DNA of 64,000 nucleotides, taken from the NCBI RefSeq assembly GCF_036365525.1, contig NW_027141363.1:1-64000 (forward strand), written 5' to 3'. Below, piece by piece: positions 1-64,000 of the stretch; the stretch's first letter is position 1, and each line of letters starts with the position of its first letter. The notes beneath the pieces were generated by a model. It was given only the letters and a program-made list of their open reading frames with translations, did no database searches and was not told where the DNA came from. The position numbers were made by a program, and so were the translations under genes. This stretch comes from Heterodontus francisci (lineage: Eukaryota).

Positions 1-48
1 GTGTGTTCTGCTGCTTATCCATCTTTTGAGTTCATTAATTTGCGACGA

Positions 49-75
49 TCAGTCAAACCTTTTGCTGTAAGACGT
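49..75 (-). CDS. TRBC: TCR beta constant exon 4 (cytoplasmic tail TSYSKRFD*)
   Basis: AG acceptor at 77-76, phase 0, continues exon 3 (..AWKTK); TGA at 51-49. Confidence 0.9.
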   Translation of the reverse strand, partial: TSYSKRFD

Positions 76-1020
76 CTGGTATATGATAAAAAAAAGAGGG
101 CGTTATTATCGTCATGGAATTATGGACTGATACAGAACAGAAGGAGGCCATTCGTCCCGCGTGCCTATACTGGCATTTTGAAAGAGCTGTCCATTTAGTC
201 CCATTTCACAGTTCTTTCCCCTATAGCCCTGAGACTATTCCCTCCCCCACTACCTCAACCCCCTCAAACAAGTATTCATCCAATTCCCTCTTGAAAGTTA
301 CTACTGAATCAGCTTCCACCGCCCTTTCAGCCAGTGCATTCTCAACCACAACAACTCGCTGGCTCAAAATATATTTCTCACCTGCCCCTCTGCTCCCTTG
401 GCTAATCACCTTACAGCTGTGTCCTTGGTTGGGCAATCCTGCTGCCTCTTTGAAGCTGTTACCCCATTCGTTGTCCTATCCAAACCCTTCATCATTGTGC
501 ACACCTCTATTAAATCTCTCCTTAACCTTCCCTGATCCAAGGAGAACAATCCCAACGTCCGTATTCTCCTCACATCACTGAGGTCCCTCAACCCTGATAC
601 CGTTCAAGTAAATCGCCCCTTCACCCTCTCCAATGACTCGACATCAGTGTCCTGACCAGATCATCATGTGCATGAATAATCGAGACGAACCATGCACATG
701 CTCTTTCCTGCTCATGCATTCCTAACCTTGCATATAAAGTCTTGTAAAATCACAATAAGTTCAATTATTTTCCAAGGGAAATTCCAGAACATTGACAATT
801 GTATTCAACTGGATTAAATTGGTTGGTTAGTGTTGTGGGCGCAGGAATGAATGGAAAGTGAATTGGTGTATTCCATCTGCGTGCAACAGGAATGCAAAAC
901 GTGGGCTCGTGAATATCGGATAGTCACTCGTAATTTCAGTCTGGAATTCAGGAGAAACTTCTTTACCCAGTTTCACCATTACAATACCTATGTTAAGAAC
1001 TTCAGTAACTTTAATCTTAC

Positions 1021-1127
1021 CTTAGTTTTCCAAGCAATTGTTGAGATGAAAATTGCATAAAAGATGCTTTTGCAGATGAGGATCAGGTATGTCAGTTTTG
1101 CTGTTGCCATGCTTTGGATTTTCGCCT
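1021..1127 (-). CDS. TRBC: TCR beta constant exon 3 (transmembrane: EAKIQSMATAKLTYLILICKSIFYAIFISTIAWKTK)
   Basis: cag acceptor and gtaag donor; hydrophobic helix with the conserved TM Lys and Tyr residues of TCR beta; phase 1 to 0. Confidence 0.95.
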
Positions 1128-2504
1128 CTGTAAAATAAATGTAACAGAAAATGTTGCAATCTCTGTTCTCTCAAGGCAAGAAATGCTACTGCGTGAAAAT
1201 GTAATGTGTGTCAGTGAAGGAGCCCAATGTAAGGGTCGAGCTGCGAAAGCAGAACTGATCTCCCTTTGACGCAAGGAGCCCTGGGGTATTCCTTACTACA
1301 AATGGAGTTCAGCAATATGGCCGATCTGAATTGGGGCCGCTGTAACTTATGTGTCAGCTATGGCTCACGTATGTATCAGCTCGAGCTGAGTGGGTAACGC
1401 TCTCCTGTCTGAGTCGTACGATTGTGGGTTCAAGACCCAGTCCAAAGACATGAACCCCATAATCCAGACTGACTCTCCCAGTGCCAGTAGACAGCGTGTG
1501 TGCTGCACTGCAACTTTGGAGGAACCTTCTTTGAGATGATGTGTTAAACTAATTTAACCTCTGGGAAGTGGAACTGTCCCTTTTATCTCCACGCCAGATT
1601 CACACTATGAACTCCCAAGGAATTGTACGTTTTAAGACAAGTGTACACAGCTCCCTCCCCTCCCATCCCCAGGCGTCCCCTCTCCCTCATCACAGGGCAA
1701 CATATTTCCCTGAGGTCGTGAACCCAAGAGGACCGTGAGGTTATATCATTCGACTCGGCTGGTCTCGAAATTCCAACGGCCTTTCCCTCCCAGAGGAGTT
1801 TTCTCATAAACTCGTTGTGCATGATAGTATGTATAACTGTAAAACTACAGCTTGGAAATGTTGAAATGAGAATATACATGAAGTGTCTGACACAGTAATA
1901 ATTCCAGAATTATTGGTGAATATTTTTTGAGTCATGGAGTCATTACAGCACAGAAAGAGGTCATTCGGCCCATCGAGTCCATGCAGGATCTCTACAGAGC
2001 AATCCAATCAGTCCAGCTCTCCAATTCCATCTCCATTGCCCTGCAAGTTAATTACCCTCAACAGTACGTCCAGTTTCCTTATGAAATCATTCATTATCTC
2101 CATTTCCACCACCCTCGTAGACAGTGACTTCCAGGTCATTACCACTCGCTGCATAAAACACTTCTGCCTCACATCCCCCCCCGCCCCCCCCCAGTGCATC
2201 TTTTTCCCAAAGCCTGAAAACTGTGACCCCCCCCCCCCCAATCCTTATGCCAGCAACTCATGGGGACAACTTTTCTTTGTCTACCTATTGTCAACCTGTC
2301 ATAATCTTGTACAACTCTGTCAAATAGCCCCTCAATCTCCTGTTCTCCAAGGAGAACAACCCAGGTTCTCCAATGTAACTTTGTAGCTAAAATTCCTCAT
2401 CTCTGGAACCATTGTGGTAAATCTCCTCTGCACCCTCTCAAGGACCTTCACCTCCTTTACAAAGTGTGGAGACCAGATACAGATAGAAGCAGATAGATAT
2501 TCAC

Positions 2505-2525
2505 CTTTACTTATACCGCACATTT
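2505..2525 (-). CDS. TRBC: TCR beta constant exon 2 (hinge EMCGISK, interchain Cys)
   Basis: 21-nt phase 1-1 exon, polypyrimidine-cag acceptor, gtgaat donor, single Cys. Confidence 0.92.
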
Positions 2526-2844
2526 CTGGGAAAAGAAAGAGAAATCAATAAACATTCAGCATCAGAATATTTTATGAAATTACTGTGTAAATGTAGATTA
2601 TCACAATTGAGTCCCGCACTGTAGTCTAATATATTGAGAGTCATTTTAATTGAGTGTTTAACCATATCTTCCCCTTTACACGACAATATTGTTCTATTTC
2701 ATGAATTATTTATTTATTTATTGACTTACTGATACATCTACTTGCTTATTCGTACTTTCATAAGAGCACAGGTGCTATATAAATGCAACTTTTGATTTCT
2801 TTGAAGCTGAAATAAAATGGTATTGGTCTCACTAGTGTGCCTAC

Positions 2845-3195
2845 CTGCTTTGACAGCTAATGTTGAACTGCTTGTTGTCGGCACTGATTCGTTAGTGTAG
2901 AGATCTACTCTGCACTCAACGTTCTTGGACCGAGCCCAATCTAGGGCGTCGAATCTCAGCCGGCTGCTAATGCTGTAAGATGTATTTTCTTTTGATAGGA
3001 TGGCATTGAGATCAGTGTGAATGTTCGTGTCATTGGCATCTTTCTCCTTGCCATCGACAAGCCAGTGGATCTTGATGTTGTCGGGGTAGAAGTCGCTGAC
3101 GAGGCAGACCACAGTGGCTTTTTTCTTTTCTCTAATCTCTTCGGGAGAGGGCTCAAAGACAGTAACTTTGGCAGGCCTAATCGTATCGTTTTCGC
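2845..3195 (-). CDS. TRBC: TCR beta constant exon 1 (C1-set Ig domain)
   Basis: ENDTIRPAKVTVFEPSPEEIREKKKATVVCLVSDFYPDNIKIHW...YSISSRLR...VECRV matches Cbeta hallmarks (FEPS..EI, KATxVCL, FYPD, SSRLR); ttttcctgcag acceptor, gtaggc donor, phase 1-1. Confidence 0.98.
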
Positions 3196-3289
3196 CTGCA
3201 GGAAAAGTAAATGAAGACAATATGGATGAGTATGAAACCCGTCTTGAGAATTTTAAACCACCAAACAATATCAACCTTTCAATTCTAGC

Positions 3290-3341
3290 CAGAGCAGTTA
3301 ATTTTGTGCCAACTCCAGAATAAACCTCTCTGTTTCCCAAA
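3290..3341 (-). pseudogene. TRBJ: J-beta relic GNREVYSGVGTKLTAL (no GT donor, defective RSS)
   Basis: GxGTKLT motif with F replaced by S; G|ctag in place of donor; CAC-starting heptamer but nonamer-like sequence only ~4 bp away. Confidence 0.7.
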
Positions 3342-3554
3342 CACCGATCAGTCATAAAACGTAGAATCAGTTTGCAACCTCGACCTGCTTTTGTACATTT
3401 TAACCCAAAGTGGCAGAAACTGATCATCTGAACCTCTTCGTCATTGAGTGAAGTACAAGTCTGTCTCATTATGAAAGAGTTTCTCCTGTCTATCTGAAAA
3501 GTGTTACCCTGAACTCTGGGCCAGCCTGTTCTCAATAACCAGGCTATCACTCAC

Positions 3555-3600
3555 CATGTCCCATTATCTAGAGCCCTTTCCTATCAGGGAAGTTATGGGG
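3555..3600 (-). pseudogene. Possible highly degenerate J-beta relic (IGKGSR...)
   Basis: GxG-S-R motif at J-like distance from a G|gtgagt donor; frameshifted with stop; no convincing RSS. Confidence 0.3.
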
Positions 3601-3654
3601 AACATTTCTAAAGCTCTGGTTCGGAAACAACTAGAGTTTTGCAGCCACTTCTGA

Positions 3655-4165
3655 TTACCACATTTGAGGAAGGTTGTGAGTGTCCTTGAGAGGGTACAGA
3701 GGATATTTAACAGAATGGTTCCAGGGATGAAGGATTTTAGCTACAAGGTTAGGTTGGAGAAGCTGGGATTGTTCTGCTTGGAGCAAAGGAGATTGAGGGG
3801 AGATTTGATAGAAGTGTCCAAGACTATGACGGATTTGGATAAGGTAGACAAAGAAATGCGTCACCTATTAGTTGTTGGTACAAGGACCAGAAGAGACGGA
3901 TTTCTGGTGCTGTGCAAAAGATGCAGGGGGATGTGAGGAGGGACACTTTTAAGCCACGTGTGGTAATGACCTGGAACTCGCTGCCTACAAGGGTGGTGGA
4001 AGCAGAGACAATGAATGATTTCAGAAGGAAATTGGATGGACACTTGAGGCAAATTAACTTGCAGGGCCACAGGGATAGAGCGAGGGAGTGGGACTGATTG
4101 GATTGCCAGACAGAGAGCTGGCATGGACTCGATGGGCTGAATGGCCCCCCTCTGTGCTGTATTAT
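3655..4165 (+). mobile_element. CR1 LINE 3' fragment; similar copies at ~130-640(-), 1945-2475(-), 4250-5000(-), 8970-9500(+), 13630-14170(-), 22100-22720(+), 33930-34570(+), 43145-43650(-), 48960-49720(-), 55145-55900(-), 63495-63990(+)
   Basis: LERVQR.F..MVPGM..F.Y..RLEKLGLF.LEQRRLRGDLIEV motif and gatgggctgaatggcc terminus; boundaries approximate. Confidence 0.85.
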
Positions 4166-5555
4166 GATTCTAATCCTACTCTTGTCTCTTCCCCCAAATG
4201 TAATATTTAATAATTAGTGCTACCGTAAACTCACACATGAAAGGAGGGGACCATTCGGCCTGTTGTGTGAATTCCAGCTCTTTGGTAGAACTAGCCAATT
4301 AATCCTACTCCCCACCCTGTTCTTCTCACATAACCCAGTAAACTATGTACCTTCAAACTCTCTCTATTTCCCTTTTGAAAGCTACTTTTGAAGTGAAGCT
4401 ACTATTGAATCTGCTTTCAGCACCATGTCAGGCATTACATTCCAAATCACAACAAATCGCTGTTTAAACAAAATATTTCCTCATCCCCCCTTTTTTTTTG
4501 CCAACGACCTTAAATCTGTGTCCTTCTGGTTACCGAACCTCCTACCACTGGAAAAAAAGGTTTCTCCCTTTTAACTCTATCGAAAGCCTTCCTGAGTTTC
4601 AGCACCTCGATTAAAATTTTCCCTGTACCTTCTCTGCTCTAAGGAGAACAATCCCAGCTTCTACAATCCCTTCACGATTTCTGAATTTCCTTAACTCTGG
4701 AACCATTCCAGTCAATCTACTCTGCATTCTCTCTGGGGACTTAACCTGTTTTCCAAAGGGTGGCACCAAAATGGAACACAATGCTGCTACTGAGGCCTAA
4801 ACAGTGTTTTATAAATGTTCATGATAACAGCTTTGCTTTTGCCCTCTGTGCCTCTGTTTACAGAGCCAAAAGGATTCAGTGTGCCTTTTGATAGCCTTTT
4901 GAACCTGCCCTGCCAACTTCATAGATTTATGAACATACATCCCCCTGGTTTCTCTGTTCCTGCACCCAATTTAAAATTGTACCGTTTGAGAAACAATGTA
5001 TTGGCTCAAAGAAAATAAGGGGAGTGTGTCCGAGCCAATATTTATCCCTCATTCAACACTTCACATCCACCATTTCCGGTTATCTGGTCATTTAGTGCAA
5101 TGATGCTTGTGGGATCTTGCTGTGCGCATTTTGGCTGAAATCTTTCCCTACATTACAACAGTGACTACACTCCACAGTCAGTTCTTCAACTCTCAAGCTC
5201 TATGAGCGTAATATTGCGAAAGAAATACCTGAACAGGTTTGGGTTTACAGTCAAGACTCTGTGAGAATTCCATGAATATTAAAATGATAAAATCATTAAC
5301 ACAATGACTGATGCCTAATCTTGTTATATTTCTGTTCTGAATATTGAACCATTGGAGATTTCAGGAGACGTCTCTTCACCCAGAGAATAGTGACAATGTG
5401 GAATTCGCTTTTTCTTTTGACTCGGAGGTAAGAGTGTTACCATTGTGTAACTTCACTGAAATACTTAAACCCAAGCAGCATTTTGAGAACTGGTCTCTTT
5501 CTCAACCAGTTGAGCTGCAATTGACAGATGCAGTTTGACAATGGTGCGTCTTTAC

Positions 5556-5607
5556 CTAGAACTAGTTAGTTTGGTACCTTTGCTGCAATACAAGAAAATG
5601 CCTTGCG
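5556..5607 (-). pseudogene. TRBJ: J-beta pseudogene (YCSKGTKLT, +1 nt, VL)
   Basis: GTKLT and GTTCTAG|gtaaag present; FG mutated to CS; 1-nt insertion; RSS degenerate. Confidence 0.7.
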
Positions 5608-6548
5608 CACGTTGCTGTCCAAAATCTACCTGTTTCCAAAGGGGCTGAACACAAGTTTAATTTTGGTCTTAACAATTGTACTTTTATTGGGACTTCCTCC
5701 CTCTGGGATTCGCCACGCTGTTGTTTGTCTTCAATTAATTTTCCCTTTATATTTTGTCTGCTTTTCCTGGTTACTTGCGAATGTGTCTTTATTTTAAGAA
5801 TAAGTTTACTGAAACAACATTGATCTCCCCTTCGCCTTCTCTGCTCTAAGGAGAACAATCCCAGCTTCTCCCATTTCTAAACACAAGTGAAACCTCCCCA
5901 TGTCTGGTACCATTCTAGTAAACATCTTCTGCACCCTCTCTATGGCCTTGACATCCTTCCTAAAGTGTGTTAGCCACGAATTGGTCACAATACTCAAGGC
6001 GAGGCCTACCTGGTGATTAATAACAACAAAAAAATTGCATTTAACTAGCACCGTTGATGCAGTGAAAAATCACGCCATCAGAGCAACTCAGACAGCAACT
6101 TGATACCGAGTTATCGAAGTAGATATTAGGGACAGGTGACCTGTCAAAGAAGTAGGTTCTAAGATGCTTCTTAAAGAAGGAGAGAGGGAGAGAAGCAGAG
6201 GTGTTTAAGGAGGGAATTCCAGGGTTTAGGGCTCAGGCAGCTGAAGGCACAGCCGCCAATGGTGGGTTCGAGGGAGGGGAGGATGCACAAGAGGCCAGAA
6301 TTGGAGGAGCACAGAGAAATCATCATGGTTTCTTTTAGGTCCAGAGGAAGTTACAGAAATAAGGAGCCACCGCCTCACTGACAGAACTATGCACGAATCC
6401 CGCGTAAATGTCCCCTACACGTGAAATGAATCCTCGTGTTCATCTGCTAAAATCCCTCCCCACAATTAGAGAACTGCATCCGTATAACAACAGCAGACCT
6501 TGGTCCATCCATCATTAACTGAGACCTCTTGTACTGTCAGCTACTCAC

Positions 6549-6599
6549 CCGAAACGCTTAGCTTCGTGCCCCCTCCAGAATACTGTTCATATCCTGAAG
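6549..6599 (-). CDS. TRBJ: J-beta SGYEQYSGGGTKLSVS (Ser replaces J-Phe)
   Basis: 12-RSS caccatg-12-acgaaaact (6600-6627), gtgagt donor, open frame. Confidence 0.88.
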
Positions 6600-7616
6600 C
6601 ACCATGCTGCAACCCTACACGAAAACTAACAAGAGTGTCTCTCCCCTCCAGATGGATGGAGTTGGTGCTGGGGATTTTACATCGAAATTCATTGTAATTG
6701 CAACAATCTAACCAAAGTTCTATATAAGTTTCATGTAACTTCTCTGCTTTGGAATGCTAGCTGATCCCCTGCAAAGGAAGCCCTGTGCTTTGTTTGCTGT
6801 TATTATTGGATATTAGTCAATATTAAAGATGCAGACAAGTACGATGTCGCACTGCATCAGAGGATACCAATTAGAATTAAGCCTTCAGGTTGCTCAATCT
6901 TCTGCGAACACCCAGAGCTTCTTGCTGTTTCACCATAACCCTACATTTGTTAGCCTTCAAGTATGCATCAAATGCATTGTTTGAGCTATTTTCAGGCAGT
7001 GCATTCCACATCACAACAATTGGCTGTGTAAAAGCAAATACTCATCTCCCTCTTTGTTTCTTTTGCCAATCACAAATCTGTTCTCTTTGCTTACCGACCC
7101 TTCTCCCAGCAGAAATGAGTTATTCTTATTTACTCTATTACAAAACATATGATTTTGGACATTTTGAATATGATATTAATTCCCACCTTAACCTTCTCTT
7201 CTCTGAGGAGAACAACCCCAGTTTCTCCAGTATCTCCACACAATTGAAGTCATTCATCCCTGGTACCACACTGGCAAATCTTCTTTAACCTTCTCTGCTC
7301 CAAGGAGAACAATATTCAGCTTTTCCAGTCTCTCTACAAAGCTGAAATCCTTTCTCCCTGGTATCAATCCTCCCACCACCACTTAATCTTCTCTGCTTTA
7401 TCCTACTTGTTTTCAGAATACATCTTGCTGAAATATTGCGAAATAAATATAATAATTATTACGATAATTTGGTAATAAGTGGGGCAACGAGGGAAATCTG
7501 GGTAGCAGGGTCAGACATACAGCACTGTGCAGTTATGTACTGGAGTGCAATGCCATGGGTAAATATACAACTAACTTAATTGACGCACTCAAAACGTTAC
7601 ATTTTTTAAAACTTAC

Positions 7617-7668
7617 CCAACACTGTTAATTTGGAACCGGGGCCAAAATGAAAGTTAGTAGTTACATC
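7617..7668 (-). CDS. TRBJ: J-beta DVTTNFHFGPGSKLTVL
   Basis: cacaatg-12-cagaaaact (7669-7696), gtaagt donor, FGxG. Confidence 0.93.
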
Positions 7669-8274
7669 CACAATGCTACATTCCTATCAGAAAACTAGGA
7701 TTGCCTAACAGTTCCCGTAGACTGCCAATGCAGTAGCTTGTTCCCTATATTTATTTAGTATGCCAAGAAAGCAAGTAGTGAAATTGTTAAACTGTTTGGA
7801 CATTGCCACGTACCTCTCACTTTGAATTCTGATTTGAAATAGTGTTTCATCATAAATGTAAGTCAATTCCTTATGCACTCAATTTAGTTATTTTCTTGAA
7901 GGAAGACTAGGTGAGTTTGCCATTTAGTATCTAATCTTCTACAACCTTGACTAGATCTAGTCTTTGTTTATTACATTCAATCATTTTTGTTGGGTAAGTG
8001 TGTTAAAGGTTATGGGACCAAAGACGGTAGCTGGAGCTAAGATAAAACTCAGCCATGATTTAAGTGAATGGTGTAAGAGGCTCAAGGGATGAATGGTCCT
8101 TTGTGGCTTCTTGTGTTTGATTGGAGTCCTTTCAAAATCGTTGACTCGGGTTTGCATCTGTTATGAACTCGACAGTGGCCCTTCCTGAGTTCAGCCTTTA
8201 AGATAATCACTACTAGTTGAGCCTTGCCTCTCTGCTTTTACATTGGTGAAGATTAATCGCTCGGTTTTACATAC

Positions 8275-8330
8275 CCAGAACTGTTAATCTTGTCCCATCG
8301 CCAAAGCGGAGAGGTGTGCTGTTTCCAGAA
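8275..8330 (-). CDS. TRBJ: J-beta SGNSTPLRFGDGTRLTVL
   Basis: cacagtg-12-attaaaact (8331-8358), gtatgt donor, FGxG. Confidence 0.95.
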
Positions 8331-8887
8331 CACAGTGTTACAAAGCAGTATTAAAACTGCTGGGGACCAATGATTACACGATACTTCATCGAATGCTCTG
8401 ACACCTTTGAACAATTATAATTCAACCAATAGCAATGTGTAGATTTGTCTGTCCTTTTCTCCACCATTCCATTTTAAAGCAGAGAAATTATGGTAAAATT
8501 TGCTTAGACGTTCTTGGAGCTCTGTGCACAGTTCTGGTCTCCATATCCCTCGGTTAGACCACACTTGGATCACTGTGCACAGTTCTCGTCTTCATACATA
8601 TTTACCTATCAGGAAAGACTGAATAGCCATTATGATAGATAAGAGAAGGCTTAGAGGTGACCTGAAAGAGGCGTCTAAGATTATGAAAGGGTTGGGGGGT
8701 TCCAGAGGGTAGACACAGAGAAGTCTGGTAACGTTGTCTTTGAAAAATTGTGCATCTTGGGATACAAATTTACTCAAGTTTTCCAGTATGTGGCCAGGTT
8801 TGTGAGTTTTGGCAGAATTACGAAGCAATGAATGAACACTTAGAGCGAATAAAATTTGAATATTGAGATCTATTCTTGTTTACCTAC

Positions 8888-8936
8888 CTAGAACGTAATC
8901 CCAGAGCCAAAGTAAGAGATCGAGGTCCCAGCTGAA
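8888..8936 (-). pseudogene. TRBJ: J-beta pseudogene SAGTSISYFGSG, then deletion and stop
   Basis: Intact RSS cacaatg-12-tgtaaaact (8937-8964) and donor, but a ~7-nt deletion after FGSG gives TAG in the FGxG frame. Confidence 0.88.
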
Positions 8937-10134
8937 CACAATGTCACAGGCCAGTTGTAAAACTACCAGGGCCCTCAGTTAGGCCTGAGCTGGAGTCTCG
9001 TGCCCAATTCAGGGCACCACACTTTTGGAAGGATGTCAAGGTCTTGGAGAGCGTGCAGAGAGAGATTTACTGGAATGGTCCTAGAAATGAGGGACTCAGT
9101 TATGTGGACAGACTGGAGAAGGTGGGATTGTTCTCCCAGAGAAGGTGAAGGAGAGATTTAATAGTTGATTTCAAAGCCATGAAGGGCTTTGTTAGAATCA
9201 GTAGGGGGAGACTGATTCCACTGGCCGGAGATTTCACAACCAGAGAACATAGATTTAAGGCAATTGGCAAAAGATCCAGATGTTTATTGAGGGGGCCATT
9301 TCTTTACACAACGACTTGTTGTGATATGGAATGCATTACCTGAAAGTGTGATAGATACTGATTGCATATTGAACTTCAAAAAAGAATTGGATCATAGTTC
9401 AAAAAGGCGAAAATTGCAGGGCTGTATAGAAAGAAAAGGGGTGAGGGAGGCGAATTGGAGAACATTTCCCAACAGCCGACTCTAGTAAGATGGGCAGAGT
9501 GGTATTCTTGTGTCCAACATGCATATTTGTCTAATTATTTCCATCAACTGTTTTTTTTAGAAGTCTGTCCCATTATCAACAGTGAGCATTCATTCCAGAA
9601 GATCACTGCTTCAGGACGTTAATCATAACAAGCTGAACAAACTCTGTTTAAGAATGGGATTGAATTTTATACGGATGAAGGCAAAGCACAATCTTCTAAA
9701 ACAAAATCGAAGTGGTCATTTTTATTAATTAGTGTGAGGTTAACAATTTTATGCGGCAACAGCTCAGAATTGTTGACTTAATTTTGGCTGCAAGCCCATA
9801 AAGTATGGATTGACAAAAGTATTAGGGTCATGTCTTTACAGCCATGTCTATCCTGGATTCTACTCCACCCAATAACCCTCCTGAGAAAAGAGCCTGAGGA
9901 ATGTCTCCCAATTCCAAAACAATTCAGCCAATCACAAGAAGGCATTTCCACCATAACATTCTACGTTAGACAACCCAATGCACTTCTCTGTCGGTTTAAT
10001 GTCACACAGCATTTTCTATATTTTTGAAAGGATAATAAGATTGTCGATGTGCTGGTTGATAATTCGAAAATTGGACAGTAATGGGAAACTGCAGAATATG
10101 ATGATAGACTATCCCTTCTTCTTTCTTTTCTTTC

Positions 10135-10635
10135 TTTTGGGCCTACTTATCTCGAGAGACAATGGATACGCGCCTGGAGGTGGTCAGTGGTTTGTGAAGC
10201 AGCACCTGGAGTGGCTATAAAGGCCAATTCTGGAGTGACAGGCTCTTCCACAGGTGCTGCAGAGAAATTTGTTTGTCGGGGCTGTTGCACAGTTGGCTCT
10301 CCCCTTGCGCCTCTGTCTTTTTTCCTGCCAACTACTAAGTCTCTTCGACTCGCCACAATTTAGCCGTGTCTTTATGGCTGCCCGCCAGCTCTGGCGAACG
10401 CTGGCAACTGACTCCCACGACTTGTGATCAATGTCACACGATTTCATGTCGCGTTTGCAGACGTCATTATAGCGGAGACATGGACAGCCAGTGGGTCTGA
10501 TACCAGTGGCGAGCTCGCTGTACAATGTGTCTTTGGGGATCCTGCAATCTTCCATGCGGCTCACATGGCCAAGCCATCTCAAGCGCCGCTGACTCAGTAG
10601 TGTGTATAAGCTGGGAGTGTTGGCCGCTTCAAGGA
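10135..10635 (-). mobile_element. RTE-clade LINE 3' fragment
   Basis: ORF 10184-10582 (RWLGHVSRMED..RIPK..LY..CxxC..HxxxxC) resembles the RTE ORF C-terminus; simple-repeat tail; short copy of the same 3' end at ~58775-58830. Confidence 0.8.
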
Positions 10636-10671
10636 CTAGTTAGACAAACAAAGTCTTTAACATTTACATAC

Positions 10672-10727
10672 CCAAAACTGTGAGCTTGGTCCCTTGGCCA
10701 AAATATAATGGTTCGGTCTTTCCATAA
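10672..10727 (-). CDS. TRBJ: J-beta YGKTEPLYFGQGTKLTVL
   Basis: cacagtg-12-tacaaaact (10728-10755), gtatgt donor. Confidence 0.95.
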
Positions 10728-11397
10728 CACAGTGTTACACTCCCATTACAAAACTATTACCCTCCAGACAACCTATTGCACCAGGAGGCGGCCATTCAGC
10801 CCCTCTATCCTGCTCCTCTATTCAAAGGCTGATCTGTACCTCACTTCATTTACCATTCTGATCTCGATATCCCTCGATAACCTCCCCAAACAAAGTTATT
10901 TCCATCTCAATTTTGTCAGGTCTAATCGCCCTCCAGGATTCACAGCTTTTTGTTGAAGAGGGAGTTCCAGAGATCTTTTACAATCAATTATTATCATGTA
11001 CTTTTACTACGAATTCCTCTGCGAGAGGTGAAATCAGAGGGTTTTCCATCAAAATATCTGATGTTCGACATCCCAGTACGGCTTTAGTTTCACATAAAAA
11101 GCTACAATGAGATTCTTAATATTCCCATTGATAACTAGAATAATGGAGAGTTGTGGGCAATCACAGAATATAACAATAGACCAACAAATGGCTTTATCAA
11201 GTTTGACTATCCCAGTAGATAGTGAATGGAACAATTTAACAATAGTGTTACTCTAAAAGAGAAGCAAATTAATCTCTTTTAAAGGCAGGCTGGAGATTGG
11301 GTCAAATCATTAACTAAACCCTCGCCACTCCCCATTGGAGGCAACATAATAGCAATTAAACTGTAAAATGAATACAATGGTGTAACCGTTCACCTAC

Positions 11398-11450
11398 CGA
11401 AAACTACTAACTTGGTCCCATCGCCAAAAGTATAATCGTAGTTATTTGAG
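11398..11450 (-). CDS. TRBJ: J-beta SNNYDYTFGDGTKLVVF
   Basis: cacagtg-12-gttaaaact (11451-11478), gtaggt donor. Confidence 0.95.
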
Positions 11451-11958
11451 CACAGTGATGCCTGTCAGTGTTAAAACTCCCATCAAGTTAGAAATGCTAA
11501 AATGCACCGTCTTCGAAATGATGTACTCAAATTGTAGATTTACATACTATTAATGTGTGATGTAAAGACAGCGGCAATGCACCCTAGATATTGGACAGGA
11601 GAACAAAAGGTTAGTTATAGGGCCTGGTGGAGGTTACAGAGACAGCGAGATTTGTCGGGATTGGAGGATGTTACAGGGATAAGGAGAGTTATAGAGGCTG
11701 GAGGCGGTTACAGGGATAGGGAGGTTTGTAGGGGCCGGAGGACGTTGCAGGGACAGGGAGACAGCGAGGCCTTGGGGTGAGTTGAAAACAAAGGTGAAAG
11801 ATGTTTAAACCAAGATATTGCAGGTCCGGCTGCCAATATAAATCGGCGAGGTGATCCTGTGACCGAGAACATGATGTATTTTAGAGCATCTAATTTCGTC
11901 TGAGAATCTCAAGGATCCTCATTAACGAAAACAACAAAAGCTTCAGTTCTGTGCTCAC

Positions 11959-12011
11959 CTAAAACAATCAATTTTGTCCCGTCACCGAAGTAATACAGAG
12001 TATTTCCTGTA
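11959..12011 (-). CDS. TRBJ: J-beta TGNTLYYFGDGTKLIVL
   Basis: cacaatg-12-agtataact (12012-12039), gtgagc donor. Confidence 0.93.
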
Positions 12012-13068
12012 CACAATGTTACATGACAATAGTATAACTACAGGTCGAAGAGCAATGAAGCTGGTGCACTGATGCAAAACCTCACACAGAATGCACTGGA
12101 GATTTGACTCTTTATGTTAAGGGCATTATAATGTTAATTAGAAAATCATTGTGAGGAATAGAAAGGGAAGTTCGTTTCTCAGATAGTGGTAATAATGTGG
12201 AATGCACTACCACAGGGAATGGGTTGAGATGGATTTTGGAGATGCTTTCAAGGAGTAAATTGGAAAAAGACATGGGAGAGAAAGGAATAGAAGATTAGAT
12301 GAAGTAAGGGTGAGAGGAGGCTCGTGTGCAGTTTCACCACTGGCTTGCTGACACACTGTAAATTCTATATAATTAAATGTAATTATGATGTTTTATTTCA
12401 CTCATTCTGGGGGAAGAACGATGACAGCATTTTTTGGAAACAAATAATCTGCCCTCTGAGAAAACGGTTCACAAATCTGCAACTCCCTCCCTGACAGGAC
12501 TGCGGAAAGACCTACACCCCATTGAGTGCAGGGGCGATGGTTGCAAAGTGATAATGTCACTGTGCTAGTAATGTTCTGGTTCAAATCCCGGGGGTAGCTA
12601 GAGGAATTAAACTTCAACTGATAAATGAAAGTCTGGTTTAACTGCATGAAACTATCGTCAATTGTCAGAAAACCCCGCCTGTTGTCATATAAGTGACTTC
12701 AGACTTCAGTTGACTCTCAACTGCCTTCTGAAACAGCAAACCACCCAGTCCAAGAGCAATTAGGGTTGGGCAGCAAAACTTGGCCTTGCCAGCGACGCCC
12801 ATATCTGATGAAAAAAAATGAGCTAGCAGACCACTCAGAGGGCAATTAGGGATGGGCAATAAATTCTGGTCCACATGCCACGAACGAATTAAAAAAATGT
12901 ATTTCCCTGTGCATCTTAGTATTTTCCATGTATTCTGCCTTTTATGCACATTGGAAATGCTGCCTGAAATTTTTTTGTTATTTGTCAATGCAACATTTCA
13001 GTTGCAAACTGAAACTCAGAAACAGCGTGAGCTACAATCATTTTTTTTTCAAAGAACGTCCAACTCAC

Positions 13069-13121
13069 CCAACACAGTCAGTTTTGTCCCGTCACCGAAG
13101 AAATACTCGTAGCTTCCAGAA
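13069..13121 (-). CDS. TRBJ: J-beta SGSYEYFFGDGTKLTVL
   Basis: cacagtg-12-tactaaact (13122-13149), gtgagt donor. Confidence 0.95.
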
Positions 13122-13423
13122 CACAGTGTTTCAGCCCTGTTACTAAACTATACTGGTCCCTGAAAGGTTGCCGAATATTTGAGTGAATAATACAGCTCTT
13201 GTTTGTTTGTCCATGATCAGCTAAATGGGAGAAATTTTCCCTTCTTTAAACACAGATCCAGTTCAAGAATCAGTCTTTCTCCTTCTCTCTCTCTCTGTCT
13301 CTGTTTGTGTCTTAAATGCATTGGAAAAATGTCTTTCTCCAATGAACCCGGAGCCTTAAGCATCTTTCCGACCATTTCAGACAACATGCATTCTCAGAAT
13401 TGGCCTAACATTCCTGGACTCAC

Positions 13424-13473
13424 CTGCCACTACTAACTTGGTAACGCTTCCGAAGTAATATTGATTGCCAGAA
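13424..13473 (-). CDS. TRBJ: J-beta SGNQYYFGSVTKLVVA (non-canonical FGSV)
   Basis: cacaatg-12-aacaaaact (13474-13501), gtgagt donor, open frame. Confidence 0.9.
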
Positions 13474-14535
13474 CACAATGAGAGACCCTTGTAACAAAAC
13501 TTCATAAGGCGAGGTGCAGGTCTTGCCTATATCACACTTGGACCCTGTCCTCGAAAGGGTTTGTAGATCACATCTCCTTAATTTATATATCTCCTAATTT
13601 ACATTTGTGGCTCACGAGCAAGGTCATAGAATCAGAAATATACATTACTGAAGGGGAGACCATTCGGCCCATAGGACCTCTGCTGACTTCATGAAAGGGT
13701 TTTAACATAGTCCTGGATATTTCCCTTCGAGTATCTATCAATTTCCATTTTGAAAGTCACGACTGAACCAACTTCCACCACCAGTTCAGATGTGCCTTCC
13801 CGATCACAGTAACTACCTTTGTGGGAGAATGTCTCTTCATCCCGCCTCTGGTCCTTTTTGTCAATTGCCTCAAAACCTGTGTCCTCTGGTTACCGACCCT
13901 TCTACCAATGGAGACTGTTTCTGATTATTAACTCTATCCAAAACCTTCATTAATTTGAACACCTCTTTTCAATCTCCCTTTAACCTTCTCTGTTGAAAGC
14001 AGAATAATTCCAGGTTCTCCAGTCTCTACAACTATCTGAGGCCCCTCATCTCTGGTACCATTCTGGTGAATCATTTCTGCTCCCTATCTAAGGCCTTCAT
14101 AAAGTGTGGTACCCAGAACTGCACACAATGCTCCAGCTGGGACCTAACCAGTGATTTGTAAATGTTAATCCTCACTTCCTTACGGAACTCCTTGTGAATC
14201 CTTCACCAATGATGGTCTGTTCCAGCATCATCAACTGGTCATTTCAAACATATTAACCCTTTTTTTGACCTAGCTCTCTCTCTAACTCACTCCTCGCATT
14301 AAACCGCTGGAGTAACATTAGGGACAGGGGGAGGTCATTCAGAGTCTGATTTCCCAGACAGCTATCACTTGTTGATTTCCACACACACAATCGGTCATTG
14401 TTAAGAAACAGGTGGCACCTGAATAGGAAATATGATTAGCGTTATCTTCATATATTAATCTTGTAAATTTCAATCAGACTATACCATATCAGACCGTGCG
14501 GAATGATTCTGACTGACGCCACGTTAATCAGTTAC

Positions 14536-14587
14536 CTAAAACCACGAGGTTTGTGCCATCGCCAAATGTGTAGTCGTTGCTCCCTGA
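14536..14587 (-). CDS. TRBJ: J-beta SGSNDYTFGDGTNLVVL (weak nonamer)
   Basis: cacaatg-12-aacagagtg (14588-14615), gtaact donor. Confidence 0.9.
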
Positions 14588-15019
14588 CACAATGTTACAC
14601 AGTTGTAACAGAGTGAGGGAATCTTTAACTCTCTGCACACCGGTTAATTAAGTGCAGTTGCATCATTTTGTATTGGGTTGCATTTATTATCCCGCCCTTT
14701 CAGTCTTTACCTCGTTTTGTCATTTTTTTTGTCTTTGTCTCCACCTCTCCCATCTTTTTCTCTCTAATTTTCAATCCCCTTTTGCCTGCATTTAGCTCCC
14801 AATCTGTTTCTCTGTAGATATGGTTTGTCTCCCTAGCCTTCTTCCGTTTGCACCTCGCCATTCCCCTATGTTTAGTTTTTTTAACTGTTGCTTCATTACT
14901 CTTTGTTTTTTCTCAAGTTTACCTTCTCTCTCCTTTCTTCAAATTGACGGGAGAAAACTTGCTGACAGTTTTAATACTTACTGAGACCAATGATATGGTT
15001 CGACAAATATCTCACTCAC

Positions 15020-15077
15020 CCAGGATTGTTAACTTAGTGCCATCTCCGAAATATGATGGCTGGTTATTTCCTGCTCC
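15020..15077 (-). CDS. TRBJ: J-beta GAGNNQPSYFGDGTKLTIL
   Basis: cacatca-12-acaaaaaca (15078-15105), gtgagt donor. Confidence 0.93.
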
Positions 15078-15627
15078 CACATCATTATGTCACAACACAA
15101 AAACATTCCTCAATTGCGCCCTGCCAGTTTTCAGTGTCCATCTCATTAATATTTGATATTGCCCTTTGACTAACATGAGCTGACCATACAACAAAGTATA
15201 CCCATAAAATAACCGGGTGGGGAGGTGGGGGAGGGGGGGCTTGACCATTAAAGCTAGCAACATTCACAGTACCGTCTATCCATCCATCTGTGAATCTGTT
15301 AGATGTCCACAGATACAGTGCTTATAATACAGGAAGATTTTACATGGAGTTCTTCATAATTATTAATTAACTTCTACACACAAGTTGGGGACCAGATAGC
15401 TCAGTTGGCGAACGTGCCAGTTAGAACAATGCTTACAGAACGGATTCATTTCTCACTGTGTCTGGGGAAGGCAAGGGGAAGCCTCCTCATAGACACTCCT
15501 CCCCATTCATGCTTCTCTCTCCTGCTGGTGAAAAGGAGCAGAGAGCCAGTCCATCAGATGACCACCAGCCTGCACAGACAAGATGAACCCAGCATCCCTG
15601 GCTTCATTGAATGAAAGTCTAACTCAC

Positions 15628-15684
15628 CCAATACTATTAGAGCCGAACGTTCTCCAAAATGTAAAGGCTGGTAGCTCCCGCCTG
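15628..15684 (-). CDS. TRBJ: J-beta GGSYQPLHFGERSALIVL (non-canonical FGER)
   Basis: cactata-12-accaaaaca (15685-15712), gtgagt donor, open frame. Confidence 0.87.
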
Positions 15685-15839
15685 CACTATACTAAACAAC
15701 ATTACCAAAACACACCTTTGGATAGACATATACACCGACAGAAAAGTAGCTATGTCGATAGATAAACATAAAGATGGATACACAGACCGATACATTATGG
15801 ATGATGGAACAATAGATGTTTATATAGACGGTAACGTAC

Positions 15840-15889
15840 CTAAAACAGTTAACTTGGTACCAGCTCCGAAGTAGTAAATATCAGAAGAG
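15840..15889 (-). CDS. TRBJ: J-beta SSDIYYFGAGTKLTVL
   Basis: cacagag-12-atcaaaacc (15890-15917), gtacgt donor. Confidence 0.94.
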
Positions 15890-17430
15890 CACAGAGCTAA
15901 ATCCCTGCATCAAAACCTCTCACCTCTCTCTGATTCATGTCCTGAAGGAGCCTTTCACAACTAGAAAGAACCTCCAGGAGTATTGGCACAAAGGAACATA
16001 GAAATGCTGTCGCTGGAGTAGGCCATTCAGCCCATCGAGCTTGTTCTGACATTCAGTGAGGTCATGACTCATCTGTATTGTAACCCCATCAGCCTGTTTG
16101 TGTTCCAAACCCTTTTCCTAACAAGGCTCTATTATTCTCAGATTGGGAAGTGACAATTGACCCTGTGGCCTCAGCAGTTTCATAGGGGAGAGAGGCCCAG
16201 ATTTCCACCACCGTTTGTTCAGTTATGTCCTTTCTGGCATCACCCCTGAACGGCCAAGCTTTAATGTTAAGCTAATGCTCCCCTCCACCCTCACCCTTGT
16301 TCTGGGCTCTGACACCCGCGTAAATTGCAGCTCTATCTGCCCTATCGAATCCTCTCATTATCTTAAACACATCAGTTGGATCAATCCTTAATCTCCAATG
16401 CTCAACATCTCTAAGCAACCTGCCCCCACAATTTAATTCCGGCATGATTCTGGTAAATGAGGAAAGATCATTCGCAATCTGCCCTGGACTTTCAGCTCAC
16501 GTTTCCCAGGCCGTTCAATGTGCATTCTACACCCAGTCTCCATTCACAAATTTAAAAAATCCCTTTTGATATTTCTCATCCATTTAAACGCTTCAGGTTA
16601 ATGGGGAATACATCAAATCATATCGACACTTCAGCACCGAACCAGGCCATTCAGCCCACTACATCCTAGCCGATTAAATGCTACACATTATCCTTCTCAC
16701 ACCCTCTTCATCTCACCCCATCAATAGGTCCTTTTATTCCTTTCTCCCCCATATGTTTATCCAGCTTCCCTCTTAAATACATCTCTGCTATTCGCCTCAG
16801 CCCACTCCCTGTGGTAGCGAGGTCCACATTCTCGCCACTCTCTGGTTGAAAAGGCTTCTCCTGAATTCCATATTGGATTTATTAGTAACTGTCTTATATT
16901 GATGGTCCCCTGGTTCTGGTCTCCCCAACAAGTAGAATCATCTTGCCTCTGTCATAATTTTAAATACCTCGATCAGGTTATTCCCTTCAGCCTTCTCTTT
17001 TCTAGAGAAAACAGCACCAGCCTCTTCATTCTTTCCTGTGGTTATATTCTCTCAGTTTTGGGAGCTCACTTGTAAATATGTTTTGTTTTGCTCTATCCAG
17101 AGCCTCTGCTTTTTTAATCATATGCAGTCCATAACGGCATACTGAAGAATTGAATCTGACAGTTTTCGTTCTGTGCCTGTGTCCTCTTGTTCTGTTCTCA
17201 TTTGCAGCTGCAATTGCTGTTTACACTGTTTATTTTAGAGACCCTACCTTATGTCCCCACTCAAACCCCTTTCCATCCAGTGACGTGAATTCAGCAGTTG
17301 TAGGTCTCCCTTTGGCAGCTCAAGAGTCGAAATCAATTCACCAAATTCCCATATTTTCACTCCCTGGACCACCCCACGTGAATTCCCAAATTGAATTAAC
17401 TTTTCCAGCATTAGGAATGCATTCACTCAC

Positions 17431-17480
17431 CTAAAACCACCAGTTTGGTCCCATCTCCGAAATATGCTTCTCTAGCATTA
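17431..17480 (-). CDS. TRBJ: J-beta NAREAYFGDGTKLVVL
   Basis: cacaatg-12-cgcaaaatc (17481-17508), gtgagt donor. Confidence 0.95.
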
Positions 17481-18060
17481 CACAATGGTATGGGGCTGTC
17501 GCAAAATCCCCCTCTAGTCTAGATTGTTAAGTCTATTCCATTGAAGTTCTGACTGTTTCAATGGCCCGTAAAGGGTGTTGGAACAGGGGGACAGGAGGTG
17601 GCTGTTCAGCCCTTCGAGCCTCTTCCACCATGCAGTTAGATCAGGGTTGTTCTGAATCTTAACTCCATCATCCCACCTTGGTTCTGTAACTGTCAATACT
17701 TCTGTTTAACAAAAATCTAACAATCTTGAATTTGAACTTATCAATCGATGCCCAGCCTCAACAGCATATTATTTTGTTGTGGGGGGTGCGGGGAGAGTTC
17801 CTGATATCACCCCTGAACGGCTCGAATTTAAATTGTTCTGGACTCCCCCCAACCTGAAGAAGCAGTTTCTCTCTATCGATCCAACACCTCAAGCACCTCG
17901 ATTATATCAGACCCTTTAATGATCTCGATTCAAGGGACTGTCAGCTTAGTCTGAGTAACCAAGTCCTCATGATTTAACCCCTTTCTGCATCTAATATCTG
18001 AACTTACTCCCCGCATATAAACCTAGATGTTGATCTGATAGGAAGAACAGAGTCCCTTAC

Positions 18061-18108
18061 CGAAAACTGTTAACTTGGTCCCGTCGCCGAAGTAAGCTAT
18101 GTTTCCTG
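18061..18108 (-). CDS. TRBJ: J-beta GNIAYFGDGTKLTVF
   Basis: cacagtg-12-tcatgaact (18109-18136), gtaagg donor. Confidence 0.94.
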
Positions 18109-18467
18109 CACAGTGGCCTAAACCCAGTCATGAACTGGCCCGGGAACTGTTACCCTTGCAGCTGAACGGGTCTGTGCCGGGCGGTTTACCGTGGAACACA
18201 TCACCAAGCGGGCGTCCCGTTGGACTGGTCTTTGCGAACCAGAAGGAAGGGCCAGTGTCGTCCCGGGGAGAGAAACACCGCGCCAAAGTGACAAACGGAT
18301 GCTTGTGGCAGGAGGGAAATTAGGGGCAATTCTCGGCGGTCATGAGACAGATCTAACCGGCTGCCTAACTCGTTAAACTGTCCGGGGAGGAGGGGGGGGG
18401 GCAGTAAGCTTGGAATGCACACAGCTAGACATGAAGGTAGAGAGAACAAAAGACCCCTTTATCTTAC

Positions 18468-18518
18468 CTAACACCGTCAGTTTGGTGCCGGTCCCGAAAT
18501 TGAGTGGTGCTGTTGTCG
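18468..18518 (-). CDS. TRBJ: J-beta TTAPLNFGTGTKLTVL (first J of cluster 2)
   Basis: cacatca-12-acacgaacc (18519-18546), gtaaga donor. Confidence 0.93.
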
Positions 18519-19038
18519 CACATCAGCAAATCATGTTACACGAACCCGGTCGAAAACAGTTTGCTAAAAGTGACCTGCTCAGCATTTAGGAAGCACTGGT
18601 CAAGACAATCAGGACACACAAAGCAGCTTACAGCCAATGAAGCAGTTTGTTTAGGAAGTGGTCACCACAGGGAGACAGAGCAACTGATATTGGACCAAGG
18701 AAGTCCCATCAAACAGCAGTGAGATTAATGAGCAGATCATTGTGATGTTGGTTGAGCATCAATATTGGTCCCAAGACACCGGGGTGGTGTTTCAGGGGTA
18801 GAAGAGTAACCAGTTTTCACACAAATAACACAGTTATTCTCTTTTCCAGAGGAATGCTCTAGGTTATAAAGCTGGACCATTCTGAGGCATCTACAAGATT
18901 GAAAGGGCCCAGCTCCCGCCATAATCCAGAGGAGATGTTTATTCGTTTACTCTGTTGCCACTGCTCTTCTGCTGATCTTCCTCGAGGTGTGTAGAGCGAG
19001 GTTTTTGTACGGAGGCTGCATTGGATTCTATCACAGTG

Positions 19039-19051
19039 TCCCCCCTGTCCC
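19039..19051 (-). other. TRBD: D-beta segment 2, GGGACAGGGGGGA
   Basis: 5' 12-RSS cacggtg-12-acaaaaaag (19052-19079) and 3' 23-RSS cactgtg-23-acaaaaacc (19038-19000); canonical GGGACAGGGGG core, open in all three frames. Confidence 0.97.
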
Positions 19052-20678
19052 CACGGTGATAGACACTCATACAAAAAAGAACGCGAATTTTGCAAGGCCC
19101 TGCTTCTTCAAAGACTCCCGAGGGCTTCACTTGGTGAAGTCAGTTTCGATTGAGCTGCTGAAAGTTTTTTAGTCCTTTGGACCATAATTAAAGGCCGTTC
19201 ATTCCGTCTCAAAACTGTTAGCAGGAACAGGAGGTGGCCATTCCGCCCCTTGTCAGCCTGCTACACAGGTGCAGCAGGAGGCCATTCAGCCCCTCTAGAC
19301 CTTGTTATACAGGAAGAAGAGGAATCCCATTCAGCCCCTCTTGAGCTGCTTACACAGGAACAGGCCCATTCATCCACTCAAGCCTCCTTCCTTTCCTCTA
19401 CTTCCTTCCTTCCTTCCTTCCCTTCCGTCCTTCCGTCCTTCCTCCCTTCCTTCCTTTCATGCTTTTTTTTCTTGCTTGCTTTCTCTCTTGCTTTCTCTCT
19501 CTCCATTCCATCTCTCTGTTGCACCCCTTCTCCCCTTCCCCTTCCCCCATCACTTACCCGCTTCATAACCCACATTCTACCTTCTACAACGTGCAGGACC
19601 TCAGGACATACCGGCCACGGGACCTCAAACAGAAGCCACTTACTCTAGACAGTAAATCGTTCACACTGCTATCTCTTATCTTATCACTCAGAGAGACCCA
19701 TATCTGCCAAACTAGTGCAAGTTTCCCAGGTGTCGTGTTGATGTGTGCGGTGCTGTTATCATTCCTGCAGATCTCATTGCACACCAACCCCCATCGCCAT
19801 GCACCTGACATGAGGGAGAAAGGAATAGAAGTTTAGATGGTGTAGTGGGGGTGGGGAGAGGAGGCTCGTGTTCAGTATCACCACTGGCTTCATGACACAT
19901 TTCTCGGGGGATTCGAGCAATGTTTGAAAATGAATAATCCGCCCTCTGAGAAAATGGGTCAAAAAAGGAACTCCTTCCTTAACAACACTGTGGAAATACC
20001 TAAAACACATTGAACGCAGGCGTGACGCCAGCAAAATGATAATGTTGCTGGGCCTGTAATCCAGCAGCCCGGGCTAGTGTTCTGGTTGTGTGAATTCAAA
20101 TGGCCGCAGATGGGATTTAAATTGAACCGATTTATAAAAATCTGTCAGGGTGCCATGAAACTGTCGTTGATTGTCGTAAAAACCCATCTACCATCCTATA
20201 TGGGACTCCAAACCTGCAGCATGCAGTTGACTGTTAACTGCCCTCTGAAATTGCAAAGCACTCAGTTCAAGGGCCATTAGGGATGGGCAACAAATGCTGG
20301 CCTTTCCAGCGGTGCAAACATCCCATGACAAAAATAAAATCATGGCCTAGCAAACCACTCAGAAGTCAATTGTGGGTGGGCAATAAATGCATCCCAGCAC
20401 GAATTAACAATGACTTTTCCTGTTCATTTTTGTCTGTATTTTGCTCCCAATCTGTGTCTCTCTGTATATGGTTGCCTCCCTAGCCTTCTTCCACTCTCCA
20501 CCTCGCCTTTCCTCTATGTTTAATTGTTTTAACCTTTGCTGCTTTACTGCAATGCTTACTGTTTAATTTTCCAAATTTCATGTTCTCTCCCCTTTCTTCA
20601 AACGGAAGGGAGCAAACTGCCCAACAGTTTCAGTGCTGATTGAGCCCACTGATATATTTCGACCAATATTCTACTCAC

Positions 20679-20736
20679 CCAGGAACGTTAACTTCGTGGC
20701 ATCTACAAAATATGATGGATGGTTACTTCCTGCTCC
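20679..20736 (-). pseudogene. TRBJ: J-beta pseudogene GAGSNHPSYFVDATKLTFL
   Basis: Paralog of J at 15020; both glycines lost (FVDA) and nonamer deleted. Confidence 0.87.
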
Positions 20737-21257
20737 CACATCACCATGTCACAACATTCCTCAATAGCGTCCTGCTAATTTGCATTGTCCCGATCATTAA
20801 TATTTGATATTGGCCTTTGAGTGTCATTGGCCAAAGTAAACTCATAAACTAACCGGGGTTGTTGGCAATTAACACTGGAAACATTCCCAATACTGGCTCT
20901 GCATCAATGTATGGACCAGTTAGTCAGATGTCCACAGATACAGCTCTGACAATACTGGACAATTTTACTTGGAGTTCGTCATAATTATTAAGTAAGTTGT
21001 GCATGCAGGATGGGGACCGATTAGTTCGGTTAGCGAGATGGCTCACGTGTGATTCAGAGCAAGGTCAACAGCAGGGGTTCGGCTATCGTCTTGGTCTGAC
21101 TAAAGTAACGGGAAACCGCCTTACCTACGTTCTTCCCTTGTCATTCTCATCTCTCCTGCTGGAGTAAAGGAGCAGAGATCCATGGACGGAACATCTGCAT
21201 GACACAGGCAATAGGAACCCAGCCATCCTGGCTTAATCGAATAAACATCTAACACAC

Positions 21258-21314
21258 CCAAAACTGTTAGAGTCGAGCCTTCCCCAAAATGTAGAGGCTG
21301 GGCGTTCCCGCCTA
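21258..21314 (-). CDS. TRBJ: J-beta GGNAQPLHFGEGSTLTVL
   Basis: cactata-12-accaaaaca (21315-21342), gtgtgt donor. Confidence 0.9.
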
Positions 21315-21473
21315 CACTATACTAAACAACAGTACCAAAACACAGCGTTGGGTAGACAGGTACAGCCTCAAGCAAGTAATGTATCGATATCTAAACACAT
21401 GGATGGATGCACAGATACATTGTGGATCGATCGAACAATGGATATTTGCACATTTATGTAGATGGGATATTGC

Positions 21474-21515
21474 CTAAATCTTAGATCCAGTTCCGAAGTA
21501 TTAATATCAGCAGAG
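21474..21515 (-). pseudogene. TRBJ: J-beta pseudogene (YFGTGSKI*)
   Basis: Paralog of J at 15840; internal deletion, stop, donor changed to GC, heptamer damaged. Confidence 0.82.
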
Positions 21516-21809
21516 CAAAAGCTAACTCCCTGAATAAAACCTCACACCTCTCTGTGGTTCTATCCCAAGAGAGCCTTTCACAACAATGGAGAACATACAA
21601 GTACAGGAACATTGGCTGACAGCAGCACGGGAACAAAAATAGACTGTTCAGCCCTTCCAGTGGGTTCCGACATGCAAAAGGAACATGTATGTTAGTATCG
21701 TCAAGGTGGATGGAAAGAAAGGTGCAGAGCTGAGTGGTTACGTGCACAGCTCTCAATGGTGGATCGATGAAAATCGGACAGTCCAGAATTTCAGGATCAC
21801 AAAGATCTC

Positions 21810-21990
21810 GGAGAGTTGTAGAGGCTGGAGGAGGTTACAGAGATAGGGAGTGTTGTAGAGGCTGGAGGAGGTTACAGAAATAGGGAGGGTGGTAGGGGGC
21901 TGGAGGTGGTTACAGACATAGAGAGGGTGGTAGGGGGCTGGATGAGGTTACAGGGATAGGGAGGGTTGTATGGGGCTGGAGGAGGTTGAG
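21810..21990. repeat. G-rich ~38-bp minisatellite; related array at ~11620-11770
   Basis: Repeated ggctggaggaggttacagagatagggag. Confidence 0.8.
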
Positions 21991-23736
21991 GCCATTTTTT
22001 TTAGCTCATTCATGGGATGTGGGCGTCACTGACAAGGCCAGCATTTGTTACCCATCCCTAGTTGCCCTTGACAACTGCGTGGCTATTTCAGAAAGCAGTT
22101 ACGAGTAAAGCAAAATAGTTAATAGGTAGAATGAAGTAGAAGTCGTGTTTCAGCTATACAAAGCCCTGGTTACACCACATCTGGAGTTCCTCTGAGCATT
22201 TATGGGCACCAGACATTAGGAAGGATATGCTGGTCTTGGGGGAAGTGTAGTGTAGATTAAACAGACTGATTCTTGGACGCCAAGGGTTAAATTGCAAGGA
22301 AAGATTCGACATTTCCTATTCTTTGGAAAAGAGAAGGTTAAAGGGTGGTTTGAGCAAAGTTTTCAAGATATTAAGGGGAATGCATGATGTAGATGGAGAG
22401 AAACGATCTCCATTGGTTGTGCAGTCTAGATCTCCGGGACAGAGTTTAAGAATTAGAGCCAGAACTTTTCAGGCATGAAATTAGAAAACATCTTTTCACA
22501 TAAAGGATGGTAGAAGTTTGGAACTCTCTTCTGCTGGAACAATTGTCAATTTTAAATCTCAAATTGATAGATTGTTGTTAACCACAGCTATTAAGGGATT
22601 ATGGGGCAATGGGGGTATATAGAGTTAGGTCACTGATCAGTCATGATCGCATTGATTGGCAGAACAGACTCGAGGGGCCGAATGGACTACTCCTGCTCCT
22701 GTGTACCGATGATCCTATGTTCCTGTAACTTCTATTTAAACATAGAGTCAGCATTCTGCTTCAGTTAGAGTGTCCCAAATTCTGACAACTCTGAGTGAAA
22801 AGGAATCTAGTAATTGTCCTTGTAGATCTTTTGTCAATGATTTTAAATATCTGACCTTTGTTTATTGACCCATCCACCAGTAGAAATAATTTCCCCTTCA
22901 AGTAATTGTCCAGTCCCCCTTTTGAAAGTTAGTATTGAGTCTGTTTGCACCACCCTTTCAGGCAGCGCATTCCAGATAACAACACACCGCATAATTGTTT
23001 TATTCTTCATATCACCCCTGTTTATTTTGTCAATTACCTTAACTCTGTGCCCTTTGTTTACCAACGCTTCGAGCATTGGAAATTGTTTCTGAGCATGTAC
23101 TGTGTCCAAAGCCTTCATTGCTTTGGACACCTCTGTCAAATCCCCCCTTAACTTTCTCTGCTCTAGTCTCTAGACGCAACTGAAGACCCTCATCGCTGGA
23201 ACCAGTCGAATAAATCATTCGTGCAACCACTCTAAGGCCTTGACATCCATCCTAACATGTGACACCCACAATTCTCCAGCTGGGACCTAACCAGCGATTC
23301 ATCGAGGTTCAGCTTAACTCCCTTGCTCAACTCCTCGTCAATCCTTCTTTAACGAAGGTACTTTCCAGCTTCCTCAACTCTTTATTCTAAATTTCTTGAT
23401 TGTCACGTATTTGTCCCTGTACCTCACTCCTATCATCAACTCGCATTACGCCGATTTAGCTACATTAGGGACTGGATTAGGCCATTCAACCTCTGATATC
23501 CAAGGTACTTATCACATGTCGATTTCCACATGCACAATACGTCTCTAGTTTGTTTCAGGAAATATTCCATATGGGGCTCGGAAGTAATGCATGGAGTCTG
23601 AACACAAATACAAGGTGTATGTTTCTATATAAGGTCCTCAGATCCACAACTAGGTTTGAATAATTTTAAATTTCAACTAGACATCCCTCTGATTCCACTT
23701 TCCTTTAAAGAGCTAATTCGATTCTATCTCACTTAC

Positions 23737-23788
23737 CTAAAACCATGAGTTTTGAATTACCCCCAAAAGTATAACCATCGTTGCCTGA
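23737..23788 (-). pseudogene. TRBJ: J-beta SGNDGYTFGGNSKLMVL, probably non-rearranging
   Basis: Open frame and gtaagt donor, but heptamer cgcaatg (CAC broken) and FGGN motif; paralog of J at 14536. Confidence 0.8.
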
Positions 23789-24528
23789 CGCAATGTTACA
23801 CTTTTGTATCAGAACTCGCGTTTCTTCAACTCGATACACAATAGTTAATGAACATAGTTGGAACATTTTGCCTTGTGTTATATTCATTATTCCACCCTAT
23901 TGCTCTTTATCTTATATTCTGTTACAATTGATCTCCTTGTCTCTGTCTCTTTTTCACTGTTTTAAATCTAATTTCCCATCTCCCTCCAGTTTTGTCTGCT
24001 GTTTGCTCTCCATCTGGAGTTAAGAAGAATGGGAGATGATCTTCTGGGAAATTCTAAGATTCTGAGGGCGCTTGACAGGGTAAAGGCTGAGAGAATGTTC
24101 CCATGTAGAATTAAAGGGCACAGTTTCAGAATGAGGGGTCGCTCATTTAGGACGGAGTGGAGAAGGAATGTCTTCCATCAGGGAGTCGTGAATCTTTGGA
24201 ATTCCCTCCTCCAGAGCGCTGTGGAGACTGAGCCCGTGAATGCATTCAAACTGAGATAGAGAGCGGAGCCAAGGATTATGGAGAACAGGTAGGAAAGAGG
24301 GATCGAGGCCAACATCAGATCAGCCATGATCTCTGGTTGCAAATTCCTCTCTCACCAGCCCTCCTCCAATCTCCTACATTTAGCTATTTACATTCTTGCT
24401 TCTTCAATGCAATGCTTACTCTTTTGCCTGTTTTCACATTCTCTCGCCTTTCTTTAAATTGAAGAGAGTAAACTAGTCGACGTTTTCAATGCTAGTAAGA
24501 GACGTATTTTGACTAACATCTCACTTAC

Positions 24529-24586
24529 CCTGGACAGTTAATTTAGTGCCATCTCCAAAATACATAGGTTGAATACTCCCTGCTCC
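24529..24586 (-). CDS. TRBJ: J-beta GAGSIQPMYFGDGTKLTVQ
   Basis: cacatca-12-acaaaaaca (24587-24614), gtaagt donor. Confidence 0.93.
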
Positions 24587-24930
24587 CACATCATCACCTC
24601 ACATCACAAAAACATTCCCCAACTCTCTTCTGGAAGAAAAGAAACTCACTGGGCCATTCCTTAATATTTGATAGTGACCTCTGGTTAACGCAAGCTAACT
24701 GTAAGTTAATGTAAACTCGTGGACTAACCAGGCAGTTTGCAGTTATAACTCTCAGAATTCCCAAGACTGCCTGCCCCGTCTAAATGTGGACCTTTTAGTC
24801 AGTTATCCACCGTGGCAGTCCTGACAATAGGAGATTTTCTCTAAGTCCCTCCCAATTATTCATTCAATCCTTCTTGCAAGATGTTTACAGGTGACCCTTG
24901 CTTCATTGAAAACAAAGAAACTGAACTCAC

Positions 24931-24987
24931 CCAAAATCGTCAACGTGGACCCGTCCCCAAAATGTAGCAGGTTGGTATACCCGCCCG
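24931..24987 (-). CDS. TRBJ: J-beta GGYTNLLHFGDGSTLTIL
   Basis: cactgaa-12-accaaaata (24988-25015), gtgagt donor. Confidence 0.9.
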
Positions 24988-25198
24988 CACTGAACTAAAC
25001 AACAATACCAAAATACAACGATGGGTAGACAGATCTATGGACAGACAAATAGATAGATAGATGGACAAACAGACAGACAGATGGATCCACAGACCAACAA
25101 ATAGATAGGTACATTGATAGATAAAGAAATAGAAAGACTTACAGATGAAAAGAGATGTTTACATATATAAATATCTACATGTGCAAACATAATCTTAC

Positions 25199-25248
25199 CT
25201 AAAACAGTGAGTTTCGTCCCAGCTCCGAAATAATAAATCTCACCAGAG
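25199..25248 (-). CDS. TRBJ: J-beta SGEIYYFGAGTKLTVL
   Basis: cacaatg-12-attaaaaca (25249-25276), gtaaga donor. Confidence 0.95.
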
Positions 25249-26756
25249 CACAATGATAAACTCATGTATTAAAACATCACCTGTCTTTGAGTCCTTTTCC
25301 AAAGGAGCCCCTCATAATAAGGGAGAACCGACAAGTATAAGGAACTTTTGTCCAAAGGAACATAGCAACTGGGGAACAGGAGTAGACCATTCAGCCCTTC
25401 GTGCTTATTCCGACATTTAATTAGATTATTAATCATTTGTACCTTAACGCCTTCGACCTGCCTTCTTGGTTCCATAACCTTTAGCATCTTTGCCGATCAA
25501 AAAATAATCAACCACACATTTGAAATTTTCAATTGACCCCCTCAGCTTTCTGTGGGAGAGATTTCTGGATTCCACGGGGCATTTTGTAAACAAGTCCTTC
25601 TTGACATCATTCCTGAATGGTCTAGCTATCAGTTTAAGGTTTTGCTCTCTTGTTCTGGACCCATCACACCAGAGGAAATATCAGATCCTATCATTATCTT
25701 AAACACATCAATTGGATCACTCCTGAATCTCCAATTCTCAATTTACTGCAACCCTACTTTAAACAACACATCGTCAGAAATTAAATTCTTTTAATACCGG
25801 TATTATCCTGGTGAATGAGGAAAGGTCATGAGGCCCTTGACACCTCATTGTCCACTGGATATGGACAGCTCACCAGTTCGATTAGTAACTTGAAAATAGT
25901 GTGTCTCAAAATGGTTTCATCCATTGCTGCTCGAGGCCAAGAGGGAATATATAGAATTACATAGAATTTACAACACACAAACAGGCCATTCAGCCCATCT
26001 GCTCCATTCCAGTGTTTGCACTCCATTGAGACTCCTCTCATCCCCTTCATTTAATCCATTTTTTTTTATCCAATCTACTTTTTTAAACCCACTCCTTGTG
26101 GTAGTGAGTTCCACATTCGCACCACTGTCTGGGTAAAGAAATTTCTCCTGAATTCCCCATTGAATTTATTACTGACTATCTGACATTTATGATCCCCCCG
26201 TTCTGGTCTCCCCACAAGTGGAAAAAACTTCCGTGTGTCTACCCTATCGAACCCGCTTTCAAAATCGTGCAGACCTCGACCAGGTCACCCCTCAAACTTC
26301 ACTGCTCTCGAGAAAGGAGCCCCAGTCTGTCCGACATTCCCCAATAGTTACAACTTCCCAGTTTGGGCAGCACAGTTGTTAATCTGTTCTGATTTACCTT
26401 ATCCAGAGCCTCTACATCATTTATTTTATAATATGCAGACCAGAACTGCATACTGAACGATGCAATCTGACATTTTTCGTTCTATGCCTGTGTCCTCTTG
26501 TTCTTCTCTCACAAGCGCAATCATTCTATTTGTATCTACATTGCTGTTCGTTCTGTTTCTTTTAGAGACCCTCCCTTATGTATCCACTCAAACCCCTTCC
26601 CTACAGTGAAACGAATTCGACAGTTGCAGGTCTCCCTTCGTAACCTGAAGAGACGATACAAATTCACCAAATTCTTATGGTTTCACTCCCTCGACCACCT
26701 CACGTGAATTCCCAAATTGAATCAACTTTTCCAGTATTAGGAATGCATTCACTCAC

Positions 26757-26806
26757 CTAAAACCACCAGTTTGGTCCCATCTCCGAAATATGCTTCGCTA
26801 TAGGAG
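26757..26806 (-). CDS. TRBJ: J-beta SYSEAYFGDGTKLVVL
   Basis: cacactg-12-cacaaaatc (26807-26834), gtgagt donor. Confidence 0.95.
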
Positions 26807-27469
26807 CACACTGGTATGGGGCTGTCACAAAATCCCCCTCAATGCCTCTAGATTGTTAAGTCTGTTCCATTGAAATTTATATCATGTCAATGACCGGTGA
26901 AGGCCGTAGAAACATGGGGACAGAAGGTGGCCGTTCAGCCCTTGGAGCCTGTTCCACCATTCAGTTAGATCAGGGTTGATCTGAATCTTCACTCCATCAT
27001 CCTGTCTTTGTTCTGTAACCCTCAATACTTCTGTTTTACACAGCTCTATCAATCTTGGATATGAATTTAACAATTGACCCCCAGTCTCAACAGATTGTTT
27101 TGGGAAGATGAAGAGGGGGAGAGAGTTCCTGATTTCCACTACCCTTTGTGTGAAGAAGTGCTTCCTGATATCATCCCCGAAAGGTGATAATTTAAACTGT
27201 TCTGGGAACCTTCCCCCCCCCCACCCCCACCCTCACCAACCTGAGGAAGCAGTTTCTCTCTCTATCTATCCAACACCTCAAACCCCTCCATTATATCAGC
27301 CCTTAATGTTCGATATTCGAGGGACTGTCAGCTTAGTCTGAGTAACCAGTCCTCATGATATAACCCCTTTATGTATCTAATATCTGAACATTACTCCTGG
27401 TGATTTTTTAACCGCATGTAAACATAGATTCTGATGGATAGGAGGAACAGAAATACATAGTCGCCTTAC

Positions 27470-27517
27470 CCAACACTGTCAACTTGGTCCCATCGCCGAA
27501 GTCAGCTATGTCTGTTG
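27470..27517 (-). CDS. TRBJ: J-beta TDIADFGDGTKLTVL
   Basis: cacgatg-12-tcatgaaca (27518-27545), gtaagg donor. Confidence 0.92.
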
Positions 27518-27759
27518 CACGATGCTCTAAACTCAGTCATGAACAGACCCGGGAGATGTTCCCCTTGTAACTGAACGAGACAGGATGGGGTGGTTTAGAG
27601 GCCAGGGTCATATTGGACTGGTCTTTGCAAACCAGAAAGAAGGGCGAGTGCCATCAGCCTGACTTTTTAAACCGCCCGCGGAGGGTTGGGGGGAATAAGC
27701 TTGGAATGCAAACAGCTGGACATGAAGGGAGTGGGGGAAAAAACGCCCCATTATCTTAC

Positions 27760-27810
27760 CTAACACCGTCAGTTTGGTACCGGTCCCGAAGTTGAGTGGT
27801 GTGTTGGTAG
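27760..27810 (-). CDS. TRBJ: J-beta TNTPLNFGTGTKLTVL (first J of cluster 1)
   Basis: cacgtca-12-acatcaacc (27811-27838), gtaaga donor. Confidence 0.92.
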
Positions 27811-28335
27811 CACGTCAGCAGATCACGTTACATCAACCCGGTCAGAAACAGATTGCTAAAAGTGACCTGCTCAGCATTTAGGAAGCACTGGTCAAGACAA
27901 TCAGGACACACAAAGCAGCTTACAGCCAATGAAGCAGTTTGTTTAGGAAGTGGTCACCACAGGGAGACGCAGCAACTGATATTGTACCAAGGAAGTCCCA
28001 TCAAACAGCAGTGAGATTAATGAGCAGATTATTCTTTGTGATGTTGGTTGAGGGATCAATATTGGTCCCTGGACACCAGGGTGGGGTTTAAGGGTTAAAG
28101 AGTAACCAGTTTCCACACAAATGACACACAGTTATTCTCTTTTCCAGAGGAACATTCTAGGTTATAAAGCTGGACCATTCTGAGACAACTTTATAATGAA
28201 AAGGGCCCAGTTCCCGTTATAATCCAGGGTCATGTTGACTCGTTTACTCTGTTGTCACTGCTCTTCTGCTCATCCTCCACCAGGTGTGCAGAGTGAGGTT
28301 TTTGTACGGAGGTTGCATTGGATTTTATCACCGTG

Positions 28336-28348
28336 TCCCTGCTGTCCC
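28336..28348 (-). other. TRBD: D-beta segment 1, GGGACAGCAGGGA
   Basis: 5' 12-RSS cacagtg-12-acaaaaaag (28349-28376) and 3' 23-RSS cacggtg-23-acaaaaacc (28335-28297); open in all three frames. Confidence 0.97.
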
Positions 28349-28489
28349 CACAGTGATAGACACTCATACAAAAAAGAGGAAAGCAAAACGTACAAGTCCC
28401 CGCCGCTTAAACGGCTCCCGAGGGTTTCACCTGGTGACGGCAGTTGAGACTCAGGTGCTGAACTTTCGTTAGACATTTGGAGCACAATT

Positions 28490-28762
28490 AAAGGCCATTC
28501 AGCCCCTCTCAAATCTGTTTCACAGGATCAGGAGGAGGACATACAGCCCCAATGCAGTCTGTTACACAGGAACAGGAGGAGGACATTCAGCCCCTCTCCA
28601 GCCTGCTACGCAGGAACAGGAGGAGTACGTTCAGCCCCTCTCGAGCCTGTTACACAGGAACAGGAGGAGGACATTCAGCCCCTCTCGAGCATGTTACACG
28701 GAAACAGGAGGAGGCCCTTCAGCCCCTCTTGAACCTGTTACACCGGAACAGGAGGAGGGCAT
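28490..28762. repeat. 44-bp tandem repeat upstream of D1; paralog at ~19220-19375 upstream of D2
   Basis: Units start at 28564, 28608, 28652, 28696, 28740; runs into N gap 28763-28994. Confidence 0.88.
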
Positions 28763-30197
28763 NNNNNNNNNNNNNNNNNNNNNNNNNNNNNNNNNNNNNN
28801 NNNNNNNNNNNNNNNNNNNNNNNNNNNNNNNNNNNNNNNNNNNNNNNNNNNNNNNNNNNNNNNNNNNNNNNNNNNNNNNNNNNNNNNNNNNNNNNNNNNN
28901 NNNNNNNNNNNNNNNNNNNNNNNNNNNNNNNNNNNNNNNNNNNNNNNNNNNNNNNNNNNNNNNNNNNNNNNNNNNNNNNNNNNNNNNNNNNNNNCCCTCT
29001 CAATTCCGTCCCTCTGTTGCACCCCTTTTCCCAATCCCTGACTCCGTCCTTACCCTTTTCTTTACCTGCATTGTCCCTCTACAACCTTCAGGATCTCAGG
29101 AGGCACCAGCTACGGGTCCTCAAACAGAACGCACTTAATGTATACACAAAATCGTGCACACTGCAATCTCTTAACCTATCACTCAGAGTCCCAGGTCTGC
29201 CAAACCAGGGATGTGCAAGTTCCCAGGTGTTCTGTTGATGTGCGCAGTGCTGTTATCATTTCAGCTGATCTGTCTGCACACCAACACCCATCACCCATGC
29301 ACCTGGTCCTCAACTATAACATTGAGGGTTTTACTCTTTTGTTCTGTTCTTCTGCTGCTTGCTCTTCAGATGAAGGTAACGCGAGGTTCTGGGTTGAAGA
29401 GGTTCCAAAAATGTCTAACAATAAAGCTGGACGTTGAATTGGGATATAGACACAAAACATTTTCAAAGGAAGGCGATTATGGAGACATCAAAGTAAGTAC
29501 ATTTCCCTTTGTCCTGTTGCAAACATGGCACAAAGCAGGAATCCATTGCTTCTTCTAAAAGTTCCCCCAACATAACGGAGCTATGAGAAGTCATGTTAAA
29601 CTTGTATAGAATCTTGCTTAGACCACAGTTGGAGCACTTTTCACATTTTAAGAGATATAGAGATACAGGAGAAGGGGCAAAAAAGTAATGACAAGGATGA
29701 TATCAGAACTGAGAGGTTATAATGATCAGGAAGGGCTGTAAAGAGAAGGCTGAGGGGGTGATCTGATGGAAGGATTTAAGATTATGAAAGGGTTTTTGAT
29801 AGGATAGACGTGCAAAAGATGTTTTCACTTGTGGGGGAGTCAGGAACTAGGAACCACCAATAGAAGATAGTCACTAATAAATAAAATCGGAATTCAAGAG
29901 AAACTTCTTAACCCAGAGAGTGAGAGGATGTAGGGAGTGGGATAAGACGAATAGTGGAGATGTAATCAAGAGGGAATCTGGATAAACAAATGGGAGGAGG
30001 AAGATTTTGAAGGATCTACTGATGGGGTGAGATGAAGACGAGAGCGAGGAAGCTCGTGTGCAGGACAAACACCAGCATGAATGTGTTGGGCCGAATGGCC
30101 TGTTGCTTTGCTATTTGCCTCAGGACACAGTCCAAGGGATATAGTGCGTCTCACCTGAGAAGGCAGACAAGCCGCTGGTTTAACATCTCAGGCGAAA

Positions 30198-30780
30198 ATG
30201 CAGCAAACCCTCAGTACTGACCAGTTGACAGTGCAGCACTCCCTCAGTACTGACCCTCTGACAGTGCAGCACTCCCTCAGTACTGACCCTCTGACAGTGC
30301 AGCACTCCCTCAGTACTGACACTCTGACAGTGCAGCACTCCCTCAGTACTGACACTCTGACAGTGCAGCACTCCCTCAGTACTGACCAGTTGACAGTGCA
30401 GCACTCCCTCAGTACTGACCCTCTGACAGTGCAGCACTCCCTCAGTACTGACACTCTGACAGTGCAGCACTCCCTCAGTACTGACACTCTGACAGTGCAG
30501 CATTCCCTCAGTACTGACCCTCTGATAGTGCAGTGCTTCATCAGTAATGGCCCCCTGACAGTGCAGCACTCCCCCAGTTCCGACCCTCTGACAGTGCAGC
30601 ACTTCCTCAGTACTGATCCTCCGAAAGTGCAGTGGTCCCTCAGTACTGACCCTCCGACAGTGCAGCACTCCCTCAGTACTGACCCTCCGACATTGCAGCA
30701 CTCCCTCAGTACTGGCCGTCTGCCAGTGCAGCACTCCCTCAGCACTGATCCTCCAACAGTGCAGCACTCCCTCAGTACTG
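30198..30780. repeat. 33-bp tandem repeat, ~17 copies (cagtgcagcactccctcagtactgaccctctga)
   Basis: Direct periodicity; explains the long repetitive ORFs on both strands. Confidence 0.95.
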
Positions 30781-31529
30781 AATTAACCAAGTGTTGGCTG
30801 CATTGGCGATTGATGGGCGGTAGGTGGCGCTATTGCTCCACTAATCCTGATCGATTCTTCATTTCTTGGCCGTTCCTTCCTCTCACAGCGGCCTCAGCTC
30901 TGCAATTCCCTCCCTAACCCTCTCCACCTCTCTCTCCTCCAAACCGGACCGTTTTCCGGCCGTTTTCTCGACTGACGGTGAAGTCACTATCTAAATGAAA
31001 GTCGCTGCTGTCTAATTACACGATCGTGCTGACCTGTGAACAGGAGGTCCGGGACTTGGAGCATGTCCTCCAGAAACTGACTCTGCCAGCAGTTTCGCTT
31101 TACATTTCTTCCACGGGTAGACACAGAACTAAACTCGTCACAGAAAAATTACTGGAATTTGTCACGACCGGGATTTCGTGTTTTGTTGCTCCAATTTTGA
31201 GCACTTGCCTGTCGTCGCTTGATGCAACTGAGTGGCATTGGGAGAACAGTGAAGTGATAACTACATTGGTGTGGACCAGGACTCAGGTTGTAAGGGGGTA
31301 AGTAGGTCAAATGTTCTCCTGTGGGACATTAGAGAACCAGAGGGGGTTTAAACAACAATCAGGTCGTTTCATGGTCATAATTCATGTCACTGGTACTTTA
31401 CCTCAATCAATTGAACTTAAACTCTTCTGCCGGCTGTGGTGGGGTTTGAACTCACGATTACCAAAGCGCTAGCCCGGGCTGTTGGATTACTGGTCCAGTA
31501 ACATCACCACCAGGTTAACAGCTCAGCTT

Positions 31530-32645
31530 GTCCAATTCCCTGGCCTTTTCCCCGTAGCCCTGTAAATTTTTGTTTCTCTTCAGATAGTTATCCAGGACCT
31601 CGATTGACACTACCAGCATCGCACTGTCAGGCAGTGCGTCGCAGATCCTAACCCTCTCTGTGTAGAAGAGGAATTCCCCCTGTCACCTTTGTTTGTTTGT
31701 TTGTTTTTTTAGCCATTTACTTTAAACTGGTGTCCCCTGGTTCTCCACCCTTCTGCCACTGAGAACAGATCTACTCTGTCTGGGTCCCTCATGATTTTGC
31801 ACAACTCTGTCAAATCTCCTCTCAAGTTTCTCTTCTCTATGGCGAACAACCCCAGCTTCTCCAATCTATCCACGTAACAGAAGCCCCTCATCCCTGGAAC
31901 CAATCTCTTAAATCTTTTCTGCACCCTTGACATCCTTCTTAAAGTGTGGTATCCAGAATTGGGTGTAATATTCCAGTTGAGGTGGAACCCGTGTTATGTC
32001 GAGGTTCCCTGTAACCTCTTTGTTTTTTTTTTAAATTTGATGCCTCCATTGATAAAGCCCAGGATTCAGTCTGCCTGATTAACCACTTCCTCAACTTGCC
32101 CTGTCATCTTGAGTAATTTACACTGATATACACCCAGGTCCCTCTGTTCCTGCACCACCTTTAGAATTGTATCCTTTATTTGAGATTGTCTCTCCTCGTT
32201 TTCACTACCAAAATGAAAGACTTCACACCTTTATGTAATAAACTGCATCTGCAATTTGCCCGCCCATTCCACCAGTCATTCTACATCCTCTTAAAATCTA
32301 TCACCATCCTCCTCACGGTTCACAATACTTCCACGTTTTGTGTCATCTGCAAAGTTTGAAATTGTGCCCTGCCCACCCAAGTCTAGGTCATTAATATCGA
32401 TCAAGAAAAACAGTGGTCCCTGGAGAACCGCACTATATACCTTCCTCTAGTCTGAACAACAACCGTTTACCACTACTATGTTCCCTGTAACTTTGTATCC
32501 ATGTTGATAATGCCCCTTTTATTGCATAAGCTTTATCTTTGCTGACAAGCCTGTTATGTAGTACTTTATCAAACGCTTTTTTTGAAGTTCATGTACACCA
32601 CATCAACCGCAATACCCTCATTAACCCTCTCTGTTACCTCATCAA
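31530..32645 (-). mobile_element. CR1 LINE 3' fragment
   Basis: RVQKRFKRLVPGMRG..RLEKLGLF..RNLRGDL motifs. Confidence 0.85.
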
Positions 32646-32794
32646 AAAGTGTGTATCCGACTCTTGGTTTTCTGATTAGTCCACAGAGTGCTGGTTGTTT
32701 CAAAAGGCGGTGTAGCATTCGTCATCGCTACAGATGGGAGAACCTCAAAGCACCCTGTATGACTGACCACTTCCTCTGATGTGTCTTTATACAT

Positions 32795-33110
32795 CAGCCG
32801 TGGTTTAGTGGGGAGTACCTCGGCACTGAGTCAGAGGTTTGTGGGTTTAAGTCCCCGCACCATGATTTAAGCATAAAATCTAGGCTGACACTCCCAGTGC
32901 AGGACAGAGAAAGTGCTGCACCGTGTGGAGGTGTAGCACCGAGGTACTCTCTTTATTTTGGCTGAGATGTTAAAACGAGGTCCCGACTGCAGACGGGAAT
33001 GATCCCATAGCCACTATTTCGGAGAATAACAGGAGCATTCTGGAGGATTATCTGGGGCAATAGACATCCCTAAACCAACTTAACTAAAACAGATTGTCTG
33101 GTCATTCTCA
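32795..33110 (+). mobile_element. tRNA-derived shark SINE; another copy at ~1360-1550
   Basis: tRNA-like head (tggtttagtgg..ggtttaagtcccc) followed by gctgacactcccagtgca..gtgctgcac..gagatgttaaa core. Confidence 0.65.
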
Positions 33111-33209
33111 GTTTCCACCAGGAGATGGCGCAGTTCTCCGCAGAACTTGTGGCTGCAAATAGGATTCGATCAGATGGAGAGACAATGAATTTCCATTCAG
33201 CGAGTGATC

Positions 33210-33223
33210 GCGCCCTCTGGCGG
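33210..33223 (-). promoter_or_regulatory. Candidate CTCF site CCGCCAGAGGGCGC
   Basis: Near-consensus CCASYAGRKGGCRS in non-repetitive V-D intergenic DNA; further matches at 33118-33131(+) and 30817-30830(+). Confidence 0.6.
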
Positions 33224-36200
33224 CCGCAGAGGGAATTTTCATCACCATTCATCATTTGGATCATCCATCTGACGTAAAGGAGTCGCAGTCCGAGTATGAT
33301 CAATGCTACCTACTTTCAGTGAGATGTCGGATTATTTATTGCCATGTGCGAAGATGACCAGATCGTGACAAATGGAGCGAAACTCCCCACCCCCGCAACC
33401 CCTCCACTAACACTATTGGATCTAAGATGCATCAGTTGGAATTCATTCCTGGTTATGTGCATTCACCTCACATTGGAATTTCGAGACAGGGTGCCGACCG
33501 GCAGTTTTATCACGCTGCTCGATCTTGGACCCTGCAAGTAAAGGGTTACTATCTTGTTGGCACGTGGAAAAGGCTTCTGATCTGCGTCCCTGCAATTTTG
33601 CTTCAATCATCAGAGAACACATCAGCTAAGGAACTCACTTTCGACTCCACTGGCATAATGGAGGTTGGAAATGTGCACAGCATCTCGAATCCGTAAAGGC
33701 TGGAGGACATCTTACCGTCAGGAGCCCATTAAAAGTCTTCCACTTCATAAAAGCTAAAGAAAAGAAATGATGGCCTGTTGTAGATGTCGGGAACTCCAGT
33801 CCAATTTGAAAATATCTGGGGCTGCAGCAAAAGTGGTCGAGAAACAGGGTGAGTAATTTCAATGACAACATTCTTCTCATTATTGATACTGAAAGAGGGA
33901 CCCGTGTATATGAATCAGAGCAATTTTACATCAAGGTACAGCAAGGAATTAGGAAGGCGAGTAACATGTTAGCTTTGAAACATAAGAGTAAGGAAATCTT
34001 TCTGCAGCTAGTTAGGACTTTGGTAACAACACACCTTTAGTGTTGTGTAGAGTGTTGCTCTCCTTATCTACGGAAGCATGTATTTGCCTTAGAGGAGGTT
34101 GCAACGAAGGTTCACTCAATTGGTTCCTCGGAGGAGAAGGCTGCCCTATGAGGAGAAATTGAGTCGAATGGGCTGTTATTCTCTGGAAGAATCAGAGGTG
34201 ATCCATTTGAAACGTACAAGATGATGAGAGGGTTTGACAGGGGACACGCTGAGAGGCTGTTTCCCCCCTGGCTGGAGAGCCTAGAAATAAGGGGTCGAAT
34301 CTTCAGGATAAGGGGTCGTCTATCGTACTTAGATGAGGACGAATGTCTTCACTCAGAGGGTTATGACTCTTTGGAATTCAGAGAGCTGTGGAATTCTCAG
34401 TCATTGAGAAAATTGAAGACATGAGATCCATAGATTTTAGGCACCAAGGGAATCCAGGGATGTAGGAATATGGCGGGAAAGTGGAGTGAAGGTAGCAGAT
34501 CCTCAAGATCTTCATTATGTGGAGGAGCAGACACGGCGGGCCGAATGGCTTACTCCTGCTCCTATTTTCTAATGTTCTGATGTAAGTGGTTCCTGCGTGT
34601 TTGCAGTGTCAGATCATTGTGTCATCACAGCACATACCGTCTAAAATATTATCTTTCTCTTTCGGTCTAACCCGTGTTTCACTTGACCATGAAGTCTCGT
34701 CATGGCAAACCCTGAAGCCAGTTGCAGGCCAAACCAGATCTTGATAAGGGAAGTTTATCGATTTCAGTGCAATTTCCAGGTGATCGGAATGAATTATAAT
34801 CAGAGCAGAGAAGGTTAAGGGACCCAGAGGAAGGTTGTGTTGGAAATCAGGAAGGGTTTTGATAAATTGAACAGGGAGAAGCTGTTTTCTGAGGCAGGAA
34901 GGTCGTTAACCAGGAAGGCGCTGATTTAGGGTCAGTGGCAAAAGAAGCAGAAGCGGGACGAGGAGAAAGATTCTGACTGGGACGGGTATTAATGATCTGG
35001 AACACATCACCTGAAAGGGCAGTGGAATGGGATTCAGCTTTCAAAAGGGAATTGGATAGATCCTTGGAGCAGAAGATTTCCAGGACTAGGGCAAAAGGGC
35101 AGGAAAGTGGGACTAACTGGATAGATATTTTCACAAAAGCAAGCAGAGGCGGTATGATCTCCTTTGTGTTGAATCTTTCTGTGATGCTACAATGTGGACA
35201 GATCAGAAAGGAACAACTTGACATCATTTCCTTTATTTAAGAAAAGTAAAACTATTCTCCACCCTTTGGCATATGAAACGTGACAACAAAGCTATTGGGA
35301 GTCGGTGAGCCTTATCTGTTATCTCTATGGGTGCATTCTCACTGCAGACAGGGTTCCAGTCAAGCAAACCCTACTTATATGGCTGTGTTGGAGTAGGAAC
35401 TGCCCTGGGACAAATTCCTCCCAGAACGCCAGGGAATTCTGTCAAGAGCAGGCTGGTTATCATCTGAACAGGTCAGTGTTGAAGAGATTTACCATGACAT
35501 GTGGAAGTATGTCAATGAGACACCAGTCATTCTTTTTTCAATAGGGGCCCTAAGACTGTGTTTGTCCCGTGGTATTGATCCATCCATATCCAGATTTGAT
35601 AGATTTCCTTCAGTGAGGAACTTTCTTGGGATGCAGTCGATGATTAAGTTGAGACATGACATGTGACAAGAGCTGCCTGCTTGGGAGGCACAGGGACTTT
35701 GGGCCTGGCATTTTGGTACATTCCCCGCCTCATGCCTGGGCCCTGTTATAGATCAAGTCACCGCAATTGTTTTATTTCTGTTCTGTTACGGGATGAGGGC
35801 TGGCGAGGACCACGTTTATTCCCAAGTCTGACCACTCTTGAGCAGACTTCTTCTTGAATGCAACTCCGTGGCTGACGAGGCCCATTCCTCAGGACAGTGA
35901 AGGGTGAACAGCACTGCTGCCGGGGTCTGGAGTCACTGAGAGTCCAGATTGGGTGAGGGAGGCAAAATTTCTTCCCTAAAGGATATTACTGAACCAGGTG
36001 GCACTTTCCACCAATCCAGCAGCTTTATGCTGAGCATCATTGCTGGAATACCCGTCCTCGAACAGAACAACTACTGTTACAAAGGCTACCATCATCAACA
36101 ACGACATTATTGGTCGACAAGGATGTCAGAAGATGAACGAGGTGTCCTGGCTTTTTTTGGCATCTGGCAAATCCTGCATTCCTAAGCCTTCCTCTTCAGA

Positions 36201-36589
36201 ATACAGCCTTCCATACCAGTGCCCTGTTTAGCTTAGTGCTAGAACTCAACACAGTTTAATTCAGAGAGTACAGAGCTGAGAGATGCTGGATAAACCTTAT
36301 TGTTGAGACTCAGTGTGACACCAATGACAGTCTCAGTCAGCTCGATGGACCCTCCACCAGTTGGCCCAAGTTTCAGCTGAAAGCCTGGCCCCAGCGCCTG
36401 GGAGTTCCTGCTGCGCCTTCCTCAGGCCAAAGTACCTGAATTGAACGCAGTTATGAGACAGTGCGTTCCAAGAAGGTGGGGATTGCTCTACCTAGGGATA
36501 TCCAAATATAATTTCTGAAAATGAGATGGATACGTTAGCGGTTTGTCAATAAAAAGATACTGAGACGCAGATTAACCACAAACATTATT

Positions 36590-37250
36590 CATGATTGGCA
36601 CTGGACAGCAGTTAATAAAGCATACAGTATCCTGGGCTTTATTAAAAGGGGCATAGAGTACAAGAGCAAGGAAATAAGTTGAACTTGTACAAGACACTAG
36701 TTCAGCCTCAGCTGGAGTATTGTGTCCAGTTCTGGGAGCTGCACTTGAGGAAAGAAATGAAAGCATTGGAGAGAGTGAGGAAAAGATTCAGGAGAATGGT
36801 TCCACGGGTGAGGGACCTCAGTTATGATGATAATTTGGAGAAGTTGGGATTGTTTTCCTTGGAGAAGAGAAGGCTGAGAGGTGGTTTGATAGAGGGAGTC
36901 AAAATCATGAGGTGTCGGGACAGAACAGATAGAGAGAAACTGCTCCCACTCGTGAAAGGATGGACAATGAGAGGGCACAGATTTAAACTAATTGGAAACA
37001 GAAGTAAAAGTGACATGAGGAAAAAATTGTTTCACAAAGTGGATGGTTAATGTCTGGAGTGCAGGCCCAGAGAGCATGGTGCAGGCAGGTGCAATCGGGG
37101 CATTCAAAAGGGAATTATGAAAAGGAAGAATGTGCAGGGTTACGGGTAGAATGCAAGGGAATGGGACTGAGTGAATTGCTCATTCGGAGGGCCGGTTCAG
37201 ACACAATGGGCCGAATGGCCACCTGTACTGTACCAATTTTCTGATTCTGT
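36590..37250 (+). mobile_element. CR1 LINE 3' fragment
   Basis: NLYKTLVQPQLEYCVQFW..LEKLGLFSLEKRRLRG and CR1-type 3' end. Confidence 0.88.
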
Positions 37251-37791
37251 GATTAGGAATGTCGATGATAAGTGGCAGTAACTTGATTGCTAACCGGATG
37301 ATCAAGATTGGGTAAAATTTGTGATAAACACAACAATGGTCGGTTTAAACGGTACAGGGTGATATTCTAAGATAATAAGATGTATCTATCCTTCCGGACT
37401 TTGATGGCTCTGTCTTTCAGCAGAACCAAGCCATCCATTTATCACTTTGAGAGCTGTTTGCAAGCTGAAAGATAGAGATGCAGACTCACACAGACAATAC
37501 CAGCACAGACGAAGAGATTTTTCTTTTAACTTGTTGAGTTATTCTGATCAGGAATGCGATGCCTGAAAGGATGGAGGAAGCAGATTCAACAGTAACTTAG
37601 AAAGGAGATTGGGAAATATATTTGAACAGGAAATATCTACACTCTGAAAGTTGATGGAAAACTCTGCAAAGTTTCATCAATGAACAGCTGACTTTATGAG
37701 CTCTGCTTACTTGAGTTTTTCTCTCTAACACTCACAGTATAAGAGGGTGGTATGTTTTTGACCCAGCCCTGCACCTGTTTGAATCACTGTG

Positions 37792-38093
37792 ATCACTAGC
37801 AGCACAGTAATACACCGCCCTGTCAGTCTGATCCACCCTCAGTATTTTCAGGCTGCAGGTTTTAAGATCGGGTCTGGTGGCTTTAAATCTCTCCTTGAAA
37901 CCCTCTTCAGGCCTGGAATCAGAGGTGCCAATCGAGGTCACTATGAGCTGTAACCCTGCTCCGCTCTGCTGGCGATACCAGTACATGTAGCTCTCGCTGG
38001 TGTCATTCTGGAAACAGTGCATTTCCACCGTTTTCCCCTCTGCGACCGTCAGCCGGTTCCCCCACTGGGTAACGAGAGCGCTCCTGGACCGGG
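37792..38093 (-). CDS. TRBV: V-beta exon V1, family A (..LVTQW..MHC..YMYWYRQ..YYCAASD)
   Basis: V-set Cys/Trp/Cys; cctccacag acceptor; 23-RSS cacagtg-23-tcaaaaaca (37791-37753). Confidence 0.96.
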
Positions 38094-38407
38094 CTGTGGA
38101 GGAACATGAGAAACAGATCGGGTCAAAGAGAACAGACACAATGAGGAGAGAGAGAGAGCTTTAATGGTAAACCTCCCGATGCACACTACAGTCGATCAGC
38201 CCGCTGACGCCCCAGCACAGGGGTCATGTGCTGATTCCCAGAATCGCTGGGCACAACTGCAGTGGCGCTAAATAACGACACTTGTCCTCAACAGTAAAAC
38301 CAAACCAGTAAATCTCTAACTGATTGGAGCCCTTCGATATCAACAGGAATTGTGTCTCAAAGCTGATTAACTGGGGCCTGAATTTCCCTCCAAGTAGGAA
38401 CAGTAAC

Positions 38408-38453
38408 CTGGGAGCAGCAGAAACAGTAGATGGAGGTAAACAGTACACAGCAT
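38408..38453 (-). CDS. TRBV: Leader exon of V1 (MLCTVYLHLLFLLLP)
   Basis: 46-nt phase-1 hydrophobic exon, gttact donor, in frame with V exon. Confidence 0.9.
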
Positions 38454-38557
38454 GATGCAGGAATGTGAACCCTTCTTTCAACCTTCCAGCTTGGTCCAGC
38501 TCTCACACACACTGCAGTCCTATTGGTGCACAGCCTGCTTTTGTGAAGCAATGCGGA

Positions 38558-38567
38558 AGTGACGTCA
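38558..38567. promoter_or_regulatory. CRE / V-beta decamer AGTGACGTCA upstream of V1
   Basis: Perfect TGACGTCA ~105 bp upstream of the ATG; variant AGTGACGTTA at the same position for V2 (41969-41978). Confidence 0.75.
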
Positions 38568-39479
38568 TTGCAAGGGCAACCTTCCTTGTGTATCCAACAA
38601 AGCAGATGGTTCTTTCATATTTGTGGGTGTAAGAATTAGAATTACACAGGATTGACTTGCAAAGTCCCATCTATTGCAATGTTTGGGGATGTTCATAAAG
38701 ATTTGAATGGTTGACATATATGTGTTTTATAGAGAGATATCTCACCTGAATTGATTGTAGAATCTCCCGGGGGAGACCTCATTTCACCACTCGGTATCTC
38801 AGAAGACCAGTGAGCGGATAGTCAAACCAGGGGACCCTTTCTAAACTTTTCCCATCATAGGACAGCAGTGTTAGTAATGCAGAACCTGGAACTGTCCTCC
38901 GGAGGAGCAGAGAAGGTTAAGAGGGGATTTGATAGAGGTTCAAAATCAGGAAGGGTTTAGATAGAGTAATTAAGGGGAAACTGTTTGCAGTGGCAGAAGG
39001 GGCGGTAAAGAGAGGACAAGAATTAAAGAATTCTTAATAGAGCAACAGGGAAGATTAGGAATTTTTTTCTTTCACTTGGTGAGTTATTCTGATCAGGAAT
39101 GCTCTGCCTGAAAGGATGGTGGAAGCAGATTCAACAGTCACTTTCAAAAGAGATTGGGATGTATATTTGAACAGGAAATATCTGCCACCCATTGAGGATA
39201 GAGTGTAGAGTGGGATGAAACAAGTAGATCTTTCAAAATGTTGGCACAGGAACAACGGGCCGAATAGCCTCTACTGTTCTGTATGATTTTCAACTTCTCT
39301 GGAGATTATTTCCTCTGCTTTGGAAAGTACTGAAATGAGTCTTTGGATATTGAACTGTCATTCAGGGAGCACTTAGAATCTATTGGAATATTCCACATTC
39401 TGCTGGGTTTGGAAAACTTCCCAAAGCTCCATCCAGGAACAGTTGTCTTTATGATCTCTCCTGGAAAGTATAAACAGGA

Positions 39480-40580
39480 TTGGACCAAGTCAGCATTTGT
39501 TTGCGAAAGGGAAATCATGCTTAACAAATCTACTGGAGTTGTTTGAGGACTTAACAAGTAGAATAGATAAGGGAGAACCAGTGGATCTGGTGTATTTGGA
39601 TTTTCAGAAAGCTTTTAATAAGGTCCCACATAAGAGGTAAGTGTGCAATATTACAGAACGTGGGATTGCGGTAATATACTGGCATGGAATGAAAATTGGT
39701 TGACAGACAGGAAACAGAGAGTAGGAATAAGTGGGTCTTTTTTCCAGGAGGCAGGCAGTGACTAGTGGGGTATCACAGGGATCAGTGCTTGGGCCCCAGC
39801 TATTCACAATGCATATTAATGACTTGGGTGAGGGAACTAAATGTAACATTTCCCTGTCTGCAGATGACACAAAGCTGGGGGTAATGTGAGCTGTGAGCAG
39901 GATGCAAAAAGACTCCAATATGATTTGGACAAGTTGGGTGAGTGGGAAAATGCATGGTAGATGCAGTATAATGCGGATAAATGTGAGGTTATCCACTTTG
40001 GTTGTAAAAACAGAAAGGCAATGAGTAGCTGAATGGTGATCGACTGGGAAAGGGGAGGTTCAGTGAGACCTGGGGATCCTTGTACCCCAGTTGCTGAAAG
40101 CAAGCATTCAGGTGCAGAAAGCAATTAGGAAGGCGAATGGTATGTTGGCCTTCGTTGCAGGAGGATTTGAGTACAGGAGCAAGGATTTCTTACTGCAGTT
40201 ATACAGAGCCTTGGTGAGATCAGATCTGGAGTATTGTGTGCAGTTTTGGTCTCATTATCTGAGAAAGGATGTTCTTGCCATGGAGGGAGTACAAAGAAGA
40301 TTTACTAGGCTGATTCCTGGGATGGCAGGATTGACGTATGAGGAGAGATTGGGCCGACTCGGCCTAAATTAACTAGAGTTTAAAAGAATGAGAGGGAATC
40401 TCGTAGAAACCTCTAACATTCTAACAGGACTATACAGGCTAGAAGCAGGAAGGATGTTCCCGATGGCTGGAGAGTCCAGAACCAGGGGTCACAGTCTCAG
40501 AATACAGGGGATGTCATTTACAGCAGAGATGAGGAGAAATGTCTACACTCAGAGGGTGGTGAACCTGTGGAATTCTCCTG
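39480..40580 (+). mobile_element. CR1 LINE ORF2 (RT) 3' fragment, degenerate
   Basis: VYLDFQKAF.KVPH, ADDTKLG, YRALVR..LEYCVQFWS, VQRRFTRLIPG motifs with frameshifts. Confidence 0.9.
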
Positions 40581-40694
40581 CTCCTATTTTCTGTGTTTCC
40601 ATGTTTCCCTACTTGACTTTTCCTCTCTAACAGCTCACAGTATAAGAGGGTGGTATGTTTTTGACCCAGCCCTGCACCTGTTTGAATCACTGTG

Positions 40695-40996
40695 ATCACT
40701 AGCAGCACAGTAATACACCGCCCTGTCAGTCTGATCCACCCTCAGTATTTTCAGGCTGCAGGATTTAAAATCGGGTCTGGTGACTTTAAATCTCTCCTTG
40801 AAACCCTCTTCAGGCCTGGGATCAGATGTACCAATCGAGTTCACTATGAGCTGTAACCCTGCTCCGCTCTGCTGGCGATACCAGTACATGTAACTCTCGC
40901 CGGTGTCATTCTGGAAACAGTGCATTTCCGCAGTTGTCCCCTCTGCGACCATCAACCGGTTCCCCCACTGAGTAAGGAGGGCACTCCTGGACCGGG
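40695..40996 (-). CDS. TRBV: V-beta exon V2, family A (paralog of V1)
   Basis: Open V domain ending YYCAASD; 23-RSS at 40694-40656 identical to that of V1. Confidence 0.96.
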
Positions 40997-41818
40997 CTGT
41001 GGAGGAACATGAGAAACAGATCGGATCAAACATTTAAATAGGCACAGTAAGGACAGAGAGATACTTAATGTTTAAAATTGCGATGCACGCCACAGTCCAT
41101 CAGTTCACTGAACAAACATACAGACCGGTCATCTCTGGAGGCTCAGTATCCGCTGGGCACACCTGCAGCTGCGCCCAAATCGCTTCACTTGGCCTCAGTG
41201 TCCATTGCTGGGGAGGACAAAAGTCAGCCAGCTTGCCCACTTTCCCCGCCGCCAACACTGGCTCTATTGCAATGTCCTTGCACCGTCCGCCAGTCCAGCG
41301 ACACTGACTGGGTCAGCTCATTGACATTGTGGGCAATGTGCCCAAAATCAGCTGCCTAGGACTGGCCAACCTTCAGGTAATGGGCAGGGCGAACAAGGCA
41401 AGTTACATTTATTATTGAACAGAGTAAGAAACAATTAGGACCCAAAAGAAAGGCATTTACAGAGCCAGAGAATGATACAGCTCAGCAGGAAGCCCTTCGG
41501 CCAATCGCGACTGTGCTAGCTCTTTGAAGAACCTTTGCAAATATTCCAACTCCCCTGCTCTTTACCCAGATTCCTGCAAATATTGCCCATTCAGGAATTT
41601 ATCCAGGTCTCTCTTTTTTTTTTAAAAGAAAAGGTTGCAATTGCATCCACCCGGCTTACAGACAATGTATTTCAGAGCAGAACAATTCACTGCTTCAAAC
41701 AGTGAAGAATCCTCCAAGTGATCGAACTGTTTGAAGACTTTCTGCAACAACGAGAATTGATGTTGCCCAGAAGCAGATTAATCCGGGCCCGGATTTCCCT
41801 AAAAGTAGGAGCAGTAAC

Positions 41819-41864
41819 CTGGGAGCAGCAGAAACAGTAGATGGAGGTAAACAGTACACAGCAT
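41819..41864 (-). CDS. TRBV: Leader exon of V2
   Basis: Same 46-nt leader and donor as V1. Confidence 0.9.
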
Positions 41865-42645
41865 GATGCAGGAATGTGAACCGTGCTCTCAGCCTTCCAG
41901 CTTCGTCCCGCTCTCACACACACTGTAGTCCTATTGGTCCTGCACATGTCTTTGTCATCCAGGGAGCAAGTGACGTTATTGCAAGGGCAACCAATAGAAC
42001 GACCCTTGTGTATCCAAGCAAATCAGATCCTCCTTTCCAATGTCTGAATGGAAGAATTAGAATGACACAGGACTGACTTGCAAAGTCCCATCTATTGCAG
42101 GGTTTGGGGATGTTCATAAAGATTGGAACGCTTGACAAATCTGTGCTTTATAGAGGGATATCTGATGTGAAGTAACTGTAGAAACTCATGGGGGAGAACT
42201 CATTTCACCAATCAGCATTTCAGGTGGCCAGTGAGTGGATAGTTAAGCCAGGCCTCTCGATATAAACCTTCACCATCATAGGACAGCTGTATTAGTAATG
42301 TAGAAACTGGGACTGTCCTCCTTAGAGCAGAGAAGGTTAAGAGGAGATTTGATATAGAGGTTCAAAATCAGGAAGGGTTTTGATAGAGTAAATAAGGAGA
42401 ATCTGTTTGCAATGGGAGAAGGGTCAGTAAACATGGGACACGGATTGAAGGTGATTCATCAAAGAACCAGAGAATGTCTGGAGGCTCGGTGTCCGCTGCA
42501 CAGAAATGAACCTGCTCGAAATCAATAGCAAGACCAAATCTCTGAAGGATTTAACTGATTGGAACCTTTTCATATCAACAAGAGTTGCTGATGTTCAAAG
42601 CTGATTAACCGGGGCCCGAAATACCCTCCAAATAGGAGCAGTAAC

Positions 42646-42691
42646 CTGGGAGCAGCAGAAACAGCAGGTGGAGGTAAACAGTACACAGCAT
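42646..42691 (-). pseudogene. Orphan family-A leader exon with promoter; V exon absent
   Basis: Intact MLCTVYLHLLFLLLP and gttact donor; intron homology ends near 42470 at a CR1 fragment, no V exon before the V2 promoter. Confidence 0.82.
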
Positions 42692-45600
42692 GATGTGGGA
42701 ATTTGAAGCCTCCTATCTCAGCACCCTTGTCACACTCTGCAGACCTCTCTACCTCCCTCTGCGCCTCCTCTGGTGTTGAAGTGCGGAGATGCCGTCACTG
42801 CATGACCGTCCAATAGAACCTCTTGTTTCTCAATGCAAAGCACATTGTTCCTCCTTAGTTGTGAAGAATATTGAATGTACAGCAATGACTTGCAATGTGC
42901 AAGCAATTACAGAGGTTCGGGAATCTCCTGAAGGGTGCAATGTGTGGAGGTGTAGATTATTTGGAGAGTTTGGAAGAGTTAGGACTGTCTTCCTCTTTAC
43001 AGAGAAGGTGAAGAGGAGATTCAATAGAGGTGTTCAGAGCCATGAGGGGTTTTGACAGAGTAAGTAGTGAGACACTGTTTGCAGTGACAGGAGGGTCGGT
43101 AACCAGAGGGGCACAGATTTGAGATCATGGGCAAAAGAACCAGTGTCCCCTCGTCCTTGTACCATCAACTCATGGGAACAGATTTTCTTTGTCTACTTTA
43201 CCTAAACCTCTCTTCATTTTGTACACTTCTATCAAATCTCCCCTCAATTTCCTTTGCTCCAAGGAGAACAAACCACAGATTCAACAACCTAACCATGTAG
43301 CTAAAATCTCTCATCCCTGGAACCATTCCAGTAAATCTCCTCTGCACCCTCTCAAGGACCCTACATCCGTCCTCAAGTGTGGTGACCAGAACTGGACTCA
43401 ATACACAAGTTGGGGCCTAACAAGAGCCTTATAAATGTTTAGCTCAATCTCCCTGCTTTTGTACTTTACACCTCTATTTGTAAATCTCGAGATCCCATAA
43501 GCTTTGTGAACCTCTCTCTCCATATGTCCTGCCACCTTCAAAGATATATGCACATTAACCCCCAGGTCCCTCTGTCCTTGAACACTCTTTAGGCCTGTGT
43601 CATTAAGTCTGTATTTCCTCTCTGTCTCCCTTCTGCCAAAATGTATCACCTGATAACAATGTAGTTCACTGTTAACTGCCTCTGAAATGGGCTAGCAAGT
43701 CATTCAGTTCAGGGCAATTCGGCATAGGTAATGAATGCTGACCTTGTCAGTAATGTGCACATCCCTGAATATGTGCTCCTTTATATAAAATGCCTCCTTC
43801 TCCATTTTTCTTTCACTGTTTTCTGACTTTGCTTCCCCTCTTCACTTCCTTCCGATCATCTGTTTCAGTATATCACAAGTGTTGCTCAAACCAGTCACTA
43901 TGAACGAGCAGACTTGGGGAAATCCAATTGTCTATTCTGTGTGGAATGGTTATGATTTGAATCTGTTTCAGAGTTAGTGGAATTGACTATTAGGTAGATT
44001 GGTCAAGTCACTGCTGTGTTGCTCGCTCAGTCTTTTCAGAAGCAAGTGGGACTCAGGCTGCGGTGGAGCTCCATCCCCACCTCGTGGCTGTAATGCGTAA
44101 CTACAGGCACCTGAGATTTGCACAGTGCAATTGATAAAATAGGCATTCTGAAGACATGCTTTGAAATTGCTCAGTCTTCCCATTTTTTATCCATGGCTTC
44201 GGCTGCTGACGCTGGTGACATCGAATTAGGCCGGCGTGAATCTCCAGGGGACATGCGTTCGAATCCCACCAGGTCAGATGGTGGAATTTAAATTCAATCG
44301 ATGAAAAAATACAATTATTTCATTGGAAAATCTGCAATTGAAAGCTGGTCTCAGTTAAGGCGCCCTGACACCCAGCTGGCTCACTCATGTCTTTCAGGGA
44401 AGGGAATCCGCCGTCCTTACCTGGTCTGGCCTGCATGTGACTCCAGACCCACAGAACACAAGAAATAGGAGCAGGTGTAGACCATATATCCCATCGAGCC
44501 TGCTCCGTCATTCAATACAATCATGGCTGATCTTGGGTTTCAATTTCACTTTCCTGCCTGCTCCCCATATCCCTTGATTTCCTGAGGGATCAAAAATACC
44601 ATCTTTAAATTTATTCAATGAAGGACCATCCACAACACTCTGGGATAGAGAATTCCAAAGTTTCACAACCCTTTGAGTGAAGTCATTTCTCCTCATCTCA
44701 GTCCGGAATGATTGATCCCTTATCCTGAGATTTCTCACTGCCTCTTTTCTTGAAAAGCCGTGTAACATTTGTCAGATTTCAATCCGATGGGACCATTCCT
44801 GAATCTAAGGAATTCTGGAAAATCATAACCAGCGCCCCCACTCTCTCTGCAGCTATCTCTTTTAGAACTCTGGTATATAATCCATCTGTTCCAGGGGACT
44901 TGTCAGATTTTAATCCCTCAAGTTTCTCCAAAAGTTTTTCTCAATTGATATGAATATCCTTAATTTCCTCACTCTTTTTAGGCCCCAGATAACTGCCTAT
45001 TTCTGGGATGGAACTTGTGTCTTCAACTGTGAAGACAGGCACAAAATATTAGTTCAATTCCCCTGCTATTTCCCCATTCCCCATGATGATTTTTCCTGTC
45101 TTTACCTCGAAAGAACCAACGTCAGCTTTAGCTACTCTCTTACTTTTTATGTAAAAGCTCCTACCATCTGTTTTTATATTGCTGGTTAGCTTATTCTCAT
45201 ATTTTATTCCCACATCCGATGAAAGAACATAAACAATGTCTTCACCCAGCCCTATCAGTATGACGTGCTATTTCCTGCTCCCTAATGTTTTTATCCAGCA
45301 TTCATTTACATATATTTGGTTATACACATCATTTCCTTCTGTGTGCAAGTGAATTCCACATTCTCACCACTCTGTATAAATTCATTTCTTGGAGTTATTA
45401 GTGGGTATGATGTATTCATGACCTTCCCTACAAGTGCAGGCATATTCTCTTCCTCTACCCTATCATATTCCTTCATAATCTTGAACAGATCTATCAGGTC
45501 ACCCTCAGCATTGTCCTCAGCACTTCAGGTGTCGTGTAAACAAAGTATATAGAGCTGAGAATTGTGCACAGTGCTCCAGGTGTGGTCTAACCGAGGTACG

Positions 45601-45844
45601 TGTTGAAGAGCCGTTCTATGAACCATTATACAGGTGTGGGCACAGAGAGTGTGTGTTGCCTATCTGGAGGTTGTGGGGAGTTAGAACATGGGCGTTCTGC
45701 CAGTCGACCGGGCACTGAACAGATGCAGATCCGCATCCGATCAGCCAGGGCTGCTCTTCACCGAATGCTGGGTTAAATGCACCCGTTTGAAGGGAGACGT
45801 GTGAGGGTTTTTGTCAAGGCGGACAATGACTCTGAACCGTTGTG

Positions 45845-46153
45845 TCCCATCACCAGCTGCACAGAAATACACCGCCTCGTCCGTGGTGTTCACACTCTCG
45901 ATCGTCAGAGTGGATTTCTTATTGTCCAGAGTCCTGGTAATAACAAACCCGCTCTTAATACCCTCTTCATACTGAGGTTCATTGCTTAGATAGTTAAACC
46001 CGATTAACAGGAATCCTCTGCTGGGGGACTGACGATACCAGTACATGTAGCTGCGAACTGTTCCTTTCTGCAGACAGTTCATTTCCACGGGTCCTGGTTG
46101 TTTAAAAGCCAGTGACTGAGGCCATTGATGTATCACCTCACCCCGGCAAACAC
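45845..46153 (-). CDS. TRBV: V-beta exon V3, family B (..IHQWPQ..MNC..YMYWYRQ..YFCAAGDG)
   Basis: Open V domain; ttctag acceptor; 23-RSS cacaacg-23-acaaaaacc (45844-45806). Confidence 0.95.
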
Positions 46154-46532
46154 CTAGAAAGAGAAATTAGAGGGAATGAACTAGTATCGATCGAGTTACA
46201 ATTGAGACGATGGGCGTCGGTGTTGCACCAAATTAACGACAGAAATTCGGTCTGTGTCCTAATTTCCTACAAGAACCTGGATCTTTACAACTGTAAGATA
46301 GAATTGTGGAATCCACAAGCTTGCAAGTGGGTGCAAACATTAAAGAGTTAACATCATATTAATAACACTTGTCTTCCCAAACTAGGGGACAGATGAATGA
46401 GTTCACTGTCTGATATGAAATAATCGATTACTGATTTAACAAGTCACTGCCGCTCAGTTTTATTGAGATCATTAATCATCCCTTTCAGTTGATCAAATGT
46501 TGAAGAGTGATTGGGACAGAATTTTAACCTAC

Positions 46533-46578
46533 TCAGCGCCAGAATGGAAATAGCAAAGAGGATGAAACTGAAAGGCAT
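46533..46578 (-). CDS. TRBV: Leader exon of V3 (MPFSFILFAISILAL)
   Basis: 46-nt phase-1 exon, gtaggt donor. Confidence 0.88.
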
Positions 46579-47649
46579 GTTTGCGGTGGATCTGAGAGAC
46601 TTTCTGCTGGTTACTCTGGGTTTTAAGGGAGGGAGAGAGATGAGGTGTTGGCAGAGCGGATCGTCATAAGAGGAAGCTATCTCAAGGCAATGATCCCCGC
46701 CCCTACCTTTAAGTTGTCCCCCATTCTTTCGTTTGCTTCCTTCCGCCCCTTTCCACTTTTTTCTTCTCTCCATTTTCCTCCTTCCACCCCACTTTCTACT
46801 CCTCTGCAAATATCTTCACTCTCTTCCCTTTGTGAGATTGCTTTCATGCCGAGGCGAGGGGAACTGTGTTGGAGAGGGTGGGTGAAAATACAAGGGGCGG
46901 TATAACGATAGCTGCTTTGGGTGACTCCAGAGGTAACGGTGCAGAACAGGGGATTATTAACATCCTTTTGCAAATTAAAAGCAGTAGTGGAGGAAGAGAA
47001 GGTGGATAGTTCGATGGCAGCGGAGGCGGCTCATATAACATCACTGTAAAGTGGAAATCTAACTGCATTTAGCATTGAAAGTGGAAAGATTGCAGAAGCA
47101 GAGGAATTGGCTCATTGATCAGCGGCGCCAAAGCCTGTGGTGGCGCGAAATACCGTGGAGCCATAGCGCCGACCAGTGGCAGCATTGTGCAACTGCAACA
47201 AGCTGTGTTTGTTACTTTCCCAGTGAAACCCATTGCTCTTTCGGAGAGCCAGTGCAGACACGATGGGCCGAATGTCCTCCTCCTGCGCTGTAACAATTCA
47301 GCGATTATGAATGTCGATGACAACTGGCAATATTTTGATTTCAATTGTTAACCAGATGATCAATATTGTGTAATATTTGTGATGGATTCAAATGTTACAG
47401 GATGATATTCTAAGATACTAAGATGTATCTATCCATTGGTCTGTTTATATCTCTGTCTTTCAGGCTACCGAGCCATCTATTTATCTCTAGAAGAGCTGGT
47501 TGGCAGCTGAAAGATACAGATGTAGACTCGCAAAGGCAACCAGACAAAGTCAGACCCCGAGACGGCGAGGAGATGAACAGAAGAGGATAGCTGTAGCAAT
47601 GAGCCTGAGTGGTTATTGTCATAGTGTGGAAGGGGTTTGAAGCATTGTG

Positions 47650-47955
47650 CTCCTTCAGTGGCGGCGCAGTAATACATCGCCCTATCTCCGGGGCCTGCAG
47701 TCTGAATTTTCAGAGTGCTCCTTTGAATGTCAGCTCTCACCACCTCGAATCGCCTCTCGAACTCTTCCTGGAAAGTAGGCTTGCTCCCAGACACGTCCGT
47801 CACCAGAAGCTGGGGGCCTTGCCCGTGGTGCTGGCGGTACCAGAGCATGGTGATGTGCTCCGTGTCCTTCTGCTGACAGGTCAGTGTTGCGCTCTCCCCA
47901 CGTCCCACAGTCAGTTCACTGGGTGTCTGGGACACTGAGGCACATCGACAACAAT
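47650..47955 (-). CDS. TRBV: V-beta exon V4, family C (..VSQTP..LTC..MLWYRQ..YYCAATEG); leader donor mutated, possibly non-functional
   Basis: Open V domain, ccctag acceptor, 23-RSS cacaatg-23-acaataacc (47649-47611). Confidence 0.92.
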
Positions 47956-48408
47956 CTAGGGCAGTGGGAAGGGGGGAGAAAGGAAAGGGTCCAAGATTCA
48001 GTTAACGCAGCCACATCAGGAAAAGTCTGCAGTGCATCCCAGTGCATTTTCTGATCGAATATGAGCTCAGACAATCATCTAACATGTGAAGGAGGCCGTT
48101 CATCCAAGCAGGCCTGTGCTAGCTCTTTGAAAAAGCTATGCAATGAGTTCATTCCCCAACTTTTCTCATCTCAATTTAGTTTTAAATGTAATTTATTCCA
48201 GTTTTCTAAGAATAAGAGTGAGGTCCTGTCTGGCAGATCATGCACCGGTTTTCGAAGTAAATATCAGTGCAAAGTAACTCAATGTCTGTTTCTATATGAA
48301 GGGGACAATGACAACATCAATGAACGATATTACATACGGATCATTAAGTGTATTTCTTAAAGAAACTCAGGTTAAATGAAACAAGAATAGCATTCTGAAG
48401 TTACTTCC

Positions 48409-48454
48409 GCGGCATCAGCAATGAAAAGGCCCAGAGCAGGAGTTTGAATTCCAT
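48409..48454 (-). pseudogene. TRBV: Leader exon of V4 (MEFKLLLWAFSLLMP) with GT-to-GG donor mutation
   Basis: Followed by ggaagt where the V6 paralog has gtaagt. Confidence 0.8.
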
Positions 48455-51400
48455 CTTGGTGAGGTAACCAAGATGTGGTCTGGCAGCAGGAGAGGTGGGA
48501 AGAATGTGGCACCTCTTGTTGAAGACATGGGGGAAAAGGTGCAACATAGACGACTGGAAATGGCGTCACGGATATTGCAAGCCTGAAAGTAAGGGAGAGG
48601 AAGTGAGTTATCATGGCAGGGGATTGCTTCAACTGTTGAGCTTCCAGTCCACGGTCATCTGAGATTGAAGAGTTGTTAACTCGCTCAGATCCTCGTTCCA
48701 CAAAACAGTTGTGGGGCATGAGTGGAATTACTTCTATTTCATTCAATGGGTTGAGTAGGGTCCACGGTGTGATCAGGTATTAGTTGGTATAGGGGAGCCC
48801 AGAGCAGGAGTTGCTGAATAAAATAACGCCTACAAACGTGTGATCAGAGCCATCGATTTAAAATAAACCACAGTTATTCTGGGAGTCGATTGCAGATCTG
48901 TTAGCAAATTCTAAAATATTCTATTAGCAATAGCATATGTGAACAGAAATGCGAGGAGGGCAGAGTCAGAACAGCAGAGGAGGAGCACGTTCGGCCCTTC
49001 GAGTCCGTGTGAGCTCTCTGTACAGCAATCCAATTAGTCCCATGCCCCAAGCAAGTTTATTTCTCTCCAAGTTTACATCCAATTACATTTTGAAATCATT
49101 CATTCTCTCTGCTTCCAGCATCCAGGTAGGCAGTGAGTTCCACATCATTACACCGCGCTGTGTAAACAAAATATGCCTCACATCGCCCCTGTATCTCTTC
49201 CCCAAAACCTTACATCTGTGTCCCCTAGTCCTTGTATCCATCAGCTCATGGGAACAGATTTTCTTTGTCTATTTTCCGCAACCTCTCTTCATTTTGTACA
49301 CTTCTGTCAAATCTCCCCTCAATTTCCTTTGCTCCAAGGAGAACAACCCCAGCTTCACCAAACTAACCATGTCGCTAAAATCTCTCATCCCTGGAACCAT
49401 CCCGGTAAATCTCCTTTACACCCTCTCAAGGACCCTACATCCTTCCTAAAGTGTGGTGACCCGAACCGGGCTCAATACTCAAGTTGGGGCCTAACCAAAA
49501 CCTCATATATGTTGAGCATAACCACGCTGCTTTTGTACTTTACACCTCCATTCATGAATCCCAAGATCCCATAAGCTTCGTGAACCTCTCTCTCAATATG
49601 TCCTGCCACCTTCAAAGATCTATGCACATTAACCCCCAGGTCCCTCTGTCCTTGAACACTCTTTAGGCCTATGTCATTAAGTCAGTAATTCCTCTCTGTC
49701 TCCCTTCTGCCAAAATGCATCACCTGATAGCAATGTAGTTCACTGTTAACTGCCTCTGAAATGGGCTAGCAAGTCATTCAGTTAAGGGCAGTTCGGCATA
49801 GGCAATGAATGCTGACCTTGTCAGTGATGTGCGCATCCCTGAATGTGTTTTTATATAAAATGCCTCCTTCTTCATTTTTCTTTCACTGTTTTCTCACTTT
49901 GCTTCCCCTCTTTATTTCCTTCAGATCATCTGTTTTAGTATATCACAAGTGTTGCTCAAACCATTCACTATGAACGAGCAGACTTGGGGAAATCCAATTG
50001 TCTATTTTGTGTGGAATGGTTATGATTTTAATCTGTTCCAGAGTTAGTGGAATTGACTATTTGGTAGATTGGTCAAGTCACTGCTGCTTTGCTCACTCAG
50101 TCTTCACAGAAGCAAGTGGGACTCAGGCTGCGGTGGAGCTCCATCCCCACCTCGTGGCTGTCATGTGTAACTACAGGCACCTGTGGTTTGCACAGTGCAA
50201 TTGATAAAATAGGCATTATGAAGACATGCTTTGAAATTGCTCCGTCTTCCCATTTTTTATCCATTGCTTCGGCTGCTGACGCTGGTGACATCGAATTAGA
50301 TAGAATTTGCAGCACAGATTCAGGCTATTCGGCCCGATGGGACCATGTTCCAGAAGAGCCTGGGGCAGATGGCGGTGTACTTGTCATGTCTCTGAGCTGG
50401 TAATCCAGAGGATGGGGATAATCTCCAGGGGACATGCGTTCGAATCCCACCAGGTCAGATGGCGGAATTTAAATTCAATTAATGAATAAATATAATTATT
50501 TCATCAGAAAATCTGCAATTGAAAGCTAGTCTCAGTTAAGGGGCCCTGTCACCCAGCTGGCTCACTCATGTCTTTTAGTGAAGGAAATCCGCCGTCCTTA
50601 CCTGGTCTGGTCTACATGTGACTCCAGACCCACAGAACACAAGAAATAGGAGCAGGTGTAGACCATATATCCCATCGAGCTTGCTCCATCATTCAATACA
50701 ATCGTGGCTGATCTTGGGCTTCAATTCCACTTTCCTGCCTACTCCCCATATCCCTTGATTTCCTGAGGGATCAGAAATCCCAGCCTTAAATGTATTCAAT
50801 GAAGGAGCATCCACAACACTCTAGGGTAGAAAATTCCAAAGATTCACAACCCTTTGAGTGAAGCAATTTCTCCTCATCTCAGTTCGGAATGATTGATCCC
50901 CTGTCCTGAGATTTCTCATTACCTCCTTTTTTGAAAAGCCGTGTAACATTTGTCAGCGTTCAATCCGATGGCACCATTCCTGAATCTAAGGAATTCTGGA
51001 AAATCATAGCCAGTGCCTCCACTATCTCTGCAGCTATCTCTTTTAGAACCCTGGGATGTAATCCATCTGCTCCAGGGGACTTGTCGCATTTTAATCCCTC
51101 AAATTTCTCGTAGACTTTTTCTCAATTGATATGAAAATCCTTAATTGCCTCACTCTTTTTAGCCCCCAGATAACTTCCTATTTCTGGTATGGAACTTGTG
51201 TCTTCTACTGTGAAGACAGACACAAAATATTTTTTCAATTCCCCTATTCCCCATGATAATTTCTCCTGTCTTTACCTCTAAGGGACCAACATCAACTTTA
51301 GCTACTCTCTTACTTTTTATGTAAAAGCTCCCACCATCTGTTTTTATATTGCTGGTTAGCTTATTCGCAAATTTTATTCCCACATCCAATGAAAGAAACT

Positions 51401-52012
51401 AAACCATGTCTTCATCCAGCCCTGTCAGTATGACGTGCTATTTCCTACTCCCTAATGTTTTTATCCAGCATCCATTTACATATATCTGTTTGTACACATC
51501 ATTTATTTCTGTGTGCCAGCGAATTCCACATTCTCACCACTGTATAAATTCATTTCTTGGAGTTATTAGTGAGTATGATGTATTCATGACCTTCCCGACA
51601 AGTGCAGGCATCTTCTCTGCCTCTACCCTATTATATTCCTTCATAATCTTGAACACCTCTAACAGGTCACCCTCAGCATTGTCCTCAGCACTTCAGGTGT
51701 CGTCTAAACAAAGCCTGTAGAGATAAGAATTATGCACAGAGCTCCAGGTGTGGTCTAACCGAGGTACGGGTTGAAGAGCCGTTCGATGAACCATTATACA
51801 GGTGTGGGCAGAGAAAGTGTGTGTTGTCTGTCTGGAGGTTGTGGGGAGTTAGAACATGGGCGTTCTGCCACTCGAACGGGCACTGAACAGGTGCAGATCC
51901 GCATCCGATCAGCCAGGGCTGCTCTTCACCGAATGCTGGGTTAAATGCACCCGTTTGAAGGGAAACGTGTGAGGGTTTTTGTCAAGGCGGCCAATGACTC
52001 TGAACCGCTGTG

Positions 52013-52321
52013 TCCCATCACCAGCTGCACAGAAATACACCGCCTCGTCCGTGGCGTTCACACTCTCCATCGTCAGAGTGGATTTCTTATTGTTCAGAGT
52101 CCTGGTAATAACAAACCCGCTCTTAAATCCATCTTCATACTGAGGTTCACTGCCGAGGTAAACAGAGCCCATTGAGAGGAATCCTCTGCTGGGGGACTGA
52201 CGATACCAGTACATGTAGTTGTGAATCTTTCCTTTCTGCAGACAGTTCATTTCCACGGGTCCTGGTTGTTTAACAGCCAGTGACTGAGGCCATTGATGTA
52301 TCACATCACACCGGCAAACAC
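52013..52321 (-). CDS. TRBV: V-beta exon V5, family B (paralog of V3)
   Basis: Open V domain; 23-RSS cacagcg-23-acaaaaacc (52012-51974). Confidence 0.95.
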
Positions 52322-52700
52322 CTAGAAAGAGAAATTAGAGGGAATGAACTAGTATCGATGGAGTTACAATTGAGACGATGGGTGTCGGTGTTGCACGAAA
52401 TTAACGACGGAAATTCGGTCTGTGTCCTAATTTCCTACAAGTACCTGGATCTTTACAAATGTAAAATAGAATCGTGGAATCCACAAGTTTGCAAGTGGGT
52501 GCAAACATTAAAGAGTTATCATCATATTAATAACACTTGTCTTCCCAAACTAGGGGACAGATGAATGAGTTCACTGTCTGATATGAAATAATCGATTACT
52601 GATTTCACAGGTCACCGCTGCTCAGTTTTATTGAGATCATTAATCATCCCTTTCAGTTGATCAAATGTAGAAGAGTGATTGGGACAGAATCTTAACCTAC

Positions 52701-52746
52701 TCAGCGCCAGAAGGGAAATAGCAAAGACGATGAAACTGAAAGGCAT
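52701..52746 (-). CDS. TRBV: Leader exon of V5 (MPFSFIVFAISLLAL)
   Basis: 46-nt phase-1 exon, gtaggt donor. Confidence 0.88.
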
Positions 52747-53832
52747 GTTTGCTGTGGATCTGAGAGACTTTCTGCTGGTTACTCTGGGTTTTAAGGGAGG
52801 GAGAGAGATGAGGTGTAGGCAGAGCGGATCGTCATCAGAGGAAGTTATCTCAAGGCAATGATCCCCGCCCCTACCTTTAAGTTGTATCCCATTCTTTTGT
52901 TTGCTTCCTTCCGCCCCTTTCCACTTGTTTCTTCTCTCCATTTTCCTCCTTCCACCCCACCTTCTACTCTGCTGCCAATATCTTCACTCTCTTCCCTTTG
53001 TGAGCTTGCTTTCATGCTGAATCGAGGGAAATTTTGAAGGTAGCGAGGTGTTGGAGAGGGTAGGTGAAAAAAACAAGGGGCGGTGCAACGATAGCTGCTT
53101 TGAGTGACTCCAGAGCTTATGGCGCACAACAGGGGATTATTAACATCCTTTTGCAAATTAAAATCAGTAGTGGAGGAAGAGAAGGTGGATAGTTCGATGG
53201 CAGCGGCGGCGGCTCATATAACATCACTGTAAAGTGGCAATCTAACTGCATTTAGCCTTTAAAGTGAAAAGATTGCAGAAGCAGAGGAATTGACTCATTG
53301 ATCAGCGGCGCCAAAGCCTGTGGTGGCGCGAAATATAGTGGAGCCACTGCGCCGACCAGTGGCAGCATGGTGCAACTGCAACAAGCTGTGTTTGTTACTT
53401 TCCCAGTGAAACCCATTGCTCTTTCGGAGAGCCAGTGCAGACACGATGGGCCGAATGGCCTACTTCTGTGCTGTAACAATTCAGCGATTATGAATGTCGA
53501 TGACAACTGGCAATATTTTGATTTCAATTGTTAACCAGATGATCAATATTGTGTAATATTTGTGATGGATTCAAATGTTACAGGATGATATTCGAAGATA
53601 CTAAGATGTATCTATCCATTGGTCTGTTTATAACTCTGTCTTTCAGGCTACCGAGCCATCTATTTATCTCTATAAGAGCTGGTTGGCAGCTGAAAGATAC
53701 AGATGTAGACTCGCAAAGGCAACCAGACAAAGTCAGACCCCGAGACGGCGAGGAGATGAACAGAAGAGGATAGCTGTAGCAATGAACCTGAGTGGTTATT
53801 GTCATAGTGTGGAAGGGGTTTGAAGCATTGTG

Positions 53833-54138
53833 CTCCTTCAGTGGCGGCGCAGTAATACATCGCCCTATCTCCGGGGCCTGCAGTCTGAATTTTCAGAGTG
53901 CTCCTTTGAATGTCAGCTCTCACCACCTCGAATCCAATCTCGAACCCTTCCTGGAAAGCCGGCTTGCTCCCAGACACGTCCGTCACCAGAAGCTCGGGGC
54001 CTTGCCTGTGGTGCTGGCGGTACCAGAGCATGGTGATGTGCTCCGTGTCCTTCTGCTGACAGGTCAGTGTTGCGCTCTCCCCATGTCCCAACGTCAGTTC
54101 ACTGGGTGTCTGGGACACTGAGGCGCATCGACAACAAT
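53833..54138 (-). CDS. TRBV: V-beta exon V6, family C (paralog of V4); acceptor AG mutated to CG
   Basis: Open V domain, 23-RSS at 53832-53794; acceptor reads gccctcg; in-phase cryptic cag would start the exon at 54117. Confidence 0.9.
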
Positions 54139-54590
54139 CGAGGGCAGTGGGAAGGGGGAGAAAGGAAAGGGTCCAAGATTCAGTTAACGCAGCCACATCA
54201 GGAAAAGTCTGCAGTGCATCCCAGTGCATTTTCTGATCGAATATGAGCTCAGACAATCATCCAACATGTGAAGGAGGCCGTTCATCCCAGCAGGCCTGTG
54301 CTAGCTCTTTGAAAAAGCTATGCAATGAGTTCATTCCCCAACTTTTCTCATCTCAATTTAGTTTTAAATGTAATTTATTCCAGTTTTCTAAGAATAAGAG
54401 TGAGGTCCTGTCTGGCAGATCATGCACCGGTTATAGAAGCAAATATCAGTGCAAAGTAACTCAATGTCTGTTTCTATATGAAGGGGACAATGACAACATC
54501 AATGAACGATATTACATACGGATCATTAAGTGTATTTCTTAAAGAAACTCAGGTTAAATGAAACAATAATAGCATTCTGAAGTTACTTAC

Positions 54591-54636
54591 GCGGCATCAG
54601 CAATGAAAAGGCCCAGAGCAGGAGTTTGAATTCCAT
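54591..54636 (-). CDS. TRBV: Leader exon of V6 (MEFKLLLWAFSLLMP)
   Basis: 46-nt phase-1 exon, intact gtaagt donor. Confidence 0.85.
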
Positions 54637-57539
54637 CTTGGTGAGGTAACCAAGATGTGGTCTGGCAGCAGGAGAGGTGGGAAGAATGTGGCACCTCTTG
54701 TTGAAGACATGGGGGAAAAAGTGCAACATAGACGACTGGAAATGGCATCACGGATATTGCAAGCCTGAAAGTAAGGGAGAGGAAGTGAGTTATCATGGCA
54801 GGGGATTGCTTCAACTGTTGAGCTTCCAGTCCACGGTCATCTGAGATTGAAGTGTTGTTAACTCGCTCAGAACCTCGTTCCACAAAACAATTGTGGGGCA
54901 TGAGTGGAATTACTTCTATTTCATTCAATGGGTTGAGTAGGGTCCACGGTGTGATCAGGTATTAGTTGGTATAGGGGAGCCCAGAGCAGGAGTTGCTGAA
55001 TAAAATAACGCCTACAAACGTGTGATCAGAGCCATCGATTTAAAATAAACCACAGTTATTCTGGGAGTCGATTGCAGATCTGTTAGCGAATTCTAAAATA
55101 TTCTATTAGCAATAGCATATGTGAACAGAAATGCGAGTAGGGCAGAGTCAGAACAGCAGAGGAGGAGCACGTTCGGCCCTTCGAGTCCGTGTGAGCTCTC
55201 TGTACAGCAATCCAGTTAGTCCCATTCCCCAAGCAAGTTTATTTCTCTCCAAGTTCACATCCAATTACATTTTGAAATCATTCATTCTCTCTGCTTCCAG
55301 CATCCAGGTAGGCAGTGAGTTCCACATCATTACACCGCGCTGCGTAAACAAAATATGCCTCACATCACCCCTGTATCTCTTCCCCAAAACCTTCCATCTG
55401 TGTCCCCTAGTCCTTGTATCCATCAGCTCATGGGAACAGATTTTCTTTGTCTATTTTCCTAAACCTCTCTTCATTTTGTGCACTTCTGTCAAATCTCCCC
55501 TCAATTTCCTATGCTCCAAGGAGAACAACCACAGCTTCACCAAACTAACCATGCAGCTAAAATCTCTCATCCCTGGAACCATCCCGGTAGATCGCCTCTG
55601 CGCCCTCTCAAGGACCTTACATCCTTCCCAAAGTGTGGTGACCAGAATAGGGCTCAATGCTCAAGTTGGGGCCGAACCAAAACCTCATATATGTTGAGCA
55701 TAACTGCCCTGCTTTTGTACTTTATACCTCTATTCATGAATCCCAAGATCCCATAAGCTTCGTGAACCTCTATCTCAATATGTCCTGCCACCTTCAATGA
55801 TCTATGCACATTAACCCCCAGGTCCCTCTGTCCTTGAACACTCTTCAGGCCTGTGTCATTAAGTCTGTATTTCCTCTATCTTCCTTCTGCCAAAATGCAT
55901 CACCTGATAGCAATGTATTTCACTGTTAACTGCCTCTGAAATGGGCTTGCAAGTCATTCAGTTAAGGGCAATTCGGCATAGGTAATGAATGCTGACCTTG
56001 TCAGTGATATGCACTTCCCTTAATATGTGTTTTTATATAAAATTCCTCCTTCTCCATTTTTCTTTCACTGTTTTCTGACTTTGCTTCTCTTTACTTCCTT
56101 CCGATCATCTGTTTTAGTATTTCACAAGTGTTGCTCAAACCATTCACTATGAACGAGCAGACTTGGGGAAATCCAATTGTCTATTTTGTGTGGAATGGTT
56201 ATGATTCTAATCTGTTTCAGTGTTAGTGGAATTGACTATTAGGTAGATTGGTCAAGTCACTGCTGCTTTGCTCGCTCAGTCTTCACAGAAGCAAGTGGGA
56301 CTCAGGCTGCGGTGGAGCTCCATCCCCATCTCGTGGCTGTAATGTGTAACTACAGGCACCTGAGATTTGCAAAGTGCAATCGATAAAATAGGCATTGTGA
56401 AGACATGCTTTGAAATTTCTCCGTCTTCCCATTTTTTATCCATTGCTTTGGCTGGTGTCGCTAGTGACATCGAATTAGATTTAATATGCAGCACAAATTC
56501 AGGCTATTCGTCCCGATGGGACCATGTTCCAGACTAGCCTGGGGCAGATGGCGGTGTCGATGTCATGTCACTGAGCTGGTAATCCAGAGGCTAGAGTGAA
56601 TCTCCAGGGGACATGCGTTCGAATCCCACCAGGTCAGATGGTGGAATTTAAATTCAATGAATGAATAAATACAATTATTTCATTGGAAAATCTGCAATTG
56701 AATGCTAGTCTCAGTTAAGGTGCCCTGACACCCAGCTGGCTCACTCATGTCTTTTAGGGAAGGGAATCCGCCGTACTTACCTGGTCTGGCCTGCATGTGA
56801 CTCCAGACCCACAGAACACAAGAAATAGGAGCAGGTGTAGACCATATATCCCATTGAGCCTGCTCCGTCATTCAATACAATCATGGCTGATCTTGGTTTC
56901 CAATTCCACTTTCCTGCCTGCTCCCCATATCCCTTGATTTCCTGAGAGATCAAAAATCCCAGCCTTAAATGTATTCAATGAAGGAGCATCCACAACACTC
57001 TGGGATAGAGAATTCCAAAGATTCACAACACTTTGAGTGAAGTCATTTCTCCTCATCTCAGTCCGGAATGATTGATCCCTTATCCTGAGATTTCTCACTA
57101 GCTCCTTTTTTGAAAAGCCGTGTAACATTTGTCAGCTTTCAATCTGATGGGACTATTCCTGAATCTAAGGAATTCTGGAAAATCATAGCCAGCGCATCCA
57201 CTCTCTCTGCAGCTATCTCTTTTAGAACTCTAGTATGTAATCCATCTGGTCCAGGGGACTTGTCAGATTTTAATCCCTCAAGTTTCTCCAAGACTTTTTC
57301 TCATTTTATAAGAATATCCTTAATTTCCTCACTCTTTTTAGGCCCCAGATTACTGCCTATTTCTGGTATGGAACTTGTGTCTTCTACTTTGAAGACAGGA
57401 ACAAAATATTAGTTCAATACCCCTGCCATTTCCTCATTCCCCATGATGATTTTTCCTGTCTTTACCTCTAAAGAAACAACGTCAACTTTAGCTGCTCCCA
57501 TGCTTTTTATGTAAAAACTCCAACCATCTGTTTTTATGC

Positions 57540-58430
57540 TCAACAACAACCTCAACAGGAAAAAATCACCAACCAATTCAACAACAACGTCAGCAGAATG
57601 AAAACACCAACAACCTCAACAGCAGTAAAACACCAACTTGTTCAACAACAACCTCGACAGAAGAGATCCACCAACAAATGCTGCAATTTCTATAGGATAA
57701 AATCACCAACAAATTCAACAACAACCTCAACAGTGGAAAATCACCAACAAATTCAACAACAACCTCAACAGGATAAAAGCTCCAAAAAATTCAACAACAA
57801 CCTCGACAGGAGTGAAACACCAACAATTTCAACAACAACCTCAACAGGAGAGAAGCAACAACAAATTTAACATCAACTTCAGCAGGATAAAATCAACAAC
57901 AAATTCAACAACAACCTCAACAGGAGAGAAACACCAACAAATGCAACACCAATTTCAGTAGGATAAAACACCAGCAAATTCAGCAACAACCTCAATAGGA
58001 GAAAAACACCAACAAATTCGACAACAACCTCAACAGGAGGAAATCACCAACAAATTCGACAACAACCTCAACAGGGGAGAAACACCAACAAATTCAACAA
58101 CAACCTCAACACAGAAAATTATCAACAAATTCAACAACAATTTCAGTAGGATAAAACACCAGCATATTCAGCAACAACCTCAACAGGAGAGAAACACCAA
58201 CAGAACGACAACAACCTCAACAGGAGAAAATCACCAACAAATTCGACAACAACCTCAACAGGAGAGAAACACCAACAAATTCAGCAACAACCTCAACAAG
58301 AGAGAAACACCAACAAATTCAACAACAACGTCAACAGGAGAAAGCCACCAACAAATTCAACAACAACCGCAACAGGAGAAAAACGCAAACAAATTTAACA
58401 ACATCTTCAGTAGGATAAAAACACTAACAT
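57540..58430. repeat. AAC-rich ~37-bp minisatellite; related array at ~62380-62705
   Basis: Repeated acaacaacctcaacaggagagaaacaccaacaaattc. Confidence 0.9.
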
Positions 58431-60058
58431 TATCAGAGGGATAGATCAGAGCAAGCTAATGGGATGTTTTACACTAGCTGCACAGCTGTTTGATAGAGTA
58501 CAAAGGGAGAAATTATTTCCCCTGCTGGAGCTTCAGAGAACAGAGAACTCAGATATAGGATCATGACTAACAGTTTCAGAGGGATAGATCAGGAGAATCT
58601 GTTTAAACCAGTGAGTTATAATATGTAACACTCTGCCTGAAAGTGAGAGGGAAGCAGATTCAAGAGGAAGTTTCAAAAAGGCAGTTGGACAAAACCTTGA
58701 AGTTGAAACGAAATGCAGGGCGATTGGGGAGGAGCAGGGAGTGGGAGAAATTGAATAGGGGAGATGCAAAACTCTTTTGGGCCTCCTTATCTCGAGAGAC
58801 AATGGATATGCGCCCGGAGGTGGTCAGAGGGTCACCAATATAAGGCAGTTACTAATAAATCCAATAGGCAATTCAGAATCAATGACTTTACCCAGGGAGT
58901 GGGGAGAATCTGGAACCCGCATTAACAGAGTGGGTTTAGGCCACTAGTGGAGATGCATTTAAGTGGGAGACTATATGAGGACATGTGGGATAAAGGTACA
59001 GAAGGAGGTGCTGATAGGGTAAGATGCAGAGGGATGGAAGGAGGATGATATGTGTTGCATTGGGTAGCTCTTTCGAACAGCCGGGCCAGGCTCAATGGGC
59101 TGAATGGCCTTTGCCTCTGCTGCATGATTCTATAAACAAATAAGACGCATCAAGTTGCTTGTTTGTATTAGGCAGATCAAAATTAATTTCCCCTGTGCTA
59201 AACAACAATTCAAGGGTTATGTTTTACATTGGGGTGAAATCTTAGATACTTTGAAAAGCGACAGTGTCATGAAGAAGTGGGTTAACTATTTTAAACAGAT
59301 GCTCAAACCGCCGTCAGGAGGCAGGTGTTCCAGTGAGAGACCTATCTGTGGAGGTGTCTCACTTTTGCATTGTGTGAGTCATTGGGGACATGTACAACAG
59401 GGAGCTATGTGTAACTCTTGTCCTAAACCACCGACAGCTCATTCAACAGGACCATGAACCCATTTACCCCACCTCGGAATCTGTTCTTTACAGGTAGAGG
59501 CTGCCTTAACGAGAAGGATCTGAGCACATTGCTGCAGCATTTTTAATAATTCATAATGTATTGATGTACTCTGAGTCGAAGGAGAGCAAGAAGATGAAAC
59601 TATCAGTAAAATACAAATCATGATATATCAATAATTAAACTGGTATGGTGTAAAGAATGGTGTTCGATAGATGATAAACGTCAGATATATGGTGGATGCA
59701 TATTTAGAGAGGTGAGAGACAGGTAGATAGATAACTCGGTGACAAATATGTATATGATCGAGGTACATAGATAGACAAATAGTGCAATGTAACNNNNNNN
59801 NNNNNNNNNNNNNNNNNNNNNNNNNNNNNNNNNNNNNNNNNNNNNNNNNNNNNNNNNNNNNNNNNNNNNNNNNNNNNNNNNNNNNNNNNNNNNNNNNNNN
59901 NNNNNNNNNNNNNNNNNNNNNNNNNGCGACACAGAAACCCGCAGATAGTCAGAGAGACAGAAAGACACTGAGATAGACAGACAGGTTCATCTCCCACAAG
60001 TGCTTTCCTCCCCCTTTAGAGTTTTTGCTGAACTCCGGCGCCTTTCTGAGTCACTGTG

Positions 60059-60357
60059 CAGACTCCAGGCACAGTAATACACGGCTGATTGATTCACCAA
60101 CAGGCTGGAGGACTCCAGGTAAAAATGGGTGTTGTCGGGTCTCCTGGCGGTGAAACCGTCCACCTCACCGGAGGGGGTGACCGTTCCGGCAGAGGTGGAA
60201 TAGAAAAGGTTCTCGTGCTCACGGTCCGGATGCCACCGGTACCAGTAGACATCGGAGCCAGCATCTGCCTTTGTGTAAATACACTGGATACTGACTGGAG
60301 AGCCTGGGGAATAGGATATGGAAGCGGGAACCTGCTGGATCAACATGGCCCCCACAT
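60059..60357 (-). CDS. TRBV: V-beta exon V7, CAWS-type (..IQQVP..IQC..VYWYR..YYCAWSL)
   Basis: Open V domain, ttttacag acceptor, 23-RSS cacagtg-23-gcaaaaact (60058-60020). Confidence 0.95.
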
Positions 60358-60359
60358 CT

Positions 60360-60366
<7 letters not shown>

Positions 60367-60391
<25 letters not shown>

Positions 60392-60850
60392 TAAACCCAG
60401 GGACAATGTTTAAATTGATATCGGCCACGAAGAGGGGAGAGGCACGATGGGCTGAATGACCTGCTGTGTGCCCTAAATGTCCCGTGTTTCTATGTAAGAA
60501 GGGAGAGGTGGGAGATGGGGAGCTGCAAAGAGAGAGAGAGAGACATAGAGTGAAAAAGAGTGAGAGAAAAAGAGAGAAGCAGAGAGAGAGAGAGAGAGAG
60601 AGAATGAAAAAGAGCGAGAGAAAATCAGAGAAGCAGAGAGAGAGAGAGAGAGAGAGGGAAGCACAGACAGAGGGAGAAAAACAGCAACATTCTAGACATG
60701 GGCAACAGACATGAAGGAGCTAATAGGACAGGGAGAGAGAGCAAGAGAGACAGAGAGAAAGGGAGAGTGGGAGGGACAGACATAGAGGAACAAATATCGT
60801 TAGACAGAGAGAAAGAGAGAGAGAGGAAGGAATACAAAACGAGAAAGAGA
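60367..60850. repeat. (GA)n low-complexity tract in V7 leader intron
   Basis: Visible GA microsatellites. Confidence 0.85.
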
Positions 60851-60967
60851 GCAGCTGAAATAACTATCACAGTGACGGTGCCTAGTAAGGGGGTAAACCC
60901 CCAATGGGGTCACACAGGCAAAGAGCAGTGAGGATGACTGGCATCTCTCAGTCGAGTTCCACCTTAC

Positions 60968-61010
60968 CCCTTAACACCAGCAACACAACCCAGAGGTGAG
61001 ACACAGTCAT
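60968..61010 (-). CDS. TRBV: Leader exon of V7 (MTVSHLWVVLLVLR)
   Basis: 43-nt phase-1 hydrophobic exon, gtaagg donor. Confidence 0.85.
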
Positions 61011-62865
61011 CTCTGGAGGGAGACAGATCCATGTGTTCATTGTGTGAAATCACTGAGCTGTTTTACTGCAGAATATCTAAATGTTCTGAGTGACATTTAC
61101 TGGCCCCTCCTCCCCAGTGTTTCATGTTCCCATTAGTGGGAGGGAAGGGTGAGGGCATGGGTTGCAAATTCCTGATGGTTCATTGACTCCCACATGTTGA
61201 CATGTTGACAGGTCATTTCCGGGGCTGAGCTAAGGAGGCCTCAGGGGAATCCGGGGGGCCTCTGGTCACTATTAAAGACCAGACATGATGAAGTCTAACT
61301 GCGTTTTTCTGTGTGGGTGAAATAGTTGAGAAGTGAAACATTTCAGAAGCAGCCAAGTTGACCTGTGGAGCTGCTGTGGGTGAAGCTCACTCTGTCTGAG
61401 CATGTTCTGGGCAGCGGCTGCAGTGGAGTAACACTGGCACCTAGTGGCTCCAGCTGCAACTGCAAGCACCGATTCTGCAGGCGTTTCAGTGTCAGACCCT
61501 GAACTGGTTTCAGTCATTAGTTATATTCTCCTACTCGACTCGTGTTGGCGCTTGTGGCATAGAACCAGATGCAAGTCAATGCACAGATCGGCGCCATTCG
61601 GCCCCACAGCTCTCTGCTTCACTCCAGCCTCAACCAGTCAAATACATTTTGAAGTGCAGTCACTGTTGTAATGCAGGGAAGGAGGCAGACAAGCTGCAAG
61701 ATCAAGTGCAGGGTTATTCAGAAAGAACAGGGAGTGGGAGTAATTGGACAGGGAGGATGGAAACCAGGGATCATAAATGTAAGGTAGTCCTTAATAAATC
61801 CAATTGGGAATTCAGGAGGAGGTTCTTTAACCCAGGGAGCGGTGAGAATGTGGAATTACAGACCAAATGGAATGGGTTGAGGTCGAATAGAGACGATGCA
61901 GTTAAGGGGGAGCTGAATAAATACATGAGTGAGAAAGGAATAGAAGAATCTGTTGATAGGGTAAGATGAAGAAAGATGGGAGGAGGTCGCTCTTTCGAGC
62001 TGCCAGGCCAGGATCGATGGGCTGAATGGCCTGGATTTGACCTGCATGACACGATGACCCAATAAGACCCGTCAGCCTGCTGCCTTGTTTCGGGGCCAAG
62101 ACAGTTTTATTTCACCCCCTTCTGCTAAACGGGAGTTATAGGGTTAAGTTCTTCACCGCACTGAACTCCAGTCATTGTGAAAATTCTTCACTGTCACTGG
62201 GTCAAAATCCTGAAACTCCCTTCCTAACAGCACTGTGGGTTTACCTACCCTACATGACTGCAGTGGTTCAAGAAGGCAGCTCAGCACCACCTTCTCAATT
62301 AGACGATTAGGGATGGACAATAAATGCTGACCACAACCAAAATCTCATGAATGAAATAAAAAAGAGAAAATAACCTCAGCAGGGGGGAAAAAACTCCAAA
62401 AAATACAACAACATGAAAAACCAAATTGAACAACAACTGAAGCAGGGAAGGAAACAAGTACAACAAAAACCTCAGCAGGGAAAACACCAACAAACACAAC
62501 AACGACCTCAAAAGGAAAACAACGCCAACAAATTCAACAACAGATCAGCAGGAGATTCAAACACCAACAAATTCAACAACAGATCAGCAGAAGATTCAAG
62601 CACTAACAAATTCAACAACCTCAGTCGGAGAAAAGCACCAGCAAATACAACAACAAATACAACAACAACTTCAGCAGCAGATCTATACCAACAAATGCAA
62701 CAGCAACTACTGGCAGCCAATGGTAGAGAGCGGGGCGTGGTAGGAAGGTAGGAAGGTGTTGGACAAACCTGAATCACTTGCTTGAGTCTTCATGTGGCTT
62801 CTCACAAGACTCAACTCTCTTCTTTCCACTGATTTCCCAATTGCAGGATAAGCTTCCAGTGGAAG

Positions 62866-62902
62866 ATGTATCTGTTACTGAGTCTCATGGTCTTATTTCA
62901 AA
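62866..62902 (+). CDS. TRBV: Leader exon of inverted V8 (MYLLLSLMVLFQ)
   Basis: 37-nt phase-1 exon, gtaagg donor; CCAAT and GC box at ~62717-62740. Confidence 0.85.
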
Positions 62903-63062
62903 GTAAGGGATCTTTCTCACCTCCACCCCACACCCCCATTGTTTGTGTTAACAGCTCTCTTTCTTATTTTCTTTCTCTCTATCTTTCTCTCCTTCCTTCA
63001 TTCTTCACATCCCAGATTGTCCCTGTTCACTGACCTTCTTCTCTCCCGGTCTCTTCCTTCAG

Positions 63063-63358
63063 GCGCGATCTCAGCGAGGGTCCGCCAGACTCCCACCGCC
63101 GTCTCCAGATTTCCTGGGGAGGGAGTGGGACTGGAGTGCCGTGTGGAGGGCCAGAGTAGCGGTTACATGTTCTGGTACAGACAGGACCTGGGGAAGGAGC
63201 TGCGGCTGATGTTTTACTCCGCAGTTACACCAAGTGTGAACTCAGAGGGGACGGTGGAGGGTTTCACTGCCAAACGACCGACTGGTTCCCAGTTCAACCT
63301 GGAGTCCTCCAGCCTGCAGGAGAATCGCTCGGCGCTGTATTTCTGTGCCTGGAGTCTG
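63063..63358 (+). CDS. TRBV: V-beta exon V8, CAWS-type, inverted relative to D-J-C
   Basis: ..VRQTP..LEC..YMFWYRQ..YFCAWSL; ccttcag acceptor; 23-RSS cacagtg-23-acaaaaaca (63359-63397). Confidence 0.96.
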
Positions 63359-64000
63359 CACAGTGACTCAGAGAGATGGAGCAGTTCAACAAAAACACCA
63401 ACAGAAACACCTGTTTCAGATAAAAGCCTGCAGCTCTGTATCCTGTTGGGTTTATCTACTGCAGTGTGAACATGTCTTCGACATGAAGAAGACACAGAAA
63501 GATGTTCAAGGATGATATCAGAACTGAGAGGTTATAATGATCAGGAAAAGACTGAATAGACTGGGGCTCTTTTCTCCAGAAAAGAGAAGGCTGAGGAGTG
63601 ACCTGATAGAGCTCTTTAAGATTATGAAACGGGTTTTGATCACATTATTGTGGAGAAGATTTTTTCCATTTGCAGGTGAGACCAGAAAAAGGGGGAGGGG
63701 TCATCAATATAAGACAGTCACCAATAAATCCAATTTGGAATTCGGGAGAAACATCTTCACCCAGAGAGTGGGGAGAATGTGGAACTCATTACCACAGGCT
63801 GAGAGGAATAGGCAAGATGTATTTAAGCTTGGGGGGATGGGGAAGCTGCATCGGACATGAGGGAGAGAGGAACAGAAGGAGATGCGGCTGGGGGCGAGAT
63901 GAAGAGGGCGTGGAACGATGTTCGTGTGGACCAAAAAGGCCTACATGGACGTGTCTGGCCGAATGGTCTGTTTCTGTGCTGTAAATTCCCTGCAGCTGGA

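Follow-up and report, generated by a model that had tools for sequence, protein, structure and literature searches.

Does the TRB (T-cell receptor beta) locus of the horn shark Heterodontus francisci serve two D-J blocks with a single C gene and, if so, was a second C lost or never copied? In the analyzed stretch of 64,000 nucleotides (the window), the locus lies on the minus strand with the layout V(7+)-D1-J(10)-D2-J(18)-C. It is a genuine TRB translocon in which two D-J blocks are common to one C. The order V-D1-J(10)-D2-J-C had been proposed in a sequence-only reading and was borne out by the RSS scan, the J search and the mapping of the C exons. The V segments carry a 23-RSS, the D segments a 5′ 12-RSS and a 3′ 23-RSS, and the J segments a 12-RSS together with the FGXG motif. 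The C gene consists of four exons and is orthologous to TCR beta C; all of its protein matches (14 out of 14) were shark TCR-beta-like C proteins. Seven TRBV exons with a 23-RSS were found at 37753-60367 (heptamers at 37791, 40694, 45844, 47649, 52012, 53832 and 60058), and an inverted TRBV with a 23-RSS is located on the plus strand at 63053-63397 (heptamer at 63359). All other features given below are encoded on the minus strand.

The two D segments were previously described as bona fide and about 9.3 kb apart, and each was indeed found to possess a complete 5′ 12-RSS and 3′ 23-RSS. TRBD1 with its signals spans 28297-28376 (D at 28348-28336) and TRBD2 spans 19000-19079 (D at 19051-19039), resulting in a spacing of 9,297 bp. 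Both are 13 nt long, differ in two bases, with AGCAGG in the core of D1 and AGGGGG in that of D2, and share GGGACA, the start of the G-rich D core; the conserved TRBD sequence is quoted in PMC11754216. A strict scan identified two 12RSS-D-23RSS pairs in the window, compared to none in 20 mononucleotide shuffles. About 750 to 950 bp upstream of D1 and D2 are conserved to 75-84%. This D-upstream region (28377-29305, aligned to 19080-19807) was duplicated together with the D and may include a germline promoter; a 44-bp repeat lies within it, as does an N run.

Cluster 2 comprises 18 J-like segments, of which 16 have a J reading frame and a GT splice donor, with an open FGXG frame in 12 of these 16. 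The remaining two are degenerate remnants at 5552-5617 (nhmmer E 1e-4) and 3289-3343 (SGVGTKLTAL, no splice donor; nhmmer E 2e-4), so that the earlier count of 18 or more was generous. Since 17 cluster-2 Js had served as seeds of the J profile, these match it by construction. The proximal segments J2.1 to J2.9 (13069-18518) were located by J profile and RSS scans: J2.1 (18518-18468), J2.2 (18108-18061), J2.3 (17480-17431), J2.4 (15889-15840), J2.5 (15684-15628; FGER), J2.6 (15077-15020), J2.7 (14587-14536), J2.8 (13473-13424; FGSV) and J2.9 (13121-13069). The distal segments J2.10 to J2.16 (6549-12011), which have no cluster-1 paralogue, are J2.10 (12011-11959), J2.11 (11450-11398), J2.12 (10727-10672), J2.13 (8936-8884; in-frame stop), J2.14 (8330-8275), J2.15 (7668-7617) and J2.16 (6599-6549; SGGG).

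In cluster 1, ten J-like segments were identified, the last one ending at 20679. Number and end point agree with the first description, whereas only seven of the ten appear intact, retaining an open FGXG frame and a GT donor. J1.1 to J1.7 (23737-27810) are collinear with J2.1 to J2.7 at 67-91% identity: J1.1 (27810-27760), J1.2 (27517-27470), J1.3 (26806-26757), J1.4 (25248-25199), J1.5 (24987-24931), J1.6 (24586-24529) and J1.7 (23788-23737; FGGN, heptamer lacking the invariant CAC). They are followed by a second J4-J6 block (20679-21525), which is 77-80% identical to J2.4 to J2.6 including the flanks and consists of the pseudogene J1.8 (approximately 21525-21475, with stops), J1.9 (21314-21258) and J1.10 (20736-20679; FVDA, nonamer lost).

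The single C gene comprises exon 1, encoding the Ig C1 domain (2845-3195; 116 aa, 100% identical to P0001, i.e., AAA61563.1, an H. francisci TCR beta cDNA protein), exon 2 with the connecting peptide EMCGISK (2505-2525; AG/GT boundaries, matching P0001), the transmembrane exon 3 (1021-1127; 35 of 36 aa identical to P0001) and the coding part of exon 4, TSYSKRFD plus stop (49-75; matching P0001). The sequence-only reading had seen no C exon between the clusters and had proposed a search with the C exons; four methods detected neither a C gene nor a remnant there. With tblastn, C exon 1 matched only itself (next best E 1.4), and by blastn and nhmmer each of the four C exons found only itself. 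A profile of 35 C-domain sequences recovered exons 1 and 3 only (next E 0.93), while the lowest E reached when the 35 sequences were compared with the D2-D1 interval by tblastn was 0.13. A C-region tree (33 rows) left the horn-shark clade unresolved at its base and is silent on C loss.

Comparison of the two clusters revealed nine collinear blocks in the same orientation with a mean identity of about 73% (range 64-84%). As in mammalian cassettes, the units are thus collinear and paralogous, whereas a C of its own does not follow each D-J unit. Judged by their sequence, the two clusters are tandem paralogues, with a divergence far beyond haplotype difference. This bears on the reading that haplotypes or sister TRB copies were merged into a chimera by the assembly. 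In this species TRB C exists in several nearly identical copies, making an assembly collapse plausible, and no single contig among those listed spans the whole stretch. Against this stand the low identity of the clusters, the absence of N runs from C to D1 (the nearest starts at 28763, upstream of D1) and the bridging of the boundary between the clusters by read-derived contigs, although all four sequencing runs represent a single sample, perhaps the very one from which the assembly was made. Contigs of the DNA runs X1 and X3 align across 19507-20251 with 21 differences in 745 letters. Furthermore, the RefSeq models P0003, P0005 and P0006, on three other contigs, contain cluster-1-type sequence, and P0006 independently holds cluster-2-type sequence as well, in the same order as in the window. 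These gene models suggest that this cluster-1 DNA is also present in sister TRB copies. A chimera is accordingly considered highly improbable, and the earlier expectation that the clusters are not misassembled haplotypes held.

The boundary itself was located at position 19807, where J-array DNA equivalent to 12269 meets D-upstream DNA equivalent to 29305; the two homologies abut with an overlap of 1 nt. For 69% of the D2-D1 interval, a paralogue exists in cluster 2 or in the DNA upstream of D1, and about half of the largest unmatched stretch (1.44 kb) matches repeats elsewhere in the window. Paralogues of J2.10 to J2.16 and C exons were absent from cluster 1 by blastn, tblastn, nhmmer and profile search, and what the J2.10-J2.16 region shares with the D2-D1 interval is limited to repeat-like matches and short J motifs. 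Two origins had been offered before, namely that only D-J was duplicated or that an intervening C was lost. The junction favors the former, though not decisively. We infer a single-step origin: a tandem duplication would have started about 950 bp upstream of a single ancestral D and stopped within the J array, past J9 and before J10, with about 9 kb still to go to C, for which reason C would never have been copied. J blocks were also gained and lost locally. J1.8 to J1.10 are closer to J2.4 to J2.6 (77-80%) than J1.4 to J1.6 are (70-72%), J8 and J9 are missing from cluster 1, and deletions of J blocks have evidently happened at this locus.

These losses also lend weight to the second origin, in which a whole D-J-C cassette was duplicated and the upstream copy then lost its distal Js, C and intergenic DNA in a single deletion that reached to about 750 bp upstream of D2. 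Vertebrates usually duplicate whole cassettes, and an identical junction would result if the whole of D-J-C had been duplicated and at least 12 kb then deleted. It requires two events instead of one, however, J10 to J16 and all C exons are traceless in cluster 1, and no repeat is common to both breakpoints. We regard this origin as unlikely but not negligible; the present-day function would be the same. Given the overlap of 1 nt, an unequal crossover at the junction by way of shared repeats is not supported. The 12.2-kb region has a single match in D1-upstream DNA, at about 30.0 kb rather than at 29.3 kb, so that homologous exchange fits neither origin model.

It is probable that the locus represents a tandem duplication of D and proximal Js without C, functioning like a mammalian two-cassette TRB locus with long J-to-C introns. 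Such introns are common. At the DNA level, D1 would join any J, D2 would join only cluster-2 Js, by deletion, the 12/23 rule would permit a D1-D2 fusion, and the joining of an upstream V to D2-J2 could overwrite a V-D1-J1 allele. That such a replacement can take place with no second C had been put forward for this layout, which overstates the case: secondary V-to-D2J2 joining is itself also mammalian. From the geometry of the mouse and human loci, this join deletes C1 anyway, and the single C therefore changes nothing. At the RNA level, the locus would behave like one with a long J array, the rearranged J donor being spliced to the single C exon over 17-25 kb in the case of cluster 1. The measured distance from cluster-1 Js to C is 17.5-24.6 kb, matching the span of 17-25 kb estimated at first.

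Splicing of J2.1 to C is the sole J-to-C splice seen directly: a loose end at 18467 in X5, which together with X6 is presumed to be an RNA run, equals the first bases of C exon 1. Such a spliced J-C transcript could also come from an allele that is not rearranged. Cluster-1 J-to-C splices and D-J joints were absent among the loose ends and joints listed, and the 15 listed joints all fall in repeats or paralogous flanks and were rejected as artefacts. X5 contigs cover the cluster-1 introns at 21133-21839, 22925-23459 and 23511-23991; there is no silent control stretch and DNA may be present, so this was not counted as expression. X6 covers unique bins little or not at all and was given no weight.

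Protein sequences provide a further line of evidence. The CDR3 of P0001 ends in DS-N-SEAYF and continues into this C, which fits the D1 frame DSR joined to J1.3 (17 of 20 aa to cluster 1; J3 of cluster 2 encodes REAYF). P0036 (QDR-NAGEAYF) fits the D2 frame DRG with J2.3 (15 of 16 aa) and then continues into the same beginning of C. The D signatures comprise two residues in each of these two proteins. A D1-J1 and D2-J2 pairing thus fits both informative proteins (n = 2), which are not assignable to this copy. Compared with the window, the V of P0001 is 93% identical (aa) and one transmembrane residue differs, for which reason it may derive from a sister TRB copy. A search of short H. francisci cDNA proteins gave one match among 52 candidates, and cluster look-ups returned singletons for nine of nine proteins. 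Hence the claim that cluster-1 Js are spliced to this C finds a fit in P0001, possibly from a sister copy, and no splice among the rows listed; we infer that such splicing takes place in this copy.

Alternatively, cluster 1 could be a decaying, little-used duplicate, with productive chains almost wholly of cluster-2 J type and D1 at most serving as a second D. Three of its ten Js are defective, several of its RSSs are far from consensus (four mismatches each in the J1.1 heptamer and the J1.2 nonamer), and the only splice seen directly belongs to cluster 2. Yet the RSSs of the cluster-2 paralogues are equally non-consensus, and J2.1, with three heptamer mismatches, is nevertheless transcribed and spliced to C. 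The seven intact Js have kept frame and donor despite flanks diverged by about 27%, the D1 RSSs are intact, and P0001 carries the J1.3-type SEAYF. Decay is considered improbable. Tentatively, the C-less D-J duplication may have been fixed before the whole TRB unit multiplied, giving several V-D1-J-D2-J-C copies with both blocks in use. If so, the species would be a natural experiment separating two things that mammalian cassettes bundle together. This would suggest that second-chance rearrangement and D-D fusion, not a second C, are what a second D-J unit is retained for, in an animal that would also have to enforce exclusion across several TRB loci.

The locus resembles the human, mouse, sheep and opossum TRB in having two ordered D-J units downstream of V and Ds with 12/23 RSSs, and differs in the missing intervening C and in far more Js. 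Cross-cluster D1-J2 joins (PMC2806336), D1-D2 fusions (PMC10513440) and secondary V-to-D2J2 joins (PMC10772921) have been described for the mammalian TRB. In sheep, 7 of 72 clones showed a J spliced past its own C to a downstream C (PMC2806336); for horn-shark cluster 1, splicing to a downstream C is the sole route.

The bamboo shark Chiloscyllium punctatum shares the 13-nt D, the J array, the V-D-J-C unit and V genes that flip orientation upstream of D, a few genes away from it. Each of its two Ds belongs to a D-J(7)-C unit of its own, the two units being arranged head to head, and, unlike in the horn shark, a D-J-D-J-C order is not part of the locus described (PMC10322711). Among the 22 D and 24 C rows for ten species in supplement 16 of that study, there is no same-strand D pair within tens of kb without a C in between; the Ds of trout and lungfish, from D and C rows alone, are 0.8-2.2 Mb apart (PMC10322711).

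Partial D-J-C duplications and the splicing of long J arrays to a C far away are also known from zebrafish and duck (D-J-C-J-C) and catfish (one D, 29-31 J, two C; PMC5278385, PMC8656973). In these loci J-C or C was duplicated and D was not, the opposite of the horn-shark case. The skink Tiliqua rugosa likewise combines several Ds with one C (3 D, 6 J; PMC11754216) and could be a direct precedent if its Ds and Js interleave. The opossum TRD also has two Ds and a single C (2 D, 6 J), but was rejected as a precedent since its two Ds precede J1 and J2 and are not interleaved with Js (PMC2275272, supplement 3). In the V-D-D-J-C mini-clusters of shark Ig type, each cluster has one V and one J (PMC6795676), whereas in the horn-shark TRB a single C serves seven same-strand Vs and 28 J-like segments. 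In the mostly open literature searched, exclusive of figures and key horn-shark papers, no published D-J-D-J-C TRB locus and no genomic description of the Heterodontus TRB was found.

The two base differences between the Ds and the distinguishable paralogous Js mean that repertoire sequencing can test the use of the second unit and editing without a second C. In its layout the horn shark is unlike the bamboo shark, the only shark for which coordinates were compared, and its preserved breakpoint shows how such loci grow. Beside D-J-C × n, D-J-C-J-C and D-J-C-C, it supplies the missing combination, D-J duplicated without C. The layout is unusual and mechanistically ordinary: no new recombination or splicing mechanism is implied, V-to-D2J2 replacement being already known in mammals.

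The minus strand of the window carries a T-cell receptor beta locus. Exon 1 of the single C (3195-2845) encodes 116 aa with 100% identity to the H. francisci TCR beta cDNA protein P0001 (AAA61563.1) and 99-100% identity to five H. francisci RefSeq models, whereas identity to other sharks reaches 54-61% at most. Exons 2 (2525-2505), 3 (1127-1021) and 4 (75-49) were mapped on the window sequence, on the same strand. The RSS scan identified two back-to-back 12/23 pairs, each flanking a 13-nt D on the minus strand: D1 at 28348-28336 and D2 at 19051-19039. No further pair was found in the window by the strict 12/23-pair scan, which returned none in 20 shuffles.

A nucleotide profile of J segments, for which 17 of the locus's own Js served as seed, returned 36 rows. 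Between D1 and C, 28 matches were located on the minus strand with E < 0.1 (in gene direction, 10 before D2 and 18 after it); the remaining eight (E 0.5-4.9) were discarded. Of the 10 cluster-1 Js, 7 combine a GT donor and a CAC heptamer with an open FGXG frame. For cluster 2, the sequence-only reading had counted 18 or more Js. The number holds for J-like matches, but a J-type GT donor is present in only 16, of which 12 show an open FGXG frame; the other two are remnants. C exon 1 is preceded, at a distance of just about 95 bp, by a J remnant that lacks a splice donor (3343-3289). RSSs that deviate strongly from the consensus are frequent in both clusters. In J1.2, the region of the non-consensus heptamer (27470-27530) reads HRATD, as does the Mustelus TRB model P0026 (HRATDVNYF), which suggests that J1.2, and not J2.2, has kept the ancestral sequence.

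Seven V exons with a 23-RSS (37.8-60.4 kb, minus strand) share the orientation of D-J-C, and an inverted V at 63.1-63.4 kb (63053-63397, plus strand) has a relative in the V at 60.1-60.4 kb. On the opposite strand, the heptamer of this gene (within 63338-63397) also gives a 12-RSS score; chance is the probable cause, because the bases that resemble a nonamer are those coding for the V's YFC motif. A tandem unit, about 6.2 kb long and containing two V genes, is found at 43143-57537 in two full copies and a partial third (91-94% identity). Minisatellite arrays occur at 30095-30880 (33 bp) and 57522-58505 (38 bp). A 44-bp GC-rich repeat lies upstream of both Ds (28454-28757 and 19192-19364), with more copies at D1; it is a promoter candidate, or else no more than a minisatellite derived from a SINE.

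No C besides this gene was detected in the window using tblastn with exon 1, blastn and nhmmer with all four C exons, or a six-frame search with a profile built from 35 C sequences; in the D2-D1 interval, tblastn with these 35 gave neither a C nor a remnant. The best non-self matches had E values of 0.13-1.4 (protein) and 0.08 (short nucleotide), and the stretch from C to D1 is without any N. The proposed V-D1-J-D2-J-C layout, with one C and none between the clusters, is confirmed.

Splicing of J2.1 to C exon 1 was observed in X5, a presumed RNA run, in which two contigs follow the window up to the J2.1 donor, after which come the initial 24 bases of exon 1. The CDR3 of P0001 (DS-N-SEAYF) matches the D1 frame DSR and J1.3, followed by the window's C, and that of the unnamed cDNA-type protein P0036 (QDR-NAGEAYF) matches the D2 frame DRG and J2.3, followed by the same C start. 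With D signatures of two residues each, these proteins are consistent, though indirectly, with D1-J1.3-C and D2-J2.3-C use. P0001 may derive from a sister copy, since its V and one of its TM residues are not those of the window. Among the listed matches of run contigs to the window, no cluster-1 splice or D-J joint was found. The predicted J-to-C introns are 17.5-24.6 kb for cluster 1 versus 3.4-15.3 kb for cluster 2. Locus order together with the 12/23 rule predicts that D1 joins any J and D2 cluster-2 Js only, and that D1-D2 fusion is possible. A V-D1-J1 join could be overwritten by an upstream V joining D2-J2; this earlier argument holds by geometry, but it does not depend on there being a single C.

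Self-comparison revealed cluster 1 as a collinear paralogue of cluster 2, offset by about 9.3 kb, with 64-84% identity in nine blocks (length-weighted mean 73%). Identity was 80-91% for J1.1-J1.3 and 67-72% for J1.4-J1.7 against their cluster-2 counterparts, and J1.8-J1.10 represent a second J4-J6 block (77-80%). Within the D2-D1 interval, 69% is explained by paralogy; five stretches of at least 150 bp have no match, and these are each at most 1.44 kb long and partly repeat-like. In gene direction, the end of cluster 1 is homologous to 12920-12269; at 19807, with one base common to both homologies, the match changes to the D1-upstream DNA at 29305-28997. This structure is as expected for tandem duplication of a D with its proximal Js, in which the copied segment would have begun about 950 bp upstream of D and stopped between J9 and J10, leaving J10-J16 and C single. 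Duplication of a full cassette followed by deletion of at least 12 kb predicts an identical junction, and J-block identities are uneven, which shows that the locus has undergone deletions. On parsimony, partial duplication was judged clearly the more probable, with full duplication and deletion a serious but minor contender.

The concern that the clusters are misassembled haplotypes is countered by their divergence, which is too great. Furthermore, Logan contigs of the DNA runs X1 and X3 (1,265 nt) aligned to 19507-20251, where 21 of 745 letters differ, and thus bridge the 19807 junction in sequence non-identical to the window's. All four runs stem from one sample, possibly the assembly's own source, so the junction is confirmed in reads and not in a second animal. 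No single piece among the matches listed spans the whole stretch.

The window's C is carried by five RefSeq models (P0002-P0006) on contigs of 1.11, 1.57, 1.67 and 1.99 Mb (two models on the last). Two variable residues occur in four combinations among models and window, more than two alleles of one locus could give, and several near-identical copies of the TRB C seem to be present in H. francisci. Work of the 1990s reportedly described the TCR beta genes of the horn shark as multicopy. All five tested pieces of P0003 and both of P0005 are closer to cluster 1 than to cluster 2, and P0006 has two cluster-1 pieces followed by four cluster-2 pieces. Since the D-J duplication is about 27% diverged and the C copies about 1%, the duplication evidently predates the spread of the TRB copies, as judged from gene models, in which the D2 region of these copies is not visible. 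This multi-locus TRB is maybe of more interest than the D-J duplication. In several other sharks, two divergent TRBC proteins are found on differently sized contigs (P0007/P0026, P0012/P0018, P0014/P0030, P0017/P0021, P0031/P0032), and one C lineage forms a supported clade of nine rows (97/92) in a C-region tree of 33 rows.

No description of a D-J-D-J-C layout was found in the literature covered, which was text without figures and included little of shark immunogenetics, and the accessible parts of PMC6795676 and PMC12227049 contain no horn-shark TRB map. According to the accessible text of the sources cited here, whole D-J-C units are repeated in mammals, opossum, axolotl and newt (PMC10464911, PMC2275272, PMC12529555, PMC12698447), J-C is repeated without D in duck and zebrafish, and catfish combines a single D with a long J array and two Cs (PMC5278385). 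For the skink, 3 D, 6 J and a single C are reported, their order not being given in the text (PMC11754216). In opossum TRD, both Ds lie ahead of the Js. The bamboo shark has two V-D-J(7)-C units head-to-head (PMC10322711); as a similar switch in V orientation leads there into the second D-J-C unit, the inverted V may point to a mirror unit outside the window. In sheep, a J can be spliced past its own C (PMC2806336); D1-D2 fusion is described for human, rat and mouse (PMC10513440), and secondary V-to-D2J2 joins for mouse (PMC10772921). The window locus is a TRB outside the tandem D-J-C cassette type, with recombination that would be cassette-like.
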